Virus record (IMG/VR): IMGVR_UViG_3300020473_000010 | Span: 1 to 64,000 of that record | DNA: 64,000 nucleotides | Reading direction: 5' to 3' (one strand) | Shown here: in pieces, positions 1-64,000 of the stretch | Layout of the letters: the number at the start of each line of letters is the position of its first letter | Numbering within the stretch: position 1 is the first letter of the stretch | Translations under genes and position numbers: made by a program | The notes under the pieces: model-generated | Databases searched by the model: none | Told to the model about the DNA's origin: nothing | Seen by the model: the letters and a program-made list of their open reading frames with translations, nothing else

Positions 1-2
1 AA

Positions 3-355
3 TGGTGGAGGCGGCGGGAGTCGAACCCGCGTCCGCAATAGTCTAAGTTTGAGTCATTCACAAGCTTGTCTGGTTATTTCTCTCCCAGTGAGATATCCAA
101 TGTGTTTTATACTCCATAGTCCATGGCGGAAGGAGTTCTACCTTAGTTTTATTTCTTGGCTGTTTTCCAGTAGATCAATCAGCTAAAGTCTCTCTTGGTT
201 AGATGGTTTGAGACGACCACCCGATTATGCCGCTAAGCGTTCAGAATCGTAAAAGTAATTGTTATTGGCAATTATAAAGTTTGAACAGTTAAGGTCGTAT
301 CTTACCTACTTGCACTCTCCCCCGGATTCTACTCCGTCGAAGCCGGTACGCCCCC
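3..355 (-). ncRNA. ssrA: tmRNA (SsrA); tag ANNNYFYDSERLAA*
   Basis: Minus strand starts GGGGGCGTACCGGCTTCGACGG and ends GGTTCGACTCCCGCCGCCTCCACCA (tRNA-Ala-like ends, T-loop, encoded CCA). Internal tag frame 269-225 ends LAA-TAA. Confidence 0.95.
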
Positions 356-375
356 TTGTTAATAAATACTAATAT

Positions 376-404
376 ATTATACGTTAGCATGCTAATTTGT
401 ACAT
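376..404 (-). promoter_or_regulatory. sigma70-like promoter for tmRNA
   Basis: ATGTAC-17 nt-TATAAT about 20 nt upstream of the tmRNA 5' end. Confidence 0.55.
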
Positions 405-415
405 AAGTACTAATA

Positions 416-1354
416 TTATGCTATTAACCAAACCAAAACTATACTCAGGGCTAATCCAACCATCATCTTCATAAAATCAGATACCAACATTGGAAACACA
501 ACTTTTATTCCATCTTCTGATTTGAAATGTCTATAGACCGCTAATTCACGACCACAGAGAAGACCTACAAAAACCCAAGTAGTAGACATTGGAATGTCGT
601 TATATTGTTTGAAATACCACAAAATAAGAGCATAAGCAAAATCGATTATCGTTGCTGATCTCATAAACCTAGTTCCAGACTTTGATAGTACTATCTCTTG
701 AATTTTACCACCCCTTGTGTAAAACAAATGAGCTAGGCCGGCAACTAATATACCCATAAAACTTATAAACATCCAAACTGGTAGTGCTTCTCCTCGAGGT
801 AAGAAAACGGCGACGTTTGCTATGTCATGGGCTAACCACTGGTGCCATAGAAAACAGGTCGCGACCCACTGTGCGATTCTCCACTTAGATTTATTTTCTT
901 CGGCTATTGGCGCTCTCTCATCTAAGAACTTAGAAAGCAAAGTCCAAAGAATATAAGCTGAGACTGCTGCCAAAGCATAACCGACAGCTGATTTTATCAA
1001 AATCTTTTCTAGTACAAAAGAAGAAGAGAAAACACTGAGTGTTAGTATTGTCGTGGATACTGGAACCCCAAATCTGGTAAGTCCCAACAACAAAGCCGGA
1101 GCAGCAAGATGATACCACTGAAACGTTTCTGGGAGAGGAATTGAATTTAATCTTCCATGTGCGATGTCTCCGGACATGTAGCCGTATGTAAGTGTTGCGA
1201 CCATAACAGAGGCCATCACTAGCCATTGATAGTGCCACTTTGTTTCTTTGTTTGATGCTATGAATGTCCCAAGTGTTTGGGCGCTATCATTCGCGATTAC
1301 GGAGTATGCAGCCAACAAGAAGCCGAGAACTCCAAATATTAATGTTAATTCCAT
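416..1354 (-). CDS. Polytopic membrane protein, PiT-like phosphate/anion permease
   Basis: About 10 hydrophobic segments; duplicated signature-like motifs ANDSAQTLG and AHDIANVA, and PMSTT. Confidence 0.65.
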   Translation of the reverse strand: MELTLIFGVLGFLLAAYSVIANDSAQTLGTFIASNKETKWHYQWLVMASVMVATLTYGYMSGDIAHGRLNSIPLPETFQWYHLAAPALLLGLTRFGVPVSTTILTLSVFSSSFVLEKILIKSAVGYALAAVSAYILWTLLSKFLDERAPIAEENKSKWRIAQWVATCFLWHQWLAHDIANVAVFLPRGEALPVWMFISFMGILVAGLAHLFYTRGGKIQEIVLSKSGTRFMRSATIIDFAYALILWYFKQYNDIPMSTTWVFVGLLCGRELAVYRHFKSEDGIKVVFPMLVSDFMKMMVGLALSIVLVWLIA

Positions 1355-1362
1355 TGTTTATC

Positions 1363-1662
1363 CTAATAAGTTAAATCGATTCGCATTGCTGGTCCGGGAG
1401 AGAATACCCAGTTGTCTTTTCGTTTATTGTCAATCTGTAAATGCGGATCGATTCGAATGTAATCATTGATCTTGTATCGGAAGCCCAACCTGAATTTATT
1501 TGCGTCAAAGGTCGTGGTGAATCCATCACTAACTAATTTTACCTCGTTTGCAACATAAGGTTTTATATCGGATCCAAAATCATACGTAATTCTAGTATTG
1601 TTGGCTATTATGATTTCGCCGGCATGGACTGTATTTAACAGCGATAACAATAACAAAATCAT
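1363..1662 (-). CDS. Small secreted protein
   Basis: Signal peptide (LLLLSLLNTVHA), beta-strand-rich, aromatic C-terminus RIDLTY. Confidence 0.6.
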   Translation of the reverse strand: MILLLLSLLNTVHAGEIIIANNTRITYDFGSDIKPYVANEVKLVSDGFTTTFDANKFRLGFRYKINDYIRIDPHLQIDNKRKDNWVFSPGPAMRIDLTY

Positions 1663-1756
1663 AACTAACTCCTATCACTGTTTAAAGCAGTTATAGATAT
1701 TCTATTATAATCTCGAGAGTACTAATTGTTTTGTAACGTTTCCATGACCTAAATTA

Positions 1757-1782
1757 AAAGAAGGGGCCAAGGGCCCCTTCTT
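1757..1782 (-). terminator. Rho-independent terminator
   Basis: Hairpin AAGAAGGGGCC/GGCCCCTTCTT followed by T-run on the minus strand, downstream of the lipoprotein gene. Confidence 0.75.
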
Positions 1783-1805
1783 AGCATGAGTATGTGAAGA
1801 TGAGG

Positions 1806-1967
1806 TTATTCTTCCTCTTCAGCCTCTTCTTCCTCTTCCTCTTCAACTGGTTGAGAGGTATCGGATTCTTCAACTTCTTCATCGACTGCAGTATCTGCAT
1901 CTTTATCTTCACAGGCAACCAAGCCTAGACCCATAAGCATAGATCCAAAAATTACCATGGTTCTCAT
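1806..1967 (-). CDS. Small acidic lipoprotein (53 aa, not in ORF track)
   Basis: MRTMVIFGSMLMGLGLVAC-EDKDADTAVDEEVEE...EEEE*; lipobox LVAC; RBS AAGGAG. Confidence 0.8.
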   Translation of the reverse strand: MRTMVIFGSMLMGLGLVACEDKDADTAVDEEVEESDTSQPVEEEEEEEAEEEE

Positions 1968-2096
1968 AACGTCTCCTTATTTTTAGTTATATTCTGAGAA
2001 ATCACAATATACAATGTCTCGCAAAAGTGTTAACTCAAAGCTTTTTAATTATAATAAATTAATTCGAAATTTATAAACGGTGACACGGTTGTCACA

Positions 2097-2663
2097 TTAA
2101 TTTTCTAGAAAATGCATTAAACATTTTGGTTGATACATTTCAGCGCCGCCAACCTCTATCTTATGATCAGATCTGCCACCGATTTTTTTAGTATAATAAG
2201 CATCGGCGCCACATGATGAACAAACCGCGGGGCAAACCTCTATTTTCGTTGCAAATGGAAGCATGCACTGTACTTCTTTATAACTGGTAAAATCGGACGA
2301 TAATTGTAGTGATGATACTAAAATAGGGTGGCCCTGCCGGAAAAGGTTAACTAAAACAGATCCTACGTCAGGAATCATAAAAGCTTCATCAACGGCGATG
2401 ACTGTATGAGACAATATTTCTCTGTTATGTCGAGGTGTTGATTCTAGAATTTCTAGAATATCGTTTCCGGAAGCAATTCTATTTGCATTTAATTTATGTC
2501 CCCAGTGTGTTACGATTTCTTCTTTTGAATATCTTTCATCAACGTTAGGTTTAAAGGCAATGATTTTTCTTCCTTGATATTTGTATCTGTCGATGGCGCT
2601 TAATAGTTTAGTTGTCTTGCCTCCAAACATAGGACCGACAAACATTACAAATTCATTTTTCAT
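2097..2663 (-). CDS. tdk: Thymidine kinase
   Basis: GPMFGGKTT P-loop, AVDEA, Zn-binding CSSC, GGAEMYQPKC; probable start MKNEFV. Confidence 0.92.
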   Translation of the reverse strand: MKNEFVMFVGPMFGGKTTKLLSAIDRYKYQGRKIIAFKPNVDERYSKEEIVTHWGHKLNANRIASGNDILEILESTPRHNREILSHTVIAVDEAFMIPDVGSVLVNLFRQGHPILVSSLQLSSDFTSYKEVQCMLPFATKIEVCPAVCSSCGADAYYTKKIGGRSDHKIEVGGAEMYQPKCLMHFLEN

Positions 2664-2715
2664 TTTTAACTCCGGTAACAAATAATTATATGCAGTTTAT
2701 AAGGAGATTTATAAC

Positions 2716-2952
2716 ATGTTAATGATTTTATTTTGCAGTTTAGCATTTGCGCAAGAACCAGAAGAAGAACCAAAAATTGTTTATAAACAGAAAACAGAGA
2801 TAGACTTCGAAGGGTTAGAAATAGAGGGACAACTATTAAAACCACAAGGGTCTTTAGTATTAGAGAGGAAGAAAGCAACGTTTAATCCTCTTATTCAGTT
2901 AAGAACAGATTTTAATCATGAAATGAAGATGTCTGTTGAAGAGATAAAATAA
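2716..2952 (+). CDS. cglF: Adventurous gliding motility protein CglF/GltF homologue
   Basis: Signal peptide, then KQKTEIDF..EG.L.KP.GS.VL.RKK..F..LI..R..F..E...S, matching the CglF family pattern as I recall it; RBS AAGGAG. Confidence 0.8.
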   Translation: MLMILFCSLAFAQEPEEEPKIVYKQKTEIDFEGLEIEGQLLKPQGSLVLERKKATFNPLIQLRTDFNHEMKMSVEEIK

Positions 2953-3058
2953 GATAAGAATATATATTAATTGATAAGAATATTATAATTGAGAGTGAAT
3001 TGTTGTAGGGGAAGCGGGAAGCTTAAGCTCAAAAAACCTCGAAAAAGGATAAAAATAT

Positions 3059-4594
3059 ATGCCTAAAATAAAGAACATGGGAACATCAAGAATGAGATTC
3101 AACGAGGGGATAATTGTCTCTGGATCTGAAGAAGGTGGTGTAGCACTTGCAGTAGCCCACGATATATCAAGTGAGTATGTTGTAACAATTGACAACGACC
3201 AGGGAAATCAGGGGCATGTACTAAAACTTTTTACAGATGGAAATGGTAGTAATACTCGAGTTTTAGAAATGGAAGATGGTGATGGGGACACTATCTTTCG
3301 AGCCCGAGCTGATGGTAGATTTGGCTTTGGGCCAGATGGCGTCAGCAGTATGGGTGCAGGAACCTTTGTTGTTGGAATCGATAATTCTGCTCATACATCA
3401 GATATAGCGATATCCCGAAGATTGCAGCATCTCGGAGATGCAAATACGTATCTAGATTTTCCTGTGGGTGACCAGATGCAGTTCCAGGTCGGTGGTGTTG
3501 ATATGATCCATATGACTGAAAACAATTCGCAAGATACAATTGTTTTTAATGGCGGTGAAGCGGATGTTGACTTTATAGTAAAAAGTAATAATAACAACAG
3601 TATGTTTTTTGTTGATGGTGGTAACAACAAAGTGGGTATAGGGATAAATACCCCGGGAACAGTCTTACATGTTGACGGAGGAACCGATGCCTCTAGGTCA
3701 ACAGCTAATAGTGGCCACTTAATTTTAGGACCTACGAATGGGACCAATATGGTGCTTGATGGAAATGAAATTATAGCAAGAAACAACGGGCAACCAAACA
3801 CACTATATTTAAATCACCAAAGCGGAGGAGTGCATATTGGAGATTACAACGGGGTTGTTATGGGATCAGAAACTTTTAGAGTTTCTGGGGACACTATAAT
3901 TTCCGGAAGCTTAACTGTCAACTTAGGAGGAAGTGGAGAAGTTGTAAAGATTGCCGGTGAATTAGATGAAAATGTCAGTCTAGTCTTCGAACAGCCCATG
4001 GGAACAAACAGGGCTTCAATTGGTCTAGATGGCGGAGATAATATGGATATTGCCAATTACTCAGCATGGGATGATATTAATATTATGACCACATCCGGGG
4101 CTGGGACTTTAACTGGCTTAGTTATAACAGCACAGCAAAGAGTTGGTGTCGGAAATTTTGGCTGGGAAGGGAAAGGTCCGGTTGGCGATCCAGCAACCGG
4201 ATATGGTTATAATGCACCATTCCCGTCTTGCGAGCTAGATGTTTCCGGATCGATGAAAGTATCTGAATCTGCTACTTTTAAAGGCTCGGTTTATAAAAAT
4301 ACGACCGTTGTAAACTCGTCTCCATATACTGTACAGCCCAGTGATTATATTTTGTTAGTAAATACATCAGCTACTAGAGTGATAAATCTTCCTGCTAAAG
4401 CCAATGAACTAGGCAGGATATTAATAATTAAAGATGCATCTGGGAATGCTGGTAACCAGACTATCACAATCAGCCCAAATGGAACCGAGCAAATTGATGG
4501 GGATGATCAAAAAAATATTACAAACAATTATAAAGGGTTAACAATTCTTTGTGGGCCAGATCAATGGCACAGAATTTCTGAATATGATATGTAG
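3059..4594 (+). CDS. Tail/head fibre-like virion protein
   Basis: Gly/Asn-rich beta repeats (VGIGINTP, VGVGNFG); C-terminal INLPA..GRILIIKDASG..TITI..NG.E.IDG module typical of phage fibres. Confidence 0.65.
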   Translation: MPKIKNMGTSRMRFNEGIIVSGSEEGGVALAVAHDISSEYVVTIDNDQGNQGHVLKLFTDGNGSNTRVLEMEDGDGDTIFRARADGRFGFGPDGVSSMGAGTFVVGIDNSAHTSDIAISRRLQHLGDANTYLDFPVGDQMQFQVGGVDMIHMTENNSQDTIVFNGGEADVDFIVKSNNNNSMFFVDGGNNKVGIGINTPGTVLHVDGGTDASRSTANSGHLILGPTNGTNMVLDGNEIIARNNGQPNTLYLNHQSGGVHIGDYNGVVMGSETFRVSGDTIISGSLTVNLGGSGEVVKIAGELDENVSLVFEQPMGTNRASIGLDGGDNMDIANYSAWDDINIMTTSGAGTLTGLVITAQQRVGVGNFGWEGKGPVGDPATGYGYNAPFPSCELDVSGSMKVSESATFKGSVYKNTTVVNSSPYTVQPSDYILLVNTSATRVINLPAKANELGRILIIKDASGNAGNQTITISPNGTEQIDGDDQKNITNNYKGLTILCGPDQWHRISEYDM

Positions 4595-4598
4595 TAGC

Positions 4599-5117
4599 TT
4601 AAGGGATCCAAAATTTTCCATCCATTTTGTGGAATAATGGATGCATGATATGACCTTCTTTTTCATAGTGTGCATATCCTAAGGCATGCCCTAATTCATG
4701 CTCGTTTATCCACTGTAGGTTTTGAGAACCCGGACGATAAGTTATTACAGCTCCTTTGATTTCGGTGAGCGAAGTCCATCTTCTAGTTTCTGCAAGGACA
4801 CCTGATTCGTGATCAAATCTGCCTCCTTTACGCAAGATAATAAATCCTTCTAAGTATGTATCTTCGCAAAGCATTGGCGGTGGATTATGTTCGTAAAAGC
4901 CAATATCATGACCTTTTTCTTCCCAATAAGTAACAGCACGCTGCATTTGAAGTTCTGAAAAATCATCACCATAACAATTTACTATTATTGGAGGCATATT
5001 ATCTTTCCATTCATACGGCTGAAAAGCTGTAGTTTCATAGACGTATTTTATGCCTGTGCCAAATAAGAACCCACTTAAAAAGCCGAACAATACTTTGATT
5101 ATAATTGATGGTTTCAC
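4599..5117 (-). CDS. Matrixin-like (metzincin) zinc metalloprotease, membrane-anchored
   Basis: HELGHALGYAH extended zinc motif plus Met-turn IMHP; N-terminal hydrophobic anchor. Confidence 0.8.
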   Translation of the reverse strand: MKPSIIIKVLFGFLSGFLFGTGIKYVYETTAFQPYEWKDNMPPIIVNCYGDDFSELQMQRAVTYWEEKGHDIGFYEHNPPPMLCEDTYLEGFIILRKGGRFDHESGVLAETRRWTSLTEIKGAVITYRPGSQNLQWINEHELGHALGYAHYEKEGHIMHPLFHKMDGKFWIP

Positions 5118-6670
5118 TCACCACATCCCCAAACTGCATAGTCAATATCGATTGTTTGTCCCTCGTCAGGAACATGGCCATCGTTAAAAATTATGGCATT
5201 AATGCTAGGGTCATATGTCCAATCAGTCGTAACTTGACCATTAACAGAAACTTCTATAGTTTCTTCTATGGGGTCAGGCTCATCTAAATAAAATGTTCTT
5301 CTTCCGGTAACTTCTCCAGCTAAATCTTGCAATTGTACTCCCCAATCAGCAGCACAAATCGAATACCAGGAGCCCCCATAATTGTCAATTAAGTCCCAAT
5401 ATCCAGCGCCAAAGGCTGCAGTTGGATACGAAGATCCGCACCCAGAAGGATAGTCTCCAATAACTCCGTACGGAATAAAGTCGCCTTCTGGCTTAATTCC
5501 ATCAAAAAACGATAAATAAGAACTCCATCCCCCAGAAGAATAATCAGGTTCATCAGAAACAAATATTACAACCAATTTTGCATCCTCTCGAAAGAAATTC
5601 CCGCCAGGGCCTGCAGCTGAACTTGTGCTAAGACTTCTTTGGGCCATCTCAATTCCTTTTTCCATTCCGGAACCATAGACTCCAGTCATTACTAAATTAC
5701 TTAGTTCTGTTTCAGGATCTGGGTGGGAAGGATCAACAATCGTTGAAAAGGTATATCGATCAGTCGTTATAACAGCCATTCTATAATCTGCTCCAGAAGA
5801 AATAAATGCGGTCATAAAAGAACCAATATTGGCTGACAAGTTTGTTTGATGCGGATTCATCGATCCGGAATTATCGATTACCCAAATAACATCTAAAACT
5901 GGAATTTCTTCTTGTTGATATTGTTGGTTAAACCATTGCTCAACATCGCCATCACCAAATTGTACAACATCAGCCTGTGGGTTTAGAGGATCATTCCCGA
6001 TAACGGTAATCAAGCTCTCATCATATCCAATATCGGTTGGTATATATGATACTAAAAAATCTATTTCTTGTCCAGGAATCAATACCCAGGGAGGTTCTGG
6101 AAGTGATCCGTATTCCATTAAGATATCAGCCGGCTGTGTAACCATCTGACTAATTGAACTTACAGTCAAATCCATATTTCCTTCGTTTCTGATCGTGACT
6201 CGCTCTTCATTATCACACCCGATACTAATGTCACCATAATCAAATTCCGAAGGACCTACAGCCATAACAGGGGCATCTCCGTATCCTTCAAGGGTAACTT
6301 TTAATACTGGCTCATCTTCATCATCTGAAAGTATTTCTATATATGCGCCATTTGATTCAAAAGTTTCCGGAACATATCCAACTTCAAACTCTATTAATTC
6401 TCCAGCGCCGATTATGTATTCACTCTGATCTGTCTGGAGTGAAAATCTAGTATTCCCGGAAACTAAAACGGGAGCAAAGATTGTTAAATCTGCGTCTCCC
6501 GTATTGATGACTGTGAATGTATCTAGCCCTGATTCAGCGCCGGCAACTAAATGGCCGAAGTTGATGTGTTCTGGGTGGACCAAAATTTCTTGTTGTCTTT
6601 TTTCGATCCCGGCAATCATGTGATCACTACACCCTGCCAGGAGAAGACTAAAAACTGTTAATAACCTCAT
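5114..6670 (-). CDS. Lipoprotein with two Ig-like (choice-of-anchor D/ASH-like) domains and a vWA domain
   Basis: Lipobox LAGC; repeated INTGDADLTI / IRNEGNMDLTV Ig modules; MIDAS DNSGSM, G.EKG, FVSDE. Confidence 0.8.
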   Translation of the reverse strand: MRLLTVFSLLLAGCSDHMIAGIEKRQQEILVHPEHINFGHLVAGAESGLDTFTVINTGDADLTIFAPVLVSGNTRFSLQTDQSEYIIGAGELIEFEVGYVPETFESNGAYIEILSDDEDEPVLKVTLEGYGDAPVMAVGPSEFDYGDISIGCDNEERVTIRNEGNMDLTVSSISQMVTQPADILMEYGSLPEPPWVLIPGQEIDFLVSYIPTDIGYDESLITVIGNDPLNPQADVVQFGDGDVEQWFNQQYQQEEIPVLDVIWVIDNSGSMNPHQTNLSANIGSFMTAFISSGADYRMAVITTDRYTFSTIVDPSHPDPETELSNLVMTGVYGSGMEKGIEMAQRSLSTSSAAGPGGNFFREDAKLVVIFVSDEPDYSSGGWSSYLSFFDGIKPEGDFIPYGVIGDYPSGCGSSYPTAAFGAGYWDLIDNYGGSWYSICAADWGVQLQDLAGEVTGRRTFYLDEPDPIEETIEVSVNGQVTTDWTYDPSINAIIFNDGHVPDEGQTIDIDYAVWGCGE

Positions 6671-6720
6671 TCATAAAACCCTCCTTAAAATTAAGTATGG
6701 TGTGGAATGATGTCCTGCCT

Positions 6721-8535
6721 CTAAAACCCGAAAAGATCTGCGAATTCTTCTTTAATTTTCCTATTAATTGCTGTCCACAACCTTACTCGATCGTTATAGT
6801 GAAGGGAAGATACTATCTGAGCGGATTGTTCAAATCCTTGTTTGGCCGCACTGGTTTCTTCGAAGACGTCTTCGACTTCTGGTGAATTTAATATGTCAAC
6901 AAGCTTTTCAGACAAAATATTAAATCTTTCTTCTGCTTTTTGCCGATAATTCCAATTAGGGTCATTGATAACGTCAGTATGAAATTTGTGGTCGCCTGAT
7001 TTAAACATATTTAAAACATTAGATTCATCAACTAAAATTTTAGATATTTCTTCAATATTGTCATCTATCATTTTGGCTAAAAGTTTGGATCTTATACCAG
7101 TTGGAATTCCAAATTCCCAGAACTTCTTTGCAATTTTTCGAAAACCAGCTCTGAATTCAGCATCAAATTCGGTTAATTGACGATTCCATTTATCTCCAGT
7201 GTTGGCCGAGGAACCTCCAGAATAACCTAGATTATAGTTTGCATCTGCTCGAGATATGCCGCGGTGGTCTTGAAAGTTATATTTATTGTGTCTTTTAGAT
7301 CTAGGTTGAAGTTGTACAGTTTTACGAGGGATATCTTTTCCGCCCCTAGATCGAAGATTTTTAGTTTTAGGTGTTCGAGACTTTCTACTTGTAGGTATTG
7401 AAGACTTAGGGCGTACAACAACGAAATAATAATCATCTGAAGGACCAGCTGCATCTTCTATAGCTTCTCTCATCACTTGTGTTCTATCTTTGCCAGGTAT
7501 GGAAGTAAAATCTAGATTGGACATAATTCTCCACCAGCTGGTTACTTTTACTTTCTGATCTGTATCATCTGCTGGAGGAACTCGATGATTTTGCTGTAGC
7601 TGACTTCTTAAAAAGTTTTTTACATTGTCCGGATGGTTATTTAAATCTAATATTTTACCTTGTCTTGAACCTGGATCATCTTCTAAAAAATAATCTTTCA
7701 CCAACTTTTCGAAATGCTTTTGAACTGCCCATCCTCCAAAACTGCTTGACTGAAAATGACCACTAGTTTTTTTAATAGCAAAAGCTGGATTTTCACCTAA
7801 TCTAGCAATTTTAATATTATCATCTTCGTCAGCTATAAGTTTTGCTAAATATTCAATCCATATTTTGTTCCCGGGAGAAAATTTTGTATTTGCTATTAAC
7901 GTAAGCGCCTCTGTTCTTTGTCCTGGTTTTCCTTTTCGGTTTTTCTTAATCTCTTTTGACGCTGGTGACATTGCATATAAAGCGGTTTGGACTCCATGGG
8001 CAAATTCATGGACAGCAGTCTTATTATTCTCTAGAGAACGAAGAGCTGCTGTAGCTGTCCGGTAAGCACTAGAATCATAAAACAAAAAAAGATTATCTAG
8101 TATTTTTCCTGTAACGTTACCCTCAGGATCCGGGCCTCCATGACCATAATATGTTCCATGGGCCCCGCGGGGATTCTTTTTTGCAACTCTTATTTCGAAT
8201 GTTGAAATAAAATTAAGTAAAAAATGATAAGTAGATCCCCAATCCTTTGGAATAATATCGGGATATCTTTCTTTTAAATAAAGGTAAAGTCTTTTAACTT
8301 CAGGTTCTGCGCGTGCTTTGTCAAACTTAAATATACCATATTTTTGCCCGGGTACTTTGTCCCACTTGCTTCCAGCTCCATATCCTGTTGTGCTAATAGG
8401 ATTTTGGTCTCCAGAAAAATTTCCTATTTTAGTTAGGTTTTTTATTATGAAACTCCAAATTTCGTTAAATATGAATTCACCTCTCCCTTCTAGGAGAATT
8501 AACCTAATATGATTTCGGAGAATATCTATTTTCAT
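6721..8535 (-). CDS. Large leader-bearing protein with HExxH motif
   Basis: N-terminus MKIDILRNHIRLILLE; HEFAHGVQ; ATGA overlap with upstream gene. Confidence 0.6.
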   Translation of the reverse strand: MKIDILRNHIRLILLEGRGEFIFNEIWSFIIKNLTKIGNFSGDQNPISTTGYGAGSKWDKVPGQKYGIFKFDKARAEPEVKRLYLYLKERYPDIIPKDWGSTYHFLLNFISTFEIRVAKKNPRGAHGTYYGHGGPDPEGNVTGKILDNLFLFYDSSAYRTATAALRSLENNKTAVHEFAHGVQTALYAMSPASKEIKKNRKGKPGQRTEALTLIANTKFSPGNKIWIEYLAKLIADEDDNIKIARLGENPAFAIKKTSGHFQSSSFGGWAVQKHFEKLVKDYFLEDDPGSRQGKILDLNNHPDNVKNFLRSQLQQNHRVPPADDTDQKVKVTSWWRIMSNLDFTSIPGKDRTQVMREAIEDAAGPSDDYYFVVVRPKSSIPTSRKSRTPKTKNLRSRGGKDIPRKTVQLQPRSKRHNKYNFQDHRGISRADANYNLGYSGGSSANTGDKWNRQLTEFDAEFRAGFRKIAKKFWEFGIPTGIRSKLLAKMIDDNIEEISKILVDESNVLNMFKSGDHKFHTDVINDPNWNYRQKAEERFNILSEKLVDILNSPEVEDVFEETSAAKQGFEQSAQIVSSLHYNDRVRLWTAINRKIKEEFADLFGF

Positions 8536-9908
8536 TTTTTTTCTCCGTATTTTTTCTCCCATTGAGATTTTGGAATTTTTGTTTCTTTAGGGATAATCTT
8601 AAAAAAATAATATTTTACATTGCCGCCATACTTTCTTTTCTTTTTTGTAAATTTGCTAGTGGCTAATTCTGCATGGACGTAGACAGCTAATTCGTCGTAA
8701 GTTTTTGTGGCTTCTTGTTCATAGCGGACAACACGAGCTTCAGGGCCTCCATATCTGGATTTTTTGGATTTTTCTCGCTTTCTAGCTTGAGCTGGAGTTA
8801 ATTGTTGAATTGATTGATTGGTTGTAAGATTTGACCGATTTGACTTTACAGGTTTTCCCCATTTATCTCCAACTGATGGTTTAGATTTAAATCTTACTTG
8901 CTTTCTTCCACCTTTTTGCCCTTGCATTACTTTTAGTTTTTCATCTGGAACTCTTGGGCGATATTCTTGTCGACCTTGTGCGATTTGTTTCCATTCTCCC
9001 CTGTTGACTATTTTTCTTGATGAAGTTTCAATCATCTCTATCACATTAGGAAGTTTTGAATCCGGATTTCTGAAATATGAATCACTTACCATCAAATGCT
9101 CAATATCATCTTCTATTTTAGCAGAGTTTTTGAGGTCAACATAATAATTCAAGGCTTCTGCGCCAGTAATTCTCCTTTCTATTTTTAGTCCTAGTTCTTG
9201 TACCAAGGTTGTTACAACGTCTTCCAATTCCTCCGGAGAAAGAATGTGCTTAGGAACCGCGACCATTTCCTCGGATGGTTTTGGGGGCTTTTTCGGCTTT
9301 GGTTTTTTGGGTTTTTTCTTTGGTGTTGGAGTTGAAGTGGTAGAACCGCCAGGCACAGCCATGGCTGGATCATCTGGACTACCGGGAATAGGATCAATTC
9401 CTAAAAAATGTTTATCGAAATAATCCGGATCAAATTTTTGCATATCCATATCATCGATAAACATTTCCCATAAAGTATCTCCCCCTCCAGAGTATGCAAA
9501 CCCAATTGGGTTAAAGATTGGATCTAAGGCTGCTAATTTATTTTCCAAAGAATCAATTAAAGGCCTCTGGGCTTTATAAAAAATCTTTTGAGCCTTATCT
9601 AACTCTGACCTAGTTTTACGATCTTCAATTGGGACTCTTCCAGTAAGAAGCTTAAGGAGATACGATCTAGAAGAAGAAACTCCTTGATAGTTTGGACCCA
9701 TATCTGAAATAACATCTTTTAATTTAGCTCCCTTGGGTTCAATTCTAAAAGTAAATCTCCACATACCGGATTCCATATTTAAAGAATCCGCCTTTGTTCT
9801 TTTGAGTCCCCAGCCTCCAACAACACCAACTTGTTGCATTAATGCCCAAATTTTTTGCTCTTCTGCTTCTCTTGATTCTATTAGGATTTTTTTTAATATT
9901 CCCTGCAT
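8532..9908 (-). CDS. Hypothetical leader-bearing protein with Pro/Lys-rich linker
   Basis: MQGILKKILIE N-terminus; PKKKPKKPKPKKPPKP linker. Confidence 0.6.
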   Translation of the reverse strand: MQGILKKILIESREAEEQKIWALMQQVGVVGGWGLKRTKADSLNMESGMWRFTFRIEPKGAKLKDVISDMGPNYQGVSSSRSYLLKLLTGRVPIEDRKTRSELDKAQKIFYKAQRPLIDSLENKLAALDPIFNPIGFAYSGGGDTLWEMFIDDMDMQKFDPDYFDKHFLGIDPIPGSPDDPAMAVPGGSTTSTPTPKKKPKKPKPKKPPKPSEEMVAVPKHILSPEELEDVVTTLVQELGLKIERRITGAEALNYYVDLKNSAKIEDDIEHLMVSDSYFRNPDSKLPNVIEMIETSSRKIVNRGEWKQIAQGRQEYRPRVPDEKLKVMQGQKGGRKQVRFKSKPSVGDKWGKPVKSNRSNLTTNQSIQQLTPAQARKREKSKKSRYGGPEARVVRYEQEATKTYDELAVYVHAELATSKFTKKKRKYGGNVKYYFFKIIPKETKIPKSQWEKKYGEKK

Positions 9909-9909
9909 T

Positions 9910-10227
9910 TTAACTTCCTAATAGTATTCTTCTAATTTTTGACCTTAGTATTTTTTCTGCATGTTCATCGATGTTGGTATTAAATTTTGCAGCATCTCTA
10001 AGTTTATCAATTACTGACATGTCTTTAAACCCAGCCTCTAAAACTAAATTATGCCCTAATGATTCTAGTAAATCAACAAGCTCGATCCGATTTAAATTGG
10101 GCGCTGCATCATATTGTTTATTTTCTAGAATGCAATCAAATATTTCATTAATCTCTAAATCATATGATTCTAGATCATAATCCGACATAGCAATTAAGCC
10201 TAGTTTGATATTATTCAATTTTTTCAT
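9910..10227 (-). CDS. Hypothetical protein with C-terminal leader-like helix
   Basis: Ends EKILRSKIRRILLGS. Confidence 0.55.
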   Translation of the reverse strand: MKKLNNIKLGLIAMSDYDLESYDLEINEIFDCILENKQYDAAPNLNRIELVDLLESLGHNLVLEAGFKDMSVIDKLRDAAKFNTNIDEHAEKILRSKIRRILLGS

Positions 10228-10294
10228 AGAGATATTCTCGAATATAAAGCAGTACTTATAAATATATTGTTCTGGGTGTTTTTGTCTTGTAAGT

Positions 10295-10691
10295 TTAAAT
10301 AATACTCTTTTCTATCAATATATTGGTAGAACATATTTCTTTAGTAGTAAAAATCATTGTAGATCCATCTTGCAAATAAATAGTAAGCATTGTCTCCGGA
10401 ATATGTTGACCCGGCCAGATATCAAGAATTATCCCTATTCCTTTTGTTGTCCATACTAAATCAACTATTTTCCATGGTATATCCGGATCTATCATTTTTT
10501 ACGTATGGCTTAGAAAAAATTGAAACCAATTTATCTGTAACAAGAATAATTTTTTTGCCATCAAATATCTCCAATTCCAATACACTCGAACGGCCTATAA
10601 TTATTCCTATTAATTCTTCTCCACCAATATAATTTTTATATTTAACGCAACTACCAATTGGATATTTTCTATATGATTTCATATTAGGCAT
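10295..10691 (-). CDS. Two SH3/KOW-like miniproteins (10295-10495, 10461-10691)
   Basis: KIVDLVW..GIGIIL and PIGSCV..IGIII patterns. Confidence 0.5.
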
Positions 10692-10697
10692 ATATTT

Positions 10698-11189
10698 TTA
10701 ACTATCAAATCCAACAACCATTCTCGCACACTCGTATAAATCTTTGGAAAACATCCATTTTTTTATTTCTAACATCCATGGTAAATCAAGGTCTTTATTG
10801 TTCCAACCGAATATTAAAGATTCTACAAATTCTGATTCATGTGGTATTTTAACTGGGATTACAGAATCGCGATCAAACGGTTCTATCTCTTTCCATCGAG
10901 TAATTTCATCTAGATGGAATTCTAAAGCTTGGTGAACTTCTTTAAGGGTTAACCAGGTTGTTGAATGAAGATCGTTTTGAGGATGGCCAGCATAATCTTT
11001 CCATGCCAGAGATGCATTTTGTGGTATACCACGATTCCATGGTGGAATTTTCCATAAGTCGGTTCCACCCCGAACTCCTCCAATAATACTGAACCACTCG
11101 TAATTTCTTTTTGATTGGACGTGTCTTATAGCAATCCATTCTCCATCTTTTGTTTTAATTTCCCAATATCCGTGAATGTCAGTTCCCAT
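10698..11189 (-). CDS. Conserved phage hypothetical protein
   Basis: MGTDIH...RNYEWFSIIGGVR...RGIP...HSTTWLTL pattern common in phage proteins. Confidence 0.65.
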   Translation of the reverse strand: MGTDIHGYWEIKTKDGEWIAIRHVQSKRNYEWFSIIGGVRGGTDLWKIPPWNRGIPQNASLAWKDYAGHPQNDLHSTTWLTLKEVHQALEFHLDEITRWKEIEPFDRDSVIPVKIPHESEFVESLIFGWNNKDLDLPWMLEIKKWMFSKDLYECARMVVGFDS

Positions 11190-11199
11190 CTTTTCATCC

Positions 11200-11421
11200 T
11201 TATTTCTTTGTTTCGTTAACTTTTGATAAATGGTTCTTGTTAACAACCATAATTCTTTCCCCAAAAATTACGGAGAAATTAGATCCATGATCCTCTATAA
11301 TAATTCCCGGAAGGCCACCAGAATATCTTTTCATTCTTTCAAAATATTTTACTGCTGTTAAAGATCCACCTTTAGGAAAACCACCATTAGGTTTAAAATA
11401 TACTAAATCCCCAATCTTCAT
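11200..11421 (-). CDS. SH3/KOW-like miniprotein
   Basis: MKIGDLVYF...GIII..FSVIFG. Confidence 0.65.
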   Translation of the reverse strand: MKIGDLVYFKPNGGFPKGGSLTAVKYFERMKRYSGGLPGIIIEDHGSNFSVIFGERIMVVNKNHLSKVNETKK

Positions 11422-11945
11422 TTTATTAATTCAACTAGAATTCCAAAAATAATCCAAATTGGGAAGTGGGCATAGCTTATAATTCCTTTCCAGTGATATT
11501 TCTCTGGAAGATAGGAATAATCCCATATCCAAATATTTTTTCTAGTAGTAAAAGAACCTATTAAAATTTCAACTCCCCATATCCAAAATGGATATGACAA
11601 CCATCTTAAAATATCCCATGGGATTAAAAACCTGATTAAATCAAACCCATGGGTTAACCCTAAAGCGTATATGGGGAACATTAAGATGCTAGTGTGACCA
11701 ATAAGCGCTAAATCTTTTTGGGCTATTAATCTTCGTGTTGCAGTAAAAAACAATTCCACCACAAGCCCAAAGCAGCCCCAAAATAAATAATAATTTATTA
11801 TCACTATTATCCTTTTATAGAAGCTATTCAGGATACCAAATAGCTTCCATTTCTGATGATTGACACTCAATATTGCCTTTAAGCGTTTCAACATCTGGAA
11901 TAACTGAGGAAATGAACGCGGCAGCGATTCCAAATGTAAAAACAA
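11418..11945 (-). CDS. Membrane protein, putative ABC-permease-like family (true start probably internal)
   Basis: GLVVELFFT..GHTSILMFPIYA..WDYS..GII..FPIW; hydrophobic. Confidence 0.55.
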   Translation of the reverse strand: MFLHLESLPRSFPQLFQMLKRLKAILSVNHQKWKLFGILNSFYKRIIVIINYYLFWGCFGLVVELFFTATRRLIAQKDLALIGHTSILMFPIYALGLTHGFDLIRFLIPWDILRWLSYPFWIWGVEILIGSFTTRKNIWIWDYSYLPEKYHWKGIISYAHFPIWIIFGILVELIK

Positions 11946-11963
11946 AAACCATGGTTTTATAAC

Positions 11964-12308
11964 TCATTTTTCTTCTCCTTTGTTGTAAAATATTTCTTTT
12001 TTGTTCCATTCTTTTGTATTGCGAGACATTGCTTCTGCCATCGCAATTAGCCCAGAAATATACTGATTATGAATATTTACGTAAAATCTTAATCCACCAA
12101 ATTTTGATTTTATTTGACAAGCTTCTACTTGTAAATTATTATGGTCGGAATAGTTTTGTATACAATGGCACAAGGTATCGATTATGTCATACCATCCATC
12201 ACCACACGTAATACCCCAGCACATACAGGTTTCTTGGGGAGTGAGGTCTTTTTGCCTAAAAATTTTCGGATACTTATCAAATAGTCTATCTTGCAATTCT
12301 TTTTTCAT
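11964..12308 (-). CDS. Conserved phage hypothetical protein
   Basis: CGDGWYDII...QIKSKFGGLRFY. Confidence 0.7.
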   Translation of the reverse strand: MKKELQDRLFDKYPKIFRQKDLTPQETCMCWGITCGDGWYDIIDTLCHCIQNYSDHNNLQVEACQIKSKFGGLRFYVNIHNQYISGLIAMAEAMSRNTKEWNKKEIFYNKGEEK

Positions 12309-12553
12309 ATATCGCCCCATGTTCTCCAAATATCGTCCGGATCTTCTGAAATTAAGCCATCAATATCATCTTCCCAATAGCAAACCGGGAGGGAAACTCC
12401 ATTGACTTCAAGCGAATAAGCTGGGCCGTATGTAGGTGTTTCTTGGATTTTGATTATTTTTGCAGCTTTGGGAGAGCAAGAAACCCATTTTCCATGGTCA
12501 GTTTTTGAGAATTCTTTTGAAACTGTAACATAGTCACCAATTTTATATTTCAT
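12305..12553 (-). CDS. SH3/KOW-like miniprotein
   Basis: MKYKIGDYV. Confidence 0.6.
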   Translation of the reverse strand: MKYKIGDYVTVSKEFSKTDHGKWVSCSPKAAKIIKIQETPTYGPAYSLEVNGVSLPVCYWEDDIDGLISEDPDDIWRTWGDI

Positions 12554-12567
12554 TATTTTCTTCCCCC

Positions 12568-13590
12568 CTAAACAAAAACTGTATTAAATTGCTGAGTACA
12601 CCTAATAAAAGTTGTGCATTTGCTTAATTGTTTTAATGTTGGCGCTCCAACATATGTACATGTTGATCTTAATCCACCTAGAATATTAGATACGGTATCT
12701 CCAATTTTTCCTTTAAAGGGAATAGAGACTGTTCTACCCTCAGAAGATCTATAGCTAGCTACTCCGCCAGAGTGTTTATTCATAGCAGTATCAGAACTCA
12801 TTCCGTAAAATTCTATTTTTATATCTCCATTTTCATCTAAAACTCTTCTGCCGCCACCTTCTTCGTGGCCGGCAAACATTCCTCCCAGCATAACGAAATC
12901 AGCACCAGCTGCGAAAGCTTTAGCAACATCACCCGGACTTGTGCATCCACCGTCAGCAATGACATGACCACCTAAACCATGGGCCGCATCTGCACACTCC
13001 ATGACAGCAGAGAGCTGGGGGTATCCAACACCGGTCTGAATTCTAGTTGTGCAGACAGAGCCTGGCCCTATACCGACTTTTACAACATCGGCGCCGGCCA
13101 AAATGAGTTCTTGTGTCATATCAGCGGTTACAACGTTTCCGGCAATGATGTTAATTTTTGGCCAATCGTTTCTTACAACCCGAACAAAATCAACGAAATG
13201 CTCAGAATACCCATTAGCAATATCAATACAAATCCACTTCAGGTTATGTTTAACTATAATTTTCTTTGCTTTCTCATATTCCTTATGATTTGTTCCAACA
13301 CTCACTGCTACATAATCTGTCTTGTGATCATATGCATCCCAGTCTTTTAGTGAATTCTGTTTTGTAATACAAGTAAATAGTTTTCGAAAACTAAGCTCAA
13401 ATGCCATTTCGAATGTGCCAACCCCATCCATATTAGCTGCCATGACTGGGATTCCACACCACTGTTGGTGGCTATTCCGGAATTTATATGTTCTTTCTAA
13501 ACTTACTTGCTTCCTAGAGCGCAAAGTAGATCTTTTAGGCCTAATCAAGACATCTTTATAATCTAATTTAATATCAGGTTCAATTCTCAT
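12568..13590 (-). CDS. guaC: GMP reductase (type 1)
   Basis: [61 protein letters not shown]. Confidence 0.95.
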
Positions 13591-13856
13591 TTTTTGTACT
13601 CGGGAAACAGAGGAAGCTGTTCAAAAAATTCATCATTAAAACTTTTTGGTGATTCATCCTTTTCGGGCAAGTTCATGCCGGTTACATTAGCCAATCTCAT
13701 GAGCCAAATCTGTAAAGACAAATAGGATTTTTTTAGTTCTTTTTCGCACTCTTCTTTCGAAATATCATTGATTTCATAAGCATCAATTTCCATATTTGCG
13801 CAGCGGGTTTGAAATTCTATTTTGCGCAAGATTTGTCTAACAAGAAAAAAATTCAT
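13587..13856 (-). CDS. Hypothetical protein
   Basis: RBS GGAG; ATGA overlap with guaC; promoter upstream. Confidence 0.6.
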
Positions 13857-13888
13857 TGTTTCTCCGTGGTTGTATTGTTTATATTTGT

Positions 13889-13917
13889 ATTATACTTAAA
13901 ATTTTATAGATTTACAA
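13889..13917 (-). promoter_or_regulatory. sigma70-like promoter
   Basis: TTGTAA-17-TATAAT. Confidence 0.6.
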
Positions 13918-14391
13918 TTAAATAAATCTTTCTCTTCCAGAAAAACGAGTAATTTTTCCAAGATAGCCGACTCTCCTCATTTCTTTTTTCCATTCTTTGC
14001 CATGACCGATTACTCTTCCGCCTCTACCGTTAGCTTGTCCATGACCGAACTTTTCGTGCACGGCATGATGACACATTTCATGCAGAAGTACACCTAGCAT
14101 CTCTTTGGGGCTCATTCCCTTGTTGTTCGATAGCTTTATATACCCTGCATGACCGAACCAGCCCAGACGTTGTTTTTTAGTCGACTCTGTAGTAACTGGA
14201 ATTTTCGGAAGAATACCAGACCAATATCTTTTATTAAGATGATCAAATGCATCATCCCAATCTGAAAAATTAAGCTCTGAAAGGAATTCAGAATCTTTAG
14301 CGGCATTAATTTGTGCTCTTGCTTTATCGGCAATTGCACGGCGGGCTTTACGAGAAGAACCAGAATAGCTCATGTGGAGGACCTCAGTCAC
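13918..14391 (-). CDS. SprT-like zinc metalloprotease
   Basis: LLHEMCHH...GHGKEWK. Confidence 0.8.
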   Translation of the reverse strand: MTEVLHMSYSGSSRKARRAIADKARAQINAAKDSEFLSELNFSDWDDAFDHLNKRYWSGILPKIPVTTESTKKQRLGWFGHAGYIKLSNNKGMSPKEMLGVLLHEMCHHAVHEKFGHGQANGRGGRVIGHGKEWKKEMRRVGYLGKITRFSGRERFI

Positions 14392-14409
14392 GTGTTTGAT
14401 TACATATGT

Positions 14410-14438
14410 AATTTAACCCATTCAACTTGGTTCTACAC
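14410..14438 (-). promoter_or_regulatory. Phage promoter, GTGTAR-17-TAAATT class
   Basis: GTGTAG-17-TAAATT. Confidence 0.6.
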
Positions 14439-14448
14439 TGGATTTTAG

Positions 14449-15201
14449 CTATTCTATAGAAATAATTTTTATTGGAGTGGCAATATATTCATTCCAAAGA
14501 CTTGTCCTAATTTCATCATCGCAGTCATCTAGATTATAGCAAATATTATTTAGGTCTTTCCCGGGATATTCGAGCCTGTATAAGTTAACAGCACGATTTC
14601 CGGAATCAATAACTAGACTCTTGACGTCGCTTCGGAAGCCTGCTTTGACATTTCCCAATAGTGTTATAACCCTACTTGAAGAAGTGTCAAAGAATCGCGA
14701 TTTAGAAACTGTAAAACAAGAAATATCAAATGGTCTTCCAGAACCTATTGATTTTTTTATTGCCTCTACACCTTCATTCGTTGTATAGTGCATAAGTCTT
14801 TTAGGGTTCCAGGAACCGCCGTATAATTGTTTTGTTAAATTTTGATCTAATAATATATAAGGCTCAATATCTCCGCGGGAATAGAAAAAAGATATTTTTA
14901 AATTTGAAGTATTAGGAAAATATCTTTTTAGTTCTTCTTCTAAAGACCAAAACCTATGATTAACAAAATCTTCTATAAAGTCTAAAACATTTTTTTTCGT
15001 AAGCAACTCATATCTATTCGAATCTACTTGTAACAAATATCCAAAAAAACGATCTACTAATTTGTTTAATTCTAAAGGTAATTTGCCGCCGCGGGTATTG
15101 TATCCTAAGTTTTGATAATCTAAAAACAAATTAACAACCCATTCCCAGTCTTGAAGGGTGAGAAAAGATGATTCAGGCTTTATGTATCCTCTAACTTTCA
15201 A
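14449..15201 (-). CDS. Hypothetical protein, possible ART-like C-terminal domain
   Basis: LMHYTT...DISCFT...NEYIA motif spacing. Confidence 0.5.
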   Translation of the reverse strand: MKVRGYIKPESSFLTLQDWEWVVNLFLDYQNLGYNTRGGKLPLELNKLVDRFFGYLLQVDSNRYELLTKKNVLDFIEDFVNHRFWSLEEELKRYFPNTSNLKISFFYSRGDIEPYILLDQNLTKQLYGGSWNPKRLMHYTTNEGVEAIKKSIGSGRPFDISCFTVSKSRFFDTSSSRVITLLGNVKAGFRSDVKSLVIDSGNRAVNLYRLEYPGKDLNNICYNLDDCDDEIRTSLWNEYIATPIKIISIE

Positions 15202-17047
15202 GAATAATTCTCCGAATAATAGTTCGAAGAGTTTGTTCTTCTAGCCCAGTTAATTCATTAGATATCTGGATTTGTTTTTCTAAAGTTTCTTTGTCTGCAA
15301 TTCCAGATCCCCAATCAGGCAAATCAGAAGATAAACAACTAGATAAATCCATAGCTTTTCCAGCAGAGGATGGAGAATCTTTGTGTTTTAATACGCGAAT
15401 ATGGTTTTTTCTGCCTTCAGATTCCCAATCGTCCGATTTAAATTTCCCGGGAACAACCCTAAGCTCAACCCCTGCTTCTTGCGCGATTTGGCAAACCTGC
15501 TTTACTGGAACAGCTCCATCGCCGGATGATGCAACTGCTGTTCCGGAAACAGAAGGAGCAGAAATACCTTTTGTTCCCCATTTATCTCTTTTTGCTGCCG
15601 GCGCAATATAGGTTATTTTAGGTAATTGTACATCTCGTTCTGCAGCTAATTTATGAAGTACTGCTGAGCCACGTGAATAAGCTACAATAGTGTCTGGTTC
15701 CCAATCCTTTAACCATTGTTCCGCATCGTTTAAATCGTCTTCTGTAACTGCCACTTCATCATCAAATTCCGGGCCTGGTAAACCAACCTTTTCCGGAGGC
15801 CATAAATTTCCATGGAAAGTATGGGTACCACCCTTTGAAGGCTGTGCTTTTTCGAAAAGAATATTTTTAAGTTTTCTCATTTTGGACCCTTTGCTTTCTG
15901 ATAAGTATCTTGAATACGAGCCTTTCCATCCATCTATTTCTTCAGCTAAGCCATCGAGTTCTTCTTGTAGTTGCTCAACACGTTCTTCATTAGATTCTGA
16001 TTCTTCTTGCGCTAATTTATCTTGCGCTACAGATTCTTCCGCATCAATTAAAAGTAATTTTGTATCAACAATCTCATCTTCTAATTTGGAATATTCTTCA
16101 GCAGCTTCAATAACATATTGAAGAGTATCAAATAATCCAGACATACTATACGAGAAATCACTAAGATCATCTAAGACACCGGCGTGGGTCATCCCATCTT
16201 GGTATCCCAAAAAATTTTCATCAAAGGATTTCTGAAGTTTATCATCCCATTCTATGTTTTCCAATACAGCCCAAACCTGAGTATTAAATTCTTCATCAAT
16301 AGTAAATAATGCCTGCCATATATCGTGATTAAATCCAGCCAATTCTTCTATTCTTGCTCCTGCAGCATCTCCTTTGTGAAAATTCAACCATCCATCATCG
16401 CGGAACATATTGTCGATTTTGTTTGCCATGGCTCCGCAGTCTGGAACAAATGACAAAGCCCTGCAAAGTGCTCCATAAAACGATAAATAATCTGCTACTA
16501 AAGTCTGTAATTCAATACTTGAGTTTTGGGTTTTTTGGATATAATTTTCATCATAAAGTGATGGGGACACGTCTTTAAGGGTTAATCCTGCAGTTTCTAA
16601 TTCTTGCCACCTTGAAGAAGCTTCTCGTTTTTCAATCATGATTAATTGAAACATAGCTTCAAAAAGTTTTGCTTCATTATCAAAAAATCCAAAACCATTT
16701 AGTTTTGATGCTACTGATCCCCAAGCTTTTTTATAATTTTTCATGCATTCTTGAGAATAAATCATCATTGAAATAACGTCGTCGCCCATAATATTTTCTG
16801 GGATTAAATCCGTAGGAGGTAAATCGAAAGGTTGCTCAAGGGATTTTCCATATTTTTCATTTACGACCTGAAGAAACCCGCGGATTCCGTCTGCTTTTGC
16901 AGCTGCAGCTGAAGCAACCGCTTCATCATTTGAGCGTGCAAATGCTTTAGCGTTTCCTAAAGTTGCGCCAATTAATTTAGCCAATCCTCCGAAAAGAGAA
17001 CTTAATAGACCTTCCTGTACCATCAATTTAATATGGCGTTCTTCCAT
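15191..17047 (-). CDS. Large protein: helical N-terminal region plus C-terminal alpha/beta hydrolase-like domain
   Basis: IVAYSRGS nucleophile elbow, GDGAVP, C-terminal His; internal KMRKLKNILFE and terminal LRTIIRRIILES leader-like helices. Confidence 0.6.
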   Translation of the reverse strand: MEERHIKLMVQEGLLSSLFGGLAKLIGATLGNAKAFARSNDEAVASAAAAKADGIRGFLQVVNEKYGKSLEQPFDLPPTDLIPENIMGDDVISMMIYSQECMKNYKKAWGSVASKLNGFGFFDNEAKLFEAMFQLIMIEKREASSRWQELETAGLTLKDVSPSLYDENYIQKTQNSSIELQTLVADYLSFYGALCRALSFVPDCGAMANKIDNMFRDDGWLNFHKGDAAGARIEELAGFNHDIWQALFTIDEEFNTQVWAVLENIEWDDKLQKSFDENFLGYQDGMTHAGVLDDLSDFSYSMSGLFDTLQYVIEAAEEYSKLEDEIVDTKLLLIDAEESVAQDKLAQEESESNEERVEQLQEELDGLAEEIDGWKGSYSRYLSESKGSKMRKLKNILFEKAQPSKGGTHTFHGNLWPPEKVGLPGPEFDDEVAVTEDDLNDAEQWLKDWEPDTIVAYSRGSAVLHKLAAERDVQLPKITYIAPAAKRDKWGTKGISAPSVSGTAVASSGDGAVPVKQVCQIAQEAGVELRVVPGKFKSDDWESEGRKNHIRVLKHKDSPSSAGKAMDLSSCLSSDLPDWGSGIADKETLEKQIQISNELTGLEEQTLRTIIRRIILES

Positions 17048-17056
17048 TATGGTACC

Positions 17057-18088
17057 CTATGACATTATATTGATTAAATGATTTCTTATTAATTCTCTTA
17101 AGAATGATTCATTTTTTAATTCATTCGGTAAAATATCACCAAAAGTTGAAACAGATCCGGTTTGACAAATTTTATTAGGAGAGGATGGTAACCCATTGTC
17201 GAAGTGCGCATTATAAACAGCTATAGTTGAATTTGGTTTTTCTCTTTCTAATTCTGGATCATTGCACAGTTTGTTAAATACCGCTTCTGTGTTAGAGCGA
17301 TCATCATCATAAAAAAATAAATCTTCAGCATCAGAATCTATAAATTCTGATTTTGCCAAATCAGCTTTTATCCCAGAAACTGCATTTCCTGTATCCGCAG
17401 CTCCATAAGCAAAATCCAAATTTACCCCTTGAGAATTCATAAATTTTTCAATGTCTTGTTTGTTGGTAGCTGAGACTGCATCCTTTTTTTGGAAATTATC
17501 TAATTTTGTTTCCCCCTTTCGGGCTGTTATAACACCGACGTCGTCTCCTTCTCGTTGCTGGGACCTTGCTAAATTAATTGTATCTCCTATAGGCTTCACA
17601 TTTCCTAATGTAAACGAAGGGGAAAAATCTGCGACATGTACCTCTGTTCCTTCTTCGTATTCATCACCAAGAGCCCTTTTTAGCGTGGATGTGTCATTTG
17701 CTTGCGTGACAGCTCTCATTCTAGATTTTCCGCTAGCGCCTATATACCTGTTTTTCCAATCAGCGTATGCTGCGGTATCCAAAACAACCGGTTGTGCACC
17801 ACGGATTCCGTCTGGACCCACTGTAAGATACTGATCTTTTGCTAGATAATCATTAAAGTCGCCTAACCCACCTTCTACTTCATGAGGCAATTTAGCGTTA
17901 ACTCCTTCTGCATCTAGACGATCAACAAGGTTTGTAATTGGGCGCATTTTTACTTCGCCATCGTCTCCTCTTCTCTTCTCTGAAGCTGCAACAACAGTTT
18001 GCGCATCCGTTACTCCTAGAGTATCATCAAAATCGAAGATATGCATATCTTTTTCTAGCAATATTTTTAAACTATATTTTTTACTCAT
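17057..18088 (-). CDS. HAD-superfamily hydrolase with leader
   Basis: MSKKYSLKILLE; IFDFDDTL (motif I), ITARK (II), K (III), FYDDD (IV). Confidence 0.75.
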   Translation of the reverse strand: MSKKYSLKILLEKDMHIFDFDDTLGVTDAQTVVAASEKRRGDDGEVKMRPITNLVDRLDAEGVNAKLPHEVEGGLGDFNDYLAKDQYLTVGPDGIRGAQPVVLDTAAYADWKNRYIGASGKSRMRAVTQANDTSTLKRALGDEYEEGTEVHVADFSPSFTLGNVKPIGDTINLARSQQREGDDVGVITARKGETKLDNFQKKDAVSATNKQDIEKFMNSQGVNLDFAYGAADTGNAVSGIKADLAKSEFIDSDAEDLFFYDDDRSNTEAVFNKLCNDPELEREKPNSTIAVYNAHFDNGLPSSPNKICQTGSVSTFGDILPNELKNESFLRELIRNHLINIMS

Positions 18089-18095
18089 TTATATC

Positions 18096-18497
18096 CTACC
18101 AAATATCTTCATAATCTAGATCTGATCCCGGAGTTAATTTACTAAATGACCTAACTCCGGTGGTTTTTTGAGAAGCCTTGTTTTCTTCGGCTGCTCTTTT
18201 GAGGTTTGGTTGCCGAATTTTTTCTTCATATTCTTTTTCAATATCTTTCATGTGGTTTTTGAGTTCACCATCTAGCGTTATAAAAGCTTCTCGTCTTTTT
18301 TCAATTGGCTGAAAATCCGCATCGATACCCGAAACTAATGTTTCTACTTGGTCAATAACAACCTTCGAAAAATCCTTTGCCGCACGGATGATTTTTCCTC
18401 TTTCAGCGCCTCGTTTTTTTAGGTTTTTATAGTACTCACTTTCTTCTAAAAGAATCGATCTAATTACTTTTCTTAGGTGGCTTTCTTTTAATCTCAT
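18096..18497 (-). CDS. Leader-bearing hypothetical protein
   Basis: MRLKESHLRKVIRSILLEE. Confidence 0.6.
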   Translation of the reverse strand: MRLKESHLRKVIRSILLEESEYYKNLKKRGAERGKIIRAAKDFSKVVIDQVETLVSGIDADFQPIEKRREAFITLDGELKNHMKDIEKEYEEKIRQPNLKRAAEENKASQKTTGVRSFSKLTPGSDLDYEDIW

Positions 18498-18565
18498 CTA
18501 GATATCTCCAGGCACAAATTTTAGCTATAATCAACTATTACAGATTAAGTTTACATATAATTATG

Positions 18566-18853
18566 CTATTTATTATCTTTCATCCGCAATATACGATCTT
18601 CAGCATATTTTTCTCTCATTGCCGCAAGACCACCATCAATTTTCTCAATAGCTTTTTCAAGCATCATTTCTTGCTTGAGTAATTTTTCAGCAATTTGTTC
18701 TTGATGATATTTTAGTGCTTCCGCAGCTCTTTGTTCATCTTCCTTGTTTTCCTTTCTTTGTTGCCAATTCATCCATAATAGACTTGCTGTCCACAAACCT
18801 AAAGGCCCATATTGAGCCAATCCTTCTATAATAGATTCCATTCTTATCTCCAA
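18566..18853 (-). CDS. Small membrane-anchored coiled-coil protein (holin-like possible)
   Basis: One TM segment (YGPLGLWTASLLW) plus charged coil. Confidence 0.45.
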   Translation of the reverse strand: MEIRMESIIEGLAQYGPLGLWTASLLWMNWQQRKENKEDEQRAAEALKYHQEQIAEKLLKQEMMLEKAIEKIDGGLAAMREKYAEDRILRMKDNK

Positions 18854-18899
18854 TTTTAGATTAAGACGGAACTCAAACTAAACCTCTTATATAGATATG

Positions 18900-18920
18900 A
18901 AAAAAGGGACTTTAGTCCCC
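18900..18920 (-). terminator. Rho-independent terminator
   Basis: GGGACT/AGTCCC hairpin plus T6 on the minus strand. Confidence 0.6.
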
Positions 18921-19131
18921 AATTCTTCCTATTCTCACCCAATATCCATTCCAGTCACCCCAACATTCGGTACCTTGGGTTACTTCTATCCACCAATCCC
19001 ATCTTGGAGGACCGGAAATATGGGTTAATTTATAAGATATACTGATAACCAAACATGGAGATTGTAAATCATCTTGACCACAGTTTCTTAGCCTGTGCTG
19101 TACCAAGTCTCCAGGTTGAATATCAGGTTTT

Positions 19132-19596
19132 TTAACTGTCTTCATCTAACAATTCTAATCCATCTAAATACATTCCACGGATCTTAATTATTTTCCCATC
19201 CCAAAGGAAAAAATTTTCTCCTATTTCGTTTCTAGAAGACCAGATTAATAATGAATTTTTTGGGAGACAATACCAATTACCAGATGCTTCAAAATAGCCA
19301 GTAACAAGATTTGCATACGTATATTTCCTAGTTGTTTGATATACTCCGGCAGCAAGATTTTGTGACCGACGATATCTAACTATTTTCCGGAAAGCAGTTA
19401 ATTGTTCTCCTAATCTACACCATTCTCTATATAAGTCTTTATATTTAGGATCTTTCCAGGCGTTGTTATGGTGGAATTGACCTAATTTAATCCGGATGTT
19501 ATTACGCTTTTTTGCAATCAGTGTTGCGTTTTCTAGTTCAGTTTCTGTTGCAAATTTTAAGATTCTTTTTGTAAGATTAAGCATTGACCACTCCAC
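19132..19596 (-). CDS. Hypothetical protein
   Basis: Open frame within the tightly packed operon. Confidence 0.5.
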   Translation of the reverse strand: MEWSMLNLTKRILKFATETELENATLIAKKRNNIRIKLGQFHHNNAWKDPKYKDLYREWCRLGEQLTAFRKIVRYRRSQNLAAGVYQTTRKYTYANLVTGYFEASGNWYCLPKNSLLIWSSRNEIGENFFLWDGKIIKIRGMYLDGLELLDEDS

Positions 19597-20038
19597 CTCT
19601 TGATTCTATTTTAATTTACCAAAACAAATTTAAATTTACAATTTTATAGAATGGTTTATATGCCATTTAGGCCAGCTCCATCCGGGTTTTATAGTTTCAT
19701 ATTGATCTTCGCGAATTAGGTCTTCGTAATAAAGAGTTTCGAAATTTAATAAATCTACCCAATAATTAGTTTTTCCGGAATCCCCTTGTACTTTAGAAAA
19801 ATCTAATACCAAAGCTATCTCGTTTGTCCCATAAATAAAAATTAAATCACCTATTTTCATTTTCCCACTTCACAAATATCAAAATCCATAAAAATTAATA
19901 TTGTTCCTTTGCAGAGCACGTGAACAAATTCTTTGCCCCCTTCGCCTTTTTGATTAAATCCAACCACCAAACCTATTTCTTTTTCAGATACTCCGGGTGA
20001 TCCAAACGGCCAGCACCACACAATATCTCCGATTCTCA

Positions 20039-20248
20039 TTACTCCCACCATTTCTCAAAAAAATAATGAACAATTGTCATTGTAAACCCAATCACGACAG
20101 TTAATTCGAGAGATCTTGTGATATTACCAAGGTAAAGGTACGTTATTCCCCAACCACAAAAAGTAGATAAGATTCTCCATACAATTACTTTTTTCATTTT
20201 ATCATTCATTATTTGTCCTTTGCATTTTTTTACAGAATTTCTTAATCC
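20039..20248 (-). CDS. DUF2061-like small membrane protein
   Basis: KVIVWRILST..ITYLYLG..TIVHYFFEKWW. Confidence 0.7.
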   Translation of the reverse strand, partial: GLRNSVKKCKGQIMNDKMKKVIVWRILSTFCGWGITYLYLGNITRSLELTVVIGFTMTIVHYFFEKWWE

Positions 20249-20513
20249 ACATTTCACAATTATCTTCTGTGAATACAATTACTTTTTCTATTTTTTTCGT
20301 ATACCCAGAGTTAAACTCAATATGAAATCCAACAATTAAACCAATCATGGGATTAATTTGCTCAGATCCGTATCCTTTATATTTAACAATTAGATCTCCG
20401 ATTTGCATATATGGATTCCTTCAAAATATTTGATTTATTTGTACAAAATGTTTTAGTATTAGTATAGTCGCGGCATATATAGTTAGACTTATTAAGCTGA
20501 AACGGAGGCTACA

Positions 20514-20714
20514 ATGGAAGATTATATCCCAGGCGAATTCGGACCAGATGATGATACTGAAGAATTACCACCCAGAGAATATCGAAAAGCTTATGAAGAG
20601 TCTAGAATAAAATTGGATTTAGATTTCCCAGATTCTGATTTATTTAAAGAAGATGAAATATCTTTGAGAGATATGTTTCCTATTACTTCTAAAGCAGAAG
20701 CTCTAGCATCATAA
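20514..20714 (+). CDS. Acidic hypothetical protein, lone plus-strand gene
   Basis: RBS GGAGG; upstream TGTACA-17-TATAGT promoter. Confidence 0.6.
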   Translation: MEDYIPGEFGPDDDTEELPPREYRKAYEESRIKLDLDFPDSDLFKEDEISLRDMFPITSKAEALAS

Positions 20715-21897
20715 TATCCAGCAGGAAATAAAACCTCATACCATGGGTTGTTTTTTTCCCATGGGGCTGGATCATAAATACCTACTATGGTACCAATTTG
20801 GTTGAAAAACCTGTTGTCTTTCGGGCCGGGGTTTTTAATAATTAAAGACATATCATTTTTGATAACTTTGACCAGGTCACCCAATTTCATCGAAAACTCC
20901 AGCGTGCCAAAAAGGCACTTCGAATATCTCTCCTTCACTAAAGACCAATATTCTATCAGACCATTCATCGGAAATGAGACCGATTATTAAACCCACATTT
21001 TCTTCATTGGGCCAGTGATATATCATGTCACCTATCTTCATCTTTTTTTCCTGCTTTTTGTATGCCGTCTGCTCTGACTCGAAATATTTTCCCTCGATAT
21101 AAAATCGTTCCTATCTTTTCCCACGTATGGTATTCTATTAAAAGACCTATCCTCCATTTTCCATCTTGAGAGTAAGGAGGATTATCTGTCTTGCCGGCGC
21201 CGATGTTTTTAAAACGAACTAAGTCACCTGTTTTCATGATGCAAGCCTTATTGCTGCAGAGGTATATTGACCTATTATTCCTCCTTGCATAAAGACTTTA
21301 TATCTTCGTAAGCCTATAGGGTGAGGATAAGGCGGGAGTTCTTCGATAATTATTCCATATATTGGTTTTAAATCTAAGCTTCCCAATACTTTAATTAAAT
21401 CGCCTACTTCCATTAACTACCTCAAAACGCCAATAAGGCTTATCAAATGTTACAATTTTTCCATTCCATAGAAATTCAAACAATTTAGGGTCCATTTTTC
21501 TAATTTTCCCTCTTGAACCAATTCCTAAATAAATTCCAAGCCCAATAGATTTTCCATCTTTGGGATAAAAAACATTGACAAGGTCACCGATTTTCATATG
21601 GTCACCCTAAAAGGCGGCCAATAAACAAAGTAAGCCATGTACATAGTGCCAGCATTGTTATAAAGCTACAACCAAAAATTAATAATCTTCTTTTTTCCAT
21701 CCTTTAAATACCCTCCATTGGTCTTTCCAGTCTTGTCTTCCATCAGTAAATAAAACCATCTCTCTATCTATGATTTCATGGCTGTATGGATTTAAAAAAT
21801 CAAGGCTAGAGATAAAGGCACATGCCATCCGGATTCTATATCCATTTGGTTTTGCACCTATATGTACGATTAAATCCCCTATATTCATTTGCATCTC

Positions 21898-22890
21898 CTA
21901 GATAGTCTGCGGATTATCGGAAAAGAATAAATCTATATTATGTTTTCTTTCGAAGATGTTTTTCAAATATATTTTGATATCGTCTTCACCATCAAATTCT
22001 ATTAAGTTATACTCGGGCTCAATAACTTTCCAAACTCCGACTTCTCTTAAAATATCCATTTTATTAAAAACTAGTTTATTAACCCCGTTTGCTACTACTG
22101 CTTTTTGGAGTTGCTGAATATCAATCCAATTACACTGTCGTGGGCGACCAGTTGTTGCTCCATACTCATTTCCAATAGCTTGAATTGTTTTAAATATTTT
22201 TTTAGGAGGTTGAAAATATTTGTTTCCAACATATGTTTCATAGATTTTAGACACACCCCAAATATCTCTAAGGTGCCGCGGGGAGATTCCGTTTTGAAGG
22301 ACAGCAGCTATACCGCAATTGCTTGAGGTAACATATGGATAATCACCCCAGTCAATATCCAAACTATAGCCTTGAGCACCTTCCATCAAAATAGTTGGAT
22401 TACAAAGATGAAATTCTTCCATAGTGTTTATTAAAAATGGCTGGAGTTTTGAAATATCTTCTGCACGTACTCCAGATCGATTATATTTTTTTCTATATGT
22501 TGGTCCATTGCCAGTCCGGGTTGTGCCAATTCTAGTATCAGTAGAGTCTTCTTCTAAACTTTCGCGAGTAATAATATGAGCATTATGAGCAATCTTAAGA
22601 TTTTTCCTTACTTCAACACCGGCGGATTCTAAATTGTTTATTTCTTTGAAAAGCTTATCAACATCAATAACACATCCTGAACCAATAATAGAAGTTATTC
22701 CATGGAAAACTCCGCTTGGAATAGAATGAGTAACATGCTTCTGTCCATTGTGGAATATCGTATGTCCTGCGTTACAACCTCCGTTGAATCTCATACAATG
22801 AGTATATTCTCCACTTTTCAATAGATGGTGTGTGATTTTTCCTTTTCCTTCATCACCATGCCCCATTCCTAATACTGCGTCAACAATCAT
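21898..22890 (-). CDS. purA: Adenylosuccinate synthetase (short form)
   Basis: GDEGKGK, GGCNAGHT, MEGAQG, YPYVTSS, EYGATTGRPR, NKMD. Confidence 0.93.
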   Translation of the reverse strand: MIVDAVLGMGHGDEGKGKITHHLLKSGEYTHCMRFNGGCNAGHTIFHNGQKHVTHSIPSGVFHGITSIIGSGCVIDVDKLFKEINNLESAGVEVRKNLKIAHNAHIITRESLEEDSTDTRIGTTRTGNGPTYRKKYNRSGVRAEDISKLQPFLINTMEEFHLCNPTILMEGAQGYSLDIDWGDYPYVTSSNCGIAAVLQNGISPRHLRDIWGVSKIYETYVGNKYFQPPKKIFKTIQAIGNEYGATTGRPRQCNWIDIQQLQKAVVANGVNKLVFNKMDILREVGVWKVIEPEYNLIEFDGEDDIKIYLKNIFERKHNIDLFFSDNPQTI

Positions 22891-25800
22891 TCGACTCTCC
22901 GATTTTATCAATGTTATGCAAGTTTTCTAATCTTATAAGTTTTATTCCAATATCTAAAAGAACATATGCGCCAACACAATGGTTGCCAGTCTGTACTTCG
23001 ATAACAACACCACTTCTACCATTATACACCCAATCATCACACTTTACAAGGTCGCCTACTTTCATTTTACGTAAAGGTTCCACCCCAGCGGAACAATATA
23101 TGATAGATTTAAGCCTTCATATTTTATTAGGTCTCCATTACCCCACTGAATCATTACTCCTCCTTCGGGTAAAAGAGTTGTTATTAATCCACGAGAACGT
23201 TGAGGATCTGTTGAGTGTTTAACCATATCACCGACTTTCATTGATTACCTCGAGGTTGTGAGTTTGCTGTGAGGGAGAAAAACAACAACCTGAATGCCAT
23301 ATTACTTCCACGCGATTGGTACTCAATATCTCAGAAATAATCCCTATTGCTTTTTTAGCATTCCAACGCCTTACTAAATCACCTACTTTCATTTACCACC
23401 TCAACAATAGTTTCTTGACTAATTTCAAACTCTCCGTCGACAAAGAGAACAAGTGGGTCTCCGTTCACTTCTCCGACGCCAGTCACAATGCCAATTTCTC
23501 CATCACACCATTTTATTAGGTCACCGACTTTCACTTATAATCTCCGCTTTGTCAAAATCAAAACCTTGGATGGTAATCCATTCTCCTTGGCCATAAGTAA
23601 TATACCCAGGGGATCCCGGCTTATATTTTGGATCAGTAGCGACAATAATACAGCTTATGGATTTTGGAGCCCAAAATTTTATGACTGTTGCTAGTCCATA
23701 TTCCGTTTTAATTAATTGGCCAATCTTTACATCAAGGGCTTTCATTTTGCCCCCATAAAGTAAATTGGTGGGGGGGAATGAATTCTAATCATTCCGTTAC
23801 CCCACAAAATTTCATACCAATCTTCACTTCTTCCAACAATTATCCCATGCAAACCAACAACGTCGGCGGCAAATCCAATTACCAAATCACCCAATTTCAT
23901 TTATTATCTCCAATTCACCAACTTCCAAAACCATACGTTCCCCATCACATGGCCAACATACTTCTACCTTTGCTACTTCGCCAGTTTCGTTCCAATCTAC
24001 AATAGCTACAACAAGCCCGATCGGGTCATGATCATAAAATTGTTCTTCATCAAGTTTTACCATATCACCGACTTTCATTGATTACCTCAAATCGATCAAC
24101 TCGTTGATCATAAACAATTGTTCCATCATGAAATAATACATCTATAGTTGCTACTCCTAAATCATAACATACAGCTAAAACTATCCCTCCCAGACATTCA
24201 TGACTCTCTCCGTGAAAACTTTTTACCAAATCACCTACTTTCATGGTATACCTCGAGATTACTTTTAAGCGCACTAATTGTTTTTCCATCATCCATAAAT
24301 ACAATCTTTACACAACCCAAATGCTCTGGAATATATACGATGGTTGCCCATCTATTTGAGTCTAAACAATGCTGTTTTAATCTACACAAATCACCGACTT
24401 TCATATAACACCACTAAATCAGAACCAAACTCCCATGACAGTTCTCCATTGTGTTGCAGTAGAATTAAGAACTCCGTATAGTTTTCACCCCAATCCGCAT
24501 GGTTCCCAGTCCAATGGCTCCTGGTTTCTAGAATAATCCCTGCCGGGCGCACAAAGTGCAGATCGTCATCTTCGTGATCTGCCCATACTACATAATCACC
24601 TACTTTCATTAATCACCATCAAATGTTCCTCGGGGACAAGATGTTCCCAGTCTACATCGACATATCCTCCGACAACTGAAGCATCGATGCGAGTCACTAA
24701 CCCTATTTCTCCTGTATATATATTTTGTACTAAATCGCCTATTTTCATTTTACTACTTCAAGTTTGTGAAAATAATACATTCTTGTTTTTTTGAGATGAT
24801 TCCAATAAACTATTGCTACATCCAATATTATCTCAACAATAAGCCCAGTAGCGGCTCTATCACAATGTTTTATTTTTACTAAATTACCGACTTTCACTTA
24901 CTACCTCCAAAGTTTCAGGATAAAGCCAGTTTCCAAAAGTACCATTTGGCCAAGATACATCATATCTATTTTTTCCACGAACTTCATGGATTTTAACAAT
25001 TATTCCTATACAACCATCAACACTTAGTTCTTTTCGAAATCCTTCAAATCCAATAAATTTAACAGCATCACCTACTTTCATTACAACCTCCTTAGTTCTA
25101 TCCAGCTCCAGATAAAACCACAAAATAAAACAGCCATTCCAAAAAGGGCCAAATCAGTAAAAACAATCATGAACACACCGGATCTACAACAGGAATAGCC
25201 TTAATGTTATCAGTAGAAGGAACATTAAAATAACGTTGATAGATTTCAACGGCCTCTTGACGAGTTTCAGCAAAGATATATTCGTTCCCTTCTCTATATC
25301 CATCTTTACTTAAAAAATATACCATCCATTTTTTCATTTTTTCTCCTTAGCCGAATTTTTTTCCAGCCGTTTTTTCGACCCATTTTTTTTCAGGGTGTTC
25401 ATTATTCATAGTATTTCAACCCCATCACGGATGATAACAAACTCATCTCTTAGGTTGTGTATGTTTGTTGGGGGATATCCATAGGTTTGGTTATAGTCTC
25501 GAGGGGGAGGGCCATGCCAGTGGATTTTCACACTGCTGTCGCAGTGCTCAACCACTAGCCCCATCCCCTCCTGTTTGCCAGACCTTGACCGCTTAATTAT
25601 TAGGTCACCCGTACAGGGAAGACGCTTACTTATAAGAGCCCAATATCCAAGATTACGATCGCTCACTTATCACCTCATACTGTTCTTCAGATACAATAAG
25701 TCTATCCATATCATTATTGTCTAACAATATCGATATTTCGTAAAGCATAGCACCAATGTCGGTATCAAAATCTATATTGTGAATTTCCATTATAGTTCCT

Positions 25801-26061
25801 CGAAGCTTATGATCATGCTTGTCATTCTTTGGAGGAAATGTCCAAAAGTTAATCTCAATCACATCCCCGGTATTCATTGGTTTCATTCTTTTTATAATCC
25901 TTAAATCTTTATAATCTATCCAGCGGCATTTAACGCCTTGATCATTACTCATATCAATGAGCACTCCGGAGTTTCTCTTGTGAAAGCCCACAACTTTCCC
26001 AGTCCAAAGCCTCCGGATGTGCTTAACCAGGTCACCAAGTTGCATGCCAAATCTAGCCAAA

Positions 26062-26310
26062 TCAGTCCCACCCCATAAGGTTACGAACTGCTTGAAAGAA
26101 ACGATCAGGATATCCGGGATAATGCTCACTCCGAATAGTACCTTCACCAGGGAGCCCAGAACCAGCTGTGCCTCCATCTCCGCCTTCAGCCATATCAGCA
26201 TATTGCCCTTTTACTTCGCGGAGCATGGAAGAATAAGGGTTTTGTTCCCTCATGATAATATAATACTCAACGGTATTCCGAATCTTTTCTTGTAGTATTT
26301 CTTCGTTCAT
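26062..26310 (-). CDS. Hypothetical protein
   Basis: RBS AAGGAG; ends R.HYPGYPD.FF. Confidence 0.6.
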   Translation of the reverse strand: MNEEILQEKIRNTVEYYIIMREQNPYSSMLREVKGQYADMAEGGDGGTAGSGLPGEGTIRSEHYPGYPDRFFQAVRNLMGWD

Positions 26311-26533
26311 TTTTTCTCCTTTGTTTCTTTAATATAAACAGCATGCATTGCCTCCAAAAAGACATAAACATAAAGACCGAGTATAAGAAGTCCTATAATA
26401 CCCATTTTTTATCCTATAAGATAGATTGTAAAGAGAGGACCGATTAGAAGGCCGGCAATAAGTCCGGCCATAATCACAAAAGCACGTTGTTCAGAGAGAG
26501 ACATTTTTTTTCCATGTTTAAGATTGTATATAC

Positions 26534-26562
26534 AATTTAACTAGTTGGTGGAGTTGTTGCAC
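26534..26562 (-). promoter_or_regulatory. Phage promoter, GTG-17-TAAATT class
   Basis: GTGCAA-17-TAAATT. Confidence 0.5.
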
Positions 26563-26652
26563 GCTTTTTAAGGTGATATTTAATAAGAGCAATTCTAAGT
26601 TCTTCAATCCACCATTTGTCAGCTTTAGGATTAACTAAACTATCATTAAGAC

Positions 26653-26964
26653 TCATGGAACACCACCATGGTCTTTAATGAACTTTACAAGGCCAACTTG
26701 ATTAGTTTGCTTTTTCTTAATAGTTGAAACAAAGACCTTAGCGCCATCCATACGATAGATGTACAGAGATGCTTGACAGGGCTTCTTGTTGCCCACTACG
26801 TTCACTGTACGATTACAATCAAATTGAATACGATAGAGGGGCGCAGAGGGGCCAAAAGACTTTGAAGCAATTGTTGCGGCAAGGCCAAGGCGACGGATTT
26901 GTTTTTGAGAAAGCTTCTCTTTTGACATTGCTTCGGTTACGTGTTCTGAAATGATTACTGGCAT
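26653..26964 (-). CDS. Hypothetical protein
   Basis: RBS AAGGAG upstream; in operon. Confidence 0.55.
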   Translation of the reverse strand: MPVIISEHVTEAMSKEKLSQKQIRRLGLAATIASKSFGPSAPLYRIQFDCNRTVNVVGNKKPCQASLYIYRMDGAKVFVSTIKKKQTNQVGLVKFIKDHGGVP

Positions 26965-27131
26965 GGTTCTTCTCCTTTAGTTTCTTTAATATATTTAAGC
27001 GCTTCTTCACGTGAATTCACGGGGATTGACATTCCTTCACCGACTACATAATAACCATCGGTGAGACGTAGAACACGAAGAGGTCCTGAAGTATCGATAG
27101 TAACACCATCACTAAATCTTAGTTTTGACAT
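26955..27131 (-). CDS. Small phage hypothetical protein (58 aa, not in track)
   Basis: MSKLRFSDGVTIDTSGPLRVLRLTDGYYVVGEG; RBS AGGAG. Confidence 0.6.
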   Translation of the reverse strand: MSKLRFSDGVTIDTSGPLRVLRLTDGYYVVGEGMSIPVNSREEALKYIKETKGEEPCQ

Positions 27132-27308
27132 TAGATTTCTCCTGTTTTTTTGATTTTTTTGATTTTTTGAATCAATGAGTTTGCAGATACAAAAGCATCT
27201 GTGTAGATAGGGGTTTTAAGACCAAATACATATAAGGCCAGCTTCCCTTTAAGGTTATTTGGGGTTTCTGCAATCATGATGATATGCTCAACATTAATAT
27301 ATTTTTCA

Positions 27309-27509
27309 TCAATCTTTAGATACATTATTGTCCTCCGGTCTAGTTACATAGCCATTCTCTATAAGAGACATTGCAGTGCGCCCATAGTGACCTTGCAGGG
27401 TCCAGGCCTGACCTGTATTTACGAGAGTCTGAAAGAAAACAATGACTTCTTCGAAGTTCATGTTGCCTTCTTCATATTTGATAATATCTTCAACAGATAC
27501 AATATTCAT
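27309..27509 (-). CDS. Conserved small phage protein
   Basis: YEEG..FQ.LV.TG.AW.LQGHYGRTA.LIE.G pattern. Confidence 0.7.
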   Translation of the reverse strand: MNIVSVEDIIKYEEGNMNFEEVIVFFQTLVNTGQAWTLQGHYGRTAMSLIENGYVTRPEDNNVSKD

Positions 27510-27726
27510 AGTTTTTTCCTTTATACCCATATTGAGAGTATTTGCCCTTTGGAATGAGAATTTTCCTCCGGGAATTTTTTGGTTTTTTGAGGCTTTGGTA
27601 GAGAAACGCGTTTACCTTTTTTGTGTTGTTCTGGATGTTCATAGGTGCCATCTGGAGATTTCTCTATAGGATAAACCTTGCGGGTTTTATTTAGGTGGTA
27701 CCACAAATGTCTAAAATATGCTGTAA

Positions 27727-27927
27727 TCATTGGTTAACTCTCCCGATGGCCCATTCTTGTACACGTGACGTTGTATTATCTTGCCAATAAACTGTATATT
27801 CTATCAATCCTTTCCAACCATCCTCTCCATCACTATGATTAATATCAATAATGACACCTCTGAGGGTTTCTCCTGGATCCCAATTTCCTTTGGTATACAC
27901 TAGGTCTCCCTTTATAAAAGATGGCAT
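27727..27927 (-). CDS. SH3/KOW-like miniprotein
   Basis: FIKGDLV..GVII..YTVYWQD. Confidence 0.6.
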   Translation of the reverse strand: MPSFIKGDLVYTKGNWDPGETLRGVIIDINHSDGEDGWKGLIEYTVYWQDNTTSRVQEWAIGRVNQ

Positions 27928-28319
27928 TATCCAACACTCGTAAAAAGACCACGTGTTGCGGTTGAGAGTGCTAGATAGTATCTGTCATTATCGTTAGTAG
28001 TCTTAAAGACTGGAAACTTATCTGTGCGATTAACCCAAAGGCTCATGTGGTCACCATTCCAAAGAGGGTTAGGGTGTGCATTGGCCATTGCCGCGGTTTT
28101 ATACGTGTGGCCCCAAATCCCTGTTGTTTCCCAATTGGGTGACATGTTTCCTTTAAATGCTTTTCGCGAAATGACATATTCTCCGGGTGGGTATACCCCA
28201 AGTTTAATCATGGCTTCCAAAGCACCTCTTGCTTCATGCACCTTTTCAAGTACATGGAGGGGGGCGTCTGATGATAGATTTTTGCAAATCTTAACGTTTG
28301 TTTCTGTTGTATGTGACAT
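27927..28319 (-). CDS. Hypothetical protein
   Basis: RBS AGGAG; in operon. Confidence 0.55.
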   Translation of the reverse strand: MSHTTETNVKICKNLSSDAPLHVLEKVHEARGALEAMIKLGVYPPGEYVISRKAFKGNMSPNWETTGIWGHTYKTAAMANAHPNPLWNGDHMSLWVNRTDKFPVFKTTNDNDRYYLALSTATRGLFTSVG

Positions 28320-28320
28320 G

Positions 28321-28596
28321 CTATGCTCCTTTTACAATGTATGTCTTGCCAATTGGCGTTAGTTTATATCCTGATTTTTTATTATTTGGATTTGTTTTCT
28401 TCCAAAGCATTGGATTATATGAAGGTCCATTTGAAGGGTATTGTGTGAAATATCTTGAGTATTGTCCTCCAATTCTGACAATCTCAAATGCGCTGAACCC
28501 TTTCCAAAGCATTAGATTTCTAATAATTTCTGAGTATTTTGCGCCTGGGTTTTTGTCTATATATGTTGCTATAAACTGTAGGTTATTCATGTTCAT
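28321..28596 (-). CDS. Hypothetical protein, possible winged-helix
   Basis: C-terminal GYKLTPIGKTYI wing-like motif. Confidence 0.5.
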   Translation of the reverse strand: MNMNNLQFIATYIDKNPGAKYSEIIRNLMLWKGFSAFEIVRIGGQYSRYFTQYPSNGPSYNPMLWKKTNPNNKKSGYKLTPIGKTYIVKGA

Positions 28597-28925
28597 TCCT
28601 ATTAATCATAGTGTAAAGTGAGTTGGTTTTGAAAAATTATTCCGGAAAAAAATTTAGAGGTTTGGCCGGCCGGGCTCCCAGAGGTTGCCTCTGAGTATGT
28701 CCTAGGGGGCACTGAGAGGGGCCTTTTTGGGTCATATTTGGGCCCTAATTGGGGGCCCCTCTGGATGGACTATAGGGCTAGGGGGCGCTGGTCCGTACTG
28801 ACACTTAGGCCTACTGGTGGGCCCCTCTCTACTGTAGTACTCTCTCACTGCTTACCTCCCTCTCTGCTTCTCTTACTTACCGCGAGTGAAACAATTTGTT
28901 TCTGTTTTTGTTTCATTGCCGGAAG

Positions 28926-28945
28926 TGAAACATTTGAAACATTCA
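28926..28945. repeat. 20-nt direct repeat copy 1, TGAAACATTTGAAACATTCA
   Basis: Exact copy at 30630-30649; lies in a cluster of GAAACA/TGTTTC motifs. Confidence 0.85.
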
Positions 28946-28995
28946 TGTTACTGTTTGTTTCACCGGCGCCGACTGTAACATTGTATGCACTCATG

Positions 28996-29265
28996 TTACA
29001 CCGGTTCAATCATAGTCATTGGTACAGTCCAGTTCCGGAAAGCTCCGGTGTCGACGATACAGCGAGTGCGGTTGATCTTCACAATGGTACCAGACCTACG
29101 GCCATGATCAAAGGTGACACGCATACCAATATGCAGGCTTCGCTTCTTCTCCGCGATAGTTTTCTTACGCTTGCCATTGAGGATACCATAAGCGGCTTGA
29201 TTGATCATGCGGACTTCGCTATCGCTCATTCCATATAGTGAGTTGATTATTTCTTTGGCAGTCAT
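28996..29265 (-). CDS. Small phage protein with C-terminal SH3/KOW-like domain
   Basis: LHIGMRVTF..GTIVKINRTRCIV; RBS AGGAG. Confidence 0.65.
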   Translation of the reverse strand: MTAKEIINSLYGMSDSEVRMINQAAYGILNGKRKKTIAEKKRSLHIGMRVTFDHGRRSGTIVKINRTRCIVDTGAFRNWTVPMTMIEPV

Positions 29266-29355
29266 TTGTGCTCCTAAGCTATTGATTTTATTAGACTTTT
29301 TAAAAGGGAGGCGGTTTTGTTTTTCCGGGTACCCGCCAAACCGGGAGTAATCGTT

Positions 29356-30102
29356 TTAGTTGGCAGAGACTTTGGCGACCTGACGGAAACCACGCTTACC
29401 AAGAGTGAGGAAGAAGATGTGACCACAGCCACCGAAGCGGTTCTTTTGAACCTCAAGCACTCGGCAACCGATAAGGTCTTGCTCTTTCTTCTCAACAGAG
29501 AGGTGCATGTGCGCATCAACCATATGCTTAAGCTTGTTAGAACCAGCCATCTTACCTTGCTTGTTAACCTGGTTGATGACAATACCGATTGCGGCATGCT
29601 CTTTGCAGAAGTCAGTGATTTGCTCAAGGCATCGAATGGCGGTACCAGAGGTCTTTACACCTGAAGAGTACTTACCATCATCAAGGCACTGAAGAGAGTC
29701 GACAATCAAGACAAACTGCTTACCAGGATTAGCTTCAATAAGTGCCTTGCTTTTCTCGAGCAGTTTACCTACATCATCAGTGTTGCCGCAAAGGAAACCA
29801 TTCTTAAGCTTCAGGCGCTTGGCAGTCATAGAGGTTTGAAAGAGAGACTCCTCAGCTGTATTGAAGAGAGCCACACCACCTTCTTTTGTAATGCTGTCAG
29901 CAATCTTAAGCATCATAGTGGTCTTACCAGCGCCGGGTTCGCCAGTGAAGAGAGTGACTGCAGAGGGAGTGAAACCTTCACCACCGATTGCACCGTCGAC
30001 ATAGGACAGGCCGGTCTTGAACTTCCGGGTGAGGATGTCTGGGACAGAGATGTCAAGAATGTTGGTGCCGAATTCGATGTCAGTGATATTTTTGAGGTTC
30101 AT
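29356..30102 (-). CDS. RadA/Sms-like RecA-family ATPase (ATPase domain only)
   Basis: GEPGAGKTT Walker A, TAEES, LIVDSLQ Walker B, LKHMVDA, KNRFG; no zinc finger or Lon-like domain. Confidence 0.85.
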   Translation of the reverse strand: MNLKNITDIEFGTNILDISVPDILTRKFKTGLSYVDGAIGGEGFTPSAVTLFTGEPGAGKTTMMLKIADSITKEGGVALFNTAEESLFQTSMTAKRLKLKNGFLCGNTDDVGKLLEKSKALIEANPGKQFVLIVDSLQCLDDGKYSSGVKTSGTAIRCLEQITDFCKEHAAIGIVINQVNKQGKMAGSNKLKHMVDAHMHLSVEKKEQDLIGCRVLEVQKNRFGGCGHIFFLTLGKRGFRQVAKVSAN

Positions 30103-30154
30103 GGAGTTTCCTTTTTTAAGGGTGGTTGTTGTAAACGTTGTTGATTATGTATAT

Positions 30155-30183
30155 AATTTAATTAGTTCTGGAGGTTTCTACAC
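30155..30183 (-). promoter_or_regulatory. Phage promoter
   Basis: GTGTAG-17-TAAATT. Confidence 0.6.
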
Positions 30184-30194
30184 GGATTTTTAGT

Positions 30195-30392
30195 TTATGA
30201 TGCAAACTTTTTTAGCTGCAGCTTGCTGGCTTTGCGGCATGCTTTGTTGTATGCCTTGCGCGCGAAGCGGGCAGAGCCACCACATGAGGTTTCCCCGTTG
30301 CGGCCGTAGCGAGACCAGCGGCGTTCGTCCTTTGCGTACTTAACTTCGGTGTTAAGGTTGGCAAGGGTGCGGCGGTGGTTAAGGTTGTTCAT
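30195..30392 (-). CDS. Small basic protein
   Basis: Arg/Lys-rich; RBS GGAG; own promoter. Confidence 0.6.
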   Translation of the reverse strand: MNNLNHRRTLANLNTEVKYAKDERRWSRYGRNGETSCGGSARFARKAYNKACRKASKLQLKKFAS

Positions 30393-30424
30393 AAAAGTAC
30401 TCCGTTGTTTTTTCTTACATATAT

Positions 30425-30453
30425 AATGTAACCCACCTAGATGAACTCTACAC
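30425..30453 (-). promoter_or_regulatory. Phage promoter
   Basis: GTGTAG-17-TACATT. Confidence 0.55.
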
Positions 30454-30629
30454 AGTTATTTAGATTTAAATTGTTTATTTTTTCACTCCGACCCCTACGA
30501 ATTCTTATCCCCTGCCGCGATTCATTCCTATGGCCACACAGAAGACCCGGACTTGCCAAACCTGACTGCTTTTGTAGGGCCCTGGAAACTTTTGACACAA
30601 AATGAAACATGAATTGTTTCACAAAGCGA

Positions 30630-30649
30630 TGAAACATTTGAAACATTCA
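30630..30649. repeat. 20-nt direct repeat copy 2, TGAAACATTTGAAACATTCA
   Basis: Exact copy of 28926-28945; next to inverted repeat TGAAACA..TGTTTCA at 30603-30621. Confidence 0.85.
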
Positions 30650-30891
30650 GTGTTACTTTACATCTTTTTTACAAAATAAATTGTACATTGGCCAGATCCC
30701 GGGCCAAACCTACTCTCTCCTCCCTTCCTCTCATTCTCATTCCGTACCATTCCGTACAATGAATAGTGCACCAGAGGGTACAAGGCTCTCCATGTCATTT
30801 CAGGCATGGTTGTTTGGACATTTAGCCATAGACAGAATCCCATAAGAATGAATGGTCTAATAATGGACGATTGGATGGGATTATTTGTGGG

Positions 30892-31257
30892 CTACATTTT
30901 ATAATAAAGCCAGCTGTAACGTTTTCTTTCTACCAAATAGTCTTCTATATGTTCTTTACAATAGGCTTCTTGTTCAAAAGGAATCAAAAGGTAAGCAATC
31001 CTAGCATCTCTATATATGAATAAACCTTTCAGCCAATAGAGAAGATAAAGGATAGGGAAACCTATAATAAAACAATCTAGATACTGTTGCCAGTGTATAG
31101 TCTCATGTCTCTTTATTTCTTTACTAAGAGGTCCGCTGGAGATTACTAGAGGTCCTAAGGTTATTGCGTTTATATTGATTGGTGCTATCTTGCTTAATAG
31201 CTTTGTTATTGTTGGTGACTCTATGAAGAATGGAGTTGTTTGTTTTAGATATTTCAT
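30892..31257 (-). CDS. HExxH-motif phage protein
   Basis: RHETIHWQQ...PFEQEAY. Confidence 0.65.
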   Translation of the reverse strand: MKYLKQTTPFFIESPTITKLLSKIAPININAITLGPLVISSGPLSKEIKRHETIHWQQYLDCFIIGFPILYLLYWLKGLFIYRDARIAYLLIPFEQEAYCKEHIEDYLVERKRYSWLYYKM

Positions 31258-31508
31258 TTTTTATTACCTGCCGGGCTTTTTATGTTGGTGGGGAAGTATC
31301 GTTCTCTCCATTCTCTTAGTTCCGGCCATCTTTCAAGTCCAACTTCAGAAGCCGAGTTAATTCCAATACTTCGTAATGCTTCAGCCAAGGTGAGGCCGAT
31401 TGTGAGGTTGGCATAAAAACTTACAGCATCTGCTTTTGATAATTCCAATATAGGTTGTAGTTCTTTTACTGCTAAGATTGCTGTGATATCTATAATGTTA
31501 GAAGTCAT
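31254..31508 (-). CDS. Hypothetical protein
   Basis: ATGA overlap with downstream gene. Confidence 0.45.
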   Translation of the reverse strand: MTSNIIDITAILAVKELQPILELSKADAVSFYANLTIGLTLAEALRSIGINSASEVGLERWPELREWRERYFPTNIKSPAGNKK

Positions 31509-31679
31509 TTACTTGCCGGGCTTTATTTTATGAAGAGCAAGGCAGGAGTGGGGACTTATCAAGTCAACACGGATGCATGCTCTCTTATAAATACCATGGT
31601 TATTTCTTTTCCATGGAAAAAATGAGGCTGTCGAACGACGGATGTCGTATATTAAAGGGAAAAGAGGCGCGCGGCGTTT

Positions 31680-31916
31680 TTATTCTTCTTCTCGAGACTT
31701 GGCTGACCACTTAGATTTTGGTAGTTGTTTTTCTATTTTAAACTTGAGAATGGACTTTCCGTTTATTGTTGGATGTCCATATTTGTCTTTGCCGATTTTC
31801 TTTACGATGGTTCTTTTATTCTTAAATCTGCCGGTCAAAATCACATCTCCGACTTTCACGTCGAGAGGAATCGATTCCAAAAGTATCTGCCTTATGTATT
31901 GTCGTAAGTGTTTCAT
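31680..31916 (-). CDS. Leader-bearing small basic protein
   Basis: MKHLRQYIRQILLE + VKVGDVILTGRFKN (KOW-like cargo). Confidence 0.7.
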   Translation of the reverse strand: MKHLRQYIRQILLESIPLDVKVGDVILTGRFKNKRTIVKKIGKDKYGHPTINGKSILKFKIEKQLPKSKWSAKSREEE

Positions 31917-32614
31917 AATCTAAAACTCGCTTTATAAAGATTGTATTCTTTTCCTGTAGAATCATATATCTCATCGAAGACTTTAACCATATCGTCGTAG
32001 TTTTCATCCGGAACAATAACACCGATAGCTTCCCAGTTATCGACCAATGCTTCGTTACCTAAGAAGTCGTCAGGATCCCAATCTTCTCTACTAAGGACTA
32101 TACTCTCATCATCGACAACACCAATACCTTTATTTGCTCCGGAGCTTTTCACTCTTTCCGGATCAGCTTTTTTATAGAATTCTGAATATCCGGTTTGCAG
32201 GGCATCCATATCATTTGCTAGCAATGTTATGTAACCGTTAATTATGAGACCATATTTTCCAAACGCACTAGTTCCAGGCATTTCGCCTGGAAGATAAGCT
32301 GCAGCACTTAATTCATCTCGGGCTGATGGAGACTTAAGCATTTTAATTATTTTAGATAAATCTTTTGACCAATGCACTAACTCTAGAGTATCAATGAATT
32401 TTCTATCTGCATGTTTTGCAAAAGCTTTCTTCATTATTCGACCCATCGCCGCTCGATCTTTATAACCCTGTAATACTTTTTCATCTGGATCAGAGTCTTC
32501 ATCACTGATATCTCGAAATGTGTCATCATAATTCGGGTTGTTTAATAGATCTAGAACGAAAGATTCTCTGTCTTCTAGGAGTATTTGTCTTATATATTGT
32601 CGCAATCGTTTCAT
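31913..32614 (-). CDS. Leader-bearing protein, paralog family KHAD...VHW...ELS...NEALVDNW
   Basis: MKRLRQYIRQILLE; aligns by eye with 33849, 39199, 44413. Confidence 0.7.
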   Translation of the reverse strand: MKRLRQYIRQILLEDRESFVLDLLNNPNYDDTFRDISDEDSDPDEKVLQGYKDRAAMGRIMKKAFAKHADRKFIDTLELVHWSKDLSKIIKMLKSPSARDELSAAAYLPGEMPGTSAFGKYGLIINGYITLLANDMDALQTGYSEFYKKADPERVKSSGANKGIGVVDDESIVLSREDWDPDDFLGNEALVDNWEAIGVIVPDENYDDMVKVFDEIYDSTGKEYNLYKASFRL

Positions 32615-33201
32615 AACATTACCAGTTTGCCATCAACTTTGAGAGAATTTATGGTTGTGGGTTCTTTTGTATATCTTTTGCTTAGCGGGGAGTCCATCCA
32701 CCCACGTGGACCTTCATGATCCATAGGAGTTGATTGGTCGCAATTGTCTTCTTCTTCCGGGGTAAAATAATTATCAAAATCATCCAATTGCGATGATTTG
32801 ACATCGCTTCTGCGCTCCATATAATATCTCCAAACATACTCGGCTTCTTCAGAGACCGATTCTCTATCCGCAATTAAGCCATTCGCTATCTGTGTTGCAA
32901 ATTCAATTGCAATATCATAAAGCAGAGGTCCCCAACCATGGCCGGCGTTCGCCATTCCAACCTTCATTGCGCCGCCGCAAGGACCATAATCAGTATCCCT
33001 CCCGATTGTTATTCTTCCCATGGGAGCGCCTGAGGGCAACGTTACAATTTGATTGGGATTATCTTTGTATCCATAATATATCATATAATATGCTTCGTTT
33101 GTCTGTTTAATAACAACTACAAACTGATCCGGAAGATCATCTGTTGTCATCATTCCTTCTGTGAGGAGGACTTGTCTTATATATTGTCGTAGTTGTTTCA
33201 T
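32611..33201 (-). CDS. Leader-bearing GNAT-like protein
   Basis: MKQLRQYIRQVLLTE; GHGWGPLLY...DRESVSEEA.YVW. Confidence 0.55.
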   Translation of the reverse strand: MKQLRQYIRQVLLTEGMMTTDDLPDQFVVVIKQTNEAYYMIYYGYKDNPNQIVTLPSGAPMGRITIGRDTDYGPCGGAMKVGMANAGHGWGPLLYDIAIEFATQIANGLIADRESVSEEAEYVWRYYMERRSDVKSSQLDDFDNYFTPEEEDNCDQSTPMDHEGPRGWMDSPLSKRYTKEPTTINSLKVDGKLVML

Positions 33202-33213
33202 CAAGAATTCTCT

Positions 33214-33852
33214 TTAATATATGTATTCCGGTATTTTATTAAATGATAAACCTTGAGCCGTTCCTAATATCAATACTTCTGCCATACATTCATCTTCATC
33301 ACCGCCAACAATGTCAGATCCGCTCCAGTCTGGAAGTTCTTCAGCTAAATCTGGAACGTGAAAACCGTAATCTTCAAGCTCATCAAAAAGCAAATCAGGA
33401 ACGCCAATCTCTTCAAACTGTTCTTCTGTAAGATCACCCAGCATTCTAACGTCGTTGCCAAGCATGTATTTAACTATCTTTATAATATGTTGACGTGGAT
33501 AACATCGATCGTCATCCATCAGATCCCGGAAGAAGCCATATCCCTTATCAAAGAATTCTGACTTCTGGCCGAATTCATAAACCATTTCGTCTGCTAGCTC
33601 ATAGTCTCCCAGATATTCTCCAAGCTTCTCAAAGTAAAAACTCATTAAACCTTGCTTATCGACAAAACCTAGATCCGGACCATTCCATAATACGAGGATT
33701 CTAGAATAATTTGTGTGAGCCCATTCTAACATTTCCCCAATATCAAAAGGAGTATTACTTTCGTAAGCAGGTTGAATGTCAACAATGACCAGAGTATCTG
33801 AGCTAACGCCTTCTTTTAGTACTTGTCTTATGTATTGCTTTAATTGATTCAT
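33214..33852 (-). CDS. Leader-bearing isochorismatase/cysteine-hydrolase-like protein
   Basis: MNQLKQYIRQVLKE; LVIVDIQ, DKGYG, GGDEDEC (D-K-C triad spacing). Confidence 0.6.
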   Translation of the reverse strand: MNQLKQYIRQVLKEGVSSDTLVIVDIQPAYESNTPFDIGEMLEWAHTNYSRILVLWNGPDLGFVDKQGLMSFYFEKLGEYLGDYELADEMVYEFGQKSEFFDKGYGFFRDLMDDDRCYPRQHIIKIVKYMLGNDVRMLGDLTEEQFEEIGVPDLLFDELEDYGFHVPDLAEELPDWSGSDIVGGDEDECMAEVLILGTAQGLSFNKIPEYIY

Positions 33853-34979
33853 GGCCATTCTCCATTCGGAGGTGCTTTTAATAATAGATTTCCGTTTATA
33901 TCATATAAAGGAATATTCCAGTATTCTTGCGCTATAAATAACCGCTTCCATCTTAGCCCTAAGTGTTTCCCAGGCCGTTCTAGTTTTCCAACATTTTCTT
34001 TCACCCATTCATCTGTTATTATTAATCCGATAGGTTTCCAATTATCGACCAAGGCTTCATTAGTGGTTCGATTTGTTGGGTTAAAAGTTTTTGCATCTAG
34101 AATATAAGGAAATCTTTCTAAAAACCTTGGAGAATATTGGGATCGTTCCAATGCAAAATCAAAATTATACGGTGCTTTTCGTGGTACTTTGTTTATTCCA
34201 GAACTTCGTTTTCTTTGTTTTGCCTTTTCTAATTCTTCTTCTGAAAAATATTTTTCTTCACTACGGTATAAAGGAAAATAATCACCTCTATGGCCCGAGT
34301 GGATATGGTCCATATTATTTGCAGCATAAGTAATTTTCCCTTTTATCCAGAGTCCATAGCTTACACGTCGCGGTTTACTAAATGGATGACCTGGCGCCGA
34401 TATAGTTGCTGATAATTCATCTTTGTTTGTTACTGCCATTAAATATTTTAAATCATATTCATCACCTGTCCAATGGACTGTATTAAGCTTTTTTAAAAAT
34501 TCATGATCAGCATGTTTTGCGAACAATTGTTTAAGTTTTCTTCCGATCCACATTTCAGATTTAGGAAGAATTTCATCTTGTTTTGTAACTGGCAGTGTTC
34601 CTAATCTTTGGAGTTTAGCACCATCTTCAACAAAAGAATATGCATCCTCTAAAAGTATTTTCTTTATATATTTCCGCAATTTTTGTTCATTTGTTTGACT
34701 ATATTTTTCAGCCCACATTCTATCATTTTCTTCTTCTCGTCTGCGAAGTTCAGCTCTCCACTTTTCTATAGACCAGCCCGTAGGTTCTAAAAGTATATTG
34801 TAGTGTTGTCCCCATCCTCCATCCGGAAACAATCTTTCCCCTTCCTCGTCAACAAATTTGTTTACTGCATCTAAAGTCCATGGCAAGTCTTGGGATGGAA
34901 TGCTCATGCTTTTGGCCAACTCTATTGCTTGGATTATTCCTTCATAACCAGAGTTCATTAGTGATTTGAGGTTTTTCAT
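33849..34979 (-). CDS. Two-module protein: QDLPW module + internal leader + NEALVDNW family domain
   Basis: Internal QKLRKYIKKILLE. Confidence 0.65.
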   Translation of the reverse strand: MKNLKSLMNSGYEGIIQAIELAKSMSIPSQDLPWTLDAVNKFVDEEGERLFPDGGWGQHYNILLEPTGWSIEKWRAELRRREEENDRMWAEKYSQTNEQKLRKYIKKILLEDAYSFVEDGAKLQRLGTLPVTKQDEILPKSEMWIGRKLKQLFAKHADHEFLKKLNTVHWTGDEYDLKYLMAVTNKDELSATISAPGHPFSKPRRVSYGLWIKGKITYAANNMDHIHSGHRGDYFPLYRSEEKYFSEEELEKAKQRKRSSGINKVPRKAPYNFDFALERSQYSPRFLERFPYILDAKTFNPTNRTTNEALVDNWKPIGLIITDEWVKENVGKLERPGKHLGLRWKRLFIAQEYWNIPLYDINGNLLLKAPPNGEWP

Positions 34980-34981
34980 AG

Positions 34982-35437
34982 TTACACCAATATATTATTA
35001 AAAACTAAATCGCCAATAAATGTAGCCACAAACTCGTCAATATCTAAATATATTTGAACGCCACTGTACAGCATAATGCCATCGTCCTGAAGTTTGATGC
35101 CTTCATCATCAACCCAAACGGTCGCATAGCTTTCGTCACTAGATAAATCACCCCAGCTAAAAAAGAATTCTATTCTAGGTGTTTCTTCATATAGTTCCAT
35201 ATTGAAGTTTCCATCGGATCCGGTTGTTCGATTCATTATCGGTTGTATGCTTTTCTCGATTTTTTTTAATACTTCTAATTCTAAGTTTATATCTAACCCT
35301 AAAGACAGTGCAAGTTCTTTTGCATGCAGGAAATTATCATGGTGTCCGGCAGTTGCCATAGATTTAATCTTGGAAACATGATCTCCTGGAGTAGATTCTA
35401 AAACTAGTTTTCTTATATATCGCCGCAAGTGTTTCAT
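34982..35437 (-). CDS. Leader-bearing hypothetical protein
   Basis: MKHLRRYIRKLVLE. Confidence 0.65.
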   Translation of the reverse strand: MKHLRRYIRKLVLESTPGDHVSKIKSMATAGHHDNFLHAKELALSLGLDINLELEVLKKIEKSIQPIMNRTTGSDGNFNMELYEETPRIEFFFSWGDLSSDESYATVWVDDEGIKLQDDGIMLYSGVQIYLDIDEFVATFIGDLVFNNILV

Positions 35438-36219
35438 TACCAATTACCATCCTGTAATCTATCATAAGGGTCTATATTTACATATACTTCGAAGCTTTCT
35501 TCGTCAATACCGGTGATCTCTATATTTGATTTTTCCCAATTAAGAATTTGTTCAGCTTCATCGAAATCATCCTGATCCGGTGGAGTTATAGATGCATCAG
35601 CACCATGATTCATTTGGCCATCCTCGGGATCAATGGCCTGGAATCCGCCTTCAAGTCCAGCGAATGCTTGGTATTTTGGATCCATTGCTTGATCGTAGTT
35701 AAGTCCTTGTATGGCAACATCGCCGTGATATTCTGGGTTAGTACTTATGATGTTCCAAATTTTTAAGTCTGGATGTCTACTTACTTCCGGTCCTAACATG
35801 TACGCCAATTCACTTGCTTGTTCCCATTCGTCAGCATCAACAAGTTGCATTATCTTAGCAACTTCTTCTTTTGATTCTTTAATCAGTTGGCCTATGTATT
35901 GCCGCAAGTGTTCATCTAACCAACCACTTTTGGCCAATTGGTACTCAATCGACTTGGCTGCATCAGCTCTGTCGAATGCATGTTTGTATTCTTTCCAAGT
36001 CCAGCCTGTGGGTTCTAGAATCTGCTCGACTTCTTCGTCCCAGGACATCCCAGAAGATCTGCGACCGAAGACTGTCATATGATGGTAATCAACATACATG
36101 AGCACTAATTCTGCGGTCCATGGCAAGTCTTGGGTTGGGATACCCATATCTTCAGCTAATGTAATTGCCTGAATCATTCCTTTATATCCAGAATCCATTA
36201 ATGCTTCAAGTTGTTTCAT
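35437..36219 (-). CDS. Two-module protein: QDLPW module + internal leader + acidic domain
   Basis: N-terminal module paralogous to 33849; internal HLRQYIGQLIKE. Confidence 0.65.
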   Translation of the reverse strand: MKQLEALMDSGYKGMIQAITLAEDMGIPTQDLPWTAELVLMYVDYHHMTVFGRRSSGMSWDEEVEQILEPTGWTWKEYKHAFDRADAAKSIEYQLAKSGWLDEHLRQYIGQLIKESKEEVAKIMQLVDADEWEQASELAYMLGPEVSRHPDLKIWNIISTNPEYHGDVAIQGLNYDQAMDPKYQAFAGLEGGFQAIDPEDGQMNHGADASITPPDQDDFDEAEQILNWEKSNIEITGIDEESFEVYVNIDPYDRLQDGNW

Positions 36220-36755
36220 AAATCTCCTCCTACCCAGTCGATCCATTCCTGTTGTTTTTCTTCTGACAGGTCTTTAAACCAGTTGTTTGTAAAGTCCTTG
36301 TATGCATCTGATCTAAATTTTACCATCACCTTTGCTGATTCTTTTGGGTTGGGCATCCAATTTTCCCAGCCAGCCATATGAAAGATTTGCCACCCAGATA
36401 ATTCTTCAAGGACATAATCCAAGAGTTCGTGTTGTTTTAAGCCCGGGTGTGGGTTTACGCCTGTGTCGTCTTCTGCCTGCATTAACTTCTTTATATCGTC
36501 TCTAAGAGTAGTAAAGATGTCACCCAAAACACTGGCTGTTTCTTTATCTGGGTGATATTGTATTAGCTCGATTCCTTGGTTGGCACTTTGAAGGAATGTA
36601 AGGATAATCTTTTCTGCAAGCTCAAAGTTTTCTAAAGCTTCTTCGTCTTCTGGGTTCTGTGGTCCGTCTTGGATTTGAGGGCTTCCAGGTTCCCCAGGTG
36701 GAAGAACCACTTCTTCGGCCAAAAGTTTTCTTATGTATCTGCGCAAGTGTTTCAT
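36216..36755 (-). CDS. Leader-bearing hypothetical protein
   Basis: MKHLRRYIRKLLAEE. Confidence 0.65.
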   Translation of the reverse strand: MKHLRRYIRKLLAEEVVLPPGEPGSPQIQDGPQNPEDEEALENFELAEKIILTFLQSANQGIELIQYHPDKETASVLGDIFTTLRDDIKKLMQAEDDTGVNPHPGLKQHELLDYVLEELSGWQIFHMAGWENWMPNPKESAKVMVKFRSDAYKDFTNNWFKDLSEEKQQEWIDWVGGDL

Positions 36756-37153
36756 TATATAACTATCGCTACCTTTTCTGATAAAAATTCAGCAACTCCA
36801 TGGAGTTCGTCAAATAGCCGGTCGTATCCTCCACCTTCAACATTCCAACCACCAAAATAACTTTTTGTTATAGTGTATGTATCACCAGATCGAAGATCTG
36901 TTCTTTTAACTTTAATAGGTGCATCTGTCGACATGCCTATTTCATAAACATTACCTTCAATATCGATAAGCTTATCCCGCCCTTCAGATGACCAAAACGG
37001 CCTTTCTTGTTTTGCAAAACGGCGTTGCCAAGCTTTCTGGGTTTTCCTTGCTGGCAACGATCCAGGCCAGCCATTTCCACCCCAGCCATAAGTTGGCGTA
37101 GCTTGTTTCATTTCTTTTAAAACTTTTCTTATGTATCGTCTTAAATCTTTCAT
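36755..37153 (-). CDS. Leader-bearing hypothetical protein
   Basis: MKDLRRYIRKVLKE. Confidence 0.65.
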   Translation of the reverse strand: MKDLRRYIRKVLKEMKQATPTYGWGGNGWPGSLPARKTQKAWQRRFAKQERPFWSSEGRDKLIDIEGNVYEIGMSTDAPIKVKRTDLRSGDTYTITKSYFGGWNVEGGGYDRLFDELHGVAEFLSEKVAIVI

Positions 37154-37154
37154 A

Positions 37155-37946
37155 TCATAATCCTATAAAAATAACCATACCAGAAGAATTATAATCTCTT
37201 CCTAATGATTTCCAAACACGTTGCGCATCTTCAGAGGTGCCACCGCTGAAAGGGCTAGAACCACCACCCATTGTGCATGCATGGGCGCCAACAAAGACTC
37301 CGCCATATCTTTTTGAATATTCCACAGCTTGATCAATAAAAGCCTTATAAATCTCTTTGCCGTAACCTTTCCCTCTATTTTCAGGATTTGAAATCCAAGC
37401 ATTATTTACTTCATAGAATCTAGGCCTGAACTTTGCTGGTCTTTCTTTCATGCTATATCCATGGGGAGAATCCGGATCTTCAATCATATCTTTTGTTGTA
37501 TTGTTTGCTTCAAATTTTTCCTTGGCTGCAATATATTCTGGTGTTTGTTTTAAAATATCGACATCTGATTGACATTCTTTAAACCTTAGTTGTTCTCCAC
37601 CTTCTGCATATCCAATTCCGGATAACTCTACTCGAAAGTAATCTGGGCCTCCTTTGTGTATAAAATTTGATCTTTCCAAAAGATGTATTTTTGATTCTAT
37701 TTTTATACCATTTGCAAAATCATGATTTAATCCCCATAAGAAATTCTTCATTTCTTTATGTGAAACATTTCCTATAGCATCTTGGACGGCATCTACGACG
37801 GTATTGAGTTTTGGGTGTCTTAATTTTCTGGGGTTAACTTTCTCATTACCCCATTGGTTTGTATCGATATAATGACCAACCTTATCAAGGAATCCCATCT
37901 CTTTTTCTAACAAAATTTGTCTTATGTATTGACGTAAATACTTCAT
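37155..37946 (-). CDS. Leader-bearing GNAT acetyltransferase-like protein
   Basis: MKYLRQYIRQILLE; acetyl-CoA motif A PENRGKGYGKEIY; SEDAQRVW. Confidence 0.65.
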   Translation of the reverse strand: MKYLRQYIRQILLEKEMGFLDKVGHYIDTNQWGNEKVNPRKLRHPKLNTVVDAVQDAIGNVSHKEMKNFLWGLNHDFANGIKIESKIHLLERSNFIHKGGPDYFRVELSGIGYAEGGEQLRFKECQSDVDILKQTPEYIAAKEKFEANNTTKDMIEDPDSPHGYSMKERPAKFRPRFYEVNNAWISNPENRGKGYGKEIYKAFIDQAVEYSKRYGGVFVGAHACTMGGGSSPFSGGTSEDAQRVWKSLGRDYNSSGMVIFIGL

Positions 37947-38060
37947 TTTTTCACCAGGATTTGCAAGACCAATAACGGGCTTTATCTTTGGGCCCAGGAT
38001 TATCACAATTGTGACGAGCTCTGAAAGATTTTCTTGCTTTAGGGTTTGATTTTCTTATTT

Positions 38061-38459
38061 TCATATTTGGGTCACCAAATTGAACTTTTTTGCTTTGTTT
38101 TGTCCTTTGCATGATCCGGATTTATATTTACCATCGCCAGAAACATATACTTTTGATTTTTTGTTTTTGTTCTCAGGGTTAGACATTTTTTTATTTAATG
38201 TTACTTTTCTACCATCATAGCATGCTTCAAGGATTCGGCTTATTAATATCCGTAATTTAGATTCATTTAATTCGTCAACCTTCTCTTCTGATTCGTCTAA
38301 TTCTGATATTTTCTCACAATTGTTTACTCTTTTTCCTGTTTTTGAAGAGATTTTAGTTTTCTTGCCCGACTTGGCTCCTGGGGAATAACCATCCCAACAT
38401 TTTTTTTCGTTGAGAGATTCGCGAATGATTTGTTTGAGTTGTCTTTTTGTAATTTTCAT
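38061..38459 (-). CDS. Leader-bearing basic protein
   Basis: MKITKRQLKQIIRE; KCWDGY...NNCEK; internal LRILISRILE. Confidence 0.65.
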   Translation of the reverse strand: MKITKRQLKQIIRESLNEKKCWDGYSPGAKSGKKTKISSKTGKRVNNCEKISELDESEEKVDELNESKLRILISRILEACYDGRKVTLNKKMSNPENKNKKSKVYVSGDGKYKSGSCKGQNKAKKFNLVTQI

Positions 38460-38682
38460 TGGATACACCTGAGGGTTTTTTTATTATTAATAATTATTTC
38501 TTCTTTTTTAAGTTCCCTATTTATTATTTTATATTTTCTATTTCCGATTTGTTCTTTTTGTTTCAGTATTAACAAATCGTTTCTTTGTTTTTTTATTAAG
38601 GTGCTTTTATTATATAAATTTTCGCAATGTTGATGATTAAAATTAACACAAGATGAAAAACAAACAATGATAAATAACGTTA

Positions 38683-39186
38683 TTAACATTTCTTTTTAAG
38701 GTTTTTGATTCCATCTGGATGCCAAATGCACCCTGATGCAACATCCCAACTATAATACCAAAAATGTCTTTGGCGTTTTGAAGGAAGGTATGGGCATATT
38801 TCTATTCCTGCATATTTTTTCGAAACCAAGTTCCAATCGATTACTAACTCAAATTTTCCTTTTCTTCCATATTCAGTTTCAAATTGGTCAAATTCTGAAT
38901 CATTAGTAATAAATAATATTTTCTCTTCATTGAGAAATACTTCGTAAACAGAATCATATCCTCTGTGACTATAGCCTCCAAGTTCAATATTACAAAATTC
39001 TTGCCATACATTTCCGCAGTCATACCATAAGCCTGTGGGTTTTTTAGGGCCTATTTGATCAGATGCCGATGGTTGTGATTGTGGCTGCAACAATTTTAAG
39101 ATTTCATCGTCTCGAGAATGATGAAGTCTTTGAACTTGGATTCCTTCCAACAAAACGGTTCTTATATATTGTCTTAATTGTTTCAT
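38683..39186 (-). CDS. Leader-bearing conserved phage protein
   Basis: MKQLRQYIRTVLLE; KPTGLWY...YAGIEI...WDVASGCIW. Confidence 0.65.
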   Translation of the reverse strand: MKQLRQYIRTVLLEGIQVQRLHHSRDDEILKLLQPQSQPSASDQIGPKKPTGLWYDCGNVWQEFCNIELGGYSHRGYDSVYEVFLNEEKILFITNDSEFDQFETEYGRKGKFELVIDWNLVSKKYAGIEICPYLPSKRQRHFWYYSWDVASGCIWHPDGIKNLKKKC

Positions 39187-39198
39187 AAACTTTTCTCT

Positions 39199-40317
39199 TT
39201 AATATCTTTCTTTTTTGAAGATGTTAAGAAGAAATTTAACATCATTTTTATTTTGGGGATTAATAACTTTTTGAGAATTGTCTCCCATATAACTGTTTTC
39301 TAAAAGATATATTGGTTTTTTAATAGATCCATCTTTTAAAGCTTTTTCGAAAAAGTTTTTTGCTCTATAGACATCAGCAATATACCATGCTGAAATTTTC
39401 CAGTTATCTAATATTACCTCTTCTAAACCTGTAGCTTCTCGATCTTTAATATCTTTTTCGTTTAGAGCAACTGCATTAGCTCTTATCTTAAAATAATTTT
39501 CTATTTCTTTTGTAGATTTTCCTTTTCTTTCCATTTTGCGTTTTATCCATTTTTTCTTTTTTTCTGGAAATTTTGTACTAGATACTGCTGTCATAGCCGC
39601 TCTTTTAGGAAGGCCTGAAGATTTATAATATTCTCTTGCTTTATCTGAGGCCATTCTTTGGGTTTGACTAGCTAAATCTGTAAAAGCTGCAAATATTGGC
39701 CAACCCTCAATTAAAAATCCCCACCCTTTAGACATCATAGATTGGCTTCCCACAAGAGGGTTTCCAGACGGGGTATACGTAGCTGAAACGGAAATCGCGT
39801 TTTTTTGTGGGGTTTCTTGAGCTTCAATCCATTGTGATTTTAAAGGTTTGGTGATTTTAATCCCGAAAGATCCCATTGCTCGGGCGGCGGATTTATAGGT
39901 AACATCATGAGTATATGTCATTTTATTAGATTTGAAGAAATCTATATCAGCTTTTTCTTGCCATAATCTCATCATCGCTCGTTCAATATCAATTTCTTTT
40001 AAAGTTTGTCCGTGTTTTACTCTTCTTTCAGATGGGTGTCGATTATCGTAATGTTCCGGATTTTCATCGGTATAAGGAGGCTTTTTTTCATCTTTTGTTA
40101 CTTGATAAATCACTTCTATATCGCGCCAATCTTGTTCATGTTCTTGGGTTTCTTCGTTCCAGTAATATCCATAATGAGGTTCTATAGATGTTTCAGTAGG
40201 AATATTTTCTTGGACAGAAACCCAGTCACCCCAAAGGTCTTCAGCTGCTGATAGAAATTCAGGATCTGTAGTTTCTTTTAAGAGTAAAAACCTTATATAT
40301 TCTCTCAAAACTTTCAT
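39199..40317 (-). CDS. Leader-bearing protein, EEVILDNW family
   Basis: MKVLREYIRFLLLKE; family motifs. Confidence 0.65.
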   Translation of the reverse strand: MKVLREYIRFLLLKETTDPEFLSAAEDLWGDWVSVQENIPTETSIEPHYGYYWNEETQEHEQDWRDIEVIYQVTKDEKKPPYTDENPEHYDNRHPSERRVKHGQTLKEIDIERAMMRLWQEKADIDFFKSNKMTYTHDVTYKSAARAMGSFGIKITKPLKSQWIEAQETPQKNAISVSATYTPSGNPLVGSQSMMSKGWGFLIEGWPIFAAFTDLASQTQRMASDKAREYYKSSGLPKRAAMTAVSSTKFPEKKKKWIKRKMERKGKSTKEIENYFKIRANAVALNEKDIKDREATGLEEVILDNWKISAWYIADVYRAKNFFEKALKDGSIKKPIYLLENSYMGDNSQKVINPQNKNDVKFLLNIFKKERY

Positions 40318-41502
40318 TTAGTTTCTTCCTTGAAAAAAATCTCTAACAGCCCAATGAGGTCCTTCATAATCTTCAGCAAAAGATTCTGGATCTAACCCTA
40401 ATTCACTTGCATATTCTAAAAATTCATTATGATTATCCATCATTGCATAGAAGTCTGAATCTGCATAATCTGTATTATAAGAAACATTTAGATCTGCTGC
40501 AACGTTTTCGCTTGGCGGGTAATCATCATATAAGTCGGCTTCACTATTTATTTTATGGTCATACCATTCTTCTCTTAAAGTTTGAATAATATCTTCATAT
40601 GGTTCACCATAATCTTCTTCTATTTCTTCTTCGTTATCTGCCATATATCCTTCTAGATCATTTAAGATCTCATCTGGATCTAGAGTTTCCCATTCTCCAT
40701 TATCCATTACTTTTCCAAATTCATGCCATTCTTGGTAGTTGTTAATAAACCAATCCATAAATAATTGTTTCATTGCGTTTTTTATTCCATCAGATGCTCT
40801 TTGTCCCTGAAGTAAACAATCATCATCTTCAAATTCTGTTATTTGAATATCTTCGTCATCTAAATATCTTTTATCAATATCATTACGAGCTGTTGCGTAT
40901 TTATTCCAAACATGGCGGGCTGATGAGGAAACAGAAGATCTATCTGAAGTTAATCCCTCTGGAGCAATAGACATTATCATGTCATATAAGGTTGGTCCTA
41001 AGCCATCATCTGCGGCGGATCTTATAACTTCCCAAGCACCGTTGCAGTTCCCGTATCTTCCCGGGGTTCTTATTCGCATCACAGCTTTTGTTGTTTCAGT
41101 AATTGCAGAAGAGATAAGATCTGATGATGCTTCAAATAATTCGGATTCTAAATCTGTATCAGCATCTATATCTTTTTCTATAAAACGTGCGTCGGTTTCT
41201 AATATTTGTTTTGCAAGTTGAGCATCATAAAGAACAAAATCTATTTCAGTTGATTCCGGAATTTCCATTCCTTCTCCATAAAACGTTGTCCAAATAGCAA
41301 ATTTTGAGGAAACAGAGGATGGATTTATCATTGCTTCAAATAAAATTTTGTGAATATATATTCGTAAATTTTCTATTTGAAGATCTTTAGAATTTAATGG
41401 TACTTCTTTTTCTCCAACTTCATCAAAAGTCATATCAAACGGATTTTCTTTAATAGCCACTTTCAGTCTCCAGTTCCCATGGTCCCCAATGTTCAGTTTC
41501 AT
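40318..41502 (-). CDS. GNAT-like protein with internal leader and acidic tail
   Basis: IENLRIYIHKILFE; DGLGPTLY...DRSSVSSSARHVW; paralogous to 32611. Confidence 0.55.
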   Translation of the reverse strand: MKLNIGDHGNWRLKVAIKENPFDMTFDEVGEKEVPLNSKDLQIENLRIYIHKILFEAMINPSSVSSKFAIWTTFYGEGMEIPESTEIDFVLYDAQLAKQILETDARFIEKDIDADTDLESELFEASSDLISSAITETTKAVMRIRTPGRYGNCNGAWEVIRSAADDGLGPTLYDMIMSIAPEGLTSDRSSVSSSARHVWNKYATARNDIDKRYLDDEDIQITEFEDDDCLLQGQRASDGIKNAMKQLFMDWFINNYQEWHEFGKVMDNGEWETLDPDEILNDLEGYMADNEEEIEEDYGEPYEDIIQTLREEWYDHKINSEADLYDDYPPSENVAADLNVSYNTDYADSDFYAMMDNHNEFLEYASELGLDPESFAEDYEGPHWAVRDFFQGRN

Positions 41503-41821
41503 TTATCCAATGTAACAGGTCATCATAACTATATTCATAAACCTGTGGTTGTCTTTCTTTCCAGCCATCTTTGCTCTCAACAAATGTTTGCTCAATTTTA
41601 CCTAAAGTATAATATAAAAATTTAGGGTATACGATATTTCTCCCATTGGAATAATCGTGTACCATATCTGAAGCTTTGTGAATTAAGAAAGCATGCCCAA
41701 AAGGTGTGCTTTCTAATTCACCTTGCCCAATAACTTCAGCATGGACAAGAATCCATTCACCAGATCGGCCATGGTCCATCATATATTTTCCAGCTATTTC
41801 ATAGCAATCTCCAAGCATCAA
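41450..41821 (-). CDS. Small Cys/His protein, possible transglutaminase/papain-like fold
   Basis: GDCYEIA...LVHA...GHAF. Confidence 0.5.
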   Translation of the reverse strand: MMLGDCYEIAGKYMMDHGRSGEWILVHAEVIGQGELESTPFGHAFLIHKASDMVHDYSNGRNIVYPKFLYYTLGKIEQTFVESKDGWKERQPQVYEYSYDDLLHWINETEHWGPWELETESGY

Positions 41822-42363
41822 ATATCTTCCTCTGTTAATACCTGCCTAATATATCTCCGGAGATTTTCCATAGCCGGTTCTCTTGTTTTCAACCACCCTG
41901 CTTTTCCTGAACCTCTTGGAGGCGATGATAGAAATTTATATGTTTCTTCATCTGTTATCCACAAAAGTTCCGGATGGTCTTTTGTGTTAAGGTGATTGTT
42001 AAAATTATCAGAAGCTACTGACATTTCCCCATCCCCTCTTTGATCTTTTGCCAACATTATAAGATCGTCTAATCTTCCCCAATTTTTATCTTTTGTCATA
42101 TCATATTTGCTAGCAAATCTTTTATACAATTCAGGACTATGTTTATCTTTTCCAAATATTTGAATCAATCTGTTTTTAATGTCTTCTATTTCTATTTCCG
42201 GAATAGCTGAAGCTTGTTCTATTTCAGTATTTTTCTTTCGTTTCTCTGCTTGGGTCTGGTGCTTTTTATCAATTTCAGCATCAAAGTCTTCTATTTCTTT
42301 TTCAGCAGCTTTTTTTGCAGCATCTAAATCTTCAAAAATAATGTGTTTAAGGTATTTTCTCAT
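41818..42363 (-). CDS. Hypothetical protein with N- and C-terminal leader-like helices
   Basis: MRKYLKHIIFE ... ENLRRYIRQVLTEE. Confidence 0.6.
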   Translation of the reverse strand: MRKYLKHIIFEDLDAAKKAAEKEIEDFDAEIDKKHQTQAEKRKKNTEIEQASAIPEIEIEDIKNRLIQIFGKDKHSPELYKRFASKYDMTKDKNWGRLDDLIMLAKDQRGDGEMSVASDNFNNHLNTKDHPELLWITDEETYKFLSSPPRGSGKAGWLKTREPAMENLRRYIRQVLTEEDI

Positions 42364-43107
42364 TTATTCTTCATCCCTATATTCTAAAGGCCAGTCTTGA
42401 TCAGGCCAGCGAGTCATAAGATAGAATTGGTATACTTCTCGTATCCGATTCATAAAAGAGACCATCTCTTCTTGAGTGTATCCGAAATGGAGACCTGTAG
42501 CATAAATATTGTTTAATTCTCTATCTATTAAATCTGCAGCGGGAATTCCTTCTCTTTTTGACTGTAAAACCCAATCAGCTACATGGGCTGGAGTTTCAGA
42601 TTGGTTAATATAGTATTTTTCAGCATTCTCTAGTGATATCCAAATATCTTCTTCGGACTTAATGGTTTCCCTAACACTCATAAGGTGTTCAGTTGGTTGC
42701 CCAGAATGTTCTAATTCATGGCGAATACTTCCTTCATATTTTATTTCAAAACGCTTAAGCTCTTCTTCTGTATAGTCGGACGGCATTTTAAGATATATAA
42801 TTAAATCGGAATTTTTCCTTTGTTCGTCTGTAGCATCTAAATCAAATTCATAAGCAGCGTGAGTATTAAAAGTATTTGAATCTTCTACAGAAACTATAAT
42901 ATCTCTCAGCCAAATAAGTTTTTTCGGTTTTTCGAAATCAATTCGAAATTTAATTGACTTTCTTTGTACAAATGCCTGCTTAAGACCGTTATCAAGTAAA
43001 GCGCTGGTGATTTCCTTTGCAATTTTTTTTGCGGCTCTTTCTAAATTTCTTCCAGAAAGAGATTTTTCTAATAATAAAGTTTTTATATATTTTCTAAGGA
43101 GTTCCAT
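42364..43107 (-). CDS. Leader-bearing HExxH protein
   Basis: MELLRKYIKTLLLE; IRHELEHSGQ. Confidence 0.65.
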   Translation of the reverse strand: MELLRKYIKTLLLEKSLSGRNLERAAKKIAKEITSALLDNGLKQAFVQRKSIKFRIDFEKPKKLIWLRDIIVSVEDSNTFNTHAAYEFDLDATDEQRKNSDLIIYLKMPSDYTEEELKRFEIKYEGSIRHELEHSGQPTEHLMSVRETIKSEEDIWISLENAEKYYINQSETPAHVADWVLQSKREGIPAADLIDRELNNIYATGLHFGYTQEEMVSFMNRIREVYQFYLMTRWPDQDWPLEYRDEE

Positions 43108-43663
43108 GTCTTTCTCTCAATATCTCGTGTAGTTCTTTCATATGTTCTTTTTTGATATAACCCGGGATATAAACGTTTTTCAAAGCAGAAGAATATTTTA
43201 TAATCTGTTTAGGTGAAGGAGAATGAGAAAGATTATGGATTAAATCCGAAATTTTTACTATTCCAGATAAAGGGTTATTTAAAGTAGCTTGAAGATATTC
43301 CGGATAAGGAATTGATTTTTCGTGAGTTAAAAGCATTAATGCATCAAGTAGTTGGCTTAAAATCTCTTCATCATGTATTGAAGATTTTATCATATTAAAG
43401 GCTTCTTGTTTAGATACATTTCCAACTTTTTCTGCGTCTTCCAAGGAATCATGAAGCAGAGCTAACATTTGGGCCGGCTTATTATTTGGATAATATTTTT
43501 TCGTAATATTATAAACCCCTAATGGATGAGAAAAACCTGTTGTTCCATCTCTTCTCGTTTGCCCTAAATGTACTAATTCTGCTGTTTGTCTAACATCTTC
43601 AAGGTCTTGACGAGAAAGATATTCTTTTAATAAGGTTTTTATATATTTTCGCAAAAATGTCAT
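43094..43663 (-). CDS. Leader-bearing RelA/SpoT-type HD hydrolase (Mesh1/SAH-like)
   Basis: H.GQTRRDG...HP, ALLHDSLED, LLTH, VKISDLIHNL. Confidence 0.85.
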   Translation of the reverse strand: MTFLRKYIKTLLKEYLSRQDLEDVRQTAELVHLGQTRRDGTTGFSHPLGVYNITKKYYPNNKPAQMLALLHDSLEDAEKVGNVSKQEAFNMIKSSIHDEEILSQLLDALMLLTHEKSIPYPEYLQATLNNPLSGIVKISDLIHNLSHSPSPKQIIKYSSALKNVYIPGYIKKEHMKELHEILRERHGTP

Positions 43664-43678
43664 GATTATAACCCAGTT

Positions 43679-44416
43679 TTATAATAAAAATGTTTCCATA
43701 TTGGATCTTATAGATTCTATATTTTCTTGAAAATCTTCAAAAGACGACGAATTATCAACAAAAAAGAACGAATTTCCAAACAAAAGTTTATATGGTTCAA
43801 GGTTCTTATCCACAGAATCCCAGCTACGAGCCGCAGCGTCTGAATGGATTCTTCTTTTTCCTTTTTCACCTCTTTGCCAGTTTCTTTCAATGGAAGTTGT
43901 TTTTGGTACAGAAATATAAATCATTCCCGTATCATATCCCATATGCTTATAAACCGTATTTAACTTTGATATTTCTTTATAATTTCCCCCTGTGCCATCA
44001 ATAATAAAATCAATTCCTTGTGAACTTAATTCACTAGCTTTTTCTTTTGCTAATTTTCTAGCTCTAGCAAATAATTTCATATTTTCAGACATTGTTGGCC
44101 TTAGAGCTTCTCTTTCTGATTGAAGTTCAGTAACATCTAAACCCTCTGCTTTTCCTGCTTTTATAGCACTCATAATGTCGAAATACTTTTGGGTAAATGT
44201 ATGGATATCTAAAGAAATTCCTGCTTCTTCTAAAAACGGTTCATACCAATCGTCGGGATTTACAATTTCAAATTGGTTGATTAACCCGAGTTGTTTTAAA
44301 ACCGTGGATTTTCCTGCACCAGGTGCGCCGGCCATGAAAATAACTTTTCTTCCAGGAGAAATATCTCCAGCCATTTCCAAAATTAAATTTCTTATATATT
44401 TTCTGAGAGTAATCAT
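43679..44416 (-). CDS. Leader-bearing zeta-toxin-like P-loop kinase
   Basis: FMAGAPGAGKST, VNPDD, IIDGTG, SIERN..R. Confidence 0.8.
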   Translation of the reverse strand: MITLRKYIRNLILEMAGDISPGRKVIFMAGAPGAGKSTVLKQLGLINQFEIVNPDDWYEPFLEEAGISLDIHTFTQKYFDIMSAIKAGKAEGLDVTELQSEREALRPTMSENMKLFARARKLAKEKASELSSQGIDFIIDGTGGNYKEISKLNTVYKHMGYDTGMIYISVPKTTSIERNWQRGEKGKRRIHSDAAARSWDSVDKNLEPYKLLFGNSFFFVDNSSSFEDFQENIESIRSNMETFLL

Positions 44417-45264
44417 AGTTTTTGGAATTTCCTTTTAAGTTTTTTAATATCTTTGTCTGTGTATGTATATTCCTCGAAGTCTTCATCAACTACTTTGATG
44501 CCTTTTGCATTGAGCGCTAATACTTCTTGATGTATATCTTCAAACGGATTATATGGCCAAATTAAAGTATTCCATCGCCAATTATCGACAATCACTTCTT
44601 CTATATAAAATTGATTATATTTCCCTAAAACGGAAAGGACATCTTGTTGATCAAATAAAACCCCTTCTCCTGAAGTGTTACTCAATCCGGGTCGTTTTGG
44701 CAAACCAGATCCTTGATGACGTTGTAAATCCTTTGCTGATGCAGACCCTCGAGATTCCGAAAAAGCATCTGTAAGACCTGCCCAGGTGATTCTTCCTGAG
44801 AGGATAATACCTTTACCTTTTATGTTATAACTACTTTCTAGTATTCCATAACAAGACATTTCATCTTTATGGACTTTGTTTGGCTTGTACTTTTCAATAA
44901 AAGCAGAAACAGAAAGATCTATTTCGCCTCTTGATACATCTCCACCCATTAAATTATAATAATTTAAACTATGTACGCACTTTACTGTTTTCCAATAATC
45001 ATGGTCTGCATGTTTATTCCAGAAACCTTTCATTTCTCTTTTAAGGTTAATATATTCTGTTGCTTTCTTTTTTCCTAGTTTCTTTGTGAGTTCATCATGG
45101 TGCCAGGTACCGACACTCATGTTATCTCCGGAATCTGGATCTGGATCTTCGGGAACTGTTGTCATTTCTCCTTCTTGTCGATTCCACCTGAATTCACTAA
45201 ATGCATCTTGAAGTTCTGGAGACTCAAGTAAAAGCGCTCGAATATATTTCCGTAAGTATTTCAT
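44413..45264 (-). CDS. Leader-bearing protein, EEVIVDNW family
   Basis: MKYLRKYIRALLLE; family motifs. Confidence 0.65.
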   Translation of the reverse strand: MKYLRKYIRALLLESPELQDAFSEFRWNRQEGEMTTVPEDPDPDSGDNMSVGTWHHDELTKKLGKKKATEYINLKREMKGFWNKHADHDYWKTVKCVHSLNYYNLMGGDVSRGEIDLSVSAFIEKYKPNKVHKDEMSCYGILESSYNIKGKGIILSGRITWAGLTDAFSESRGSASAKDLQRHQGSGLPKRPGLSNTSGEGVLFDQQDVLSVLGKYNQFYIEEVIVDNWRWNTLIWPYNPFEDIHQEVLALNAKGIKVVDEDFEEYTYTDKDIKKLKRKFQKL

Positions 45265-45824
45265 TATTGCTCTTCTATTATTTTTTCAATTCCGTCGACA
45301 ACAGCTTCTTTAGAATATCCTCGAAGATAACCTTGAATCTTCATATCTTTATTAATGAAATAAAATGTTGGCCAACCACCTAAAAACCAGCCTGATGTTT
45401 CTCCATTGTTAAGAAGAGATCGATCGGATCCTAAAACTGGAGATTCTATAATTCCCCATTCTTCTAACCACCATTTGATGTCATCAGAGGTTGGAGGTTG
45501 GCCTTGTCTATTTTCTATTAAAACCGTTAAATATACTAAATCCTCTTTTTCGTAAAGCCTGTATAATTCCTCAACTTCGGAAGCTGCTTGATTACATGGG
45601 CCACACCACATTGCAGAAAAATCTAAAACAATTGGTTTTTTATAAAACTCATACAACGATTGTTTTTCATTTAAGCTATTAATTCCGGTAAAATCGCAAG
45701 CTGTGCTTTCTAAGGTGTTTTCACAATCCTCAAAGACAGGATAAAAATCTGATGGAGCGGAGTCTATAGAAGCAGTTTCAATTAAAGGCTTCGATAAAAA
45801 ACAGCTCAACAATAACCATATCAT
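45264..45824 (-). CDS. TlpA/thioredoxin-like protein, exported
   Basis: LDFSAMWCGPC, GWPTFYFI; N-terminal LLLSC. Confidence 0.85.
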   Translation of the reverse strand: MIWLLLSCFLSKPLIETASIDSAPSDFYPVFEDCENTLESTACDFTGINSLNEKQSLYEFYKKPIVLDFSAMWCGPCNQAASEVEELYRLYEKEDLVYLTVLIENRQGQPPTSDDIKWWLEEWGIIESPVLGSDRSLLNNGETSGWFLGGWPTFYFINKDMKIQGYLRGYSKEAVVDGIEKIIEEQ

Positions 45825-45893
45825 AATTGAACTCCCAACAAGTAATCATAATTATGCTCTTTTATTCAATATTCCTATTGTTTATTTGAATAC

Positions 45894-45918
45894 AAAAAAG
45901 GTGGGGATATCCCACCTT
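45894..45918 (-). terminator. Rho-independent terminator
   Basis: AAGGTGGG/CCCACCTT hairpin plus T-run. Confidence 0.75.
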
Positions 45919-45943
45919 GTATTAAAGTAAATTATGTAAGAAT

Positions 45944-46753
45944 TTAAACCATGTCGTTTTTTGTAGCAAGCCAAGAAGGAATACTCAGGTTTCCTCCTAC
46001 GTTTTTAATTTGAGATGTAGGAAGCCAGATTCTGCGACTGTCCCAAAGCAATTGAGTTCCCCCACCTTTGACTTGCAAAACTTTAGCCCCTGTAAGAGAT
46101 ACCCAGTTTTTAGAAGGTTTTCTGAGAGTTTTTTTATCTGCTTTTGGGAGAAGCAAACCTTGAAAACCAGGCTCTAGAATATGTTCAAGCTGGCGCCAGT
46201 GAAATCCAGCGACATATTTTGCCAATTCAGCCGCAGTATTAAAGTCATCATAATTATTTAGCTGTTTAGAAAATGCTGCATTAGCGCGAGGGTGAGATAA
46301 ACACTTAGGATCCCAGCGAACCTCCATTGTTTTAGGGTCTTTACCGGTTGCCCACATCCAAAGGCGTCGGCCAGTTCTAGAAAACGCGGCTGAAAAGCCT
46401 GCTCCATTTAGGTGGGATGTTTCTCCACTGACTAGTTCATCTTCTGTTTGAAGATCTCCCAAATGAGAAATAGCAGCATTTAAAATATTTATATTATTCA
46501 AAGCATTAAGAATATTTTCTTTCGAATGCTCTATTGAAAAGACAGCATTTTCAATATCTTTGTCGACGGCTGCTGAGGCATCAATGTCTTCCATATAGAA
46601 TTCTTCCAGGTCATCTTGGTTTTCAGAAGGAATATCTTGTGGCGCAGAAGTTCCTGTTGGGATATATCCTTCCATCATATATTCTGTTAATTCTGAAACA
46701 GGGATTGAAAAGGTTTCAGACGTGGTCGGGTTTTGAACTATGATTGATTTCAT
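45944..46753 (-). CDS. Hypothetical early protein
   Basis: Own promoter, RBS GGAG and terminator; NGAGFS motif. Confidence 0.65.
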   Translation of the reverse strand: MKSIIVQNPTTSETFSIPVSELTEYMMEGYIPTGTSAPQDIPSENQDDLEEFYMEDIDASAAVDKDIENAVFSIEHSKENILNALNNINILNAAISHLGDLQTEDELVSGETSHLNGAGFSAAFSRTGRRLWMWATGKDPKTMEVRWDPKCLSHPRANAAFSKQLNNYDDFNTAAELAKYVAGFHWRQLEHILEPGFQGLLLPKADKKTLRKPSKNWVSLTGAKVLQVKGGGTQLLWDSRRIWLPTSQIKNVGGNLSIPSWLATKNDMV

Positions 46754-46787
46754 TGTTTCTCCATGGTTGGTTAGTTGTTATATATAT

Positions 46788-46816
46788 AATTTAACTTATC
46801 TATAAAGTTTCTACAC
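46788..46816 (-). promoter_or_regulatory. Phage promoter
   Basis: GTGTAG-17-TAAATT. Confidence 0.6.
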
Positions 46817-47077
46817 AGGTTTTAAGATATCGTATACACAATATTTGACAATGTTTGGATATTTAATATCATAACCGGTAGTTGCATCTAAATGTGATTT
46901 TGTAATGAGGCTTTTATGAGGATGGTCAATTTCATCCCACTTATCTTTTAGAATTTGGGTCATTTCATCAAATTCTTCGTCGAGCATAATAGGTGACAAA
47001 AGTTCATAATATGCATAACTGGCCATAAGCCACCAAGAAAGTACAGAATTTGGATTTGAATAATCAGGTTTGTTCAT
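46811..47077 (-). CDS. Small protein resembling the N-terminal Ia subdomain of NAD-dependent DNA ligase
   Basis: SYAYYE..P.M.DEEFD. Confidence 0.65.
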   Translation of the reverse strand: MNKPDYSNPNSVLSWWLMASYAYYELLSPIMLDEEFDEMTQILKDKWDEIDHPHKSLITKSHLDATTGYDIKYPNIVKYCVYDILKPV

Positions 47078-47439
47078 TTTCTTTGAGCCTCTTTGATTGC
47101 GTTTATAGTACGGTTTACAATATTTTTAAATTCTCCAGTTCTGTTTACTTTTTTTCTATACAGTGGAAGATTTTCATCATTGTTTCGTAGCCTTAGAGCC
47201 ACAATCCGGATTGCATCTGAGCCCATTGGGCGGATTGACCCTGAAGTTTTATCAATACTAGTATAAACAATTATTTTTTTCGTAATGTCATATTTGTCCC
47301 ATTTTGATAGGACAAATTCCCATGATTCAATTGAATCATCGTTGTCAATTTCGAAACCCCATTTTTCCAAAACAGACAAGAGGTTTTGGGCTAGCCAAAG
47401 TCGATGTTGTATATTTTTATTGTTATATTTTGCAGGCAT
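47074..47439 (-). CDS. Conserved phage hypothetical protein
   Basis: G.DAIRIV...KVNRT. Confidence 0.6.
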   Translation of the reverse strand: MPAKYNNKNIQHRLWLAQNLLSVLEKWGFEIDNDDSIESWEFVLSKWDKYDITKKIIVYTSIDKTSGSIRPMGSDAIRIVALRLRNNDENLPLYRKKVNRTGEFKNIVNRTINAIKEAQRK

Positions 47440-47466
47440 TTTTTTCCTTGGTGAAGTTCTTTATAT

Positions 47467-47495
47467 AATATAATTTCTTTATTATTAGATTACAC
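47467..47495 (-). promoter_or_regulatory. Phage promoter
   Basis: GTGTAA-17-TATATT. Confidence 0.55.
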
Positions 47496-47499
47496 GGTT

Positions 47500-48533
47500 T
47501 TTCAGATAATATTAATATCATCGATTAAGGACATTAGCACTATGGTATATGTTTCATCATTCCAGAAAACCAGATACCCATGATGAACTTTTTTAACAAC
47601 CAAACCATATTCTTTTTCCTGGTTTAAGTTAACCCAATGGTTAGACCACATTACTAAATCACCGACTTTCATTTACTACCTCTAAATCGCGATCCCAAAT
47701 ACTGTCACTAATTCCATCAGGCCATAGAACTCTAAAAACTTGATTATGACGGGTACCCGGGATGTCCACCTTCTCGACGATGACACCTATTTCAAAGTCT
47801 TTTTCTGTGTGCATCCATGGATTATGTTTGACCCAATCTCCCCATTTGGGTTTTCTTTTTACCAAATCACCTATATTCACTTCAATACCTTGAGTAATCT
47901 TATACTAATTGGCTTAGGTTTATTAGACCCCCAATAAACGTAAAGTATTTCACCTTTAATCTCGGTAACTACCCCATGTCCTTTAGGATATTGTATGGAT
48001 CCCCATGGCGATTGTACAGATTTTACTAAATCACCTATATTTATTTTGCTAGATTTAACCCATTTCATTTAACTACCTCAAACCAAGCTCCAAGCTTATG
48101 CCAGGCGTACTCACCGGATACTGGAGTGTCATGAATATAAGGCCCATTTCTTTCTTGTTCTCTGCGAGGCATAAGGTCTCCAATAATGCACCATTGAACT
48201 AAGATAATTTTCTCCGAGGCCATGGCCCATGAAAGTTCCTCTTTAATCTGCAAGACTAGTCCTAATGTTTTGTTTTTTTGCCCGGCGGCATTATAGCATA
48301 TTAAATCACCGGGCTTCATTACAAACCTCAAAATCACCAGCACTAAAATCAGAGTATTTAGAAAACCCATCAAAATATTTTACAGGTTGCAACCAGACTA
48401 CTCTACAATGCCTCGTAAACCCATGAACATGCTGCTTTTCTGAATAGCTTTTCACAATTCCAAATTGACCAAAAAACCATTTTGCATATTTGCTCTTTGG
48501 ATTATTAAACATTACTAAATCTCCTACTTGCAT
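47500..48533 (-). repeat. Second cluster of SH3/KOW-like miniprotein genes (5)
   Basis: 48306 MQVGDLV, 48065 MKPGDLI, 47877 NIGDLV, 47659 MNIGDLV, plus unlisted gene starting at 47672 (MKVGDLVMW). Confidence 0.75.
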
Positions 48534-48757
48534 TTTTTCACCGTCATTTCAACAGTTTGTTTAGCTTCAATAAGATATCCGTTATGTTGATACACAAATC
48601 TTTTAACAACTTCTTGTTTATTTACGCTGGCATAATTTGGGGTACGTTCCAGACAATCATGGGTTGTTTTTATCATGTTTTCTGTTACACCAATTTCAGA
48701 TAGTTCTAAAGCAAATCTTTTCATGAGTCTTTCATATTGTTCTTTGTTCATTTCCAT
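48524..48757 (-). CDS. Hypothetical protein
   Basis: Short ORF in operon. Confidence 0.5.
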   Translation of the reverse strand: MEMNKEQYERLMKRFALELSEIGVTENMIKTTHDCLERTPNYASVNKQEVVKRFVYQHNGYLIEAKQTVEMTVKKCK

Positions 48758-49485
48758 TATTTTTTCTCCATAACTGGCTTAAGCCAAATACTAGAGTTTT
48801 CACCTAGTAAAATATCCAGTGCTTTCTGAGTACAAGAATTACTAAAGAAACGAATGGCTTCGATTCCATGGTTCTTGAACATTTTTTGCAACTCTTCTCT
48901 TATACGCTCTGTTGAAACAGTATCATCCATCCAGAGCCATGGCAACGGAGATTTAAGTTCAGCATCCAAATCCGGATGTGGAAAAAGTCCTTTGGTTATA
49001 ATAAATCTCGCGGCCCGAAGTATCCGCAAACCGTCCTCATGAATTCTTTCCTTTGTATCTCCAACACACCGGATTATACGATGCTCCAAGTCGAATGAGC
49101 CATCGAAAGGGTCGATAATATCACCTATAGGCTCAAGGGTCTTGGGGTCGACTTCACGAGCCATAGCATTGACTGTAAAATCTCGTCGAGCCAAATCATC
49201 TAGCAGAGTCCCAGGTTCAACGTGGTCTGGATGACGTCCGTCAGAGCTCGAACCGTCCTTGCGACACATAACAACATCAATAGCTGTACCATTTGGCATC
49301 ATGCCGCGGATTGTAAAAAACTGAGGTGTGACAACAAACACTCGCTCCATAGTGTCGTTACACCAGGCAAGCAAACCTCCCCACCCATTTGGTGACTCAG
49401 CACAAAAGTCTCGATCGGGAGGATTATCAATCCCCATTAATTCGTCGCGGATTGAGCCGCCTACTTCAAATAGTCTAATTGTCAT
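48757..49485 (-). CDS. cca: tRNA nucleotidyltransferase (CCA/poly(A) polymerase family, class II, short)
   Basis: VGGSIRD, DRDF, DDLARRDFTVNAMA, EDGLRILRAARF, VSTERIREEL. Confidence 0.85.
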   Translation of the reverse strand: MTIRLFEVGGSIRDELMGIDNPPDRDFCAESPNGWGGLLAWCNDTMERVFVVTPQFFTIRGMMPNGTAIDVVMCRKDGSSSDGRHPDHVEPGTLLDDLARRDFTVNAMAREVDPKTLEPIGDIIDPFDGSFDLEHRIIRCVGDTKERIHEDGLRILRAARFIITKGLFPHPDLDAELKSPLPWLWMDDTVSTERIREELQKMFKNHGIEAIRFFSNSCTQKALDILLGENSSIWLKPVMEKK

Positions 49486-49637
49486 GTTTTTTACCTTTGT
49501 GCTTGAGTTTTCGTGTATAAGATTTTTTAGATTTATGTTTGCCAGCTCCAGAACGCTGAAATGCATAAACTGCAATCCAATTTCTAGATTTAGGAAGTTT
49601 AATTTTAATTGGTTTTTGAGATTTCTTCATGTTTTCC

Positions 49638-49955
49638 TTATGCGGATATACCAAATTTTTCTTCTAGATTGTCTGCCAAAGCAATTATTGCTTGTTCAGC
49701 AATATAAGAGTCTATTGTTGCTTGGTCAATAATTTCTTGCTCTTCACTATTCGGAGAAGAGGAAGCTGAATTGATCTGAATATTGCATTCTTCGCAGACA
49801 TCGATTATGTCTTTTATTGCAATAAGAACCCCTGTAATAATTGCTTGGTTTTTAAGGCCTTCATTCATTTTTTCAAACGGGGTTAAATGATTATTCATGT
49901 TTTCTCCATGTAGGTTGATTTTTTTCTTATGTATATAATTTAACTTGTTTATCAA
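49638..49955 (-). CDS. Hypothetical protein (probable start about 49898)
   Basis: RBS GGAG before MNNHL; own promoter. Confidence 0.5.
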   Translation of the reverse strand: MINKLNYIHKKKINLHGENMNNHLTPFEKMNEGLKNQAIITGVLIAIKDIIDVCEECNIQINSASSSPNSEEQEIIDQATIDSYIAEQAIIALADNLEEKFGISA

Positions 49956-49965
49956 GTCATTACAC
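49937..49965 (-). promoter_or_regulatory. Phage promoter
   Basis: GTGTAA-17-TAAATT. Confidence 0.6.
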
Positions 49966-49998
49966 AGGTTTTAAAATAAAAAATAATATAAATTCTAC

Positions 49999-50027
49999 TT
50001 GTAAAACTAAACCGTTTACAATATAAT
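49999..50027 (+). promoter_or_regulatory. sigma70-like promoter for the methyltransferase
   Basis: TTGTAA-17-TATAAT. Confidence 0.7.
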
Positions 50028-50054
50028 AATAATGACTGTTCAAAAGGAGAAAAT

Positions 50055-50990
50055 ATGACAATCAAAACCAAGACTATTGATAAAGAAGAACTAAAACGAT
50101 ATCGCGAGGAATTTAATCGCACACACCTTTCAGTGGAGACAGCAATGCAAAGAATTCAATTACATAGAGATTATATTGCTCATGCAGCACGCTATTCCCA
50201 TGTTGTTGGAAAACACCTTAATTCAACAGCCGTTCGTAAATTAAACGAAGGAAAAGGTCCAACTATTCTTGATATTGGTTGTGGGCCGGAACTTCAGCTT
50301 CTTAATTCTATCCATTGTAATCGAGTAAAGTGTTCAGAATATCTTGGTTTAGAAGCAGCAGATAAATTTAAACAAAAAGGAACTGAACGTCTTGAAAAAA
50401 CCGTTTTGACTGGGAAGTCAAATTCAGTTAGAAACGTTTCTCTTCATGCACGGGCAGATTTTCTGACCCATGTTTTTCCGGAAAATAAAACCTTTGATAC
50501 TATAGTTTGTCTTGAAGTAATTGAGCACGTACAGCCACATCAGGCGAATCATTTTTTGAGACGAGCTAAAACTTTGATGCATGAAGATTCAGTATTTTGG
50601 GTTTCGACACCTTGTTATGATGAAAAAATGGGGGCAGCAGATAATCACCCAAATGAGATGACATACGAAGCTTTAGGAGCACTCATGGAAGATCTGGGTT
50701 TTGCTGTTGAGGAAGTTTGGGGTACCTTTGCTTCTAGAAAAGATTATAAACACCTAATTGGAACAACTATTCCACAGGATTTGTTTGATAAACTTTCTGC
50801 TTATTATGATTCTACTTTGGTAAGTAACATTATGGCACCTTTGGTTGGAGCGGAAAACAGCAGAAATGCACTTTGGAAACTTCGAAAACGACAGCCTGAA
50901 AATTACGAAAGAAAGTTTGATGGTCTGCCTTTTGTTGAAGGGCCATGGAGTAATAACGAAAACTGGAAAGAGCTAATGGGTAAAATGTAA
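50055..50990 (+). CDS. Class I SAM-dependent methyltransferase
   Basis: ILDIGCG, FDTIVCLEVIEHV, VSTP; RBS AAGGAG. Confidence 0.85.
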   Translation: MTIKTKTIDKEELKRYREEFNRTHLSVETAMQRIQLHRDYIAHAARYSHVVGKHLNSTAVRKLNEGKGPTILDIGCGPELQLLNSIHCNRVKCSEYLGLEAADKFKQKGTERLEKTVLTGKSNSVRNVSLHARADFLTHVFPENKTFDTIVCLEVIEHVQPHQANHFLRRAKTLMHEDSVFWVSTPCYDEKMGAADNHPNEMTYEALGALMEDLGFAVEEVWGTFASRKDYKHLIGTTIPQDLFDKLSAYYDSTLVSNIMAPLVGAENSRNALWKLRKRQPENYERKFDGLPFVEGPWSNNENWKELMGKM

Positions 50991-51008
50991 ATTAATATTT
51001 ATATCATT

Positions 51009-51043
51009 AAAAAAATTAAGCCGCTTTCAGCGGCTTTCTTTTT
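51009..51043. terminator. Bidirectional terminator
   Basis: AAGCCGC/GCGGCTT hairpin flanked by A- and T-runs between convergent genes. Confidence 0.75.
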
Positions 51044-51629
51044 ATATACCAAAAGATATATGGGCGGATATTCCTGATTGAGGTTCGGCTCGATGCCAAT
51101 AATGTCTTGGAATGTATAACCCAGTATTTTGATAAGTTAATTTCGAATCAAGCAATCGATTTGGTGGGTTTGGATGATCTTTCCAATATGGTGGAGAATC
51201 TTTTAAGTTGTTTTTATGTAACCACCATTTCTTTTTTCCAAATATTTGGAAAATTAAAACATGATGATCATCATAGTGTCTAGGCAACCCTTTTATATCA
51301 AAGTTGTTTAAATAAAAATTTGCAGTAATATTGGACTGAAAATAATCTTGAAGTTTCTGTTTAAAGTTTTTGATTTCTTTTGATATTAAATCGATATTCA
51401 ATATTTGAAAAAAACAATCATTGACCATCTTTTCTGATGGAGTATCTTTGCACAAAGGTAGAGAATCTAAGTTTTTTAATGAGTTGTTTCTATATCTTAC
51501 TTCTAAACCGTTTTCGTAAGCAAGTATAGGTATTTTTAAACACGTTTGTAAGGAAGCAGAAAAAATATTTGTATTAAAATTAAAGGGCTCGTTATTCCAA
51601 TATGGTTTTATAGAATTTATAAATTCCAT
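51042..51629 (-). CDS. JmjC/cupin 2OG-Fe(II) oxygenase (RoxA/YcfD-like)
   Basis: ANFYL...GLPRHYD.HHV...Q..GKK.W...LYIPR..WH. Confidence 0.8.
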   Translation of the reverse strand: MEFINSIKPYWNNEPFNFNTNIFSASLQTCLKIPILAYENGLEVRYRNNSLKNLDSLPLCKDTPSEKMVNDCFFQILNIDLISKEIKNFKQKLQDYFQSNITANFYLNNFDIKGLPRHYDDHHVLIFQIFGKKKWWLHKNNLKDSPPYWKDHPNPPNRLLDSKLTYQNTGLYIPRHYWHRAEPQSGISAHISFGI

Positions 51630-51630
51630 T

Positions 51631-51816
51631 TTACCTCTTTTTGTCTTGCTTTTTTCCTAGAGATTTTTTGATTTTCTTATCTTGTTCTTCAAGTTCAATA
51701 ATTTTATTTTCTATATGATCCAACCTATGTTGGGTAGTATAATAAAATCCAGCTAATGCTACAATAACACCTATAATTGGAATAAGTGCTTTGATGTTTT
51801 CTATTGTTTTTTCCAT
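51631..51816 (-). CDS. Small membrane-anchored protein
   Basis: One TM segment plus coiled coil. Confidence 0.5.
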   Translation of the reverse strand: MEKTIENIKALIPIIGVIVALAGFYYTTQHRLDHIENKIIELEEQDKKIKKSLGKKQDKKR

Positions 51817-51835
51817 AAAGGTTCCCCCCTTTATT

Positions 51836-52312
51836 TTATACACAAGCGACGAATATTTCTAGATCAACTGCTGATGTATCTGCGATCGCATTAATTGAAG
51901 CTAAGTTTGCCAAACTAGAGTGCGGGTTTGTGATTGCGGTATTGTCAGCTATCATAACACTAGCCAAGCCACCAGACAAATCCCCGTTGATAATCATCGA
52001 CTGACCATAATCTAATTTTAGAGCCGCTTCACCTTCTATAGAATTTACCAATGTTATAACAACGTGATTAGCATCATCTAAATTTGTTATCCTTATGTAT
52101 TTAACATTTCCTAAAACATATGTTCCATTAGCAACAGCTGAACCAAAAGCTAATATTTGGGCTTCTGTAGTAGTAACACTCACGATTCTTTTAGAAATTT
52201 CTGCTATGAGAGGAATTGATAAAACATTAGAAGACTTATAATTTGAACCATTCAAAACTATCTCTTCTGTAAGAGTAACTTTAAGAGTTTGTGTTTTTAC
52301 TGTTGATGCCAT
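51836..52312 (-). CDS. Putative virion structural protein
   Basis: Beta-rich; YIRITNLDD.N.V; ends DLEIFVA. Confidence 0.55.
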   Translation of the reverse strand: MASTVKTQTLKVTLTEEIVLNGSNYKSSNVLSIPLIAEISKRIVSVTTTEAQILAFGSAVANGTYVLGNVKYIRITNLDDANHVVITLVNSIEGEAALKLDYGQSMIINGDLSGGLASVMIADNTAITNPHSSLANLASINAIADTSAVDLEIFVACV

Positions 52313-52331
52313 TGTAAATTACCTTTATAGA

Positions 52332-55300
52332 TTATCGTCTCGTATATCGATCCACTGCGCCTTTTAGGCCGGCAGATGGTTTGGATCCAGAAGCGTAAAC
52401 TATCCCTTCTTGATCGTCTAACCAAACTATTCCTTCTTCAGTTAGTTCATCGATAATATCAAACCCAGCGGCGCCGAACAAACTGTTGATTTCATCTAAA
52501 GATACTCCGTCTGGCCTAGATGCTAAATCCAAAATATCTGCGTATGGATGTACGTGGTCTTCTGCTAAAATTCTTTTATATTCTTCTCTAATAATTCTTT
52601 TGAGTTGTCTTTTCGTAATTTTCACTTTGTTTTCCTTGTTTGTTAGCTTGTTAGATTCGGTCATTCCCATTGCTTGAGCAGCTCGAGCATTAGCTTTAAC
52701 GTTTATTTGTTCGCGACTATTTACGGCGTCGTATGCTCTTAGTTTACCAAGTTCACCTTTGGTAGAAACACCCGAATCAACATATCGCCCTTCTACTTCA
52801 TCCATTACAACCCAGCCGCCATTCCAGCCTGCATCATCATCCCAACCACCATCAAAATAGTCATCTAAGTCCGGATATAATTTGCGAAGTTGGCGAAGTT
52901 CATCTCCACCAGTTAAATCGTCTAGCAATCGGTTTCTAGCTGCTCTTCGACCGTGGGCTGTTTCGTTAATAATTTGTTTAAGGTGTTGCTTTGAAATTTT
53001 CATATTATTATTGTCTTTCCATATCAACCATCGGATGTAATGCGTCCATATATCTTCTTAGATCATCGATTAATTCAATCAGCCAATCGTCATCTATGTC
53101 AGCATTTGCATCATCATACATTTTTGCTTCTTCCAGTGAAGCTAAAGCAGCTTCAATAAACCCAAGCTTTTTACTATATGAATATTGTTTTCCTCCCATT
53201 GCACTTTCGAAAGATTTGGTATAATCATCAATATTTTCATTTACTGGGCTAGTCGGGAAATTTGACGGATTTCCTTTTAAGCTTTCTCGAATGATTCTTC
53301 TTAATTTATTTTTTGTTAATCTCATTTTTGTTATCTCCTAGAAGTCTCTTTTGCTTCTTGTTTGCCATCTTTCCAATTGAACATATAATATTCGTTATCC
53401 GGATGTTGGGGTTCGACATTATTAAGTCCATCCATATATCCTAATTCCATCATGTCTTCCATTTTTCCTTCATCTCCACCAAGTTCTTCATATGTAGAAG
53501 ACATTGAATAGTTTCTACTGGCCATGCCATGCGCAGATGGGTCAACGCGAGCAAGGATTCCATTATACCAATATCCTCGAGCATGTTCAGGTCTTCCAGA
53601 AACTTCCCAAGCTTCTTCTACGAGTTCAGCTATTTCTTCCATAATTTCCTTAAACCTTGGAGCATCTCCTTGGAGCCTGGATTCTTTAAGAAGTTTTTGC
53701 TTTTCTTCTTTGATAATTCTTTTTAACTGTCGTTTTGTAAGTTTCATCAGTCTCGCCACCCAGGAGCCGCGCGGCTTTGTCTTATTTGGGATTTTGCATA
53801 TCTTCTCATATCTTTTCTGCCAGCTTTTGTAGCTTCTCTATCTAGCTCTTTGTTTCTTCGGTATCTTTCTTTTCGCTTAAGTTCCGTTTGGAATTTATCG
53901 CGGGCATCATCCAGGTAACTAGTCAACCTCTGATCTCTTTGATCATGCACATAATCGCCTCGAGGCCATAATCCAGTAGCATCTAAAGCTTGAAATATAA
54001 TATCAGTCTTTTGATAGTGGTGACCTAATCGATCAGATAGATTATCGATTACTAACTGGTTAAGATTGGCTTTCTGTTCGGGGGATAACTTTCTTGTATT
54101 TATTCTAAGATATTTTAAGAGTTTATTGGTTTCAGTATGCAAGCGAACTCGACCTTCTGAAAGGATGATTTGCTTTCTAATTACTTTTCTTAGTTGGCGT
54201 TCTGTGATTTTCATTATACATTTCCTCCCCAACCATAAGACGCATCTAAAGCATCGAAAACATCGGTTTCTGAGGCTTCATTAATTTCATACATATGCTC
54301 AGCTAATTCCTCTGCTTCATCCTGTGATAATCCTCGAGGAGACATTGCAGCATCCATTGTTGCAAAATCTTTATACCTCATCATGAAAGCTAGTTCATCT
54401 AAATCTAATACTCCAATATCCATTGCTTTGGCAAAACTATACCAGTTTGATTCTTGTGGAGGAAGACGGTTGCCCTTACGTGCATCGATTAAACGCTGAC
54501 CATATGTTGCGACTGGTTTTCTTTGATGAGATCGCCCACCAAAGGTTTCTTTATCCCAATCTTCTTTTAGGAGTTTAGTGAATTCTTCTCGGATAATTCT
54601 CTTCAATTGTCTTTTAGTAATTTTCATTCCATCTTCCTTTTAAAGTGTTACTCTTGATCCCAAGAACGACCTTTTGGTTTCCACGATTTCGAAGGTTTTT
54701 CTTGTGCTCCCATAAGATCTGATTTTAATTTATCAAGGGCTACATGAGCTGCATCAATATATTCAAGTTTGTTATACCAATTACGATCCATTCCTCCTAA
54801 AAGTCCTTCAAGTTCTCTTTTAACACTCCACATGAAATCATCAAGTTCTTGAATTTGGCGAGGCCCAATTTTATAAGAGGTATTTTCGGTGAGAAGTTTC
54901 TCTTTTTCTTCTCTAATAATTCTCTTGAGTTGTCTTTTTGTAAGCTTCATGTTCATTCTCCGGAATAATTTTGATCATACATGTTATCTAACCAACTTTC
55001 AAACCATTCTCTTAAATTTTCAGCAGCCATATCGAATGCTGCATTTGCTTCTTCAGCAGAAATACCGCCAGAGCTTTGATGGTTAATATTTTCATTGACA
55101 AAAGAATCCAATAAAGCCTCTAGAGCAAAAGAAGCGTCTTCACTTTGTCTTCCATGCATTTCCGAAAGAAGTTTTTGCTTTTCTTCTTTGATTATATTCT
55201 TCAATTGTCTTTTGGTAAGCTTCATGTACAACAGCCTTTTTCACAATTGCAACACCCACAGCAGCAGCAACAGTGTTTGTCATTAAATAAATTTGCAAGT

Positions 55301-58201
55301 CGGTGTAATATCTTTTTCATTTTTAATATCCTTTTCTATCTGGCGGAAGTGTCATTTCGGAGAACCAACCCATTTCCCAGGCATCTGCTAAATGTTTGTT
55401 ATGTGGTTCTACCTTTGGGTTTGTGACTATATTCTCTCCTGCTAAAGCTGCAGCGGATCCTTCTTCGTAAGCACTTTGTTCTTCAAAACTTAAATTTAAA
55501 AACTCTTGTTCTCTTTGAAGAGAATCCCATTTTTTATCTGGGGGCTTATGTGGTTGGTATCCATGAGAATCTTCGAAACTTTCTAAACTATCATAAACAT
55601 CCGTTTCACGAGAATCCGGAACAAAATTGCCCCAGCGCTGGAAATCTTTTTTCATTTCCTTTTGAACTAAATATGGAACTTCTTCTAATGTTTCCCGTAT
55701 AATTCTTCTTAGCTGTTTTCTTGTGAATTTCATTTTAATTTCTCTCAGAGGCCTGAATACATGTCCATAGCAGCTTCGAAGGCTTCAGCAACTGAAAGGT
55801 CTCCAATGCCAATTCCATCGATATCTTCTACAACAGCATCAGCTGGCATAGGATGTCCATGGTCATCCTCGAATTGAGAGAGAAAATCGCCAATATTCAT
55901 ATTATTGTGGTAATACTCTCCAAGGTTATAAGAAGTATCAGATTCATTAACAAAAATCTCAAGGTCCTGGCCATTAGAGGTTGGTTGTATCCAAAGGGTT
56001 AACCTCATGTGTCGGCTTTCACTAAGAATACGGTTGTATTCTTCTCTAATAATTCTTTTTAGTTGTCTTTTTGTGATTCTCATTATTTCGCCTTATTGTT
56101 AAATAAAATTTATTATCTGGAAGCTATCCAAGCAATCATAGGTGTGTAAGAAGATTCAGGAAAACGGGGATGCATTGGGAATTTGCCGCGTTTATATTTT
56201 CTTATTCCAGCAGCTATTTCCTTTACAGCCGGTAAGTCTCGGACAAAGAGTGCGCTGTCTTCATGGTTCAAGATGGCTTCCATTGCGTCATTAACCCCAA
56301 CAGAATTTAATTCTTCTGCAGCTACATCGACCAACTCAAGTGAGATGAGACCTTCAGCTAAGGCAGATTCACAAAACCCTGGAATATCATACCAATCTTT
56401 ATGATATATTCCAGCCTCTTCTGCTTGGGCTGCCAAGTCTTCACTGTGAAACGCAGATTCTCTAATAAAGCCTTTCCGCTTGAGCTTATTATACTCTTCT
56501 TTAATAATTCTCTTAAGTTGTCTTTTTGAAATTTTCATTTTGTTTTATCCTAAAAATCTGAACCGGACTCTCTTTGTTCGGCAGCCGCAGCATTCCATTC
56601 ATTTTCTATTGCTTGATAAATCTCGTCACCAAAATACTTGGTGTCTATTCCAGGAAACTGTCGAGCAAAAACCTGTAGTATTTGGTTGAAAAGATCCATT
56701 ATTTCTGGGCTATCTTCCATATATTGAGGGGCTTCCTTGATAAGCTTCTGCTTTTCTTCGCGTATAATTCTTTTCAATTGTCTTTTTGAAATTTTCATTG
56801 TTGGATTTACCTCACGCATGGGAAAATGGTTACTTGTTAAATCATTTGAACGAATTCATCAAAATCATCTGCCGCGAATGAATCTCCTTCCATGTACATG
56901 TTAACATACCAGTCTTTAAGTTCGTCTAGTGGACCGGTAACTTCCACTTCTGGAAAACCGTTTGGTCCCTCTCCATAGACTTGTACTTCAAGATCTGGGT
57001 ACCTGCCTTGAATCGCAGTTGCTGGATCAACTTCTGCTCCCCAATCTACCATAATCCCAGCTTGTGGCCCATATGATTCACGGATTAATCCTCGTCGTTT
57101 TAATCTAGAATATTCTTCTCTAATAATTCTCTTAAGTTGTCTTTTTGTGATTTTCATTTTTGTTTTCCTTAAATAGCTATTTGTGCTTGTTATCGTCGAC
57201 GTTTATACGAATAATCGCTAGCACTGGCTCTACCGCCAATAAAATCATCGTGGTCTTGTGGTCCAACAGAATCAGCAAGGTCCATCCAAGCGGAAGCTGG
57301 TAATCCTATAAAAGATTCTAGCTGTTGAACAGAACCTCCAATCCAGTCATCGCCATAGCCGCCGCCTTCAAAAAACTCTATTCCGCCCAACCCTTGTTCG
57401 GCATCCCCAAGTAAATCTCTGCTGCTATCACCGGTAAGCTGTGCAATATCTCCAAGAGTAATCCACTGAAGCCCTTGAGCAGATTCGCGAAGCAAACCCT
57501 GTTTTTTTAATCTAGAATACTCTTCTCTAATAATTCTCTTAAGTTGTCTTTTTGTAAGTCTCATTTTGTTTTCCTATTGTTGTAACATTGCTTGCAAGTT
57601 TGCAATGATATGTGGGATTTCGCTTTTCGGAAATTCTAGGAGTGTTCTTCCGAGCTCCATATAAACCGTACCGTTGACGAACATAGTCATATGTATCCCG
57701 CCAGGTGTTTCACCCATCCATGCTTGTTCATGCCCTGGATCATCTTCAAAATCAGGGTGGGAATCTTGCCACTCAGTAAGAATCTTTTGCTTCTCTTCTC
57801 TGATAATTCTTTTGAGTTGTCTTTTTGTAATTTTCATCAATAAACCCCTATTAATCGATTGGTAGACCAGCTACGTAATCATCCCATACCTGTGATAATT
57901 CTCCAGTAGACCCTCGAGAATCATATGCTAATCTCCAAAGATAATCTTCAAGCATAGGATCTGGATATTCAACGCCAGCAGCTGCAGCTAATTGGCTTAA
58001 TAATTCCTCTGCTTGATCATCCTTTCTGTTTTGAACCAATTGCTGAAAGTGATCCAAACTTCCCACTTGTGGTGGAACTCCGCTTTTTTTCGCATGAGAA
58101 GCATACGGCTCATCGAAGGTTTCTCTAATCAAGCCTTGTCGCTTCAGCCTAGAGTATTCTTCTCTAATAATTCTTCTTAATTGTCTTTTTGTCAGTCTCA
58201 T
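52332..58201 (-). repeat. Tandem array of 15 genes with MK(I/L)TKRQLKRIIREE leaders and unrelated, mostly acidic cargo
   Basis: ORFs 52332, 53008, 53331, 53747, 54214, 54648, 54953, 55323, 55745, 56113, 56550, 56837, 57190, 57574, 57851; identical 35-nt DNA at 57114-57148 and 57521-57555. Confidence 0.9.
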
Positions 58202-58255
58202 TTGTTTTTCTCCTAAACGTAAATTTACGGGGGGCTCAGACTATAAATCCCCCAA

Positions 58256-58498
58256 TTAAAGATATACCTTAATGTATCCAGTATTAAATATGTCGTTGGA
58301 TTGTATTTTCTCGAAAGAATATCTATCCAAGACAGCAAGAACCAATGTTTTCATTCGATATGATTTTCCTGTGATAATCATAGCCCAACCAGAATATTCT
58401 CTATGATTATAGATAAATCTATCTACTGTGTTTTCTACGTCCGCATGTTTTACTCCGTGAAGATCTAGTGTTGGGTTTTTTCTTTCTTTTTTTCCCAC
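58256..58498 (-). CDS. Smr/MutS2-domain protein
   Basis: LDLHG...IITGKS. Confidence 0.8.
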   Translation of the reverse strand: MGKKERKNPTLDLHGVKHADVENTVDRFIYNHREYSGWAMIITGKSYRMKTLVLAVLDRYSFEKIQSNDIFNTGYIKVYL

Positions 58499-58787
58499 GG
58501 CGTTTCCTTCGAATTGGTTTGAATTTAGATATATCCGGTGTTGCAGAAGTTATAAGCTTTCTCTTATCTGTCGGACTTAATTTCTTAACTACAGATTCTT
58601 CTGAAAGCGCAACACCTCGGCTATCTCCAACTTCGTAAAATCCAATCAACTTTACTGGCCTTCTGACCTTTGTATACTTCGCTCCAGCAGCCGTATGGTT
58701 GTGCTCATAGACGCGTCTCTGGACATCTTTGGTAATGCCTGTATATAAAGTGCCATCTTTACACTCTACTATGTATAGATACCAAAT
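58419..58787 (-). CDS. GIY-YIG nuclease family protein (UPF0213-like), non-ATG start
   Basis: Frame reads IWYLYIVECKDGTLYTGITKDVQRRVYEHN..GAKYT..RRPVKL...E..VKKL; starts ATT, 6 nt after AGGAG. Confidence 0.8.
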   Translation of the reverse strand: MWYLYIVECKDGTLYTGITKDVQRRVYEHNHTAAGAKYTKVRRPVKLIGFYEVGDSRGVALSEESVVKKLSPTDKRKLITSATPDISKFKPIRRKRRGKKRKKKPNTRSSRSKTCGRRKHSR

Positions 58788-58796
58788 ACGGATCTC

Positions 58797-59753
58797 CTAA
58801 AAGTGTATCTGGACCATCCATCCACGATTTTTGCTGGGTTTATAAAAGGATGTAATAAGTTTTCGACCATCTTCAAAAATAAGATTATATTTTTGTCTTT
58901 CGTTTTCACTATAATCTATAAACTTTTGTCCTTCTTCTATTTCGAAAGAAGAGTTTTTAAACAAGTTTGGTGGTGCTTCAAATAAATCCCATTGGTCACC
59001 GGTTGACCAAGTGTCTCCATTTTTAGTAATATGCGGTCTCATTACAACGTGAACATTTGAAAACCGACTTTCTAAATATTTTCCTAGGATTTTTTTATTT
59101 TTGTTAAGCCATTCAATATTTTTACCAGGAGAATATTCACAATATTTTTCTTCAAGTTGTTCCATCCAATGTGTAATATGACTAGGATCACTTGGAATTA
59201 GATGTTTAACTGAAAAATATGGATTGGTTGTTAAAGAACAAAAACAGCCTTTTCCTGGTTTTGTAGCTCCTCTGGATTTTATATGAAGTTCAATAGTAAT
59301 AGTTTCCCCGGGCATCCAATGACCTTTAGGTAAACCGGTGAATGAGGGCGGATATGATATAGGAATTGTAGAGTTATTTTCTATAGTCCAGATGACATCT
59401 GTATTTGCGTATTGGTTTTCTGGATATATTATTTCCTTTGTTGTCCAATAACTTCCTAGCTCAACTTCCGGAGCATATATTGTACGACTTGGCATTTCTT
59501 CAAAATAGTACATTGTAAGAACATTGTCTTCTTTATCTTTAAAAGCCCAGAATTCTTTTGTTTGAACTATTTTATATTTTGTATTTGGTAATGAAGCTAA
59601 AGCCATCCCTTCGTAAAAGTTTCCAATCATATGATTACGACCGGAACCCTGAGTCCGAGGGTTAACTTTGTTTTTACGATGCCATTGGGGGGATTTAAAT
59701 ATTATATCCTGGCCTTGCCATTGGATACGAACTGTTTTTGAAGAATTAGACAT
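58797..59753 (-). CDS. Hypothetical protein
   Basis: 318-aa ORF downstream of a phage promoter. Confidence 0.6.
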   Translation of the reverse strand: MSNSSKTVRIQWQGQDIIFKSPQWHRKNKVNPRTQGSGRNHMIGNFYEGMALASLPNTKYKIVQTKEFWAFKDKEDNVLTMYYFEEMPSRTIYAPEVELGSYWTTKEIIYPENQYANTDVIWTIENNSTIPISYPPSFTGLPKGHWMPGETITIELHIKSRGATKPGKGCFCSLTTNPYFSVKHLIPSDPSHITHWMEQLEEKYCEYSPGKNIEWLNKNKKILGKYLESRFSNVHVVMRPHITKNGDTWSTGDQWDLFEAPPNLFKNSSFEIEEGQKFIDYSENERQKYNLIFEDGRKLITSFYKPSKNRGWMVQIHF

Positions 59754-59795
59754 AAAATGATTATCCGCGGTTATAAAAAATTTATTTATATAATA

Positions 59796-59824
59796 AATTT
59801 AATTCATTTTGCGGAGTTTTACAC
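59796..59824 (-). promoter_or_regulatory. Phage promoter
   Basis: GTGTAA-17-TAAATT. Confidence 0.6.
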
Positions 59825-59826
59825 AG

Positions 59827-60210
59827 TTATTTCAATATTTTTATAAATTTTTCTGCGATTTGGTTTTCTATAGATTCTGTAAGAGGATTACCTTCTGTTT
59901 TGAGGCGGTGTAATTTATAATCCATATATTCAAAGGCAGATCTTAATCTATCTTCAGCCGTAGTAATTTTGTCTTGAACCCATCCGGGTAAATCATCTCC
60001 ATCCTGTAACCGGTCATGCAAAGATTGAGACCATTTTCCCATTCTGAAAAGTTTTGCTTTTGACATTCTACCTTCATGAGAATCTGATTTTACTTGGCCA
60101 TAGTCAAACATACGGCCATCTTCACTAGTATGCTCATATGGATATGAATCTATAGAGGCAGAACAAGCTTCTCTAATAATTTTTCTTAATTGACTTTTAG
60201 TAACCTTCAT
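59827..60210 (-). CDS. Leader-bearing protein with a conserved large-phage helical domain
   Basis: MKVTKSQLRKIIRE; HEGRM.K..L...LHD...D.DDLP.WVQ.KIT.A.D.L.SA..Y. Confidence 0.65.
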   Translation of the reverse strand: MKVTKSQLRKIIREACSASIDSYPYEHTSEDGRMFDYGQVKSDSHEGRMSKAKLFRMGKWSQSLHDRLQDGDDLPGWVQDKITTAEDRLRSAFEYMDYKLHRLKTEGNPLTESIENQIAEKFIKILK

Positions 60211-60493
60211 TCCAATCTACCCCTTTAGCTTTATCCTGGCCGGATTCATATCCTTCCATATAATCCTTACGATCTGGATATTCTGGTGAAAGGCCGTCGA
60301 CGGCATCTTCATATCCAAAACGAACCATCTCTTCATCCCAAGTTCCCTTCCAGTCATCTTTAAAGAATCCTCTTTTGACAACTCCACCCGGGCCATAAGG
60401 GTTTTCTCTATATGCTCCTCGGCTTCTGCCGGTATCGACATCTGATATAATTTCAGAAATAATTTTTTTAAGATTTCTTCTACTTATTTTCAT
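60197..60493 (-). CDS. Leader-bearing hypothetical protein
   Basis: MKISRRNLKKIISE; GY.DA..G...YM.GY motif also in 53331. Confidence 0.6.
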   Translation of the reverse strand: MKISRRNLKKIISEIISDVDTGRSRGAYRENPYGPGGVVKRGFFKDDWKGTWDEEMVRFGYEDAVDGLSPEYPDRKDYMEGYESGQDKAKGVDWNEGY

Positions 60494-60508
60494 TAATGTT
60501 AATTCCTT

Positions 60509-61426
60509 TTATGAAACTTGGGTTGTTATTCCGTGACCTTGATATTCTCTTTGAGAAGGAATCCATTTTTCTAATGCGGAATCAATATCTAAGTCTTTGA
60601 TTTTTATATTTCTAGCATTTTTTCCTAGAAACTGTTTATACCATTCAATAAACTTTACTTGCAATTCGTCATCTAGCATTTTTACATATTCATCATCAAT
60701 ATTAAAAAGTTCCAAAAATGGGGCGGTTCTAAACTTTACATCTGGTCTTTGGGCAACTAAATCAACCATATTATCAATTGCTTTGGCTGGTTTTTCTTCT
60801 TTCCCCATTAACCATTCGACTCCTTTTTTTGCCCATTTTAATACTTTGTTAACATCTTTGCCGAAACCGGCAATAGTACCCATGCCTGGAATATCTCCTA
60901 TTTTGGCAAACCAAGTGTCAGACCATTCCAGAATATTTTCCCATCCATCCAAATCTAAATCTGCGACAATTGTCCTAGCGTTTTTAATGATTCCTTCTGT
61001 CCAATCATCCAGAATTTCTGCAGTTTGTTCTGCCAATTCCATCATTGTTGTTTCTTTGTCGTTTAAAGAGTTTTTAAATACTCTTATATTTGAAGCTATA
61101 ACCTCTAAAGAAGCTTCGAATTCAGCCAGCCTTTTTCTTTCGTTTTCATCTTTTGTCGAAGTACCATCTTTTTTAACGACTTTTATCCATTTTGTAACTA
61201 TGCCTTCTAATTTCGAAATTTCTTCGAATAAAGGTTTTCTTTCAAGTTGGATTTTTTCTAATTCTTCTATTTTATCTAACATTTCTCCAACAGTTATATC
61301 TGCAGGAGGTATTCCTTCACCACCTTCTTTTAGAATTTTTACAGTATGCATACAATATATTGGAAGAACTTCTTCTACTAATATTGACGCTTTAAAATAT
61401 TGCCATCTTCTTTTTGATTCGTTCAT
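60509..61426 (-). CDS. Helical hypothetical protein
   Basis: Coiled-coil N-half; acidic. Confidence 0.55.
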   Translation of the reverse strand: MNESKRRWQYFKASILVEEVLPIYCMHTVKILKEGGEGIPPADITVGEMLDKIEELEKIQLERKPLFEEISKLEGIVTKWIKVVKKDGTSTKDENERKRLAEFEASLEVIASNIRVFKNSLNDKETTMMELAEQTAEILDDWTEGIIKNARTIVADLDLDGWENILEWSDTWFAKIGDIPGMGTIAGFGKDVNKVLKWAKKGVEWLMGKEEKPAKAIDNMVDLVAQRPDVKFRTAPFLELFNIDDEYVKMLDDELQVKFIEWYKQFLGKNARNIKIKDLDIDSALEKWIPSQREYQGHGITTQVS

Positions 61427-61437
61427 TTGATATAACC

Positions 61438-63096
61438 CTATTTCTTTTTGCCTGTTATAGCCCATTCCATAAATCGATTATGACGATCTTGTTCCAAGAC
61501 CAGAAGTTGAGCTGAATAAACAATGTGTTCTGGAAATAAATTTAATAATTCAGTTTTATCTATTTTTCCGGAAGCTAATGCTTTTTGGACTCTTTTAATT
61601 AATCTTTGATCTTTTGGATCCATTTGTGAAAGACTATCTAAAAACCTTCTGTGTTCTACGGAAGATGCTACCGCAATATCTCTTTCTTTTTCATCAGCAA
61701 ATTCTGAAGTTTTATAATCTTCATCTCTAAGATTTGAGTCATATGAACTAGCATCGGCCATTTGTCTTAAATCTGGCCTTGAAGAGTCTACAGGAGGTAA
61801 CAATCTAAATTCAACCGAATCAGTATACCCACCAAAAGTTGCGCTCATGGCCGCACTCATGAAACAAGGAGATTTTTGAGCAATAGTAATACCATAATCT
61901 GCACTCATTGATGCTTCTTTTCTTTTATATTTGCGAACGGCGGCGGCGCCAAAAGTTTTCTTTGCTATAGTGTGGGAGAGTTTGGTGAAAAACATGTCTT
62001 TTTGATGACTGGTAATTGATGCCGCGGCATCAAATTTACTTCCAAATATTTGAGCAGCAGGTATAAATTCTGTACCTTTATCTGCCCAAATCATCCAACC
62101 TTTTCCCCCAAGTCTTACAGCATAAAATTTAGCCCCTTTATACTCATCTGGGATTTTTTCATCATTTATTACAGGAATTTCTTCCCAAATACATGGGACT
62201 GTGCCGGTCTTTTTTATTGTAAATCTTCTTGTACTGGCAAAATCTCCAACTATTTGACCAGAAATACAACCTACTAAAACACCTGAAGCTCTTTGTTTTT
62301 TAATGCACAACCCTAATAAAGGACCTAAAAACACTGGGGATGAATCAACGCCGTGATTTTGGGTTAAAGAACCCTTAACGGAATAAAATTGATTACCGCC
62401 AATAAGGCCGTCGGCAAACATTGCATCCGGTGCATTTCCACCGCCTGTTGGGACAAGATTAACATTTATAGCATCAAATACATTCTGAGCTAAATCTTCA
62501 AATAAATCTCCGGTTGCGCCTTTATTTCCGACGAAACTATAAACCATATTTGAAAAAGATTGTAGATCATCTCTTAATTTTGTGTCTGTTTTCCCAGTGT
62601 TTTTATTGACTGAAGTTCCATCCCAACTAGGGGATATTCCAATTAAATTTCCTTGTTTAGGAAGATAAAAAGCTTCTTTTCCAATTTTGATTACCGCATG
62701 AGTTCTTTTACCAGATTTACCTGATCGAGCAGGAGTTGATCTTGAAGAAGATCCAGTACTTGCTGAAAAATCTGCAAATTGGTTTTTGAATGTTTCTAAT
62801 GAATTTAAATCAGAATCTGAAAAAACATGGTTTCCTGATTTTTTTAATTTTCCGATTTTTGATCTAGATCTACTAACTCCATTTTTGGCCATAGATTTGA
62901 GATCTTTAATATCAAATTTGGTTACGCCAGGTTCAATTCTAGATAACTTAGTTCTTTTTGGCAGGTCTTTAAACCCTAGTTGGTCAAGCTTGTCTCTTAA
63001 ATCATCGTTTTCTAACGAAGATAAACCTTCTGGATCAGATCGAAAATCATACTCTGATAACAAACGTTTTAAACTATATTTTTTCTGTTTAGACAT
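61438..63096 (-). CDS. Leader-bearing protein with possible PD-(D/E)xK nuclease domain
   Basis: MSKQKKYSLKRLLSE; GDLFEDLA...APDA..AD...YSVK. Confidence 0.5.
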   Translation of the reverse strand: MSKQKKYSLKRLLSEYDFRSDPEGLSSLENDDLRDKLDQLGFKDLPKRTKLSRIEPGVTKFDIKDLKSMAKNGVSRSRSKIGKLKKSGNHVFSDSDLNSLETFKNQFADFSASTGSSSRSTPARSGKSGKRTHAVIKIGKEAFYLPKQGNLIGISPSWDGTSVNKNTGKTDTKLRDDLQSFSNMVYSFVGNKGATGDLFEDLAQNVFDAINVNLVPTGGGNAPDAMFADGLIGGNQFYSVKGSLTQNHGVDSSPVFLGPLLGLCIKKQRASGVLVGCISGQIVGDFASTRRFTIKKTGTVPCIWEEIPVINDEKIPDEYKGAKFYAVRLGGKGWMIWADKGTEFIPAAQIFGSKFDAAASITSHQKDMFFTKLSHTIAKKTFGAAAVRKYKRKEASMSADYGITIAQKSPCFMSAAMSATFGGYTDSVEFRLLPPVDSSRPDLRQMADASSYDSNLRDEDYKTSEFADEKERDIAVASSVEHRRFLDSLSQMDPKDQRLIKRVQKALASGKIDKTELLNLFPEHIVYSAQLLVLEQDRHNRFMEWAITGKKK

Positions 63097-63912
63097 CTAA
63101 TTCTCCTTGAGAGGCCATATCATTTCCGAAGATATGCGTTGTAGTTTTCCATTCACAAGAATAATCCATTCTTCAGCTCCCCAGCCAAACCCATAAACAC
63201 ATTGAATAATTATACCAATCGCAACATTATTCCTGGGTAAATCTAATACTGAACCAATTCTAACTAAATCACCAGTATCTAGTATCATACAGGCTTGGAT
63301 AATTTTTTTACCATTGTACGCAAACATTCTTGTAGTATTCCATTAGATAATACTATATATTTCTTTTTTGTTTTGTGTCCTATGATAACCCCAATCTTCC
63401 ATAAATTACCAGCATCTTCTGGTTTCATCAGAAGCGCAATAGGAACTTCTGTCCAGTAAATTAATTCTCCTATTTCATGGCAGGCTGGATCCATTCTCCC
63501 TCCTTGTCACAAATTGGGTTTATAACTTGGATGTGTATCGACTGTAGGATACCATCAAACATGATATCCCACCATGCACCTTTAAATTCAGAATGAGGAC
63601 TTTCCCGGATTACTAATCCGTAGCTACAATTTGCACGAACTCCTGGACCTCTAACTTTCATTGCTGGTACTGCGACTAAGTCACCCTCCCTTGGAAACCA
63701 TCTAGACATAAGTGTTTGTTATACCATTTAAGTTGTTTAAGATGCGATGCATCAACTTCAACTAACTTTCCTCGTAACAAAACTGACCAAGAGACCATGA
63801 CGCTGTCATCCAAATTTGTTTTTTCCATGCAAACTACTAAACCAAAACCCGGCGATACATTTTGCATAAACAAGCCCCTTTTAACCCAAACTAATTCACC
63901 AACCGAAAACAC
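63097..63912 (-). repeat. Third cluster of SH3/KOW-like miniprotein genes (4)
   Basis: TGDLVRI, IGELIYW, EGDLVAV, VGELVWV ORFs. Confidence 0.7.
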
Positions 63913-64000
63913 ACAGCAAACCTCTTAAAATGACGTTAAATCAAAATAAATGATTCACGTATTAACGAAACTGTGGAACCGCCAATGAGAGCCTTGTATA

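What the first reader, a model, noticed from the sequence alone, without database searches (positions are those of the whole stretch)
2716..2952. Phage-encoded homologue of the myxobacterial gliding protein CglF/GltF
Seen: a 78-aa exported protein with KT.IDF....EG.L.KP.GS.VL.RKK..F..LI..R..F..E...S. Known: this pattern matches CglF/GltF of the Agl-Glt gliding machinery, found in Myxococcota and Bdellovibrionota. Inference: it identifies the likely host group. A phage copy could jam or tune the motility complex, mask a receptor (superinfection exclusion) or alter movement of infected cells. I know of no described phage gliding-motility gene.
Basis: partly seen in the sequence, partly recalled or inferred. 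Interest (0 to 1): 0.75.

Follow-up and report, generated by a model that had tools for sequence, protein, structure and literature searches.

The report
Phage copy of gliding-machine protein GltF
A 289-kb marine T4-like phage, like many uncultured relatives, carries a conserved, host-derived copy of GltF, the small periplasmic connector of the myxobacterial gliding machine. This suggests these phages put their own subunit into the host's motility and adhesion apparatus, and I found no published report of that.

Summary
ORF 2716-2952 (+) is a real gene with a ribosome-binding site. It encodes a 78-aa protein with a short signal peptide that matches NCBIfam gliding_CglF (E 1e-14, 54 bits).

That score is under the curated cut-off of 90. 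However, the positional GltF of aquatic Myxococcota MAGs, which sits in a gltC-D-E-F-G-H cluster, also scores only 58.7 bits and is 66% identical to the phage protein.

The contig is a phage:
- It has T4-like capsid, portal and terminase genes and is rated 96% complete.
- Independent assemblies from several marine samples span the locus without a break.
- A related phage contig bridges the two ends of this record.

The gene is common in uncultured T4-like phages (GC 36-57%). It is under purifying selection, its composition matches the phage, and 13 of 14 context-verified phage copies form one clade.

It usually lies just upstream of a tail-fibre-like gene. It is often near an exported lipoprotein with two Ig-like domains and a von Willebrand A (VWA) domain, and a metzincin protease.

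A complex model docks its C-terminus into the TPR crevice of a MAG GltC (score 0.79, best control 0.24).

Two residues that are invariant or nearly so in cellular copies (E39, M70) are relaxed in phage copies.

The most likely role is replacement of the host subunit in the Glt machine. The host and the effect on the cell are inferred. I found no published precedent.

The parts
2716..2952 (+). gltF/cglF-like gene. It encodes a 78-aa pre-protein: signal peptide about residues 1-12, acidic linker, then a conserved 56-aa core (Y23 to K78).
   Evidence: ORF. NF033764 hit at E 9.6e-15. Alignment A1 has 15 invariant columns and no indels in the core. Non-synonymous to synonymous difference ratio (pN/pS) 0.15-0.35 between phage copies; GC3 0.29. 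Docks into GltC in the complex model through residues 56-78.
2701..2706 (+). Shine-Dalgarno-like AAGGAG, 9 nt upstream of the start codon.
   Evidence: Read directly from the sequence.
3059..4594 (+). 511-aa tail-fibre or baseplate-like virion protein. It is co-oriented with the gltF-like gene and lies 107 nt downstream.
   Evidence: Homologue follows the gltF-like gene in L010 (36% identity), and in L005 it follows the giant gene (53% identity over 409 aa, Laminin_G_3). Weak phrog_972 'tail fiber proximal subunit' hit, E 7e-4. Atlas look-alikes are all viral and include T4_gp9_10_N, Peptidase_S74 and Mtd_N.
5114..6670 (-). 518-aa lipoprotein (LAGC lipobox) with two choice-of-anchor-D Ig-like domains and a VWA/MIDAS domain.
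   Evidence: Pfam and NCBIfam hits: choice_anch_D 1.7e-19, VWA_2, partial CglD VWA region 6e-11, Bdellovibrio MIDAS adhesin 2e-8. Found beside the gltF-like gene in L008, L010, L011, L014/L015 and L019. A cellular lipoprotein of the same architecture lies about 8 kb downstream of gltF in L023 (26% identity over 320 aa). Bacterial look-alikes are Myxococcota.
4599..5117 (-). 172-aa membrane-anchored metzincin (HELGHALGYAH motif). Its start overlaps the end of the lipoprotein gene by 4 nt, so the two look like an operon.
   Evidence: Peptidase_M10 hit at 1.2e-6. Conserved next to the lipoprotein gene in L010 (42% identity) and present in L014.
2097..2681 (-). Thymidine kinase, transcribed divergently from the gltF-like gene. 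It is a conserved neighbour.
   Evidence: PF00265 hit at 1.7e-31. The same TK-then-gltF-like arrangement occurs in L005/L006 and L079/L080.
416..1354 (-). PHO4-like membrane permease, a conserved neighbour.
   Evidence: Weak PF01384 hit. 87.5% identical in L010; a same-length PHO4-like protein lies next to TK in L079.
3..355 (-). Phage tmRNA gene at the very end of the contig, tag ANNNYFYDSERLAA.
   Evidence: ARAGORN. Rfam RF00023, 102 bits. The assembly breaks here and depth spikes.

Best explanation
The gene encodes a phage-made GltF, the small periplasmic connector of the Agl-Glt (bacterial focal-adhesion) machine.

Proposed mechanism:
- In an infected cell the pre-protein is exported by Sec and its short signal peptide is removed.
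- The roughly 66-aa mature protein takes the place of the host's GltF. Its C-terminal segment (F56 to K78) lies in the TPR crevice of GltC, the periplasmic face of the outer-membrane platform.
- Its invariant TEIDFEG strand pairs with the TonB-like C-terminal domain of GltG, the arm of the inner-membrane motor.

The phage copy keeps the family's core but has relaxed two positions that cellular copies hold fixed: E39, in the GltG-binding strand, and M70. It is also encoded next to a tail-fibre-like gene.

From this I infer that it is a replacement subunit that changes how the machine behaves, rather than a simple spare part. The most likely purpose is to control a receptor or DNA-entry route that depends on the Glt complex. 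That could mean superinfection exclusion or keeping the surface adhesin masked, possibly working together with the neighbouring exported VWA lipoprotein and metzincin.

Shown: homology, phage location, conservation, composition matching the phage, and predicted docking to GltC.
Inferred: export, incorporation into the machine, host identity and the effect on the cell.
For: Homology and orthology:
- NF033764 hit at E 9.6e-15.
- 66% identity to the gene lying between gltE and gltG in MAG clusters that hit the GltC, GltE, GltG and CglE models.
- That cellular gene scores 58.7 bits, about the same as the phage copy.

Phage location:
- Hallmark phage genes in G000.
- Locus spanned by independent assemblies.
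- Same gene order in L010, which also bridges the ends of G000.

Long residence in phages:
- pN/pS 0.15-0.35 with synonymous sites saturated; GC3 0.27-0.41 (up to 0.79 in the high-GC phages) against 0.68-0.96 in cells.
- 13 of 14 context-verified phage copies form a clade, support 97/93.

Binding:
- Complex model with MAG GltC and the GltG C-terminal domain: score 0.79, best of 3 controls 0.24. That mark was reached by 51 of 78 solved complexes and 2 of 108 mismatched pairs.
- The interface is phage residues 56-78 against GltC residues 248-552.
- This matches the published AlphaFold model, in which the GltF C-terminal helix sits in a GltC crevice and a GltF strand lies on the GltG TonB-like domain (PMC11761067).
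- No solved relative exists, so the model is not recalling a known structure.

Altered constraint:
- E39 is Glu in 53 of 53 cellular copies but in only 2 of 12 distinct viral copies.
- M70 is Met in 52 of 53 cellular copies but in 4 of 12 viral copies.

Link to host recognition: the gene lies immediately upstream of, and co-oriented with, a fibre-like or giant gene in several phage lineages.

Precedent: prophage-encoded FimU is built into the type IV pilus and blocks phages whose tail proteins co-vary with it (PMC12952977).
Against: - No experiment or transcript supports any step. RNA runs from one of the samples hold none of the locus.
- GltF is periplasmic, so it cannot itself be an adsorption receptor. 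The exclusion idea therefore needs an extra step.
- Confident contacts to the GltG domain were few (two residues). I could not run the native GltF as a control, and a close relative of a true partner is expected to pass this test.
- The core of the protein is as conserved in phages as in cells, which fits a plain functional copy equally well.
- The host is not identified. The phage has 36% GC against 52-71% in all cellular carriers found.
- The nearest cultured phage by capsid infects Flavobacterium.
Confidence: 0.45

Rival explanations
1. Plain auxiliary copy. The phage supplies a fully functional GltF to keep the host's gliding and adhesion machine running after host gene expression is shut off. 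The infected cell then stays attached or keeps moving on particles while progeny are made, in the way cyanophage psbA supports photosynthesis.
For: All interface segments and 15 invariant columns are kept, the core has the same length and no indels. There is strong purifying selection. Docking to GltC is predicted as for native GltF. Phage-to-cell divergence (about 35%) is within the range seen among cellular copies.
Against: E39 and M70, invariant or nearly so in cellular copies, are relaxed in phage copies. Only one of about 14-17 machine genes is carried: no other G000 protein matches the glt-flanking loci apart from the VWA lipoprotein and an IMPDH-like gene. Nothing indicates that GltF is limiting or short-lived. 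The adjacency to a fibre-like gene is left unexplained.
Confidence: 0.3
2. Inhibitor or decoy. The phage protein binds GltC, or a TonB-like domain, without coupling it to the motor. This jams the complex and stops motility, for example to immobilise the infected cell or shut down an energy drain.
For: The model gives confident contacts to GltC but very few to GltG. The score falls to 0.24 when GltC is replaced. The cell-invariant Glu in the GltG-binding strand is lost in most phage copies, including this one (Q39).
Against: The TEIDFEG strand itself is invariant in phage copies. There is no native control for the weak GltG contacts. A decoy would be expected to lose one interface more thoroughly.
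Confidence: 0.15
3. The protein acts outside the Glt machine. It could be a secreted helper for assembly or function of the downstream fibre-like protein, or a general binder of TPR or TonB-like domains in a host that has no glt genes.
For: Tight, co-oriented linkage to fibre-like or giant genes in several lineages. Phage GC of 36% and a capsid nearest to a Flavobacterium phage leave the host open.
Against: A signal peptide is unusual for a fibre chaperone. The conservation pattern is the same as in cellular GltF. Every cellular carrier found has a glt cluster around the gene. In L011, L014 and L019 the gene follows a protease-like and a Nudix gene instead.
Confidence: 0.07
4. Artefact: a cellular fragment mis-joined to a phage contig, or host DNA flanking a prophage integrated at a tmRNA gene.
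For: The gene lies 2.7 kb from a contig end, and that end is inside a tmRNA gene, a classic integration site.
Against: 12,340-bp contigs in two runs and overlapping contigs in a third cover 297-6000 with 0 differences at even depth. L010 carries the same neighbours and continues into genes from the other end of G000. Gene GC3 is 0.29 like the phage, against 0.68-0.96 in cells. Thymidine kinase and fibre-like genes flank it in many phage contigs.
Confidence: 0.01

Closest known systems
GltF / CglF (MXAN_4868) of the Myxococcus xanthus Agl-Glt gliding machinery (NCBIfam NF033764)
   Same: Small secreted protein of about 80-90 aa with the same conserved core. The HMM match is significant. The nearest cellular relatives occupy the gltF position between gltE and gltG. 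The C-terminal segment is predicted to sit in the GltC crevice, as in the published model.
   Different: It is encoded by a phage, outside any glt cluster. It scores below the curated cut-off (54 against 90 bits). It has a shorter, nearly uncharged signal peptide. Two positions that are invariant or nearly so in cellular copies (E39, M70) are relaxed. No functional data exist.
Prophage-encoded FimU (P-FimU) of Pseudomonas aeruginosa phages (PMC12952977)
   Same: A phage-encoded homologue of a structural subunit of a host motility machine. It is proposed to be incorporated in place of the host subunit and is linked to phage tail proteins.
   Different: P-FimU is a surface-exposed minor pilin of type IV pili in temperate phages, and its incorporation and exclusion have been shown experimentally. 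Here the subunit is periplasmic, belongs to a different machine, is carried by T4-like jumbo phages, and nothing has been tested.
Receptor-blocking exclusion proteins encoded beside receptor-binding genes, such as T5 Llp or the Cor proteins of T1-like phages (recalled from general knowledge, not checked here)
   Same: A small exported phage protein encoded next to a host-recognition gene and acting on an energised envelope system.
   Different: Those proteins are not homologues of host machine subunits, and they bind an outer-membrane receptor directly.
Classical phage auxiliary genes of host origin, such as cyanophage psbA (general knowledge)
   Same: A single host-derived subunit retained under purifying selection across many T4-like phages, with composition matching the phage.
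   Different: This is not a metabolic function. There is no evidence that the subunit is limiting or turns over quickly.

Membership tests
GltF/CglF (NF033764 gliding_CglF) | Whole-protein score at or above the curated equivalog cut-off (90 bits) | tested here: not met
   The score is 54.4 bits. The positional gltF of MAG clusters also fails at 58.7 bits, as do five further MAG genomes at 53.6-58.7 bits. The cut-off therefore appears tuned to Myxococcus-type sequences.
GltF/CglF (NF033764 gliding_CglF) | Statistically significant homology over the full length of the family profile | tested here: met
   E 9.6e-15 over profile positions 10-88 of 88. 62-67% identity to cellular copies.
GltF/CglF (NF033764 gliding_CglF) | Small pre-protein (about 80-90 aa) with an N-terminal signal peptide and no other domain | tested here: met
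   78 aa, with a hydrophobic N-terminus whose A-x-A site aligns with cellular copies. M. xanthus GltF is 89 aa and signal-peptide positive (PMC3169522). Judged by inspection; no predictor was run.
GltF/CglF (NF033764 gliding_CglF) | Encoded in the G1 cluster between gltE and gltG | tested here: not met
   The phage neighbours are thymidine kinase and a fibre-like gene. No other glt homologue was found in G000.
GltF/CglF (NF033764 gliding_CglF) | C-terminal helix binds the GltC crevice and a beta-strand binds the GltG TonB-like domain (published AlphaFold model) | tested here: inconclusive
   Docking to GltC is supported in silico (score 0.79 against best control 0.24, residues 56-78). Only two confident GltG contacts were seen, and there was no native control.
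GltF/CglF (NF033764 gliding_CglF) | Residues invariant or nearly so in cellular members are retained | tested here: not met
   Most are retained: Y23, K24, T27-F31, G38, L40, P43, F56, N57 and S73. E39 (53 of 53 cellular copies) is Q in the window protein and non-Glu in 10 of 12 viral copies. M70 (52 of 53 cellular copies) is kept here but is I or L in 8 of 12 viral copies.
GltF/CglF (NF033764 gliding_CglF) | Required for gliding and localises to focal adhesions | not testable with these tools
   Needs genetics and microscopy (the M. xanthus data are in PMC3169522).
Phage-encoded replacement subunits of host motility machines (P-FimU type) | The phage encodes a homologue of a structural subunit of the machine | tested here: met
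Phage-encoded replacement subunits of host motility machines (P-FimU type) | Incorporated into the machine and protects against superinfection | not testable with these tools
   Only a docking prediction is available.
Phage-encoded replacement subunits of host motility machines (P-FimU type) | Linked to, and co-varies with, a phage tail protein | tested here: inconclusive
   Adjacency to fibre-like or giant genes is seen in several lineages. Co-variation was not analysed, and other lineages lack the adjacency.
T4-like (gp23-type) tailed phages | gp23-like major head protein, portal and large terminase | tested here: met
   phrog_138 at 1e-71, phrog_213 at 1.4e-74 and phrog_2 at 4e-50. The capsid is 38-50% identical to T4-like phages of Flavobacterium, Microcystis and Synechococcus.

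The most novel reading that the evidence does not exclude
A broad group of uncultured aquatic T4-like jumbo phages infects planktonic or particle-attached Myxococcota. They use the energised Agl-Glt focal-adhesion machine as their receptor or DNA-entry route, much as TonB-dependent phages use TonB. They control it with a small exported toolkit: a swapped periplasmic connector (phage GltF), an adhesin-like VWA lipoprotein, and a metzincin that could shed the host adhesin. Together these would mask the receptor on infected cells and change how those cells adhere.
Probability: 0.12. Interest if true: 0.85.

Novelty: new variant of a known kind. Interest (0 to 1): 0.62.

Why it matters
- I found no report of a phage carrying a component of the Agl-Glt gliding machine. 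The searches were full-text literature and 50,697 GenBank phage genomes.
- The gene is not a one-off. It is conserved across many uncultured marine and freshwater T4-like phages, so it marks a recurring interaction between phages and a trans-envelope motility machine.
- It gives a usable host marker for jumbo phages of uncultured aquatic Myxococcota.
- It offers a natural variant of GltF for study. The role of GltF is known only from genetics and structure models. The phage copies point to two positions (E39, M70) and one interface (GltC) that could be tested directly in M. xanthus.
- Alongside the recently described prophage FimU, it supports the broader idea that phages replace subunits of host surface machines.

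Tried and rejected
- Pfam and PHROG scans of the 78-aa protein found nothing meaningful.
- The sigma-70 promoter and terminator scan around the gene was no better than shuffled sequence. The T4 late-promoter motif TATAAATA is not enriched and is absent near the gene.
- In other phages (L014) a 242-aa and a 153-aa gene lie between the VWA lipoprotein gene and the gltF-like gene. They are not Glt proteins: one is serine-protease-like and one is Nudix.
- The 388-aa choice-of-anchor-D protein at the end of the MAG glt cluster shares only weak Ig-domain similarity with the phage lipoprotein.
- Taxonomy of the cellular carriers could not be refined. The tools give no GTDB names for genomes reached through loci. 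Record titles are unreliable, with some MAGs labelled Klebsiella or Rickettsiales. Cluster look-up returned no organism names.
- A spacer-like search of a 20-kb structural region against 81 genomes of the MAG order found only 31-60-nt matches at 78-90% identity. These clustered in one 215-nt stretch and are not CRISPR spacers.
- RNA evidence: metatranscriptome runs from one of the samples hold none of the locus.
- No solved structure exists for the family.
- The number of captures by phages is unresolved. A 185-row quick tree split the high-GC phage copies from the rest. A careful 70-row tree of context-verified rows puts 13 of 14 in one clade, with only the long-branched L018 outside. The AU test of all 14 as one clade gave p 0.035.
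- The donor lineage is unresolved; sister relationships have low support.

Full report

ORF 2716..2952 (+) encodes 78 aa. It starts at the first start codon after an upstream stop and has AAGGAG 9 nt before the ATG.

The protein hits NCBIfam NF033764 (gliding_CglF) at E 9.6e-15 and 54.4 bits, covering profile positions 10-88 of 88. No Pfam or PHROG family covers it.

In the 5.8-billion protein collection it has 481 homologues at E<=1e-3, mostly from marine metagenomes and mostly 60-78% identical. A profile search of 1.84 billion representatives finds 1,397 clusters at E<=1e-3 and 408 at 1e-10.

The N-terminus is a short hydrophobic stretch ending A-F-A, followed by an acidic linker. That site aligns with the A-x-A site of cellular homologues. 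I judged export by inspection, not with a predictor.

**2. Is it truly a GltF?**

The score is below the curated cut-off of 90 bits, so I examined what the nearest cellular relatives are.

P0095 is 66% identical and lies on contigs of NCBI MAGs labelled Myxococcota (L003, L004) and on a Tara metagenome scaffold (L002). The gene order there is:
- a GltC-like protein (NF033756, 242 bits)
- a 1,033-aa TPR protein in the GltD position
- a GltE-like protein (NF033758, 154 bits)
- the 84-aa protein
- a GltG-like protein (NF033760, 344 bits, with FHA and TonB-like C-terminal domains)
- a CglE/GltH-like protein (NF033755, 103 bits, above its cut-off)

This positional gltF scores 58.7 bits against NF033764, about the same as the phage copy. 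Five more MAG genomes give 53.6-58.7 bits. The failed cut-off therefore reflects how far this aquatic lineage is from the Myxococcus seed sequences. It does not reflect degeneration of the phage gene.

A pattern scan of GTDB species representatives found 59 loci. All are MAGs with 52-71% GC, and many are labelled Myxococcota or Deltaproteobacteria. Some titles are plainly wrong. Among 21 genomes comprising one of these MAGs (G001) and its sampled relatives, 20 carry the gene, often with a second paralogue.

**3. Is it truly in a phage?**

The window is bases 1-64000 of an IMG/VR record of 288,697 bp rated 96% complete.

The record encodes:
- a gp23-type major head protein (phrog_138, 1e-71)
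- a portal (phrog_213, 1.4e-74)
- a large terminase (phrog_2, 4e-50)
- ribonucleotide reductase and a DnaB helicase
- three tRNAs and a tmRNA

By my rough ORF calling, 341 of 376 genes are on the minus strand. The capsid is 38-50% identical to T4-like phages of Flavobacterium, Microcystis and Synechococcus and to uncultured huge phages.

The gene is only 2.7 kb from the contig end, so I tested for chimerism:
- Two runs contain 12,340-bp contigs covering 297-6000 with no differences and even depth.
- A third run has contigs 390-2263 and 2243-5864.
- A fourth has a contig covering 2527-3103.
- The break at the contig end falls inside the tmRNA gene, where depth spikes because of other organisms' tmRNAs.

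A related 53.7-kb viral contig (L010) has the same order: PHO4-like permease (87.5% identity), gltF-like gene, fibre-like gene, metzincin, VWA lipoprotein. Upstream it continues into genes matching G000 283,985-287,574. The two ends of G000 are therefore adjacent in a relative, and the locus is internal to the phage genome.

The gene's GC3 is 0.29. It is 0.27-0.41 in other low-GC phage copies and 0.68-0.96 in cellular copies.

**4. How widespread is it in phages?**

- Twelve IMG/VR contigs carry a relative, including contigs of 203 and 108 kb.
- The closest homologues all sit in phage-like contexts. P0009, on L005-L007, is 76% identical. P0074 is on L079/L080. P0055 is on L081.
- In L005/L006 and L079/L080 the context shows the same thymidine kinase or PHO4-like neighbours. 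L081 instead has many small ORFs and an IMPDH-like gene.
- Contigs with 52-57% GC (L009, L012, L017) also carry the gene. L009 has T4-type split topoisomerase II (phrog_543 at 2e-192, phrog_551 at 8e-136).
- Atlas look-alike clusters of the 78-aa protein are viral.
- No GenBank phage record has it.
- The locus was found in five marine metagenome runs with more than half of the sampled words.

Between phage copies, synonymous sites are saturated. Non-synonymous differences are 0.12-0.34 per site in all but the closest pairs. pN/pS is about 0.15-0.35, which indicates purifying selection.

In a careful tree restricted to rows whose context I had verified (14 phage, 56 cellular), 13 phage copies form a clade with support 97/93. 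Only the long-branched L018 falls outside.

A larger quick tree including 117 metagenome proteins placed the high-GC phage copies elsewhere, with weak support. The AU test of all 14 as one clade gave p 0.035. One old capture followed by spread among phages is the simplest reading. Two or three captures are not excluded, and the donor lineage is unresolved.

**5. Neighbourhood**

The gltF-like gene and the 511-aa gene downstream form a small plus-strand pair in an otherwise minus-strand genome.

The 511-aa protein:
- is homologous to the gene after gltF in L010 (36% identity)
- is homologous to the third gene of the L005 cassette (53% identity over 409 aa, Laminin_G_3)
- has only viral look-alikes, including baseplate and fibre families
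- has a weak tail-fibre PHROG hit

In L005 and L079 a giant gene (2,658 aa and more than 3,356 aa) lies between the two. G000 lacks it.

On the other strand is a 518-aa lipoprotein with two choice-of-anchor-D Ig-like domains and a VWA/MIDAS domain. The VWA part matches the VWA region of CglD (6e-11) and a Bdellovibrio MIDAS adhesin model (2e-8), both only partially. Its gene end overlaps a membrane-anchored metzincin by 4 nt.

This lipoprotein lies beside the gltF-like gene in at least five distinct phage contigs (L008, L010, L011, L014/L015, L019). Its bacterial look-alikes are Myxococcota. A cellular lipoprotein of the same architecture lies about 8 kb downstream of gltF in L023 (26% identity over 320 aa, E 2e-19).

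Apart from these two genes and an IMPDH-like gene, no G000 protein matches the roughly 0.9 Mb of cellular glt-flanking DNA I collected.

**6. How it probably works**

What is known about GltF in M. xanthus:
- It is a secreted envelope protein that localises to focal adhesions.
- It is needed for GltD clusters (PMC3169522).
- A published AlphaFold model places its C-terminal helix in a crevice of GltC and a beta-strand on the TonB-like domain of GltG. This bridges the outer-membrane platform to the motor arm (PMC11761067).

I modelled the mature phage protein with the GltC-like protein and the GltG C-terminal domain of MAG contig L003:
- The score was 0.79 in three runs, against a best control of 0.24. 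That mark was reached by 51 of 78 solved complexes and 2 of 108 mismatched pairs.
- Confident contacts run from phage residues 56-78 to GltC residues 248-552.
- Only two confident contacts reach GltG.
- The score fell to 0.24 when GltC was replaced.
- No solved relative exists.
- A close relative of a true partner is expected to pass this test. It shows likeness, not binding.

The conserved core is the same in phage and cellular copies, with two exceptions:
- Glu39 is present in 53 of 53 cellular copies but only 2 of 12 distinct viral copies. The window protein has Gln.
- Met70 is present in 52 of 53 cellular copies but only 4 of 12 viral copies.

By my mapping from the HMM alignment, position 39 lies in the strand that the published model puts on GltG.

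I therefore favour a replacement subunit with altered behaviour over a plain spare part. Its position next to a host-recognition gene points to control of a receptor or entry route that depends on the Glt complex. The experimentally shown prophage FimU case is the nearest precedent (PMC12952977).

A plain auxiliary copy and a jamming decoy remain serious rivals.

In M. xanthus the VWA adhesin CglB is shed by an unidentified metalloprotease when the outer-membrane platform is defective (PMC9946355). The phage's VWA lipoprotein plus metzincin pair is a suggestive parallel, but it is untested.

**7. Host**

Indirect evidence points to aquatic Myxococcota-like bacteria with glt clusters:
- the origin of the gltF-like gene
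- the look-alikes of the VWA lipoprotein
- a tmRNA tag that begins ANNN, as in one marine MAG lineage: ANNNYFYDSERLAA in the phage against ANNNNHFAAAAVA in the MAGs. This comparison has no outgroup control.

Against this:
- Phage GC is 36%, while cellular carriers have 52-71%. From general knowledge, such gaps are known for jumbo phages such as phiKZ.
- The nearest cultured capsid relative infects Flavobacterium.
- No direct link was obtained.
- Bdellovibrionota could not be sampled with the tools.

**8. Novelty**

Full-text searches found no report of a phage-encoded Glt or Cgl gene. A 2026 survey of myxophages never mentions glt or cgl.

The general idea of a phage homologue of a host motility-machine subunit now has one experimental precedent, P-FimU. 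I therefore class this as a new variant of a known kind.

It is notable for the machine involved, the periplasmic location of the subunit, and its spread in uncultured jumbo phages.

Noticed in passing
window 3-355 (-): Phage-encoded tmRNA (Rfam 102 bits) with tag ANNNYFYDSERLAA. The tmRNAs of the marine MAG lineage that carries a close GltF have tags ANNNNHFAAAAVA, ANNNNHFAATAVA and ANNNDNFAAAAVA, and the stretch before the resume codon is similar. The contig ends inside this gene, where assembly depth spikes. This is a weak host hint with no outgroup control.
   Followed up: partly
window 4599-6670 (-); L010, L011, L014, L019, L008; L023:8720-10570: An operon encoding a lipoprotein (two Ig-like domains plus a VWA/MIDAS domain) and a metzincin. 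It recurs beside the gltF-like gene in several phage lineages. Its bacterial look-alikes are Myxococcota, and a lipoprotein of the same architecture lies about 8 kb downstream of gltF in a MAG. This may parallel the CglB/CglD adhesins and the unidentified metalloprotease that sheds CglB.
   Followed up: partly
window 416-1967 (-): More envelope proteins cluster at this end of the genome. They are a PHO4-like permease (87.5% identical in L010), a 99-aa secreted beta-rich protein ending in an aromatic residue like an outer-membrane protein, and a 53-aa acidic lipoprotein. Neither of the two small proteins matches any family.
   Followed up: no
L005:2282-10258; L079:10250-20237: In related phages a giant gene (2,658 aa and more than 3,356 aa, no Pfam domain) lies between the gltF-like gene and the fibre-like gene. 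The two giants share 28-60% identity in patches. G000 has no counterpart.
   Followed up: partly
proteins P0182, P0186, P0187, P0215, P0256, P0279: A few long proteins (636-1,345 aa) contain a GltF-like stretch, near residues 800-1000 in five and near 470-530 in P0215. They may be fusions with a neighbouring Glt protein or gene-calling read-through.
   Followed up: no
window 12568-13590 (-): An IMPDH/GMP-reductase-like gene of 340 aa, 35% identical to the guaB that lies next to the glt cluster in the MAG contigs. A similar gene occurs in phage contig L081. This is probably only general family similarity.
   Followed up: no
G000 174,772-174,986 (L088:10772-10986): Short matches of 31-60 nt at 78-90% identity to six different Myxococcota-order MAG genomes, all falling within one 215-nt stretch of a 576-aa gene with no family. 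They are not spacer-like and remain unexplained; the stretch may be low-complexity or repetitive.
   Followed up: no
G000 whole record: Strong strand bias: 341 of 376 roughly called genes are on the minus strand. The gltF-like and fibre-like pair is one of the few plus-strand units. The record has no terminal repeat, but a relative (L010) joins its two ends.
   Followed up: partly
genomes G011-G025 (relatives of G001): Many cellular genomes carry two or three GltF-like paralogues at 34-63% identity to the phage protein. This may correspond to the Glt and Nfs-type systems described in M. xanthus.
   Followed up: no

What the first reader, a model, noticed from the sequence alone, without database searches (positions are those of the whole stretch)
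28650..30900. GC-richer island bracketed by an exact 20-nt repeat and GAAACA clusters: candidate genome terminus or origin
Seen: composition and codon use visibly shift to higher GC. Both flanks lack convincing genes and contain TGAAACATTTGAAACATTCA (28926, 30630), palindromes GAAACA-ATT-TGTTTC (28888-28902) and TGAAACA..TGTTTCA (30603-30621), GGGCCC-rich hairpins and pyrimidine tracts (28830-28880, 30713-30760). Two strong promoters drive three genes inside. The island also separates the early miniprotein region from the leader-gene region. Inference: iterated binding sites for terminase or a replication initiator, a terminal-repeat junction, or a recently acquired module.
Basis: partly seen in the sequence, partly recalled or inferred. 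Interest (0 to 1): 0.6.

Follow-up and report, generated by a model that had tools for sequence, protein, structure and literature searches.

The report
Conserved iteron arrays around phage mini-RadA cassette
The GC-rich island is a real, conserved control region of an uncultured marine T4-like jumbo phage. Two arrays of a short protein-binding motif bracket a small variable gene cassette that always holds a cut-down RadA helicase. The region looks most like a replication-origin or regulatory site, not a genome end or a recent import.

Summary
The exact 20-nt repeat has only two copies in the 288,697-bp genome. The two GAAACA clusters are the densest in the genome and beyond simulated chance. 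The three minus-strand genes have GC3 of 0.53-0.65 against a genome mean of 0.26.

The architecture recurs at the syntenic place in related marine jumbo-phage contigs. G(A/T)AACA arrays bracket a 1.7-3.7 kb cassette in 9 of 12 loci. Only one cassette gene is constant: a 248-aa RadA/Sms ATPase-only protein. Array B is followed by a purine tract, then eight phased GGCCC boxes (spacing 12-13 and 21-22 bp), a conserved ~30-bp box, an A/T-rich UP-like stretch and a promoter. That promoter heads the early miniprotein array.

- **RNA:** no structure signal and no Rfam match.
- **Repeats:** nothing repeated beyond the arrays.
- **Skew:** no inflection at the island.
- **Contigs:** contigs from other samples bridge both flanks.
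- **Packaging:** the terminase is T4 gp17-type and lies 150 kb away.

A terminal-repeat junction and a recent acquisition are therefore not supported. Iterated binding sites are supported. I favour an iteron-type origin or nucleoprotein control region (about 0.4). Operator arrays are the close rival. Read starts could not be tested.

The parts
30711..30760 (-). Purine-rich tract on the gene strand (pyrimidine-rich on +), upstream of array A
   Evidence: 80% pyrimidine on the + strand, among the top ~0.1% of 50-nt windows. It shows marginal direct similarity to the tract at 28826-28882.
30680..30707 (-). Sigma-70-like promoter match (PA) just upstream of array A; a weak call
   Evidence: Consensus scan gives TTGGCC-16-TACAAT. 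The block is conserved in L014 and L020. The number of scan hits is not above the shuffles.
30603..30657 (.). Array A: five G(A/T)AACA sites, including the 20-nt repeat (30630-30649) and the palindrome at 30603-30621
30559..30582 (-). Conserved 24-nt box between array A and promoter P1
   Evidence: Identical over 21 nt in L003. Variants occur in L014, L016 and L018.
30405..30453 (-). Promoter P1 of the GTGTAG...ATTATATATGTAAG class
   Evidence: About 8 copies genome-wide, each directly before an ORF. 30 nt are identical to the copy at 156 kb. Conserved in L003, L014, L018, L020 and L022.
30195..30392 (-). 65-aa very basic protein (P0003), GC3 0.65
   Evidence: The only homolog among the loci is in L014. 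No family match.
30135..30183 (-). Promoter P2, same class as P1
29356..30102 (-). 248-aa RadA/Sms-like ATPase-only protein ('mini-RadA', P0001), GC3 0.53
   Evidence: TIGR00416 gives E 2.9e-28 over positions 73-284 of 454. PDB RadA 5lkm gives 1.9e-16. Pfam hits are KaiC and RecA. The KNRFG motif is in the translation. 1754 relatives of 248-251 aa.
29266..29301 (-). Third promoter/RBS cassette directly before P0002; the same motif recurs around the arrays in L004, L014 and L016
28996..29265 (-). 89-aa protein (P0002): long helix plus SH3/KOW-like barrel; the last cassette gene
   Evidence: Model pLDDT 82. Fold hits are the MscS beta-domain and KOW. The Atlas places it near DUF7205-type viral proteins. 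Homologs lie in L014, L016 and L018. Absent from the L003 genome.
28888..28999 (.). Array B: nine G(A/T)AACA sites, including the 20-nt repeat (28926-28945) and the palindrome at 28888-28902. A sigma-70-like match at 29009-28980 overlaps its first sites.
28826..28882 (-). Purine-rich (GA) tract on the gene strand, after array B
   Evidence: 79% pyrimidine on +. Present wherever array B is present and missing in L004 and L020, which lack arrays.
28703..28826 (-). Phased array of (G/A)GCCC boxes: pairs 12-13 bp apart, with 21-22 bp between pairs
   Evidence: Densest GGGCC/GGCCC cluster in the genome. Box spacings across 11 loci fall mostly at 11-14, 20-23 or 32-37 bp.
28673..28702 (-). Conserved ~30-bp box containing CATACTCAG
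   Evidence: Nearly invariant core in 6 aligned loci. Also found in L020, L022, L028, L029 and L123.
28605..28662 (-). A/T-rich UP-element-like stretch around a TTCCGGAA palindrome, plus a sigma-70-like promoter (PE) heading the miniprotein array
   Evidence: Scan gives TTCAAA-17-TATGAT. Palindrome I6. Conserved in relatives.
28321..28596 (-). 91-aa first gene after the control region (context); GC3 0.29
   Evidence: Homolog in the same position in L003, L004, L014, L016 and L018. GC3.

Best explanation
The island is a unique, vertically inherited control region of a clade of uncultured marine T4-superfamily jumbo myoviruses.

**Anatomy (shown).**
- Two arrays of 5-9 copies of a 7-bp site (TGAAACA or TGTAACA) bracket a small hyperplastic cassette. 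The sites occur in both orientations with variable spacing.
- The only constant cassette gene is an ATPase-only RadA helicase homolog.
- After the downstream array come a purine tract, eight phased GGCCC boxes, a conserved ~30-bp box, an A/T-rich stretch and a promoter. That promoter starts the early miniprotein genes.

**Mechanism (inferred).**
- Both motif sets are iteron-like binding sites for sequence-specific DNA-binding protein(s). The binder is encoded outside the cassette or by the host.
- The bound proteins build a nucleoprotein complex that acts as a replication origin.
- Neighbouring promoters fire into the arrays and the purine tract and so activate the origin. The A/T-rich stretch serves as the unwinding region.
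- The model is T4 oriE (iterons plus an early promoter) or the two-cluster ori/crr layout of P4.

The region is neither a packaged-DNA end nor a recent import.
For: **Unique and non-random.**
- The motif clusters are the two densest in 289 kb and beyond simulation.
- The GGCCC cluster is also the densest in the genome.
- The 20-mer has only two copies.

**Conserved by function rather than by sequence.**
- Arrays are present in 9 of 12 loci. The number of sites is kept, but order, orientation and spacing are reshuffled.
- Arrays persist across two unrelated types of upstream flank.
- GGCCC box spacing of 12-13 and 21-22 bp is kept while the spacers diverge.
- The array, GGCCC boxes, box and T-run recur even in L123, which has no mini-RadA nearby.

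**Not RNA.**
- Folding z-scores are about 0.
- RNAalifold gives -9 kcal/mol with an unfavourable covariation term.
- There is no Rfam match.

**Origin-like context.**
- Promoter matches sit at or inside both arrays.
- A purine tract follows array B, and an A/T-rich stretch follows the boxes.
- A helicase gene lies between the arrays.
- T4 oriE has conserved iterons and depends on an early promoter (PMC3016281).

**Regional effect.** All genes between the arrays, whatever their identity, have raised GC3, with sharp edges. This fits a local recombination or replication regime.
Against: - No initiation event, binding protein or read-level signal was observed.
- No Rep_3 or ParB-type protein is encoded.
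- No cassette gene other than mini-RadA is shared by all array-bearing loci. P0002 is absent from the L003 genome.
- The replisome genes lie more than 100 kb away.
- There is no GC-skew step at the island, even at four-fold sites.
- Three relatives (L004, L020, L021) lack the GAAACA arrays, so the arrays are dispensable.
- Many sites form short palindromes and interleave with promoter cassettes. That fits operators equally well.
- For T4 itself, the iterons have never been tied to oriE activity.
Confidence: 0.4

Rival explanations
1. Operator arrays. A dimeric phage or host regulator binds the TGAAACA sites at both cassette borders, possibly with DNA looping as at lambda OL/OR. It controls the promoters that read into the cassette and into the early miniprotein array. 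The GGCCC boxes would be an upstream activating array for the early promoter PE.
For: - The core sites are short palindromes of the form GAAACA-N3-TGTTTC.
- The sites flank or overlap promoter matches and the repeated promoter cassette in WIN, L014, L016 and L022.
- The two clusters lie 1.7-3.7 kb apart.
- The arrays are dispensable in three relatives.
- The GGCCC boxes lie directly upstream of a UP-like element and promoter.
Against: - Half-site spacing ranges from N0 to N6, and there are many tandem 9-bp direct repeats. Both are unusual for a fixed dimer.
- There are 5-9 sites per array, and only one locus per genome.
- No regulator gene is conserved inside the cassette.
- The motif matches none of the LexA motifs listed in PMC8565304.
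Confidence: 0.3
2. Borders of an exchangeable module. The arrays and repeated promoter cassettes are recombination substrates, like PeSL elements in T4-type hyperplastic regions. They let co-infecting phages swap accessory genes, or let the cassette loop out as a circle.
For: - Gene content between the arrays differs among relatives. It includes SprT-like and HSP20 genes, tRNAs and small ORFs.
- Direct repeats flank the cassette in WIN, L003 and L004.
- Cassette GC3 is about 0.5-0.6 whatever the backbone GC.
- PeSL elements give a precedent (PMC4122927; PMC2839356).
Against: - ATPase and flank identities rank alike, so there is no sign of transfer.
- No back-joining contig linked the two repeats.
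- PeSLs occur many times per genome, whereas these arrays occur once.
- This reading does not explain the phased GGCCC boxes.
Confidence: 0.13
3. Packaging site or physical genome end. The phased boxes and arrays would be terminase small-subunit binding sites at a pac site or a short terminal repeat, placed next to the first early promoter as in T7, T5 or SPO1.
For: - The element is unique in the genome, has iterated phased motifs and lies directly upstream of the early array.
- Assemblies cannot exclude a collapsed short terminal repeat.
Against: - No repeat extends beyond the arrays.
- Contigs from three samples bridge both flanks.
- The assembly is circular.
- Contig ends of relatives fall at unrelated places.
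- TerL is of the T4 gp17 lineage, and T4 has no defined telomeres (PMC3016281).
Confidence: 0.07
4. Recently acquired foreign island, which would explain the GC shift.
For: Composition and GC3 are extreme for this genome. A short direct repeat flanks the island.
Against: - Position is syntenic and architecture conserved in all relatives.
- Nucleotide identity to the nearest fetched relative is only 0.80.
- No integrase or transposase is present.
- The same GC3 excess is seen in the relatives.
Confidence: 0.03

Closest known systems
Bacteriophage T4 oriE iteron cluster
   Same: Both are T4-superfamily genomes. Both have a cluster of short repeats that is conserved at a syntenic place in relatives and lies next to an early-type promoter. 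In both, the role of the repeats is unproven (PMC3016281).
   Different: [quoted passage not shown] Here there are two arrays of a 7-bp site in mixed orientation, plus a second array of phased GGCCC boxes. No RepEA or RepEB counterpart was identified.
Two-cluster iteron replicons (P4 ori/crr; P1 oriR-repA-incA); from my own knowledge
   Same: Two clusters of short sites, in direct and inverted orientation, lie a few kb apart and flank a replication gene.
   Different: No cognate initiator is encoded here. Rep_3 and ParB searches were blank. The enclosed helicase is RadA-like and has no evident DNA-recognition domain.
Lambda OL/OR operator clusters with looping; from my own knowledge
   Same: Two clusters of imperfect palindromic sites about 2 kb apart bracket a small gene block and sit at promoters.
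   Different: The promoters here are not divergent, no repressor gene is recognisable, half-site spacing varies, and there are more sites per cluster.
PeSL promoter/stem-loop cassettes and hyperplastic regions of T4-type phages
   Same: A variable block of small accessory genes lies between conserved repeated regulatory motifs in a T4-like genome (PMC4122927). A repeated promoter/RBS cassette flanks the genes in L004, L014 and L016, with one copy in the window.
   Different: PeSLs are dispersed many times per genome. The GAAACA arrays and GGCCC boxes occur once and are not promoter-terminator units.
Bacterial RadA/Sms branch-migration helicase
   Same: The RecA-fold ATPase domain carries Walker motifs and the KNRFG motif.
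   Different: It lacks the N-terminal zinc finger and the C-terminal Lon-like domain. The length is 248 aa against about 450, and it scores 98.8 bits against the equivalog cut-off of 403.
Chromosomal parS (ParB/Spo0J site); consensus from my own knowledge
   Same: The 8-mer GTGAAACA/TGTTTCAC found in 4 of the window's 10 sites equals a parS half-site.
   Different: No canonical 16-bp parS lies in any array. The best cases have one or two central bases missing. No ParB is encoded. This is a lead only.

Membership tests
Iteron-type replication origin | Multiple copies of a short binding motif clustered at one locus | tested here: met
Iteron-type replication origin | Adjacent A/T-rich unwinding element | tested here: inconclusive
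   A conserved A/T-rich stretch follows the boxes, and an A/T-rich run adjoins array A. In a 36% GC genome this is not distinctive, and it also reads as a UP element.
Iteron-type replication origin | Cognate initiator encoded nearby that binds the iterons | tested here: not met
   No Rep_3 or ParB is encoded. The only gene common to array-bearing cassettes is mini-RadA. P0002 has no recognisable DNA-binding fold.
Iteron-type replication origin | Replication shown to start there, or a strand-skew switch | tested here: inconclusive
   No skew step was found. Initiation cannot be mapped with these tools.
Genome terminus / pac or cos site / terminal-repeat junction | Read starts or a coverage step at the site | not testable with these tools
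   All runs are held as contigs only.
Genome terminus / pac or cos site / terminal-repeat junction | Extended terminal repeat or homology outside the short motifs | tested here: not met
   Local alignment of the outer flanks does not exceed shuffles in 6 loci.
Genome terminus / pac or cos site / terminal-repeat junction | Terminase type known to cut at fixed sites | tested here: not met
   TerL groups with T4 gp17-type terminases. The link to packaging mode is an inference from the family.
Horizontally acquired genomic island | Atypical composition | tested here: met
Horizontally acquired genomic island | Absent from, or differently placed in, close relatives; mobility genes present | tested here: not met
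   The island is syntenic in all relatives and carries no integrase or transposase.
PeSL-bounded hyperplastic region of T4-type phages | T4-superfamily backbone | tested here: met
   MCP, sheath and TerL matches
PeSL-bounded hyperplastic region of T4-type phages | Variable gene content between conserved repeated promoter/terminator motifs | tested here: inconclusive
   Content is variable. The promoter cassette is repeated in L004, L014 and L016 but occurs only once in the window. No stem-loop part was shown.
RadA/Sms | RecA-like ATPase with Walker A/B and the KNRFG motif | tested here: met
RadA/Sms | N-terminal zinc finger and C-terminal Lon-like domain | tested here: not met
   The match covers only positions 73-284 of 454, and the protein is 248 aa.
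Structured non-coding RNA | Stable or covarying secondary structure, or an Rfam match | tested here: not met

The most novel reading that the evidence does not exclude
The array-bracketed cassette is a self-contained mini-replicon inside the phage genome. Recombination between the direct-repeat arrays would release a 1.7-3.7 kb circle. The circle would carry iterons, promoters and its own RadA-type helicase. It would be amplified during infection and traded among co-infecting jumbo phages. This would explain why every gene between the arrays keeps a common high GC3 of about 0.5-0.65 on backbones whose GC3 ranges from 0.26 to 0.5.
Probability: 0.1. Interest if true: 0.8.

Novelty: new variant of a known kind. 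Interest (0 to 1): 0.5.

Why it matters
Replication origins and master control sites of uncultured jumbo phages are essentially unmapped. Even in T4 the role of the oriE iterons is unresolved.

This region gives a sharply defined, unique and conserved composite element. It combines two motif systems, fixed phasing of the boxes and an adjoining early promoter. It could be tested directly for origin activity, protein binding or packaging.

The element also marks the edges of a gene-turnover hot spot with its own base composition. That makes the link between local DNA transactions and GC3 testable in a virus. Finally, the ATPase-only RadA family (about 1,750 members) is a widespread and uncharacterised phage recombination or helicase gene.

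Tried and rejected
- **Nearest phages.** Megablast of the island against GenBank phages found nothing.
- **RNA.** Rfam on the window and on 7 relatives found only two tRNAs, in L014. Single-sequence folds and RNAalifold of the GC-rich element and of the upstream block gave no structure.
- **Small ORF.** A small ORF in the purine/GC-rich stretch starts with ATG only in L003 and L016 and is not conserved (reading).
- **Terminal repeats.** Terminal inverted or direct repeats outside the arrays are absent.
- **P0002 as the binder.** It is absent from the L003 genome, and its fold is not informative.
- **Known initiators.** Rep_3 and ParB searches of the genome were blank.
- **Host LexA.** The published LexA motifs do not match.
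- **Canonical parS.** None lies in the arrays.
- **Skew.** GC skew has no inflection at the island, in 1-kb windows or at four-fold sites.
- **Promoter-class effect on GC3.** Other genes behind the same promoter class have ordinary GC3.
- **Pattern scans of viral contigs.** The 17-mer gave one chance hit, L013. The 14-mer gave more than 119 hits, mostly chance. The only relative it added beyond the L003 genome was L123.
- **Reads.** Only Logan contigs exist for the holder runs, so starts, ends and depth could not be read.
- **One joint.** In X1 a joint runs from 28387 to 31467, skipping 3,079 bp, but it rests on 21 letters on one side. I do not count it.
- **TRF.** It does not see the ~34-bp unit. 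The phasing comes from my own box-spacing count.
Full report
**What the genome is.** The window is the first 64 kb of a 288,697-bp IMG/VR virus contig. Its last 49 nt repeat nt 5-53, so the assembly closes on itself and the contig ends are arbitrary. Nearly all ORFs lie on the minus strand. The tail sheath, a gp23-type major head protein and the large terminase place it in the T4 superfamily, but far from any isolate. The head protein is about 44% and TerL about 41% identical to a Flavobacterium phage, and TerL is about 30% identical to T4-like cyanophages. TerL lies at 181.8-183.4 kb and a DnaB-like helicase at 134.5-135.9 kb. The island is therefore 100-150 kb from both the packaging and the replisome genes.

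**Checking the observation.** Every listed feature is present.
- The 20-nt repeat is exact and has only two copies in the genome.
- The two GAAACA/TGTTTC clusters (6 in 75 bp and 4 in 42 bp) are the two densest in the genome. They exceed the densest cluster in 100 and 99, respectively, of 100 Markov-simulated genomes.
- The 1-kb window at 29001 has GC 0.473 against a mean of 0.363 (sd 0.032).
- GC3 gives a sharper picture: 0.65, 0.53 and 0.53 for the three ORFs, against 0.29 for both neighbouring genes and 0.263 (sd 0.054) genome-wide. The ATPase is the strongest outlier of 213 ORFs.
- The GGGCC/GGCCC cluster at 28719-28824 is the densest in the genome.
- Both pyrimidine tracts are in the top 0.1-0.3% of windows.
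- The 'hairpins' are not supported. Both strands of 28640-28890 fold no better than shuffles.

**The genes.**
- P0001 (29356-30102, minus) is the ATPase domain of RadA/Sms, with Walker motifs and KNRFG. It lacks the zinc finger and the Lon-like domain. It belongs to a large family of 248-251-aa proteins from marine metagenomes (1754 at E <= 1e-10).
- P0002 (89 aa) models as a long helix plus an SH3/KOW-like barrel and resembles DUF7205-type viral proteins.
- P0003 (65 aa) is very basic and has no family.
- Two copies of a roughly 45-nt promoter-like motif precede P0003 and P0001. The motif has about 8 copies in the genome, each just before an ORF.
- A different promoter/RBS cassette precedes P0002.

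**Relatives.** I fetched eleven related loci through the ATPase, L003 to L029. A twelfth, L123, came from a DNA pattern scan.
- Flanking genes are homologous and in the same order.
- G(A/T)AACA arrays bracket the cassette in the window, L003, L014, L016, L018, L022, L027 and L029. In L028 the upstream side is cut off. L004, L020 and L021 have no arrays.
- The distance between the arrays is 1.7-3.7 kb.
- Site number is kept, while order, orientation and spacing differ. Recurrent sub-arrangements are the 9-bp tandem (the window's 20-mer) and GAAACA-N2-6-TGTTTC palindromes.
- The arrays persist across two unrelated kinds of upstream flank.
- Cassette content varies and includes SprT-like and HSP20 genes, two tRNAs and small ORFs. 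Only mini-RadA is constant.
- P0002 homologs are the last cassette gene in four loci. They are absent from the L003 genome, which keeps its arrays.
- It follows that no cassette-encoded protein other than mini-RadA is common to all array-bearing loci.

**The downstream composite element.** After array B come three parts. First is a purine-rich tract, present only where arrays are present. Then come (G/A)GCCC boxes, a nearly invariant box containing CATACTCAG, and an A/T-rich stretch around a TTCCGGAA-type palindrome. Last are a sigma-70-like promoter match and a conserved 91-aa gene that opens the miniprotein array. Box spacing is strikingly regular across 11 loci, alternating 12-13 and 21-22 bp. 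This gives four units of about 34-35 bp, although the spacer sequences differ. The element is found in 10 of the 12 loci. It also occurs in L123 without a nearby mini-RadA. It is therefore tied to the head of the early region rather than to the helicase gene.

**What it is not.**
- *Not a structured RNA.* There is no Rfam match, no stability signal and no covariation.
- *Not a transposon-like element or a terminal-repeat junction.* The outer flanks share nothing beyond chance, either direct or inverted.
- *Not a recent import.* Position and architecture are shared. ATPase identities to the window rank L014 > L016 > L003, L018 > L004, the same order as the flanking 91-aa gene. Nucleotide identity to the closest fetched relative is only 0.80. 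The relatives show the same GC3 excess.
- *No assembly break.* One 23-kb contig in X1 spans the region, and low-coverage contigs from two other samples bridge both arrays. This cannot exclude a collapsed short terminal repeat, and read starts were not available. However, the TerL lineage is that of T4, whose genome is circularly permuted without telomeres.
- *No skew signal.* Neither 1-kb windows nor four-fold sites show a step at the island.

**How it most likely works.**
- *Shown.* There are two conserved, unique systems of iterated DNA motifs. One has fixed phasing. Both lie next to promoter matches, at the boundary between a variable cassette and the early gene array.
- *Inferred.* The motifs are protein-binding sites.
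- *Origin reading (about 0.4).* I favour an origin-type nucleoprotein complex for five reasons: uniqueness, high site number, mixed orientation, evolutionary reshuffling that keeps site number, and the sequence promoter, iterons, purine tract, A/T-rich stretch. The precedent in this superfamily is T4 oriE, which has iterons conserved in relatives and depends on an early promoter, with its role still unproven.
- *Operator reading (about 0.3).* The close rival is an operator/enhancer system that controls the border promoters, with the GGCCC boxes acting as an upstream array for the early promoter.
- *Other readings.* A module-exchange role (0.13) and a packaging role (0.07) remain possible. The origin, operator and module-exchange readings are not mutually exclusive.

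**The GC3 island.** All genes between the arrays, whatever their identity, have GC3 of about 0.5-0.7. The edges are sharp in the window, L003, L014 and L016, and weaker in L018 and L022. Other genes behind the same promoter class have ordinary GC3. Cassette GC3 is similar across backbones of different GC. I have no tested explanation. Candidates are GC-biased repair at a recombination or replication hot spot, and a shared exchangeable gene pool.

**Leads not confirmed.**
- The 8-mer in 4 of the window's 10 sites equals a parS half-site (consensus from my own knowledge). No canonical parS occurs in any array, and the phage encodes no ParB.
- None of the LexA motifs listed in PMC8565304 fits.

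**Verdict.** The terminus-junction and recent-acquisition readings do not, and the origin versus regulator question is open. I rate it a new variant of known kinds (iteron arrays, T4-type hyperplastic regions) in an uncultured phage clade, of moderate interest.

No alternative genetic code was used, and no step needed referral.

Noticed in passing
window 31.9-39.2 kb (gene starts near 31919, 32626, 33204, 36758, 37946, 39186); also 52-58 kb, and 88-89 kb and 108-109 kb of the genome: Two families of genes share near-identical N-terminal leaders of about 14 residues. One reads MK.LRQYIRQ.LLE and the other MKITKRQLKRIIREE. Both end in an (I/L)-x-E motif. This recalls the capsid-targeting sequences of T4 internal proteins, which the prohead protease cleaves (my own knowledge). 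They may mark proteins that are packed into the head and injected.
   Followed up: partly
genome nt 5-53 and 288649-288697: The last 49 nt of the contig repeat nt 5-53. The assembly is therefore circular, although the source labels it 'linear'. A second assembly of 288,796 bp carries the same ATPase.
   Followed up: partly
window 30405-30453, 30135-30183, 46.8 kb, 49.9 kb, 59.8 kb; genome 85.0, 155.1 and 156.1 kb: This is a rare promoter-like class. It has a GTGTAG box, about 19 nt, then ATTATATAyrTAA, and an RBS and ATG about 20 nt on. There are about 8 copies, all on the gene strand, and the class is conserved in relatives. It may be a middle-type promoter with an activator box.
   Followed up: partly
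L014 5050-5123 and 5323-5395: A relative's cassette between the arrays carries two tRNA genes (72 and 64 bits).
   Followed up: no
window 30892-31257 (minus): The 121-aa gene just upstream of the island matches PHROG 15610 ('protease') and contains an H-E-x-x-H motif. Relatives carry a SprT-like metalloprotease inside the cassette instead.
   Followed up: no
window 28640-28647; L020 about 5010-5025: The conserved A/T-rich stretch is centred on a TTCCGGAA-type palindrome, which reads TTTCCCGGGAA in L020. It is flanked by T and A runs and could be a protein site of its own rather than only a UP element.
   Followed up: no
window 27500-32000, run X1: One low-depth contig joins 28387 to 31467 with 38 other letters in between, which would be a relative lacking the whole island. 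Only 21 letters fit on one side, so I did not rely on it.
   Followed up: no
genome 71675-71730 and 282499-282537: There is an 18-bp tandem repeat with three exact copies at 71.7 kb, and a roughly 39-nt perfect palindrome at 282.5 kb.
   Followed up: no
genome 137.0-138.1 kb (minus): A third RecA-fold protein (at least 391 aa) gives a weak DnaB_C match and lies near the DnaB-like helicase. It could be a UvsX/RecA-type recombinase, so mini-RadA is not the phage's only recombination ATPase.
   Followed up: no

Follow-up and report, generated by a model that had tools for sequence, protein, structure and literature searches.

What is a short shared peptide doing on about 40 proteins of one phage? 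The question is raised by bases 1-64000 of the IMG/VR contig UViG_3300020473_000010 (288,697 bp), the whole stretch of DNA that was analysed (hereafter the window), which comes from an uncultured, marine, T4-like phage with a 289-kb genome. The 14-residue leader is likely a capsid-targeting propeptide of this T4-like jumbo phage, directing its cargo to the head and then to the host, and the capsid-targeting interpretation offered by an earlier reading of the letters (the sequence-only reading) is partly supported.

Two regular expressions, one each for leader classes A and B, gave 32 matches in the window, all on the minus strand, of which 28 coincide with the start of an ORF. An HMM of 14 residues, trained on 29 seeds and with matches counted at >=9.7 bits, recovered 35 leader copies, again all on the minus strand; the top plus-strand match in the window scored 4.7 bits. 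N-terminal position with Met at position 1 was found for 31 of the 35, as the sequence-only reading had described for most leaders, and four were internal or C-terminal (starts near 52622, 41871, 34679 and 35910). Its count of about 40 ORFs holds, because the 35 HMM matches are joined by about six genes with degenerate leaders (6721-8562, with its true start near 8535, 8532-9908, 15191-17047, 17057-18088, 18096-18497 and 61438-63096). The five outlying members that it named are among these, two of them (8532-9908 and 15191-17047) being doubtful. The leader genes form two arrays in the window, the first (31680-45264) mostly of class A with one class B gene inside (38061-38459), and the second (52332-58201 plus 59827-60493) of class B, with ordinary genes between them (45264-52312). 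The members of the first array are as follows.

31680..31916, minus strand: class A leader, 64-residue basic small beta-barrel cargo (HMM 25.8 bits; AF2); in L021, L025 and L033 the same cargo follows a class B leader, and in L035 and L040 it is part of a fusion
31913..32614, minus strand: class A leader (HMM), 219-residue cargo from a family of 277 representatives; AF2 pLDDT 93.7, with no confident match of the model among known folds
32611..33201, minus strand: class A leader variant ending LLTE, cargo paralogous to part of 40318-41502 (HMM 17.3 bits)
33214..33858, minus strand: class A leader (Met at 33852), very acidic cargo (HMM 19.5 bits); orthologue in L035 at 86% identity
33849..34979, minus strand: two modules, an N-terminal domain, then an internal leader (34647-34679) and a second cargo (regular expression and HMM)
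34982..35437, minus strand: class A leader, cargo (HMM 21.9 bits)
35437..36246, minus strand: two modules; a leader-like segment inside the protein begins near 35910 (HMM 9.7 bits); N-terminal domain paralogous to that of 33849-34979
36216..36755, minus strand: class A leader, cargo (HMM 22.1 bits)
36755..37153, minus strand: class A leader, cargo (HMM 22.5 bits)
37155..37946, minus strand: class A leader, cargo (HMM 21.2 bits)
38061..38459, minus strand: class B leader, basic cargo, inside the class A array (HMM 22.5 bits)
38683..39186, minus strand: class A leader, cargo (HMM 21.6 bits)
39199..40317, minus strand: degenerate class A leader (ends LLLKE), 357-residue cargo paralogous to 44413-45264 (sequence reading, HMM)
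41450..41818, minus strand: cargo-like ORF without its own leader, right behind the stranded leader copy of the next entry
41818..42363, minus strand: weak N-terminal leader and full C-terminal leader copy (41830-41871), with a stop codon and a change of frame between the latter and the cargo of 41450..41818, the stop overlapping the start of that ORF (regular expression, HMM)
42364..43107, minus strand: class A leader, cargo with HExxH motif (HMM); its orthologue is an internal module of an L040 polyprotein
43094..43663, minus strand: class A leader, RelA/SpoT-type HD alarmone hydrolase (Pfam HD; PDB matches 7qps, 2e-8, and the (p)ppApp hydrolase 7smg, 7e-6)
43679..44416, minus strand: class A leader, P-loop kinase (Zeta_toxin/AAA_33, Pfam 5e-14; match to zeta toxin 1gvn, 0.005)
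44413..45264, minus strand: class A leader, cargo; the leader genes of the class A array begin here (HMM 18.5 bits)

The class B array and the outlying members comprise the following.

52332..53003, minus strand: N-terminal class B leader and a second, internal one (52584-52622) (regular expression, HMM)
53008..53325, minus strand: class B leader, acidic cargo (HMM)
53331..53747, minus strand: class B leader (22-residue form), acidic cargo (HMM)
53747..54214, minus strand: class B leader variant, basic cargo (HMM 13.4 bits)
54214..54627, minus strand: class B leader (22-residue form), acidic cargo (HMM)
54648..54956, minus strand: class B leader (Met at 54950; 22-residue form), cargo (HMM)
54953..55225, minus strand: class B leader (22-residue form), acidic cargo (HMM)
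55323..55733, minus strand: class B leader, acidic cargo (HMM 23.3 bits)
55745..56083, minus strand: class B leader, acidic cargo (HMM)
56113..56538, minus strand: class B leader (27-residue form), acidic cargo (HMM)
56550..56819, minus strand: class B leader (Met at 56798; 22-residue form), acidic cargo (HMM)
56837..57157, minus strand: class B leader (27-residue form), acidic cargo (HMM)
57190..57564, minus strand: class B leader (27-residue form), acidic cargo; protein P0001 (HMM)
57574..57837, minus strand: class B leader (22-residue form), acidic cargo (HMM)
57851..58201, minus strand: class B leader (27-residue form), acidic cargo; heads the class B array (HMM)
59827..60210, minus strand: class B leader (14-residue form), cargo (HMM 21.3 bits)
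60197..60493, minus strand: class B leader variant, acidic cargo (HMM 20.8 bits)
61438..63096, minus strand: 552-residue protein, degenerate leader-like N-terminus ending L-S-E (by eye; under the HMM threshold)
18096..18497, minus strand: degenerate leader of class A type (ends ILLE), set back a few residues from the start (4.3 bits, partial); late-like motif upstream at 18557-18565
17057..18088, minus strand: 343-residue protein, degenerate leader ending LLE (sequence reading); weak PHROG polynucleotide kinase match
15191..17047, minus strand: 618-residue protein, very weak leader-like N-terminus, doubtful member (sequence reading)
8532..9908, minus strand: 458-residue protein, degenerate leader ending I-x-E, doubtful member (sequence reading)
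6721..8562, minus strand: protein of about 604 residues (start near 8535), class A-like leader ending ILLE, HExxH motif (regular expression match; gene call in L007)

Both classes are 14 residues long and strongly basic and amphipathic, with a common pattern in which positions 2, 5 and 9 are basic, 8, 11 and 12 are hydrophobic and 14 is Glu. This Glu is kept in 174/178 class B and 17/20 class A leaders. The position of the last [LIVM]xE within the first 32 residues peaks at 14, 22 and 27; the leader consists of 14 residues with an optional extension to 22 or 27, every form ending in [LIV]-x-Glu. It is conserved as a peptide and not as DNA, because synonymous codons vary almost freely: the same-codon fraction among identical residues was 0.52 in class A (0.44 expected from independent draws) and 0.63 in class B (0.46 expected). 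T4-type genomes are known to have mobile regulatory cassettes at the starts of genes, and the repeat might accordingly be a nucleic-acid element (for instance a cassette for recombination, or a signal acting in translation or transcription) with peptide conservation as its by-product. This origin has a negligible probability and is effectively refuted by the codon variation, with synonymous sites near saturation while residues are kept, and by the DNA upstream of the leaders, which showed no conservation when compared; moreover, the leader is maintained across genomes of 36% to 53% GC.

The tag pattern had more than 599 matches in IMG/VR viral contigs and, among 185,579 cellular genomes, only six loci, each of them on a MAG contig; one of the six has an identical counterpart among the IMG/VR viral contigs, and the remaining ones are presumably phage too. 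The tag is thus essentially confined to viral contigs, and the mainly cellular matches that had been named as a possible objection did not appear. None of the cultured relatives carries the tag.

The cargos behind the leader were described as unrelated between genes, which is largely so (only six BLASTP pairs among 43 cargos); likewise, the tails of 560 tagged proteins are unrelated, with rapid cargo turnover between related genomes. Of the domains first proposed, the HD hydrolase (RelA/SpoT-type) and the zeta-toxin kinase (Zeta_toxin/AAA_33) were recovered and HExxH occurs in two proteins as a motif alone, whereas GNAT, cysteine hydrolase, HAD and nuclease-like domains found no support in Pfam, PHROGs, NCBIfam or PDB sequences. 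The analogy with polymorphic toxin systems is loose, only one toxin-like domain being recognised and immunity genes being absent. The leader itself is modular, since one cargo occurs with leader A, with leader B or at an internal junction, and another cargo family has at least four leader classes, all ending in [LIV]xE. Cargos are both joined and split at leaders, and fusion is tolerated: the leader was in frame downstream of another ORF in 13 of 201 occurrences, and leaders persist where modules meet in polyproteins.

A conserved leader followed by a hypervariable tail in tandem arrays is also the pattern of RiPP precursors such as prochlorosins, and the leader could be recognised by a machine that modifies or exports proteins (secretion substrates included), with the tails as products; Cys makes up 3.0% of metagenome class B tails vs 1.4% of the window's other proteins. 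However, the tails are 60-600 residues long with folded enzymes among them, Cys is scarce in the cargos of the window itself (0.4%), a double-Gly type site is absent, and no modifying enzyme or transporter was found within or adjoining the arrays, making this explanation very improbable.

A link to the capsid is provided by the same contig, which encodes a T4-type head module comprising TerL, a gp20-type portal, a Peptidase_S77 prohead protease, a 576-residue scaffold-like protein, gp13 and a Gp23-type capsid protein (gene at 171,937-173,898). The gp21-type protease that the sequence-only reading expected as a partner is thus present beside portal, scaffold and capsid protein. It matches 2,602 phage records and is a true gp21 relative, the positions of T4 His85 and Ser140 and the N-terminal LLxE site being invariant. 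In T4, gp21 cuts after L/I-x-E, and capsid-targeting sequences are N-terminal propeptides of 10-20 residues (PMC9026906, PMC5694885); the leader's end, as had been claimed, matches this published motif (PMC9026906). The [LI]xE motif is enriched in the phage's scaffold (20 vs 11.9 expected, P 0.006), in the L014 scaffold (21 vs 10.4, P 0.0007) and in core proteins of 281 (13 vs 4.7) and 135 residues (6 vs 1.7), and four sites lie within the first 60 residues of the capsid protein; portal, TerL and sheath showed no enrichment. In 32 relatives the N-terminus of the conserved 135-residue head-module protein is class-B-like, and three of the orthologues score 12.3-12.5 bits on the leader HMM (wrong-strand maximum 9.2). 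Furthermore, class B genes begin 72 nt behind the capsid gene in L014, past the capsid terminator, and likewise come after it in L058 and L072. The predicted co-occurrence of leaders and T4-type head genes was observed on all four contigs where both were checkable.

Two late-promoter-like motifs lie ahead of the arrays and are suggestive only.

45848..45856, minus strand: motif CATAATTAT, 32 nt before the gene heading the class A array and just past a terminator-like hairpin (45898-45918)
58284..58292, minus strand: motif CATATTTAA, 83 nt ahead of the first class B gene

Counting against the capsid-targeting reading, no enrichment was seen for the T4 late consensus TATAAATA, and the candidate late motif was enriched only in the head module and not across the window.

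Capsid targeting and cleavage are favoured because the leader ends in the gp21 motif [LIV]-x-E at three discrete lengths, because that motif is over-represented in the core and scaffold proteins of the phage itself, because a conserved head-module protein begins leader-like, because relatives' leader genes come right behind the capsid gene, and because adjacent cargos are sometimes fused with the junction leader retained. It is unlikely, by comparison with these observations, that the leader is an uncleaved amphipathic helix (a docking, oligomerisation, membrane-binding or nucleic-acid-binding module) of mature cytoplasmic host-takeover proteins with no capsid link, as this would leave unexplained the near-invariant Glu with its hydrophobic P3, the three discrete lengths all ending in that motif, the match to the phage's own protease specificity and to a head-module N-terminus, and the leaders behind capsid genes and at fused-module junctions. 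Its basic, amphipathic character would nevertheless suit such a helix, as would the distance of the arrays from the head module in this genome (110-140 kb), which counts against a capsid link. The AF2 model of the 31680..31916 protein has a helix at 2-14 ending at Glu14, a linker and a folded barrel cargo; in one cargo family, however, the modelled leader helix runs on to residue 24 (2-24) without a linker, which counts against a propeptide and in favour of the uncleaved helix.

Tagged proteins might also reach the prohead and be cleaved there as auxiliary core or scaffold parts or as charge or volume fillers, later degraded or expelled on DNA entry or kept as structural internal proteins, instead of being injected as effectors. 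Cargos acidic like the scaffold's acidic tracts, most class B cargos being small and without match to a known enzyme family, and the fragmentation of core proteins by T4 gp21, whose propeptide fragments presumably exit the head (PMC9026906, PMC5694885), are consistent with this. It is nonetheless quite unlikely, given that such extreme diversity and turnover of cargos are unusual for structural parts, that some cargos, among them the RelA/SpoT-type hydrolase and the P-loop kinase, are enzymes whose substrates lie in the cytoplasm, and that cleavage motifs are enriched in real core proteins and not in cargos (49 [LI]xE vs 51.7 in their own shuffles; control proteins 71 vs 56.4, enriched). The lack of depletion in cargos also counts against the propeptide reading.

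Under the favoured capsid-targeting reading, the leader would mimic the N-terminus of a conserved prohead-core protein and dock the tagged protein on the assembling scaffold core, probably at the scaffold's very acidic tracts. The capsid shell would then close around the core, the gp21-type (S77) prohead protease would cleave after the leader Glu, and the freed cargo (about 40 distinct proteins, small and acidic for the most part, with a few enzymes such as the alarmone hydrolase and the zeta-like kinase) would remain in the head, exit with the DNA at infection and possibly act as effectors in the host.

In sequence, the leader does not resemble the capsid-targeting sequence of T4, which counts against the favoured reading, and the internal proteins of T4 are basic whereas the cargos of this phage are mostly acidic (median pI 4.75 in the window, 4.05 in metagenome relatives), which fits awkwardly beside packed DNA and counts against head packaging. 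There is also a parallel, in that the N-termini of T4 IPII and IPIII resemble that of gp22 just as the leader here resembles the N-terminus of a head-module protein. The tag system is a new, greatly expanded form of the T4 system of capsid-targeting sequence and internal proteins, for which we infer packaging, cleavage and injection.

The minus strand carries almost every gene in the window (GC 36.8%), and two regular expressions for classes A and B of the leader, a basic amphipathic peptide ending in [LIV]-x-Glu, gave 32 matches, all on that strand and 28 of them at ORF starts. A 14-residue profile seeded with 29 unambiguous N-termini returned 35 matches of at least 9.7 bits, again all on the minus strand, the best opposite-strand score being 4.7 bits; 31 are N-terminal with Met at position 1, and four, starting at about 52622, 41871, 34679 and 35910, are internal or C-terminal. 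Degenerate leaders were also detected on about six further, mostly large, proteins (6721, 8532, 15191, 17057, 18096 and 61438), and the estimate of about 40 leader genes made in the sequence-only reading is therefore right. The genes lie mainly in two arrays, between which ordinary genes were found (thioredoxin-like, CCA-adding enzyme, methyltransferase, JmjC).

31680-45264, minus strand: array 1, mainly class A
52332-58201 and 59827-60493, minus strand: array 2, class B

A full leader copy at 41818-41871 (minus strand) forms the C-terminus of ORF 41818-42363, whose stop overlaps the ATG of the leaderless cargo ORF 41450-41818 (cargo denoting the protein behind a leader); this stranded leader reflects either the decay of a leader-cargo gene or a recent fusion with a frame change. 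A second family of at least ten ORFs of about 75 residues, sharing an M-K-(I/V)-G-D-L-V-like start unrelated to the leader, was recognised in the ORF list.

11200-11421, minus strand, second family
19636-19860, minus strand, second family
21679-21894, minus strand, second family
23521-23745, minus strand, second family
24065-24292, minus strand, second family
24391-24609, minus strand, second family
48065-48370, minus strand, second family
48306-48533, minus strand, second family
63097-63327, minus strand, second family
63470-63709, minus strand, second family

Auxiliary genes at 416-1354, 2097-2663, 12568-13590, 21898-22890, 48757-49566 and 51042-51629 (minus strand) have as products a PHO4-like transporter fragment, a thymidine kinase, a CCA-adding enzyme and a JmjC protein, together with IMPDH/GMP-reductase-like and adenylosuccinate-synthase-like proteins named from their N-termini only. 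Just outside the window, as read in locus L007 (11825-20939), are genes for NifU, HSP20, a MoxR-type AAA ATPase with a DUF2201 protein, and a trypsin-like protease.

Classes A and B are one leader, both running 14 residues from Met1 to Glu14, with positions 2, 5 and 9 basic and 8, 11 and 12 hydrophobic. Class B occurs in lengths of 14, 22 and 27 residues, each form ending in [LIV]-x-Glu, and across 198 distinct leader ORFs of related loci the final [LIV]-x-Glu within residues 1-32 peaked exactly at 14, 22 and 27. Glu14 was present in 174 of 178 class B and 17 of 20 class A leaders, with I, L or V at P3, and information content was 2.6-4.2 bits per position up to residue 14, 2.5 at residue 15, about 1 at residue 16 and about 0.3 past residue 23. 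The leaders themselves contain 46 [LI]xE sites against 16.3 expected. At identical residues the same codon was used in a fraction of 0.52 (A) and 0.63 (B), where independent draws predict 0.44 and 0.46; Leu and Arg codons differ freely among leader copies, and the DNA upstream is unrelated. A conserved DNA or RNA element is excluded by this near-independent codon use and unrelated upstream DNA, and selection on the leader acts at the peptide level.

For the head genes of the same genome, the capsid gene was located with a relative's capsid protein as bait, and its neighbourhood was read from L030, the locus that holds the head module of the window's own contig. The Gp23-type capsid protein of the contig lies at 171,937-173,898 (100% identity), and L030 carries the following genes in order.

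Large terminase
T4 gp20-type portal
281-residue protein
Peptidase_S77
Five small proteins
576-residue scaffold-like protein
Gp23-type capsid protein
gp13
Tail sheath

Pfam matches were obtained for Portal_T4, for Gp23 and for S77, the last at L030 4968-5582, next to the capsid gene located on the window's own contig, and the 576-residue scaffold-like protein is acidic/basic and rich in [LI]xE. In the protease alignment the positions of T4 gp21 His85 and Ser140, which we take to be the catalytic residues, and an N-terminal LLxE site are invariant. The protease matched 2,602 phage records, with Microcystis phage Mel-JY01 best (54%), followed by T4-like cyanophages (about 42%) and T-even phages (about 32%); the S80 family, the phiKZ-type protease, scored only 9e-4 on it, under its cut-off. 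The small head-module proteins had no useful match in PHROGs. Peptidase_S77, gp20-type portal, scaffold and Gp23 thus sit on the window's contig, bearing out the co-occurrence of the leader with a gp21-type protease and scaffold that had been proposed for this DNA.

The phage belongs to the T4 superfamily and is an uncultured jumbo phage. Shine-Dalgarno-like AGGA or GGAG precedes the leader gene starts, indicating a prokaryotic virus; a giant eukaryotic virus, a possibility prompted by DUF5754 and DUF5824 neighbours, is ruled out by these sequences and by the T4-type head and tail genes. The window is the same as bases 1-64000 of the 288,697-bp contig IMGVR_UViG_3300020473_000010. It is matched as well by the end of a Tara Oceans scaffold of 288,796 bp, and since another assembly crosses that end, the genome is probably circularly permuted. 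At the window start, which is the contig end, lies a tmRNA gene (3-355, minus strand; Rfam RF00023, 102 bits), for which ARAGORN gave the tag peptide ANNNYFYDSERLAA.

T4 gp21 cleaves after L/I-x-E, and the T4 capsid-targeting sequences (CTS) are N-terminal propeptides of 10-20 residues (PMC9026906, PMC5694885, PMC3012670). A Glu-to-Asp exchange prevents processing in T4 and leaves targeting intact (PMC9026906). Analysis of [LI]xE sites in the head module revealed enrichment in the following proteins.

Table. [LI]xE sites in head-module proteins
Scaffold: observed 20, expected 11.9, P = 0.006
Scaffold of the 273-kb relative L014: observed 21, expected 10.4, P = 0.0007
281-residue protein: observed 13, expected 4.7, P = 0.0003
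135-residue protein: observed 6, expected 1.7, P = 0.002

The proteins enriched in this lineage are exactly those that gp21 fragments in T4; no enrichment was found in portal, terminase or sheath, and the capsid protein has four [LI]xE sites in residues 1-60. The gene of the 135-residue protein lies between those of protease and scaffold, and in 32 related genomes its product starts M(A)K[LV][TSK]R..LK.IVKE, then CLVEIL.EG, which is the class B leader pattern with two more cleavage-type motifs. Against the class B profile, in alignments spanning all 12 residues, three orthologues scored 12.3-12.5 bits, compared with a wrong-strand best of 9.2 bits in 1.56 Mb. In the T4 record (AF158101), residues 1-10 of IPII and of IPIII are similar to the gp22 start, and both end in I-A-E followed by Ala; the leader showed no similarity to the IPI, IPII and IPIII N-termini of that record beyond the final [IL]-x-E. 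The scaffold (L030 8227-9957) has a start very like the T4 internal-protein CTS and the T4 gp22 start, suggesting that the ancestral T4-type tag survives on the scaffold and that the accessory proteins use a different one.

For expression timing, the T4 late consensus TATAAATA gave six matches against 7.7 expected and, not being enriched, is uninformative; generic sigma-70 sites were at chance level. In the head module, the motif CATA[ACT]TTA[AT] (CATAHTTAW) occurred nine times against 2.8 expected, a count reached by none of 100 shuffles, and its sites stand about 30-40 nt ahead of most structural genes. Across the window it was not enriched (10 against 10.3 expected), and four of its six minus-strand copies there are intergenic.

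58292, minus strand: late-like motif ahead of the class B array
45856, minus strand: late-like motif ahead of the gene heading the class A array, just past a terminator-like hairpin
Before the leader gene at 18497, minus strand: late-like motif, intergenic
6699, minus strand: late-like motif before the Ig/VWA lipoprotein gene at 6670

The placement of this motif ahead of both arrays is at most suggestive of late expression. Two genes preceded by it encode proteins with a lipoprotein-like signal sequence, one with Ig-like (HYDIN/ASH) and VWA domains (5114-6670, minus strand; motif at 6699) and one thioredoxin/AhpC-like (45264-45824, minus strand; motif at 45856). In addition, a conserved promoter-like block, CTGTGTA, about 20 nt and then TTAAATTATATA, precedes leaderless genes at 46753, 49898 and 59753 (minus strand); being distinct from the head module's late-like motif, it possibly represents an early or middle promoter class.

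The cargos are highly diverse, only six BLASTP pairs being detected among 43 of them. Pfam recognised two, an HD domain in 43094-43663, which by PDB sequence match is a RelA/SpoT-type (p)ppGpp/(p)ppApp hydrolase, and a Zeta_toxin/AAA_33 P-loop kinase in 43679-44416; searches of PHROGs, NCBIfam and PDB sequences gave almost nothing beyond these. Of the domains named in the sequence-only reading, the HD hydrolase and zeta-like kinase thus hold, HExxH is a bare motif in two cargo proteins, and the GNAT, cysteine hydrolase, HAD and nuclease labels, to which the three collections add nothing, remain that reading's only.

Cargo median pI was 4.75 versus 6.92 for the window's other proteins (Mann-Whitney P = 0.005), and only three of 32 scored cargos were clearly basic, so that the cargos do not resemble the small, basic, DNA-associated mature proteins of T4. 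Class B tails from metagenomes had a median pI of 4.05 (n=119), opposite to the strongly basic leader. The cargos hold 49 [LI]xE sites versus 51.7 in their own shuffles, and control genes 71 versus 56.4, a deficit in cargo only relative to controls. The acidic cargo and the unclear motif depletion in it count against capsid targeting; that small acidic cargos are DNA mimics is speculation.

AlphaFold2 modelling of a small cargo precursor (31680-31916) gave a helix at residues 2-14 ending at Glu14, an eight-residue linker and a small beta-barrel (pLDDT 74). The model of a 233-residue family (31913-32614, minus strand) reached pLDDT 93.7, with the first ten residues less confident and the helix extending to residue 24; this is the most expanded cargo family, with four paralogues in the window and 277 representatives. 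Fold searches with the two models returned no PDB match at E <=0.001 and one weak match to an uncharacterised BFVD entry (4.9e-4, TM 0.33). ADP-ribosyltransferase-like and KOW/Tudor-like folds were considered for the modelled cargos and set aside, the top PDB matches being too faint to be reliable. For the 31913-32614 model these were ADP-ribosyltransferase-fold effectors (TM <=0.34), a resemblance that recalls T4 Alt and is unproven.

Leader and cargo are modular. Behind leader A, the cargo of 31680-31916 occurs in the window and in L035; behind leader B, it occurs in L021, L025 and L033 (related loci). In its alignment Arg9, Ile11 and Glu14 of the leader are invariant. Members of the 31913-32614 family bear class A, class B, 'ENWRRYL'-type or 'KQLIEQVV'-type leaders, all ending in [LIV]-x-E directly at the start of the conserved domain, and long proteins of the family have an internal leader immediately before that domain. 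Moreover, the small cargo is a separate gene in the window, is fused ahead of the next cargo in L035 and makes up the final module of a polyprotein of 700 residues in L040, where leader-like linkers occur at every junction. Among 201 distinct leader occurrences, 178 are plainly N-terminal and 13 lie in frame behind another ORF of at least 40 residues. Such fusions would be expected to do no harm if cleavage takes place at the leader, and protease-cut linkers could render gene fusion and fission neutral. Giant polyproteins were seen at L040 1105-3270 and L035 1836-3122, their modules corresponding to separate window genes and their junctions retaining leader-like linkers.

Leader genes accompany T4-type head genes on all four contigs where both could be checked. 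The 273-kb relative L014 has the order portal, S77 protease, scaffold, capsid gene, strong terminator, five leader genes and tail genes, the first leader gene starting 72 nt past the capsid gene; a capsid gene followed by leader genes was also found in L058 and L072, and in L026 leader genes lie 3 kb from the terminase and portal genes. Arrays reach 15-25 genes per 20 kb (L023, L027 and L035). The class B leader is common to 560 proteins of 68-217 residues, and the 120 of these that were listed, whose tails are unrelated, stem from metagenome collections (in many cases Tara or GOS); pattern searches of IMG/VR matched more than 599 class B and 54 class A leaders. Among 185,579 cellular species genomes (596 Gb), six loci were confirmed, all on contigs of metagenome-assembled genomes (MAGs), one identical to an IMG/VR viral contig and another on a contig of 306 kb that packs 25 leaders into 20 kb; these are presumably phage contigs binned into MAGs.

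In 50,697 records of cultured phages no DNA match was found, and class B proteins, the 27-residue leader and the main cargo family were unmatched, in searches where the BLAST low-complexity filter may mask short basic peptides. Mel-JY01, the closest cultured relative by protease, has only a family of three to four genes with a different leader-like start, and pairs of ORFs sharing at least eight of their first 16 residues numbered 179 in the window (165 ORFs) versus 12 in Mel-JY01 (367 ORFs). The three to four ORFs (60276-62715 and 96167-96964; loci L123-L126) start MIKLKSLL(Q/K)EIISDRV, with L-x-E at residues 8-10, and possibly form a small-scale counterpart of the leader system. No account of the tag came up in literature searches on the peptide strings or on CTS in jumbo phages and cyanophages.

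Judged from these sequence patterns, the leader is probably a capsid-targeting peptide removed by the head protease, which would work like the T4 CTS without being homologous to it. Targeting and cleavage of the leader proteins are well supported, if indirectly; injection and effector function of the cargos, a step further removed, may follow. The best explanation is a CTS-like system expanded about tenfold and distributed across a clade of marine T4-like jumbo phages that are uncultured. A broader proposal, on which we consider the case evenly balanced, is that in this clade a short stretch copied from a prohead-core protein serves as a portable 'postal code' specific to the lineage, with at least four interchangeable classes, by which tens of unrelated proteins per genome would be loaded and delivered with the DNA; hundreds to thousands of proteins would then be tagged in the ocean virome, and the arrays would be an open cassette system for injected effectors, whose neighbouring genes could fuse or split freely because the head protease cuts at the code.

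If this is true, looking for the tag would be an easy way to find first-strike anti-defence and takeover proteins by sequence. As a capsid address it would provide a one-line bioinformatic rule by which the injected proteins of an entire phage clade could be listed, a large and almost wholly unannotated reservoir of candidate first-minute takeover or anti-defence proteins (including the alarmone hydrolase and zeta-like kinase), and a new short natural packaging tag for engineered protein delivery by phage capsids.

Compared with known systems, the polymorphic-toxin-like organisation proposed earlier is a loose analogy; the arrays contain no cognate immunity genes (leader genes overlap or are less than 40 nt apart, with no interleaved small ORFs) and one recognised toxin-like domain (zeta/AAA_33). 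RiPP precursors do not fit, the tails being 60-600 residues long and including folded enzymes, and no modifying enzyme having been found in the arrays. Encapsulin cargo-loading and microcompartment encapsulation peptides offer a likeness, as a short terminal peptide sends unrelated enzymes inside a protein shell, which in encapsulins has the HK97 fold; unlike the putative situation here, these are cellular compartments in which the peptide is retained and neither DNA nor delivery plays a part. MuF-domain toxins of temperate phages carry variable effector modules, thought to enter the host with the DNA, behind a constant N-terminal portion associated with the head, an arrangement like the one proposed here. 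Injected 'polyvalent proteins' (PMC7824862) are likewise capsid-carried variable effectors thought to enter the host with the DNA. In both, the constant part is a large folded domain on one or few giant proteins, in contrast to a 14-residue, putatively cleavable peptide on about 40 small genes. Dar proteins of phage P1 are incorporated through ordered protein-protein dependencies, are not known to use a common cleavable tag, and differ from the leader proteins in this respect. They are anti-restriction proteins built into the head and injected (PMC9024508, PMC12810830).

In phiKZ, 201phi2-1 and SPN3US, dozens of head-internal proteins are cut after Glu by a gp21-related protease and ejected into the host; their propeptides have several redundant sites, and paralogues such as SPN3US gp53/gp54 may have identical N-termini (PMC9026906, PMC5694885, PMC10052503). 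Multiple head-internal proteins and processing after Glu by such a protease, both predicted here, are shared with those phages, whereas they have an S80-type protease whose motif is S/A-x-E or A-x-E, and their propeptides are at least 100 residues long and lack a common short tag, and here an S77 protease, [LIV]-x-E and a propeptide of 14-27 residues go with one tag common to all. The T4 CTS, which gp21 removes from IPI, IPII, IPIII and Alt, is the nearest counterpart, likewise a short N-terminal propeptide ending in L/I-x-E, with a gp21/S77 protease and a gp22-like scaffold core, on cargos that have only the tag in common and with a tag that resembles the N-terminus of a core protein (gp22 in T4, the 135-residue protein here). 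CTS have already been suggested to let T4-like phages load varied proteins (PMC3012670, PMC9026906). Unlike the T4 CTS, the present tag, known from sequence alone, is basic and 14 residues long with optional 8- or 13-residue extensions, also occurs internally in polyproteins, has at least four classes exchangeable on one cargo family, and is carried by mostly acidic cargo that includes enzymes, where the T4 internal proteins are basic. The principle is known only at small scale, from T4's three internal proteins together with Alt, and from phiKZ-like phages with many proteins and no common short tag; here a single tag of 14 residues labels about 40 genes within 64 kb, versus three to four in T4, and recurs in more than 600 places in IMG/VR, on abundant, never-cultured ocean phages.
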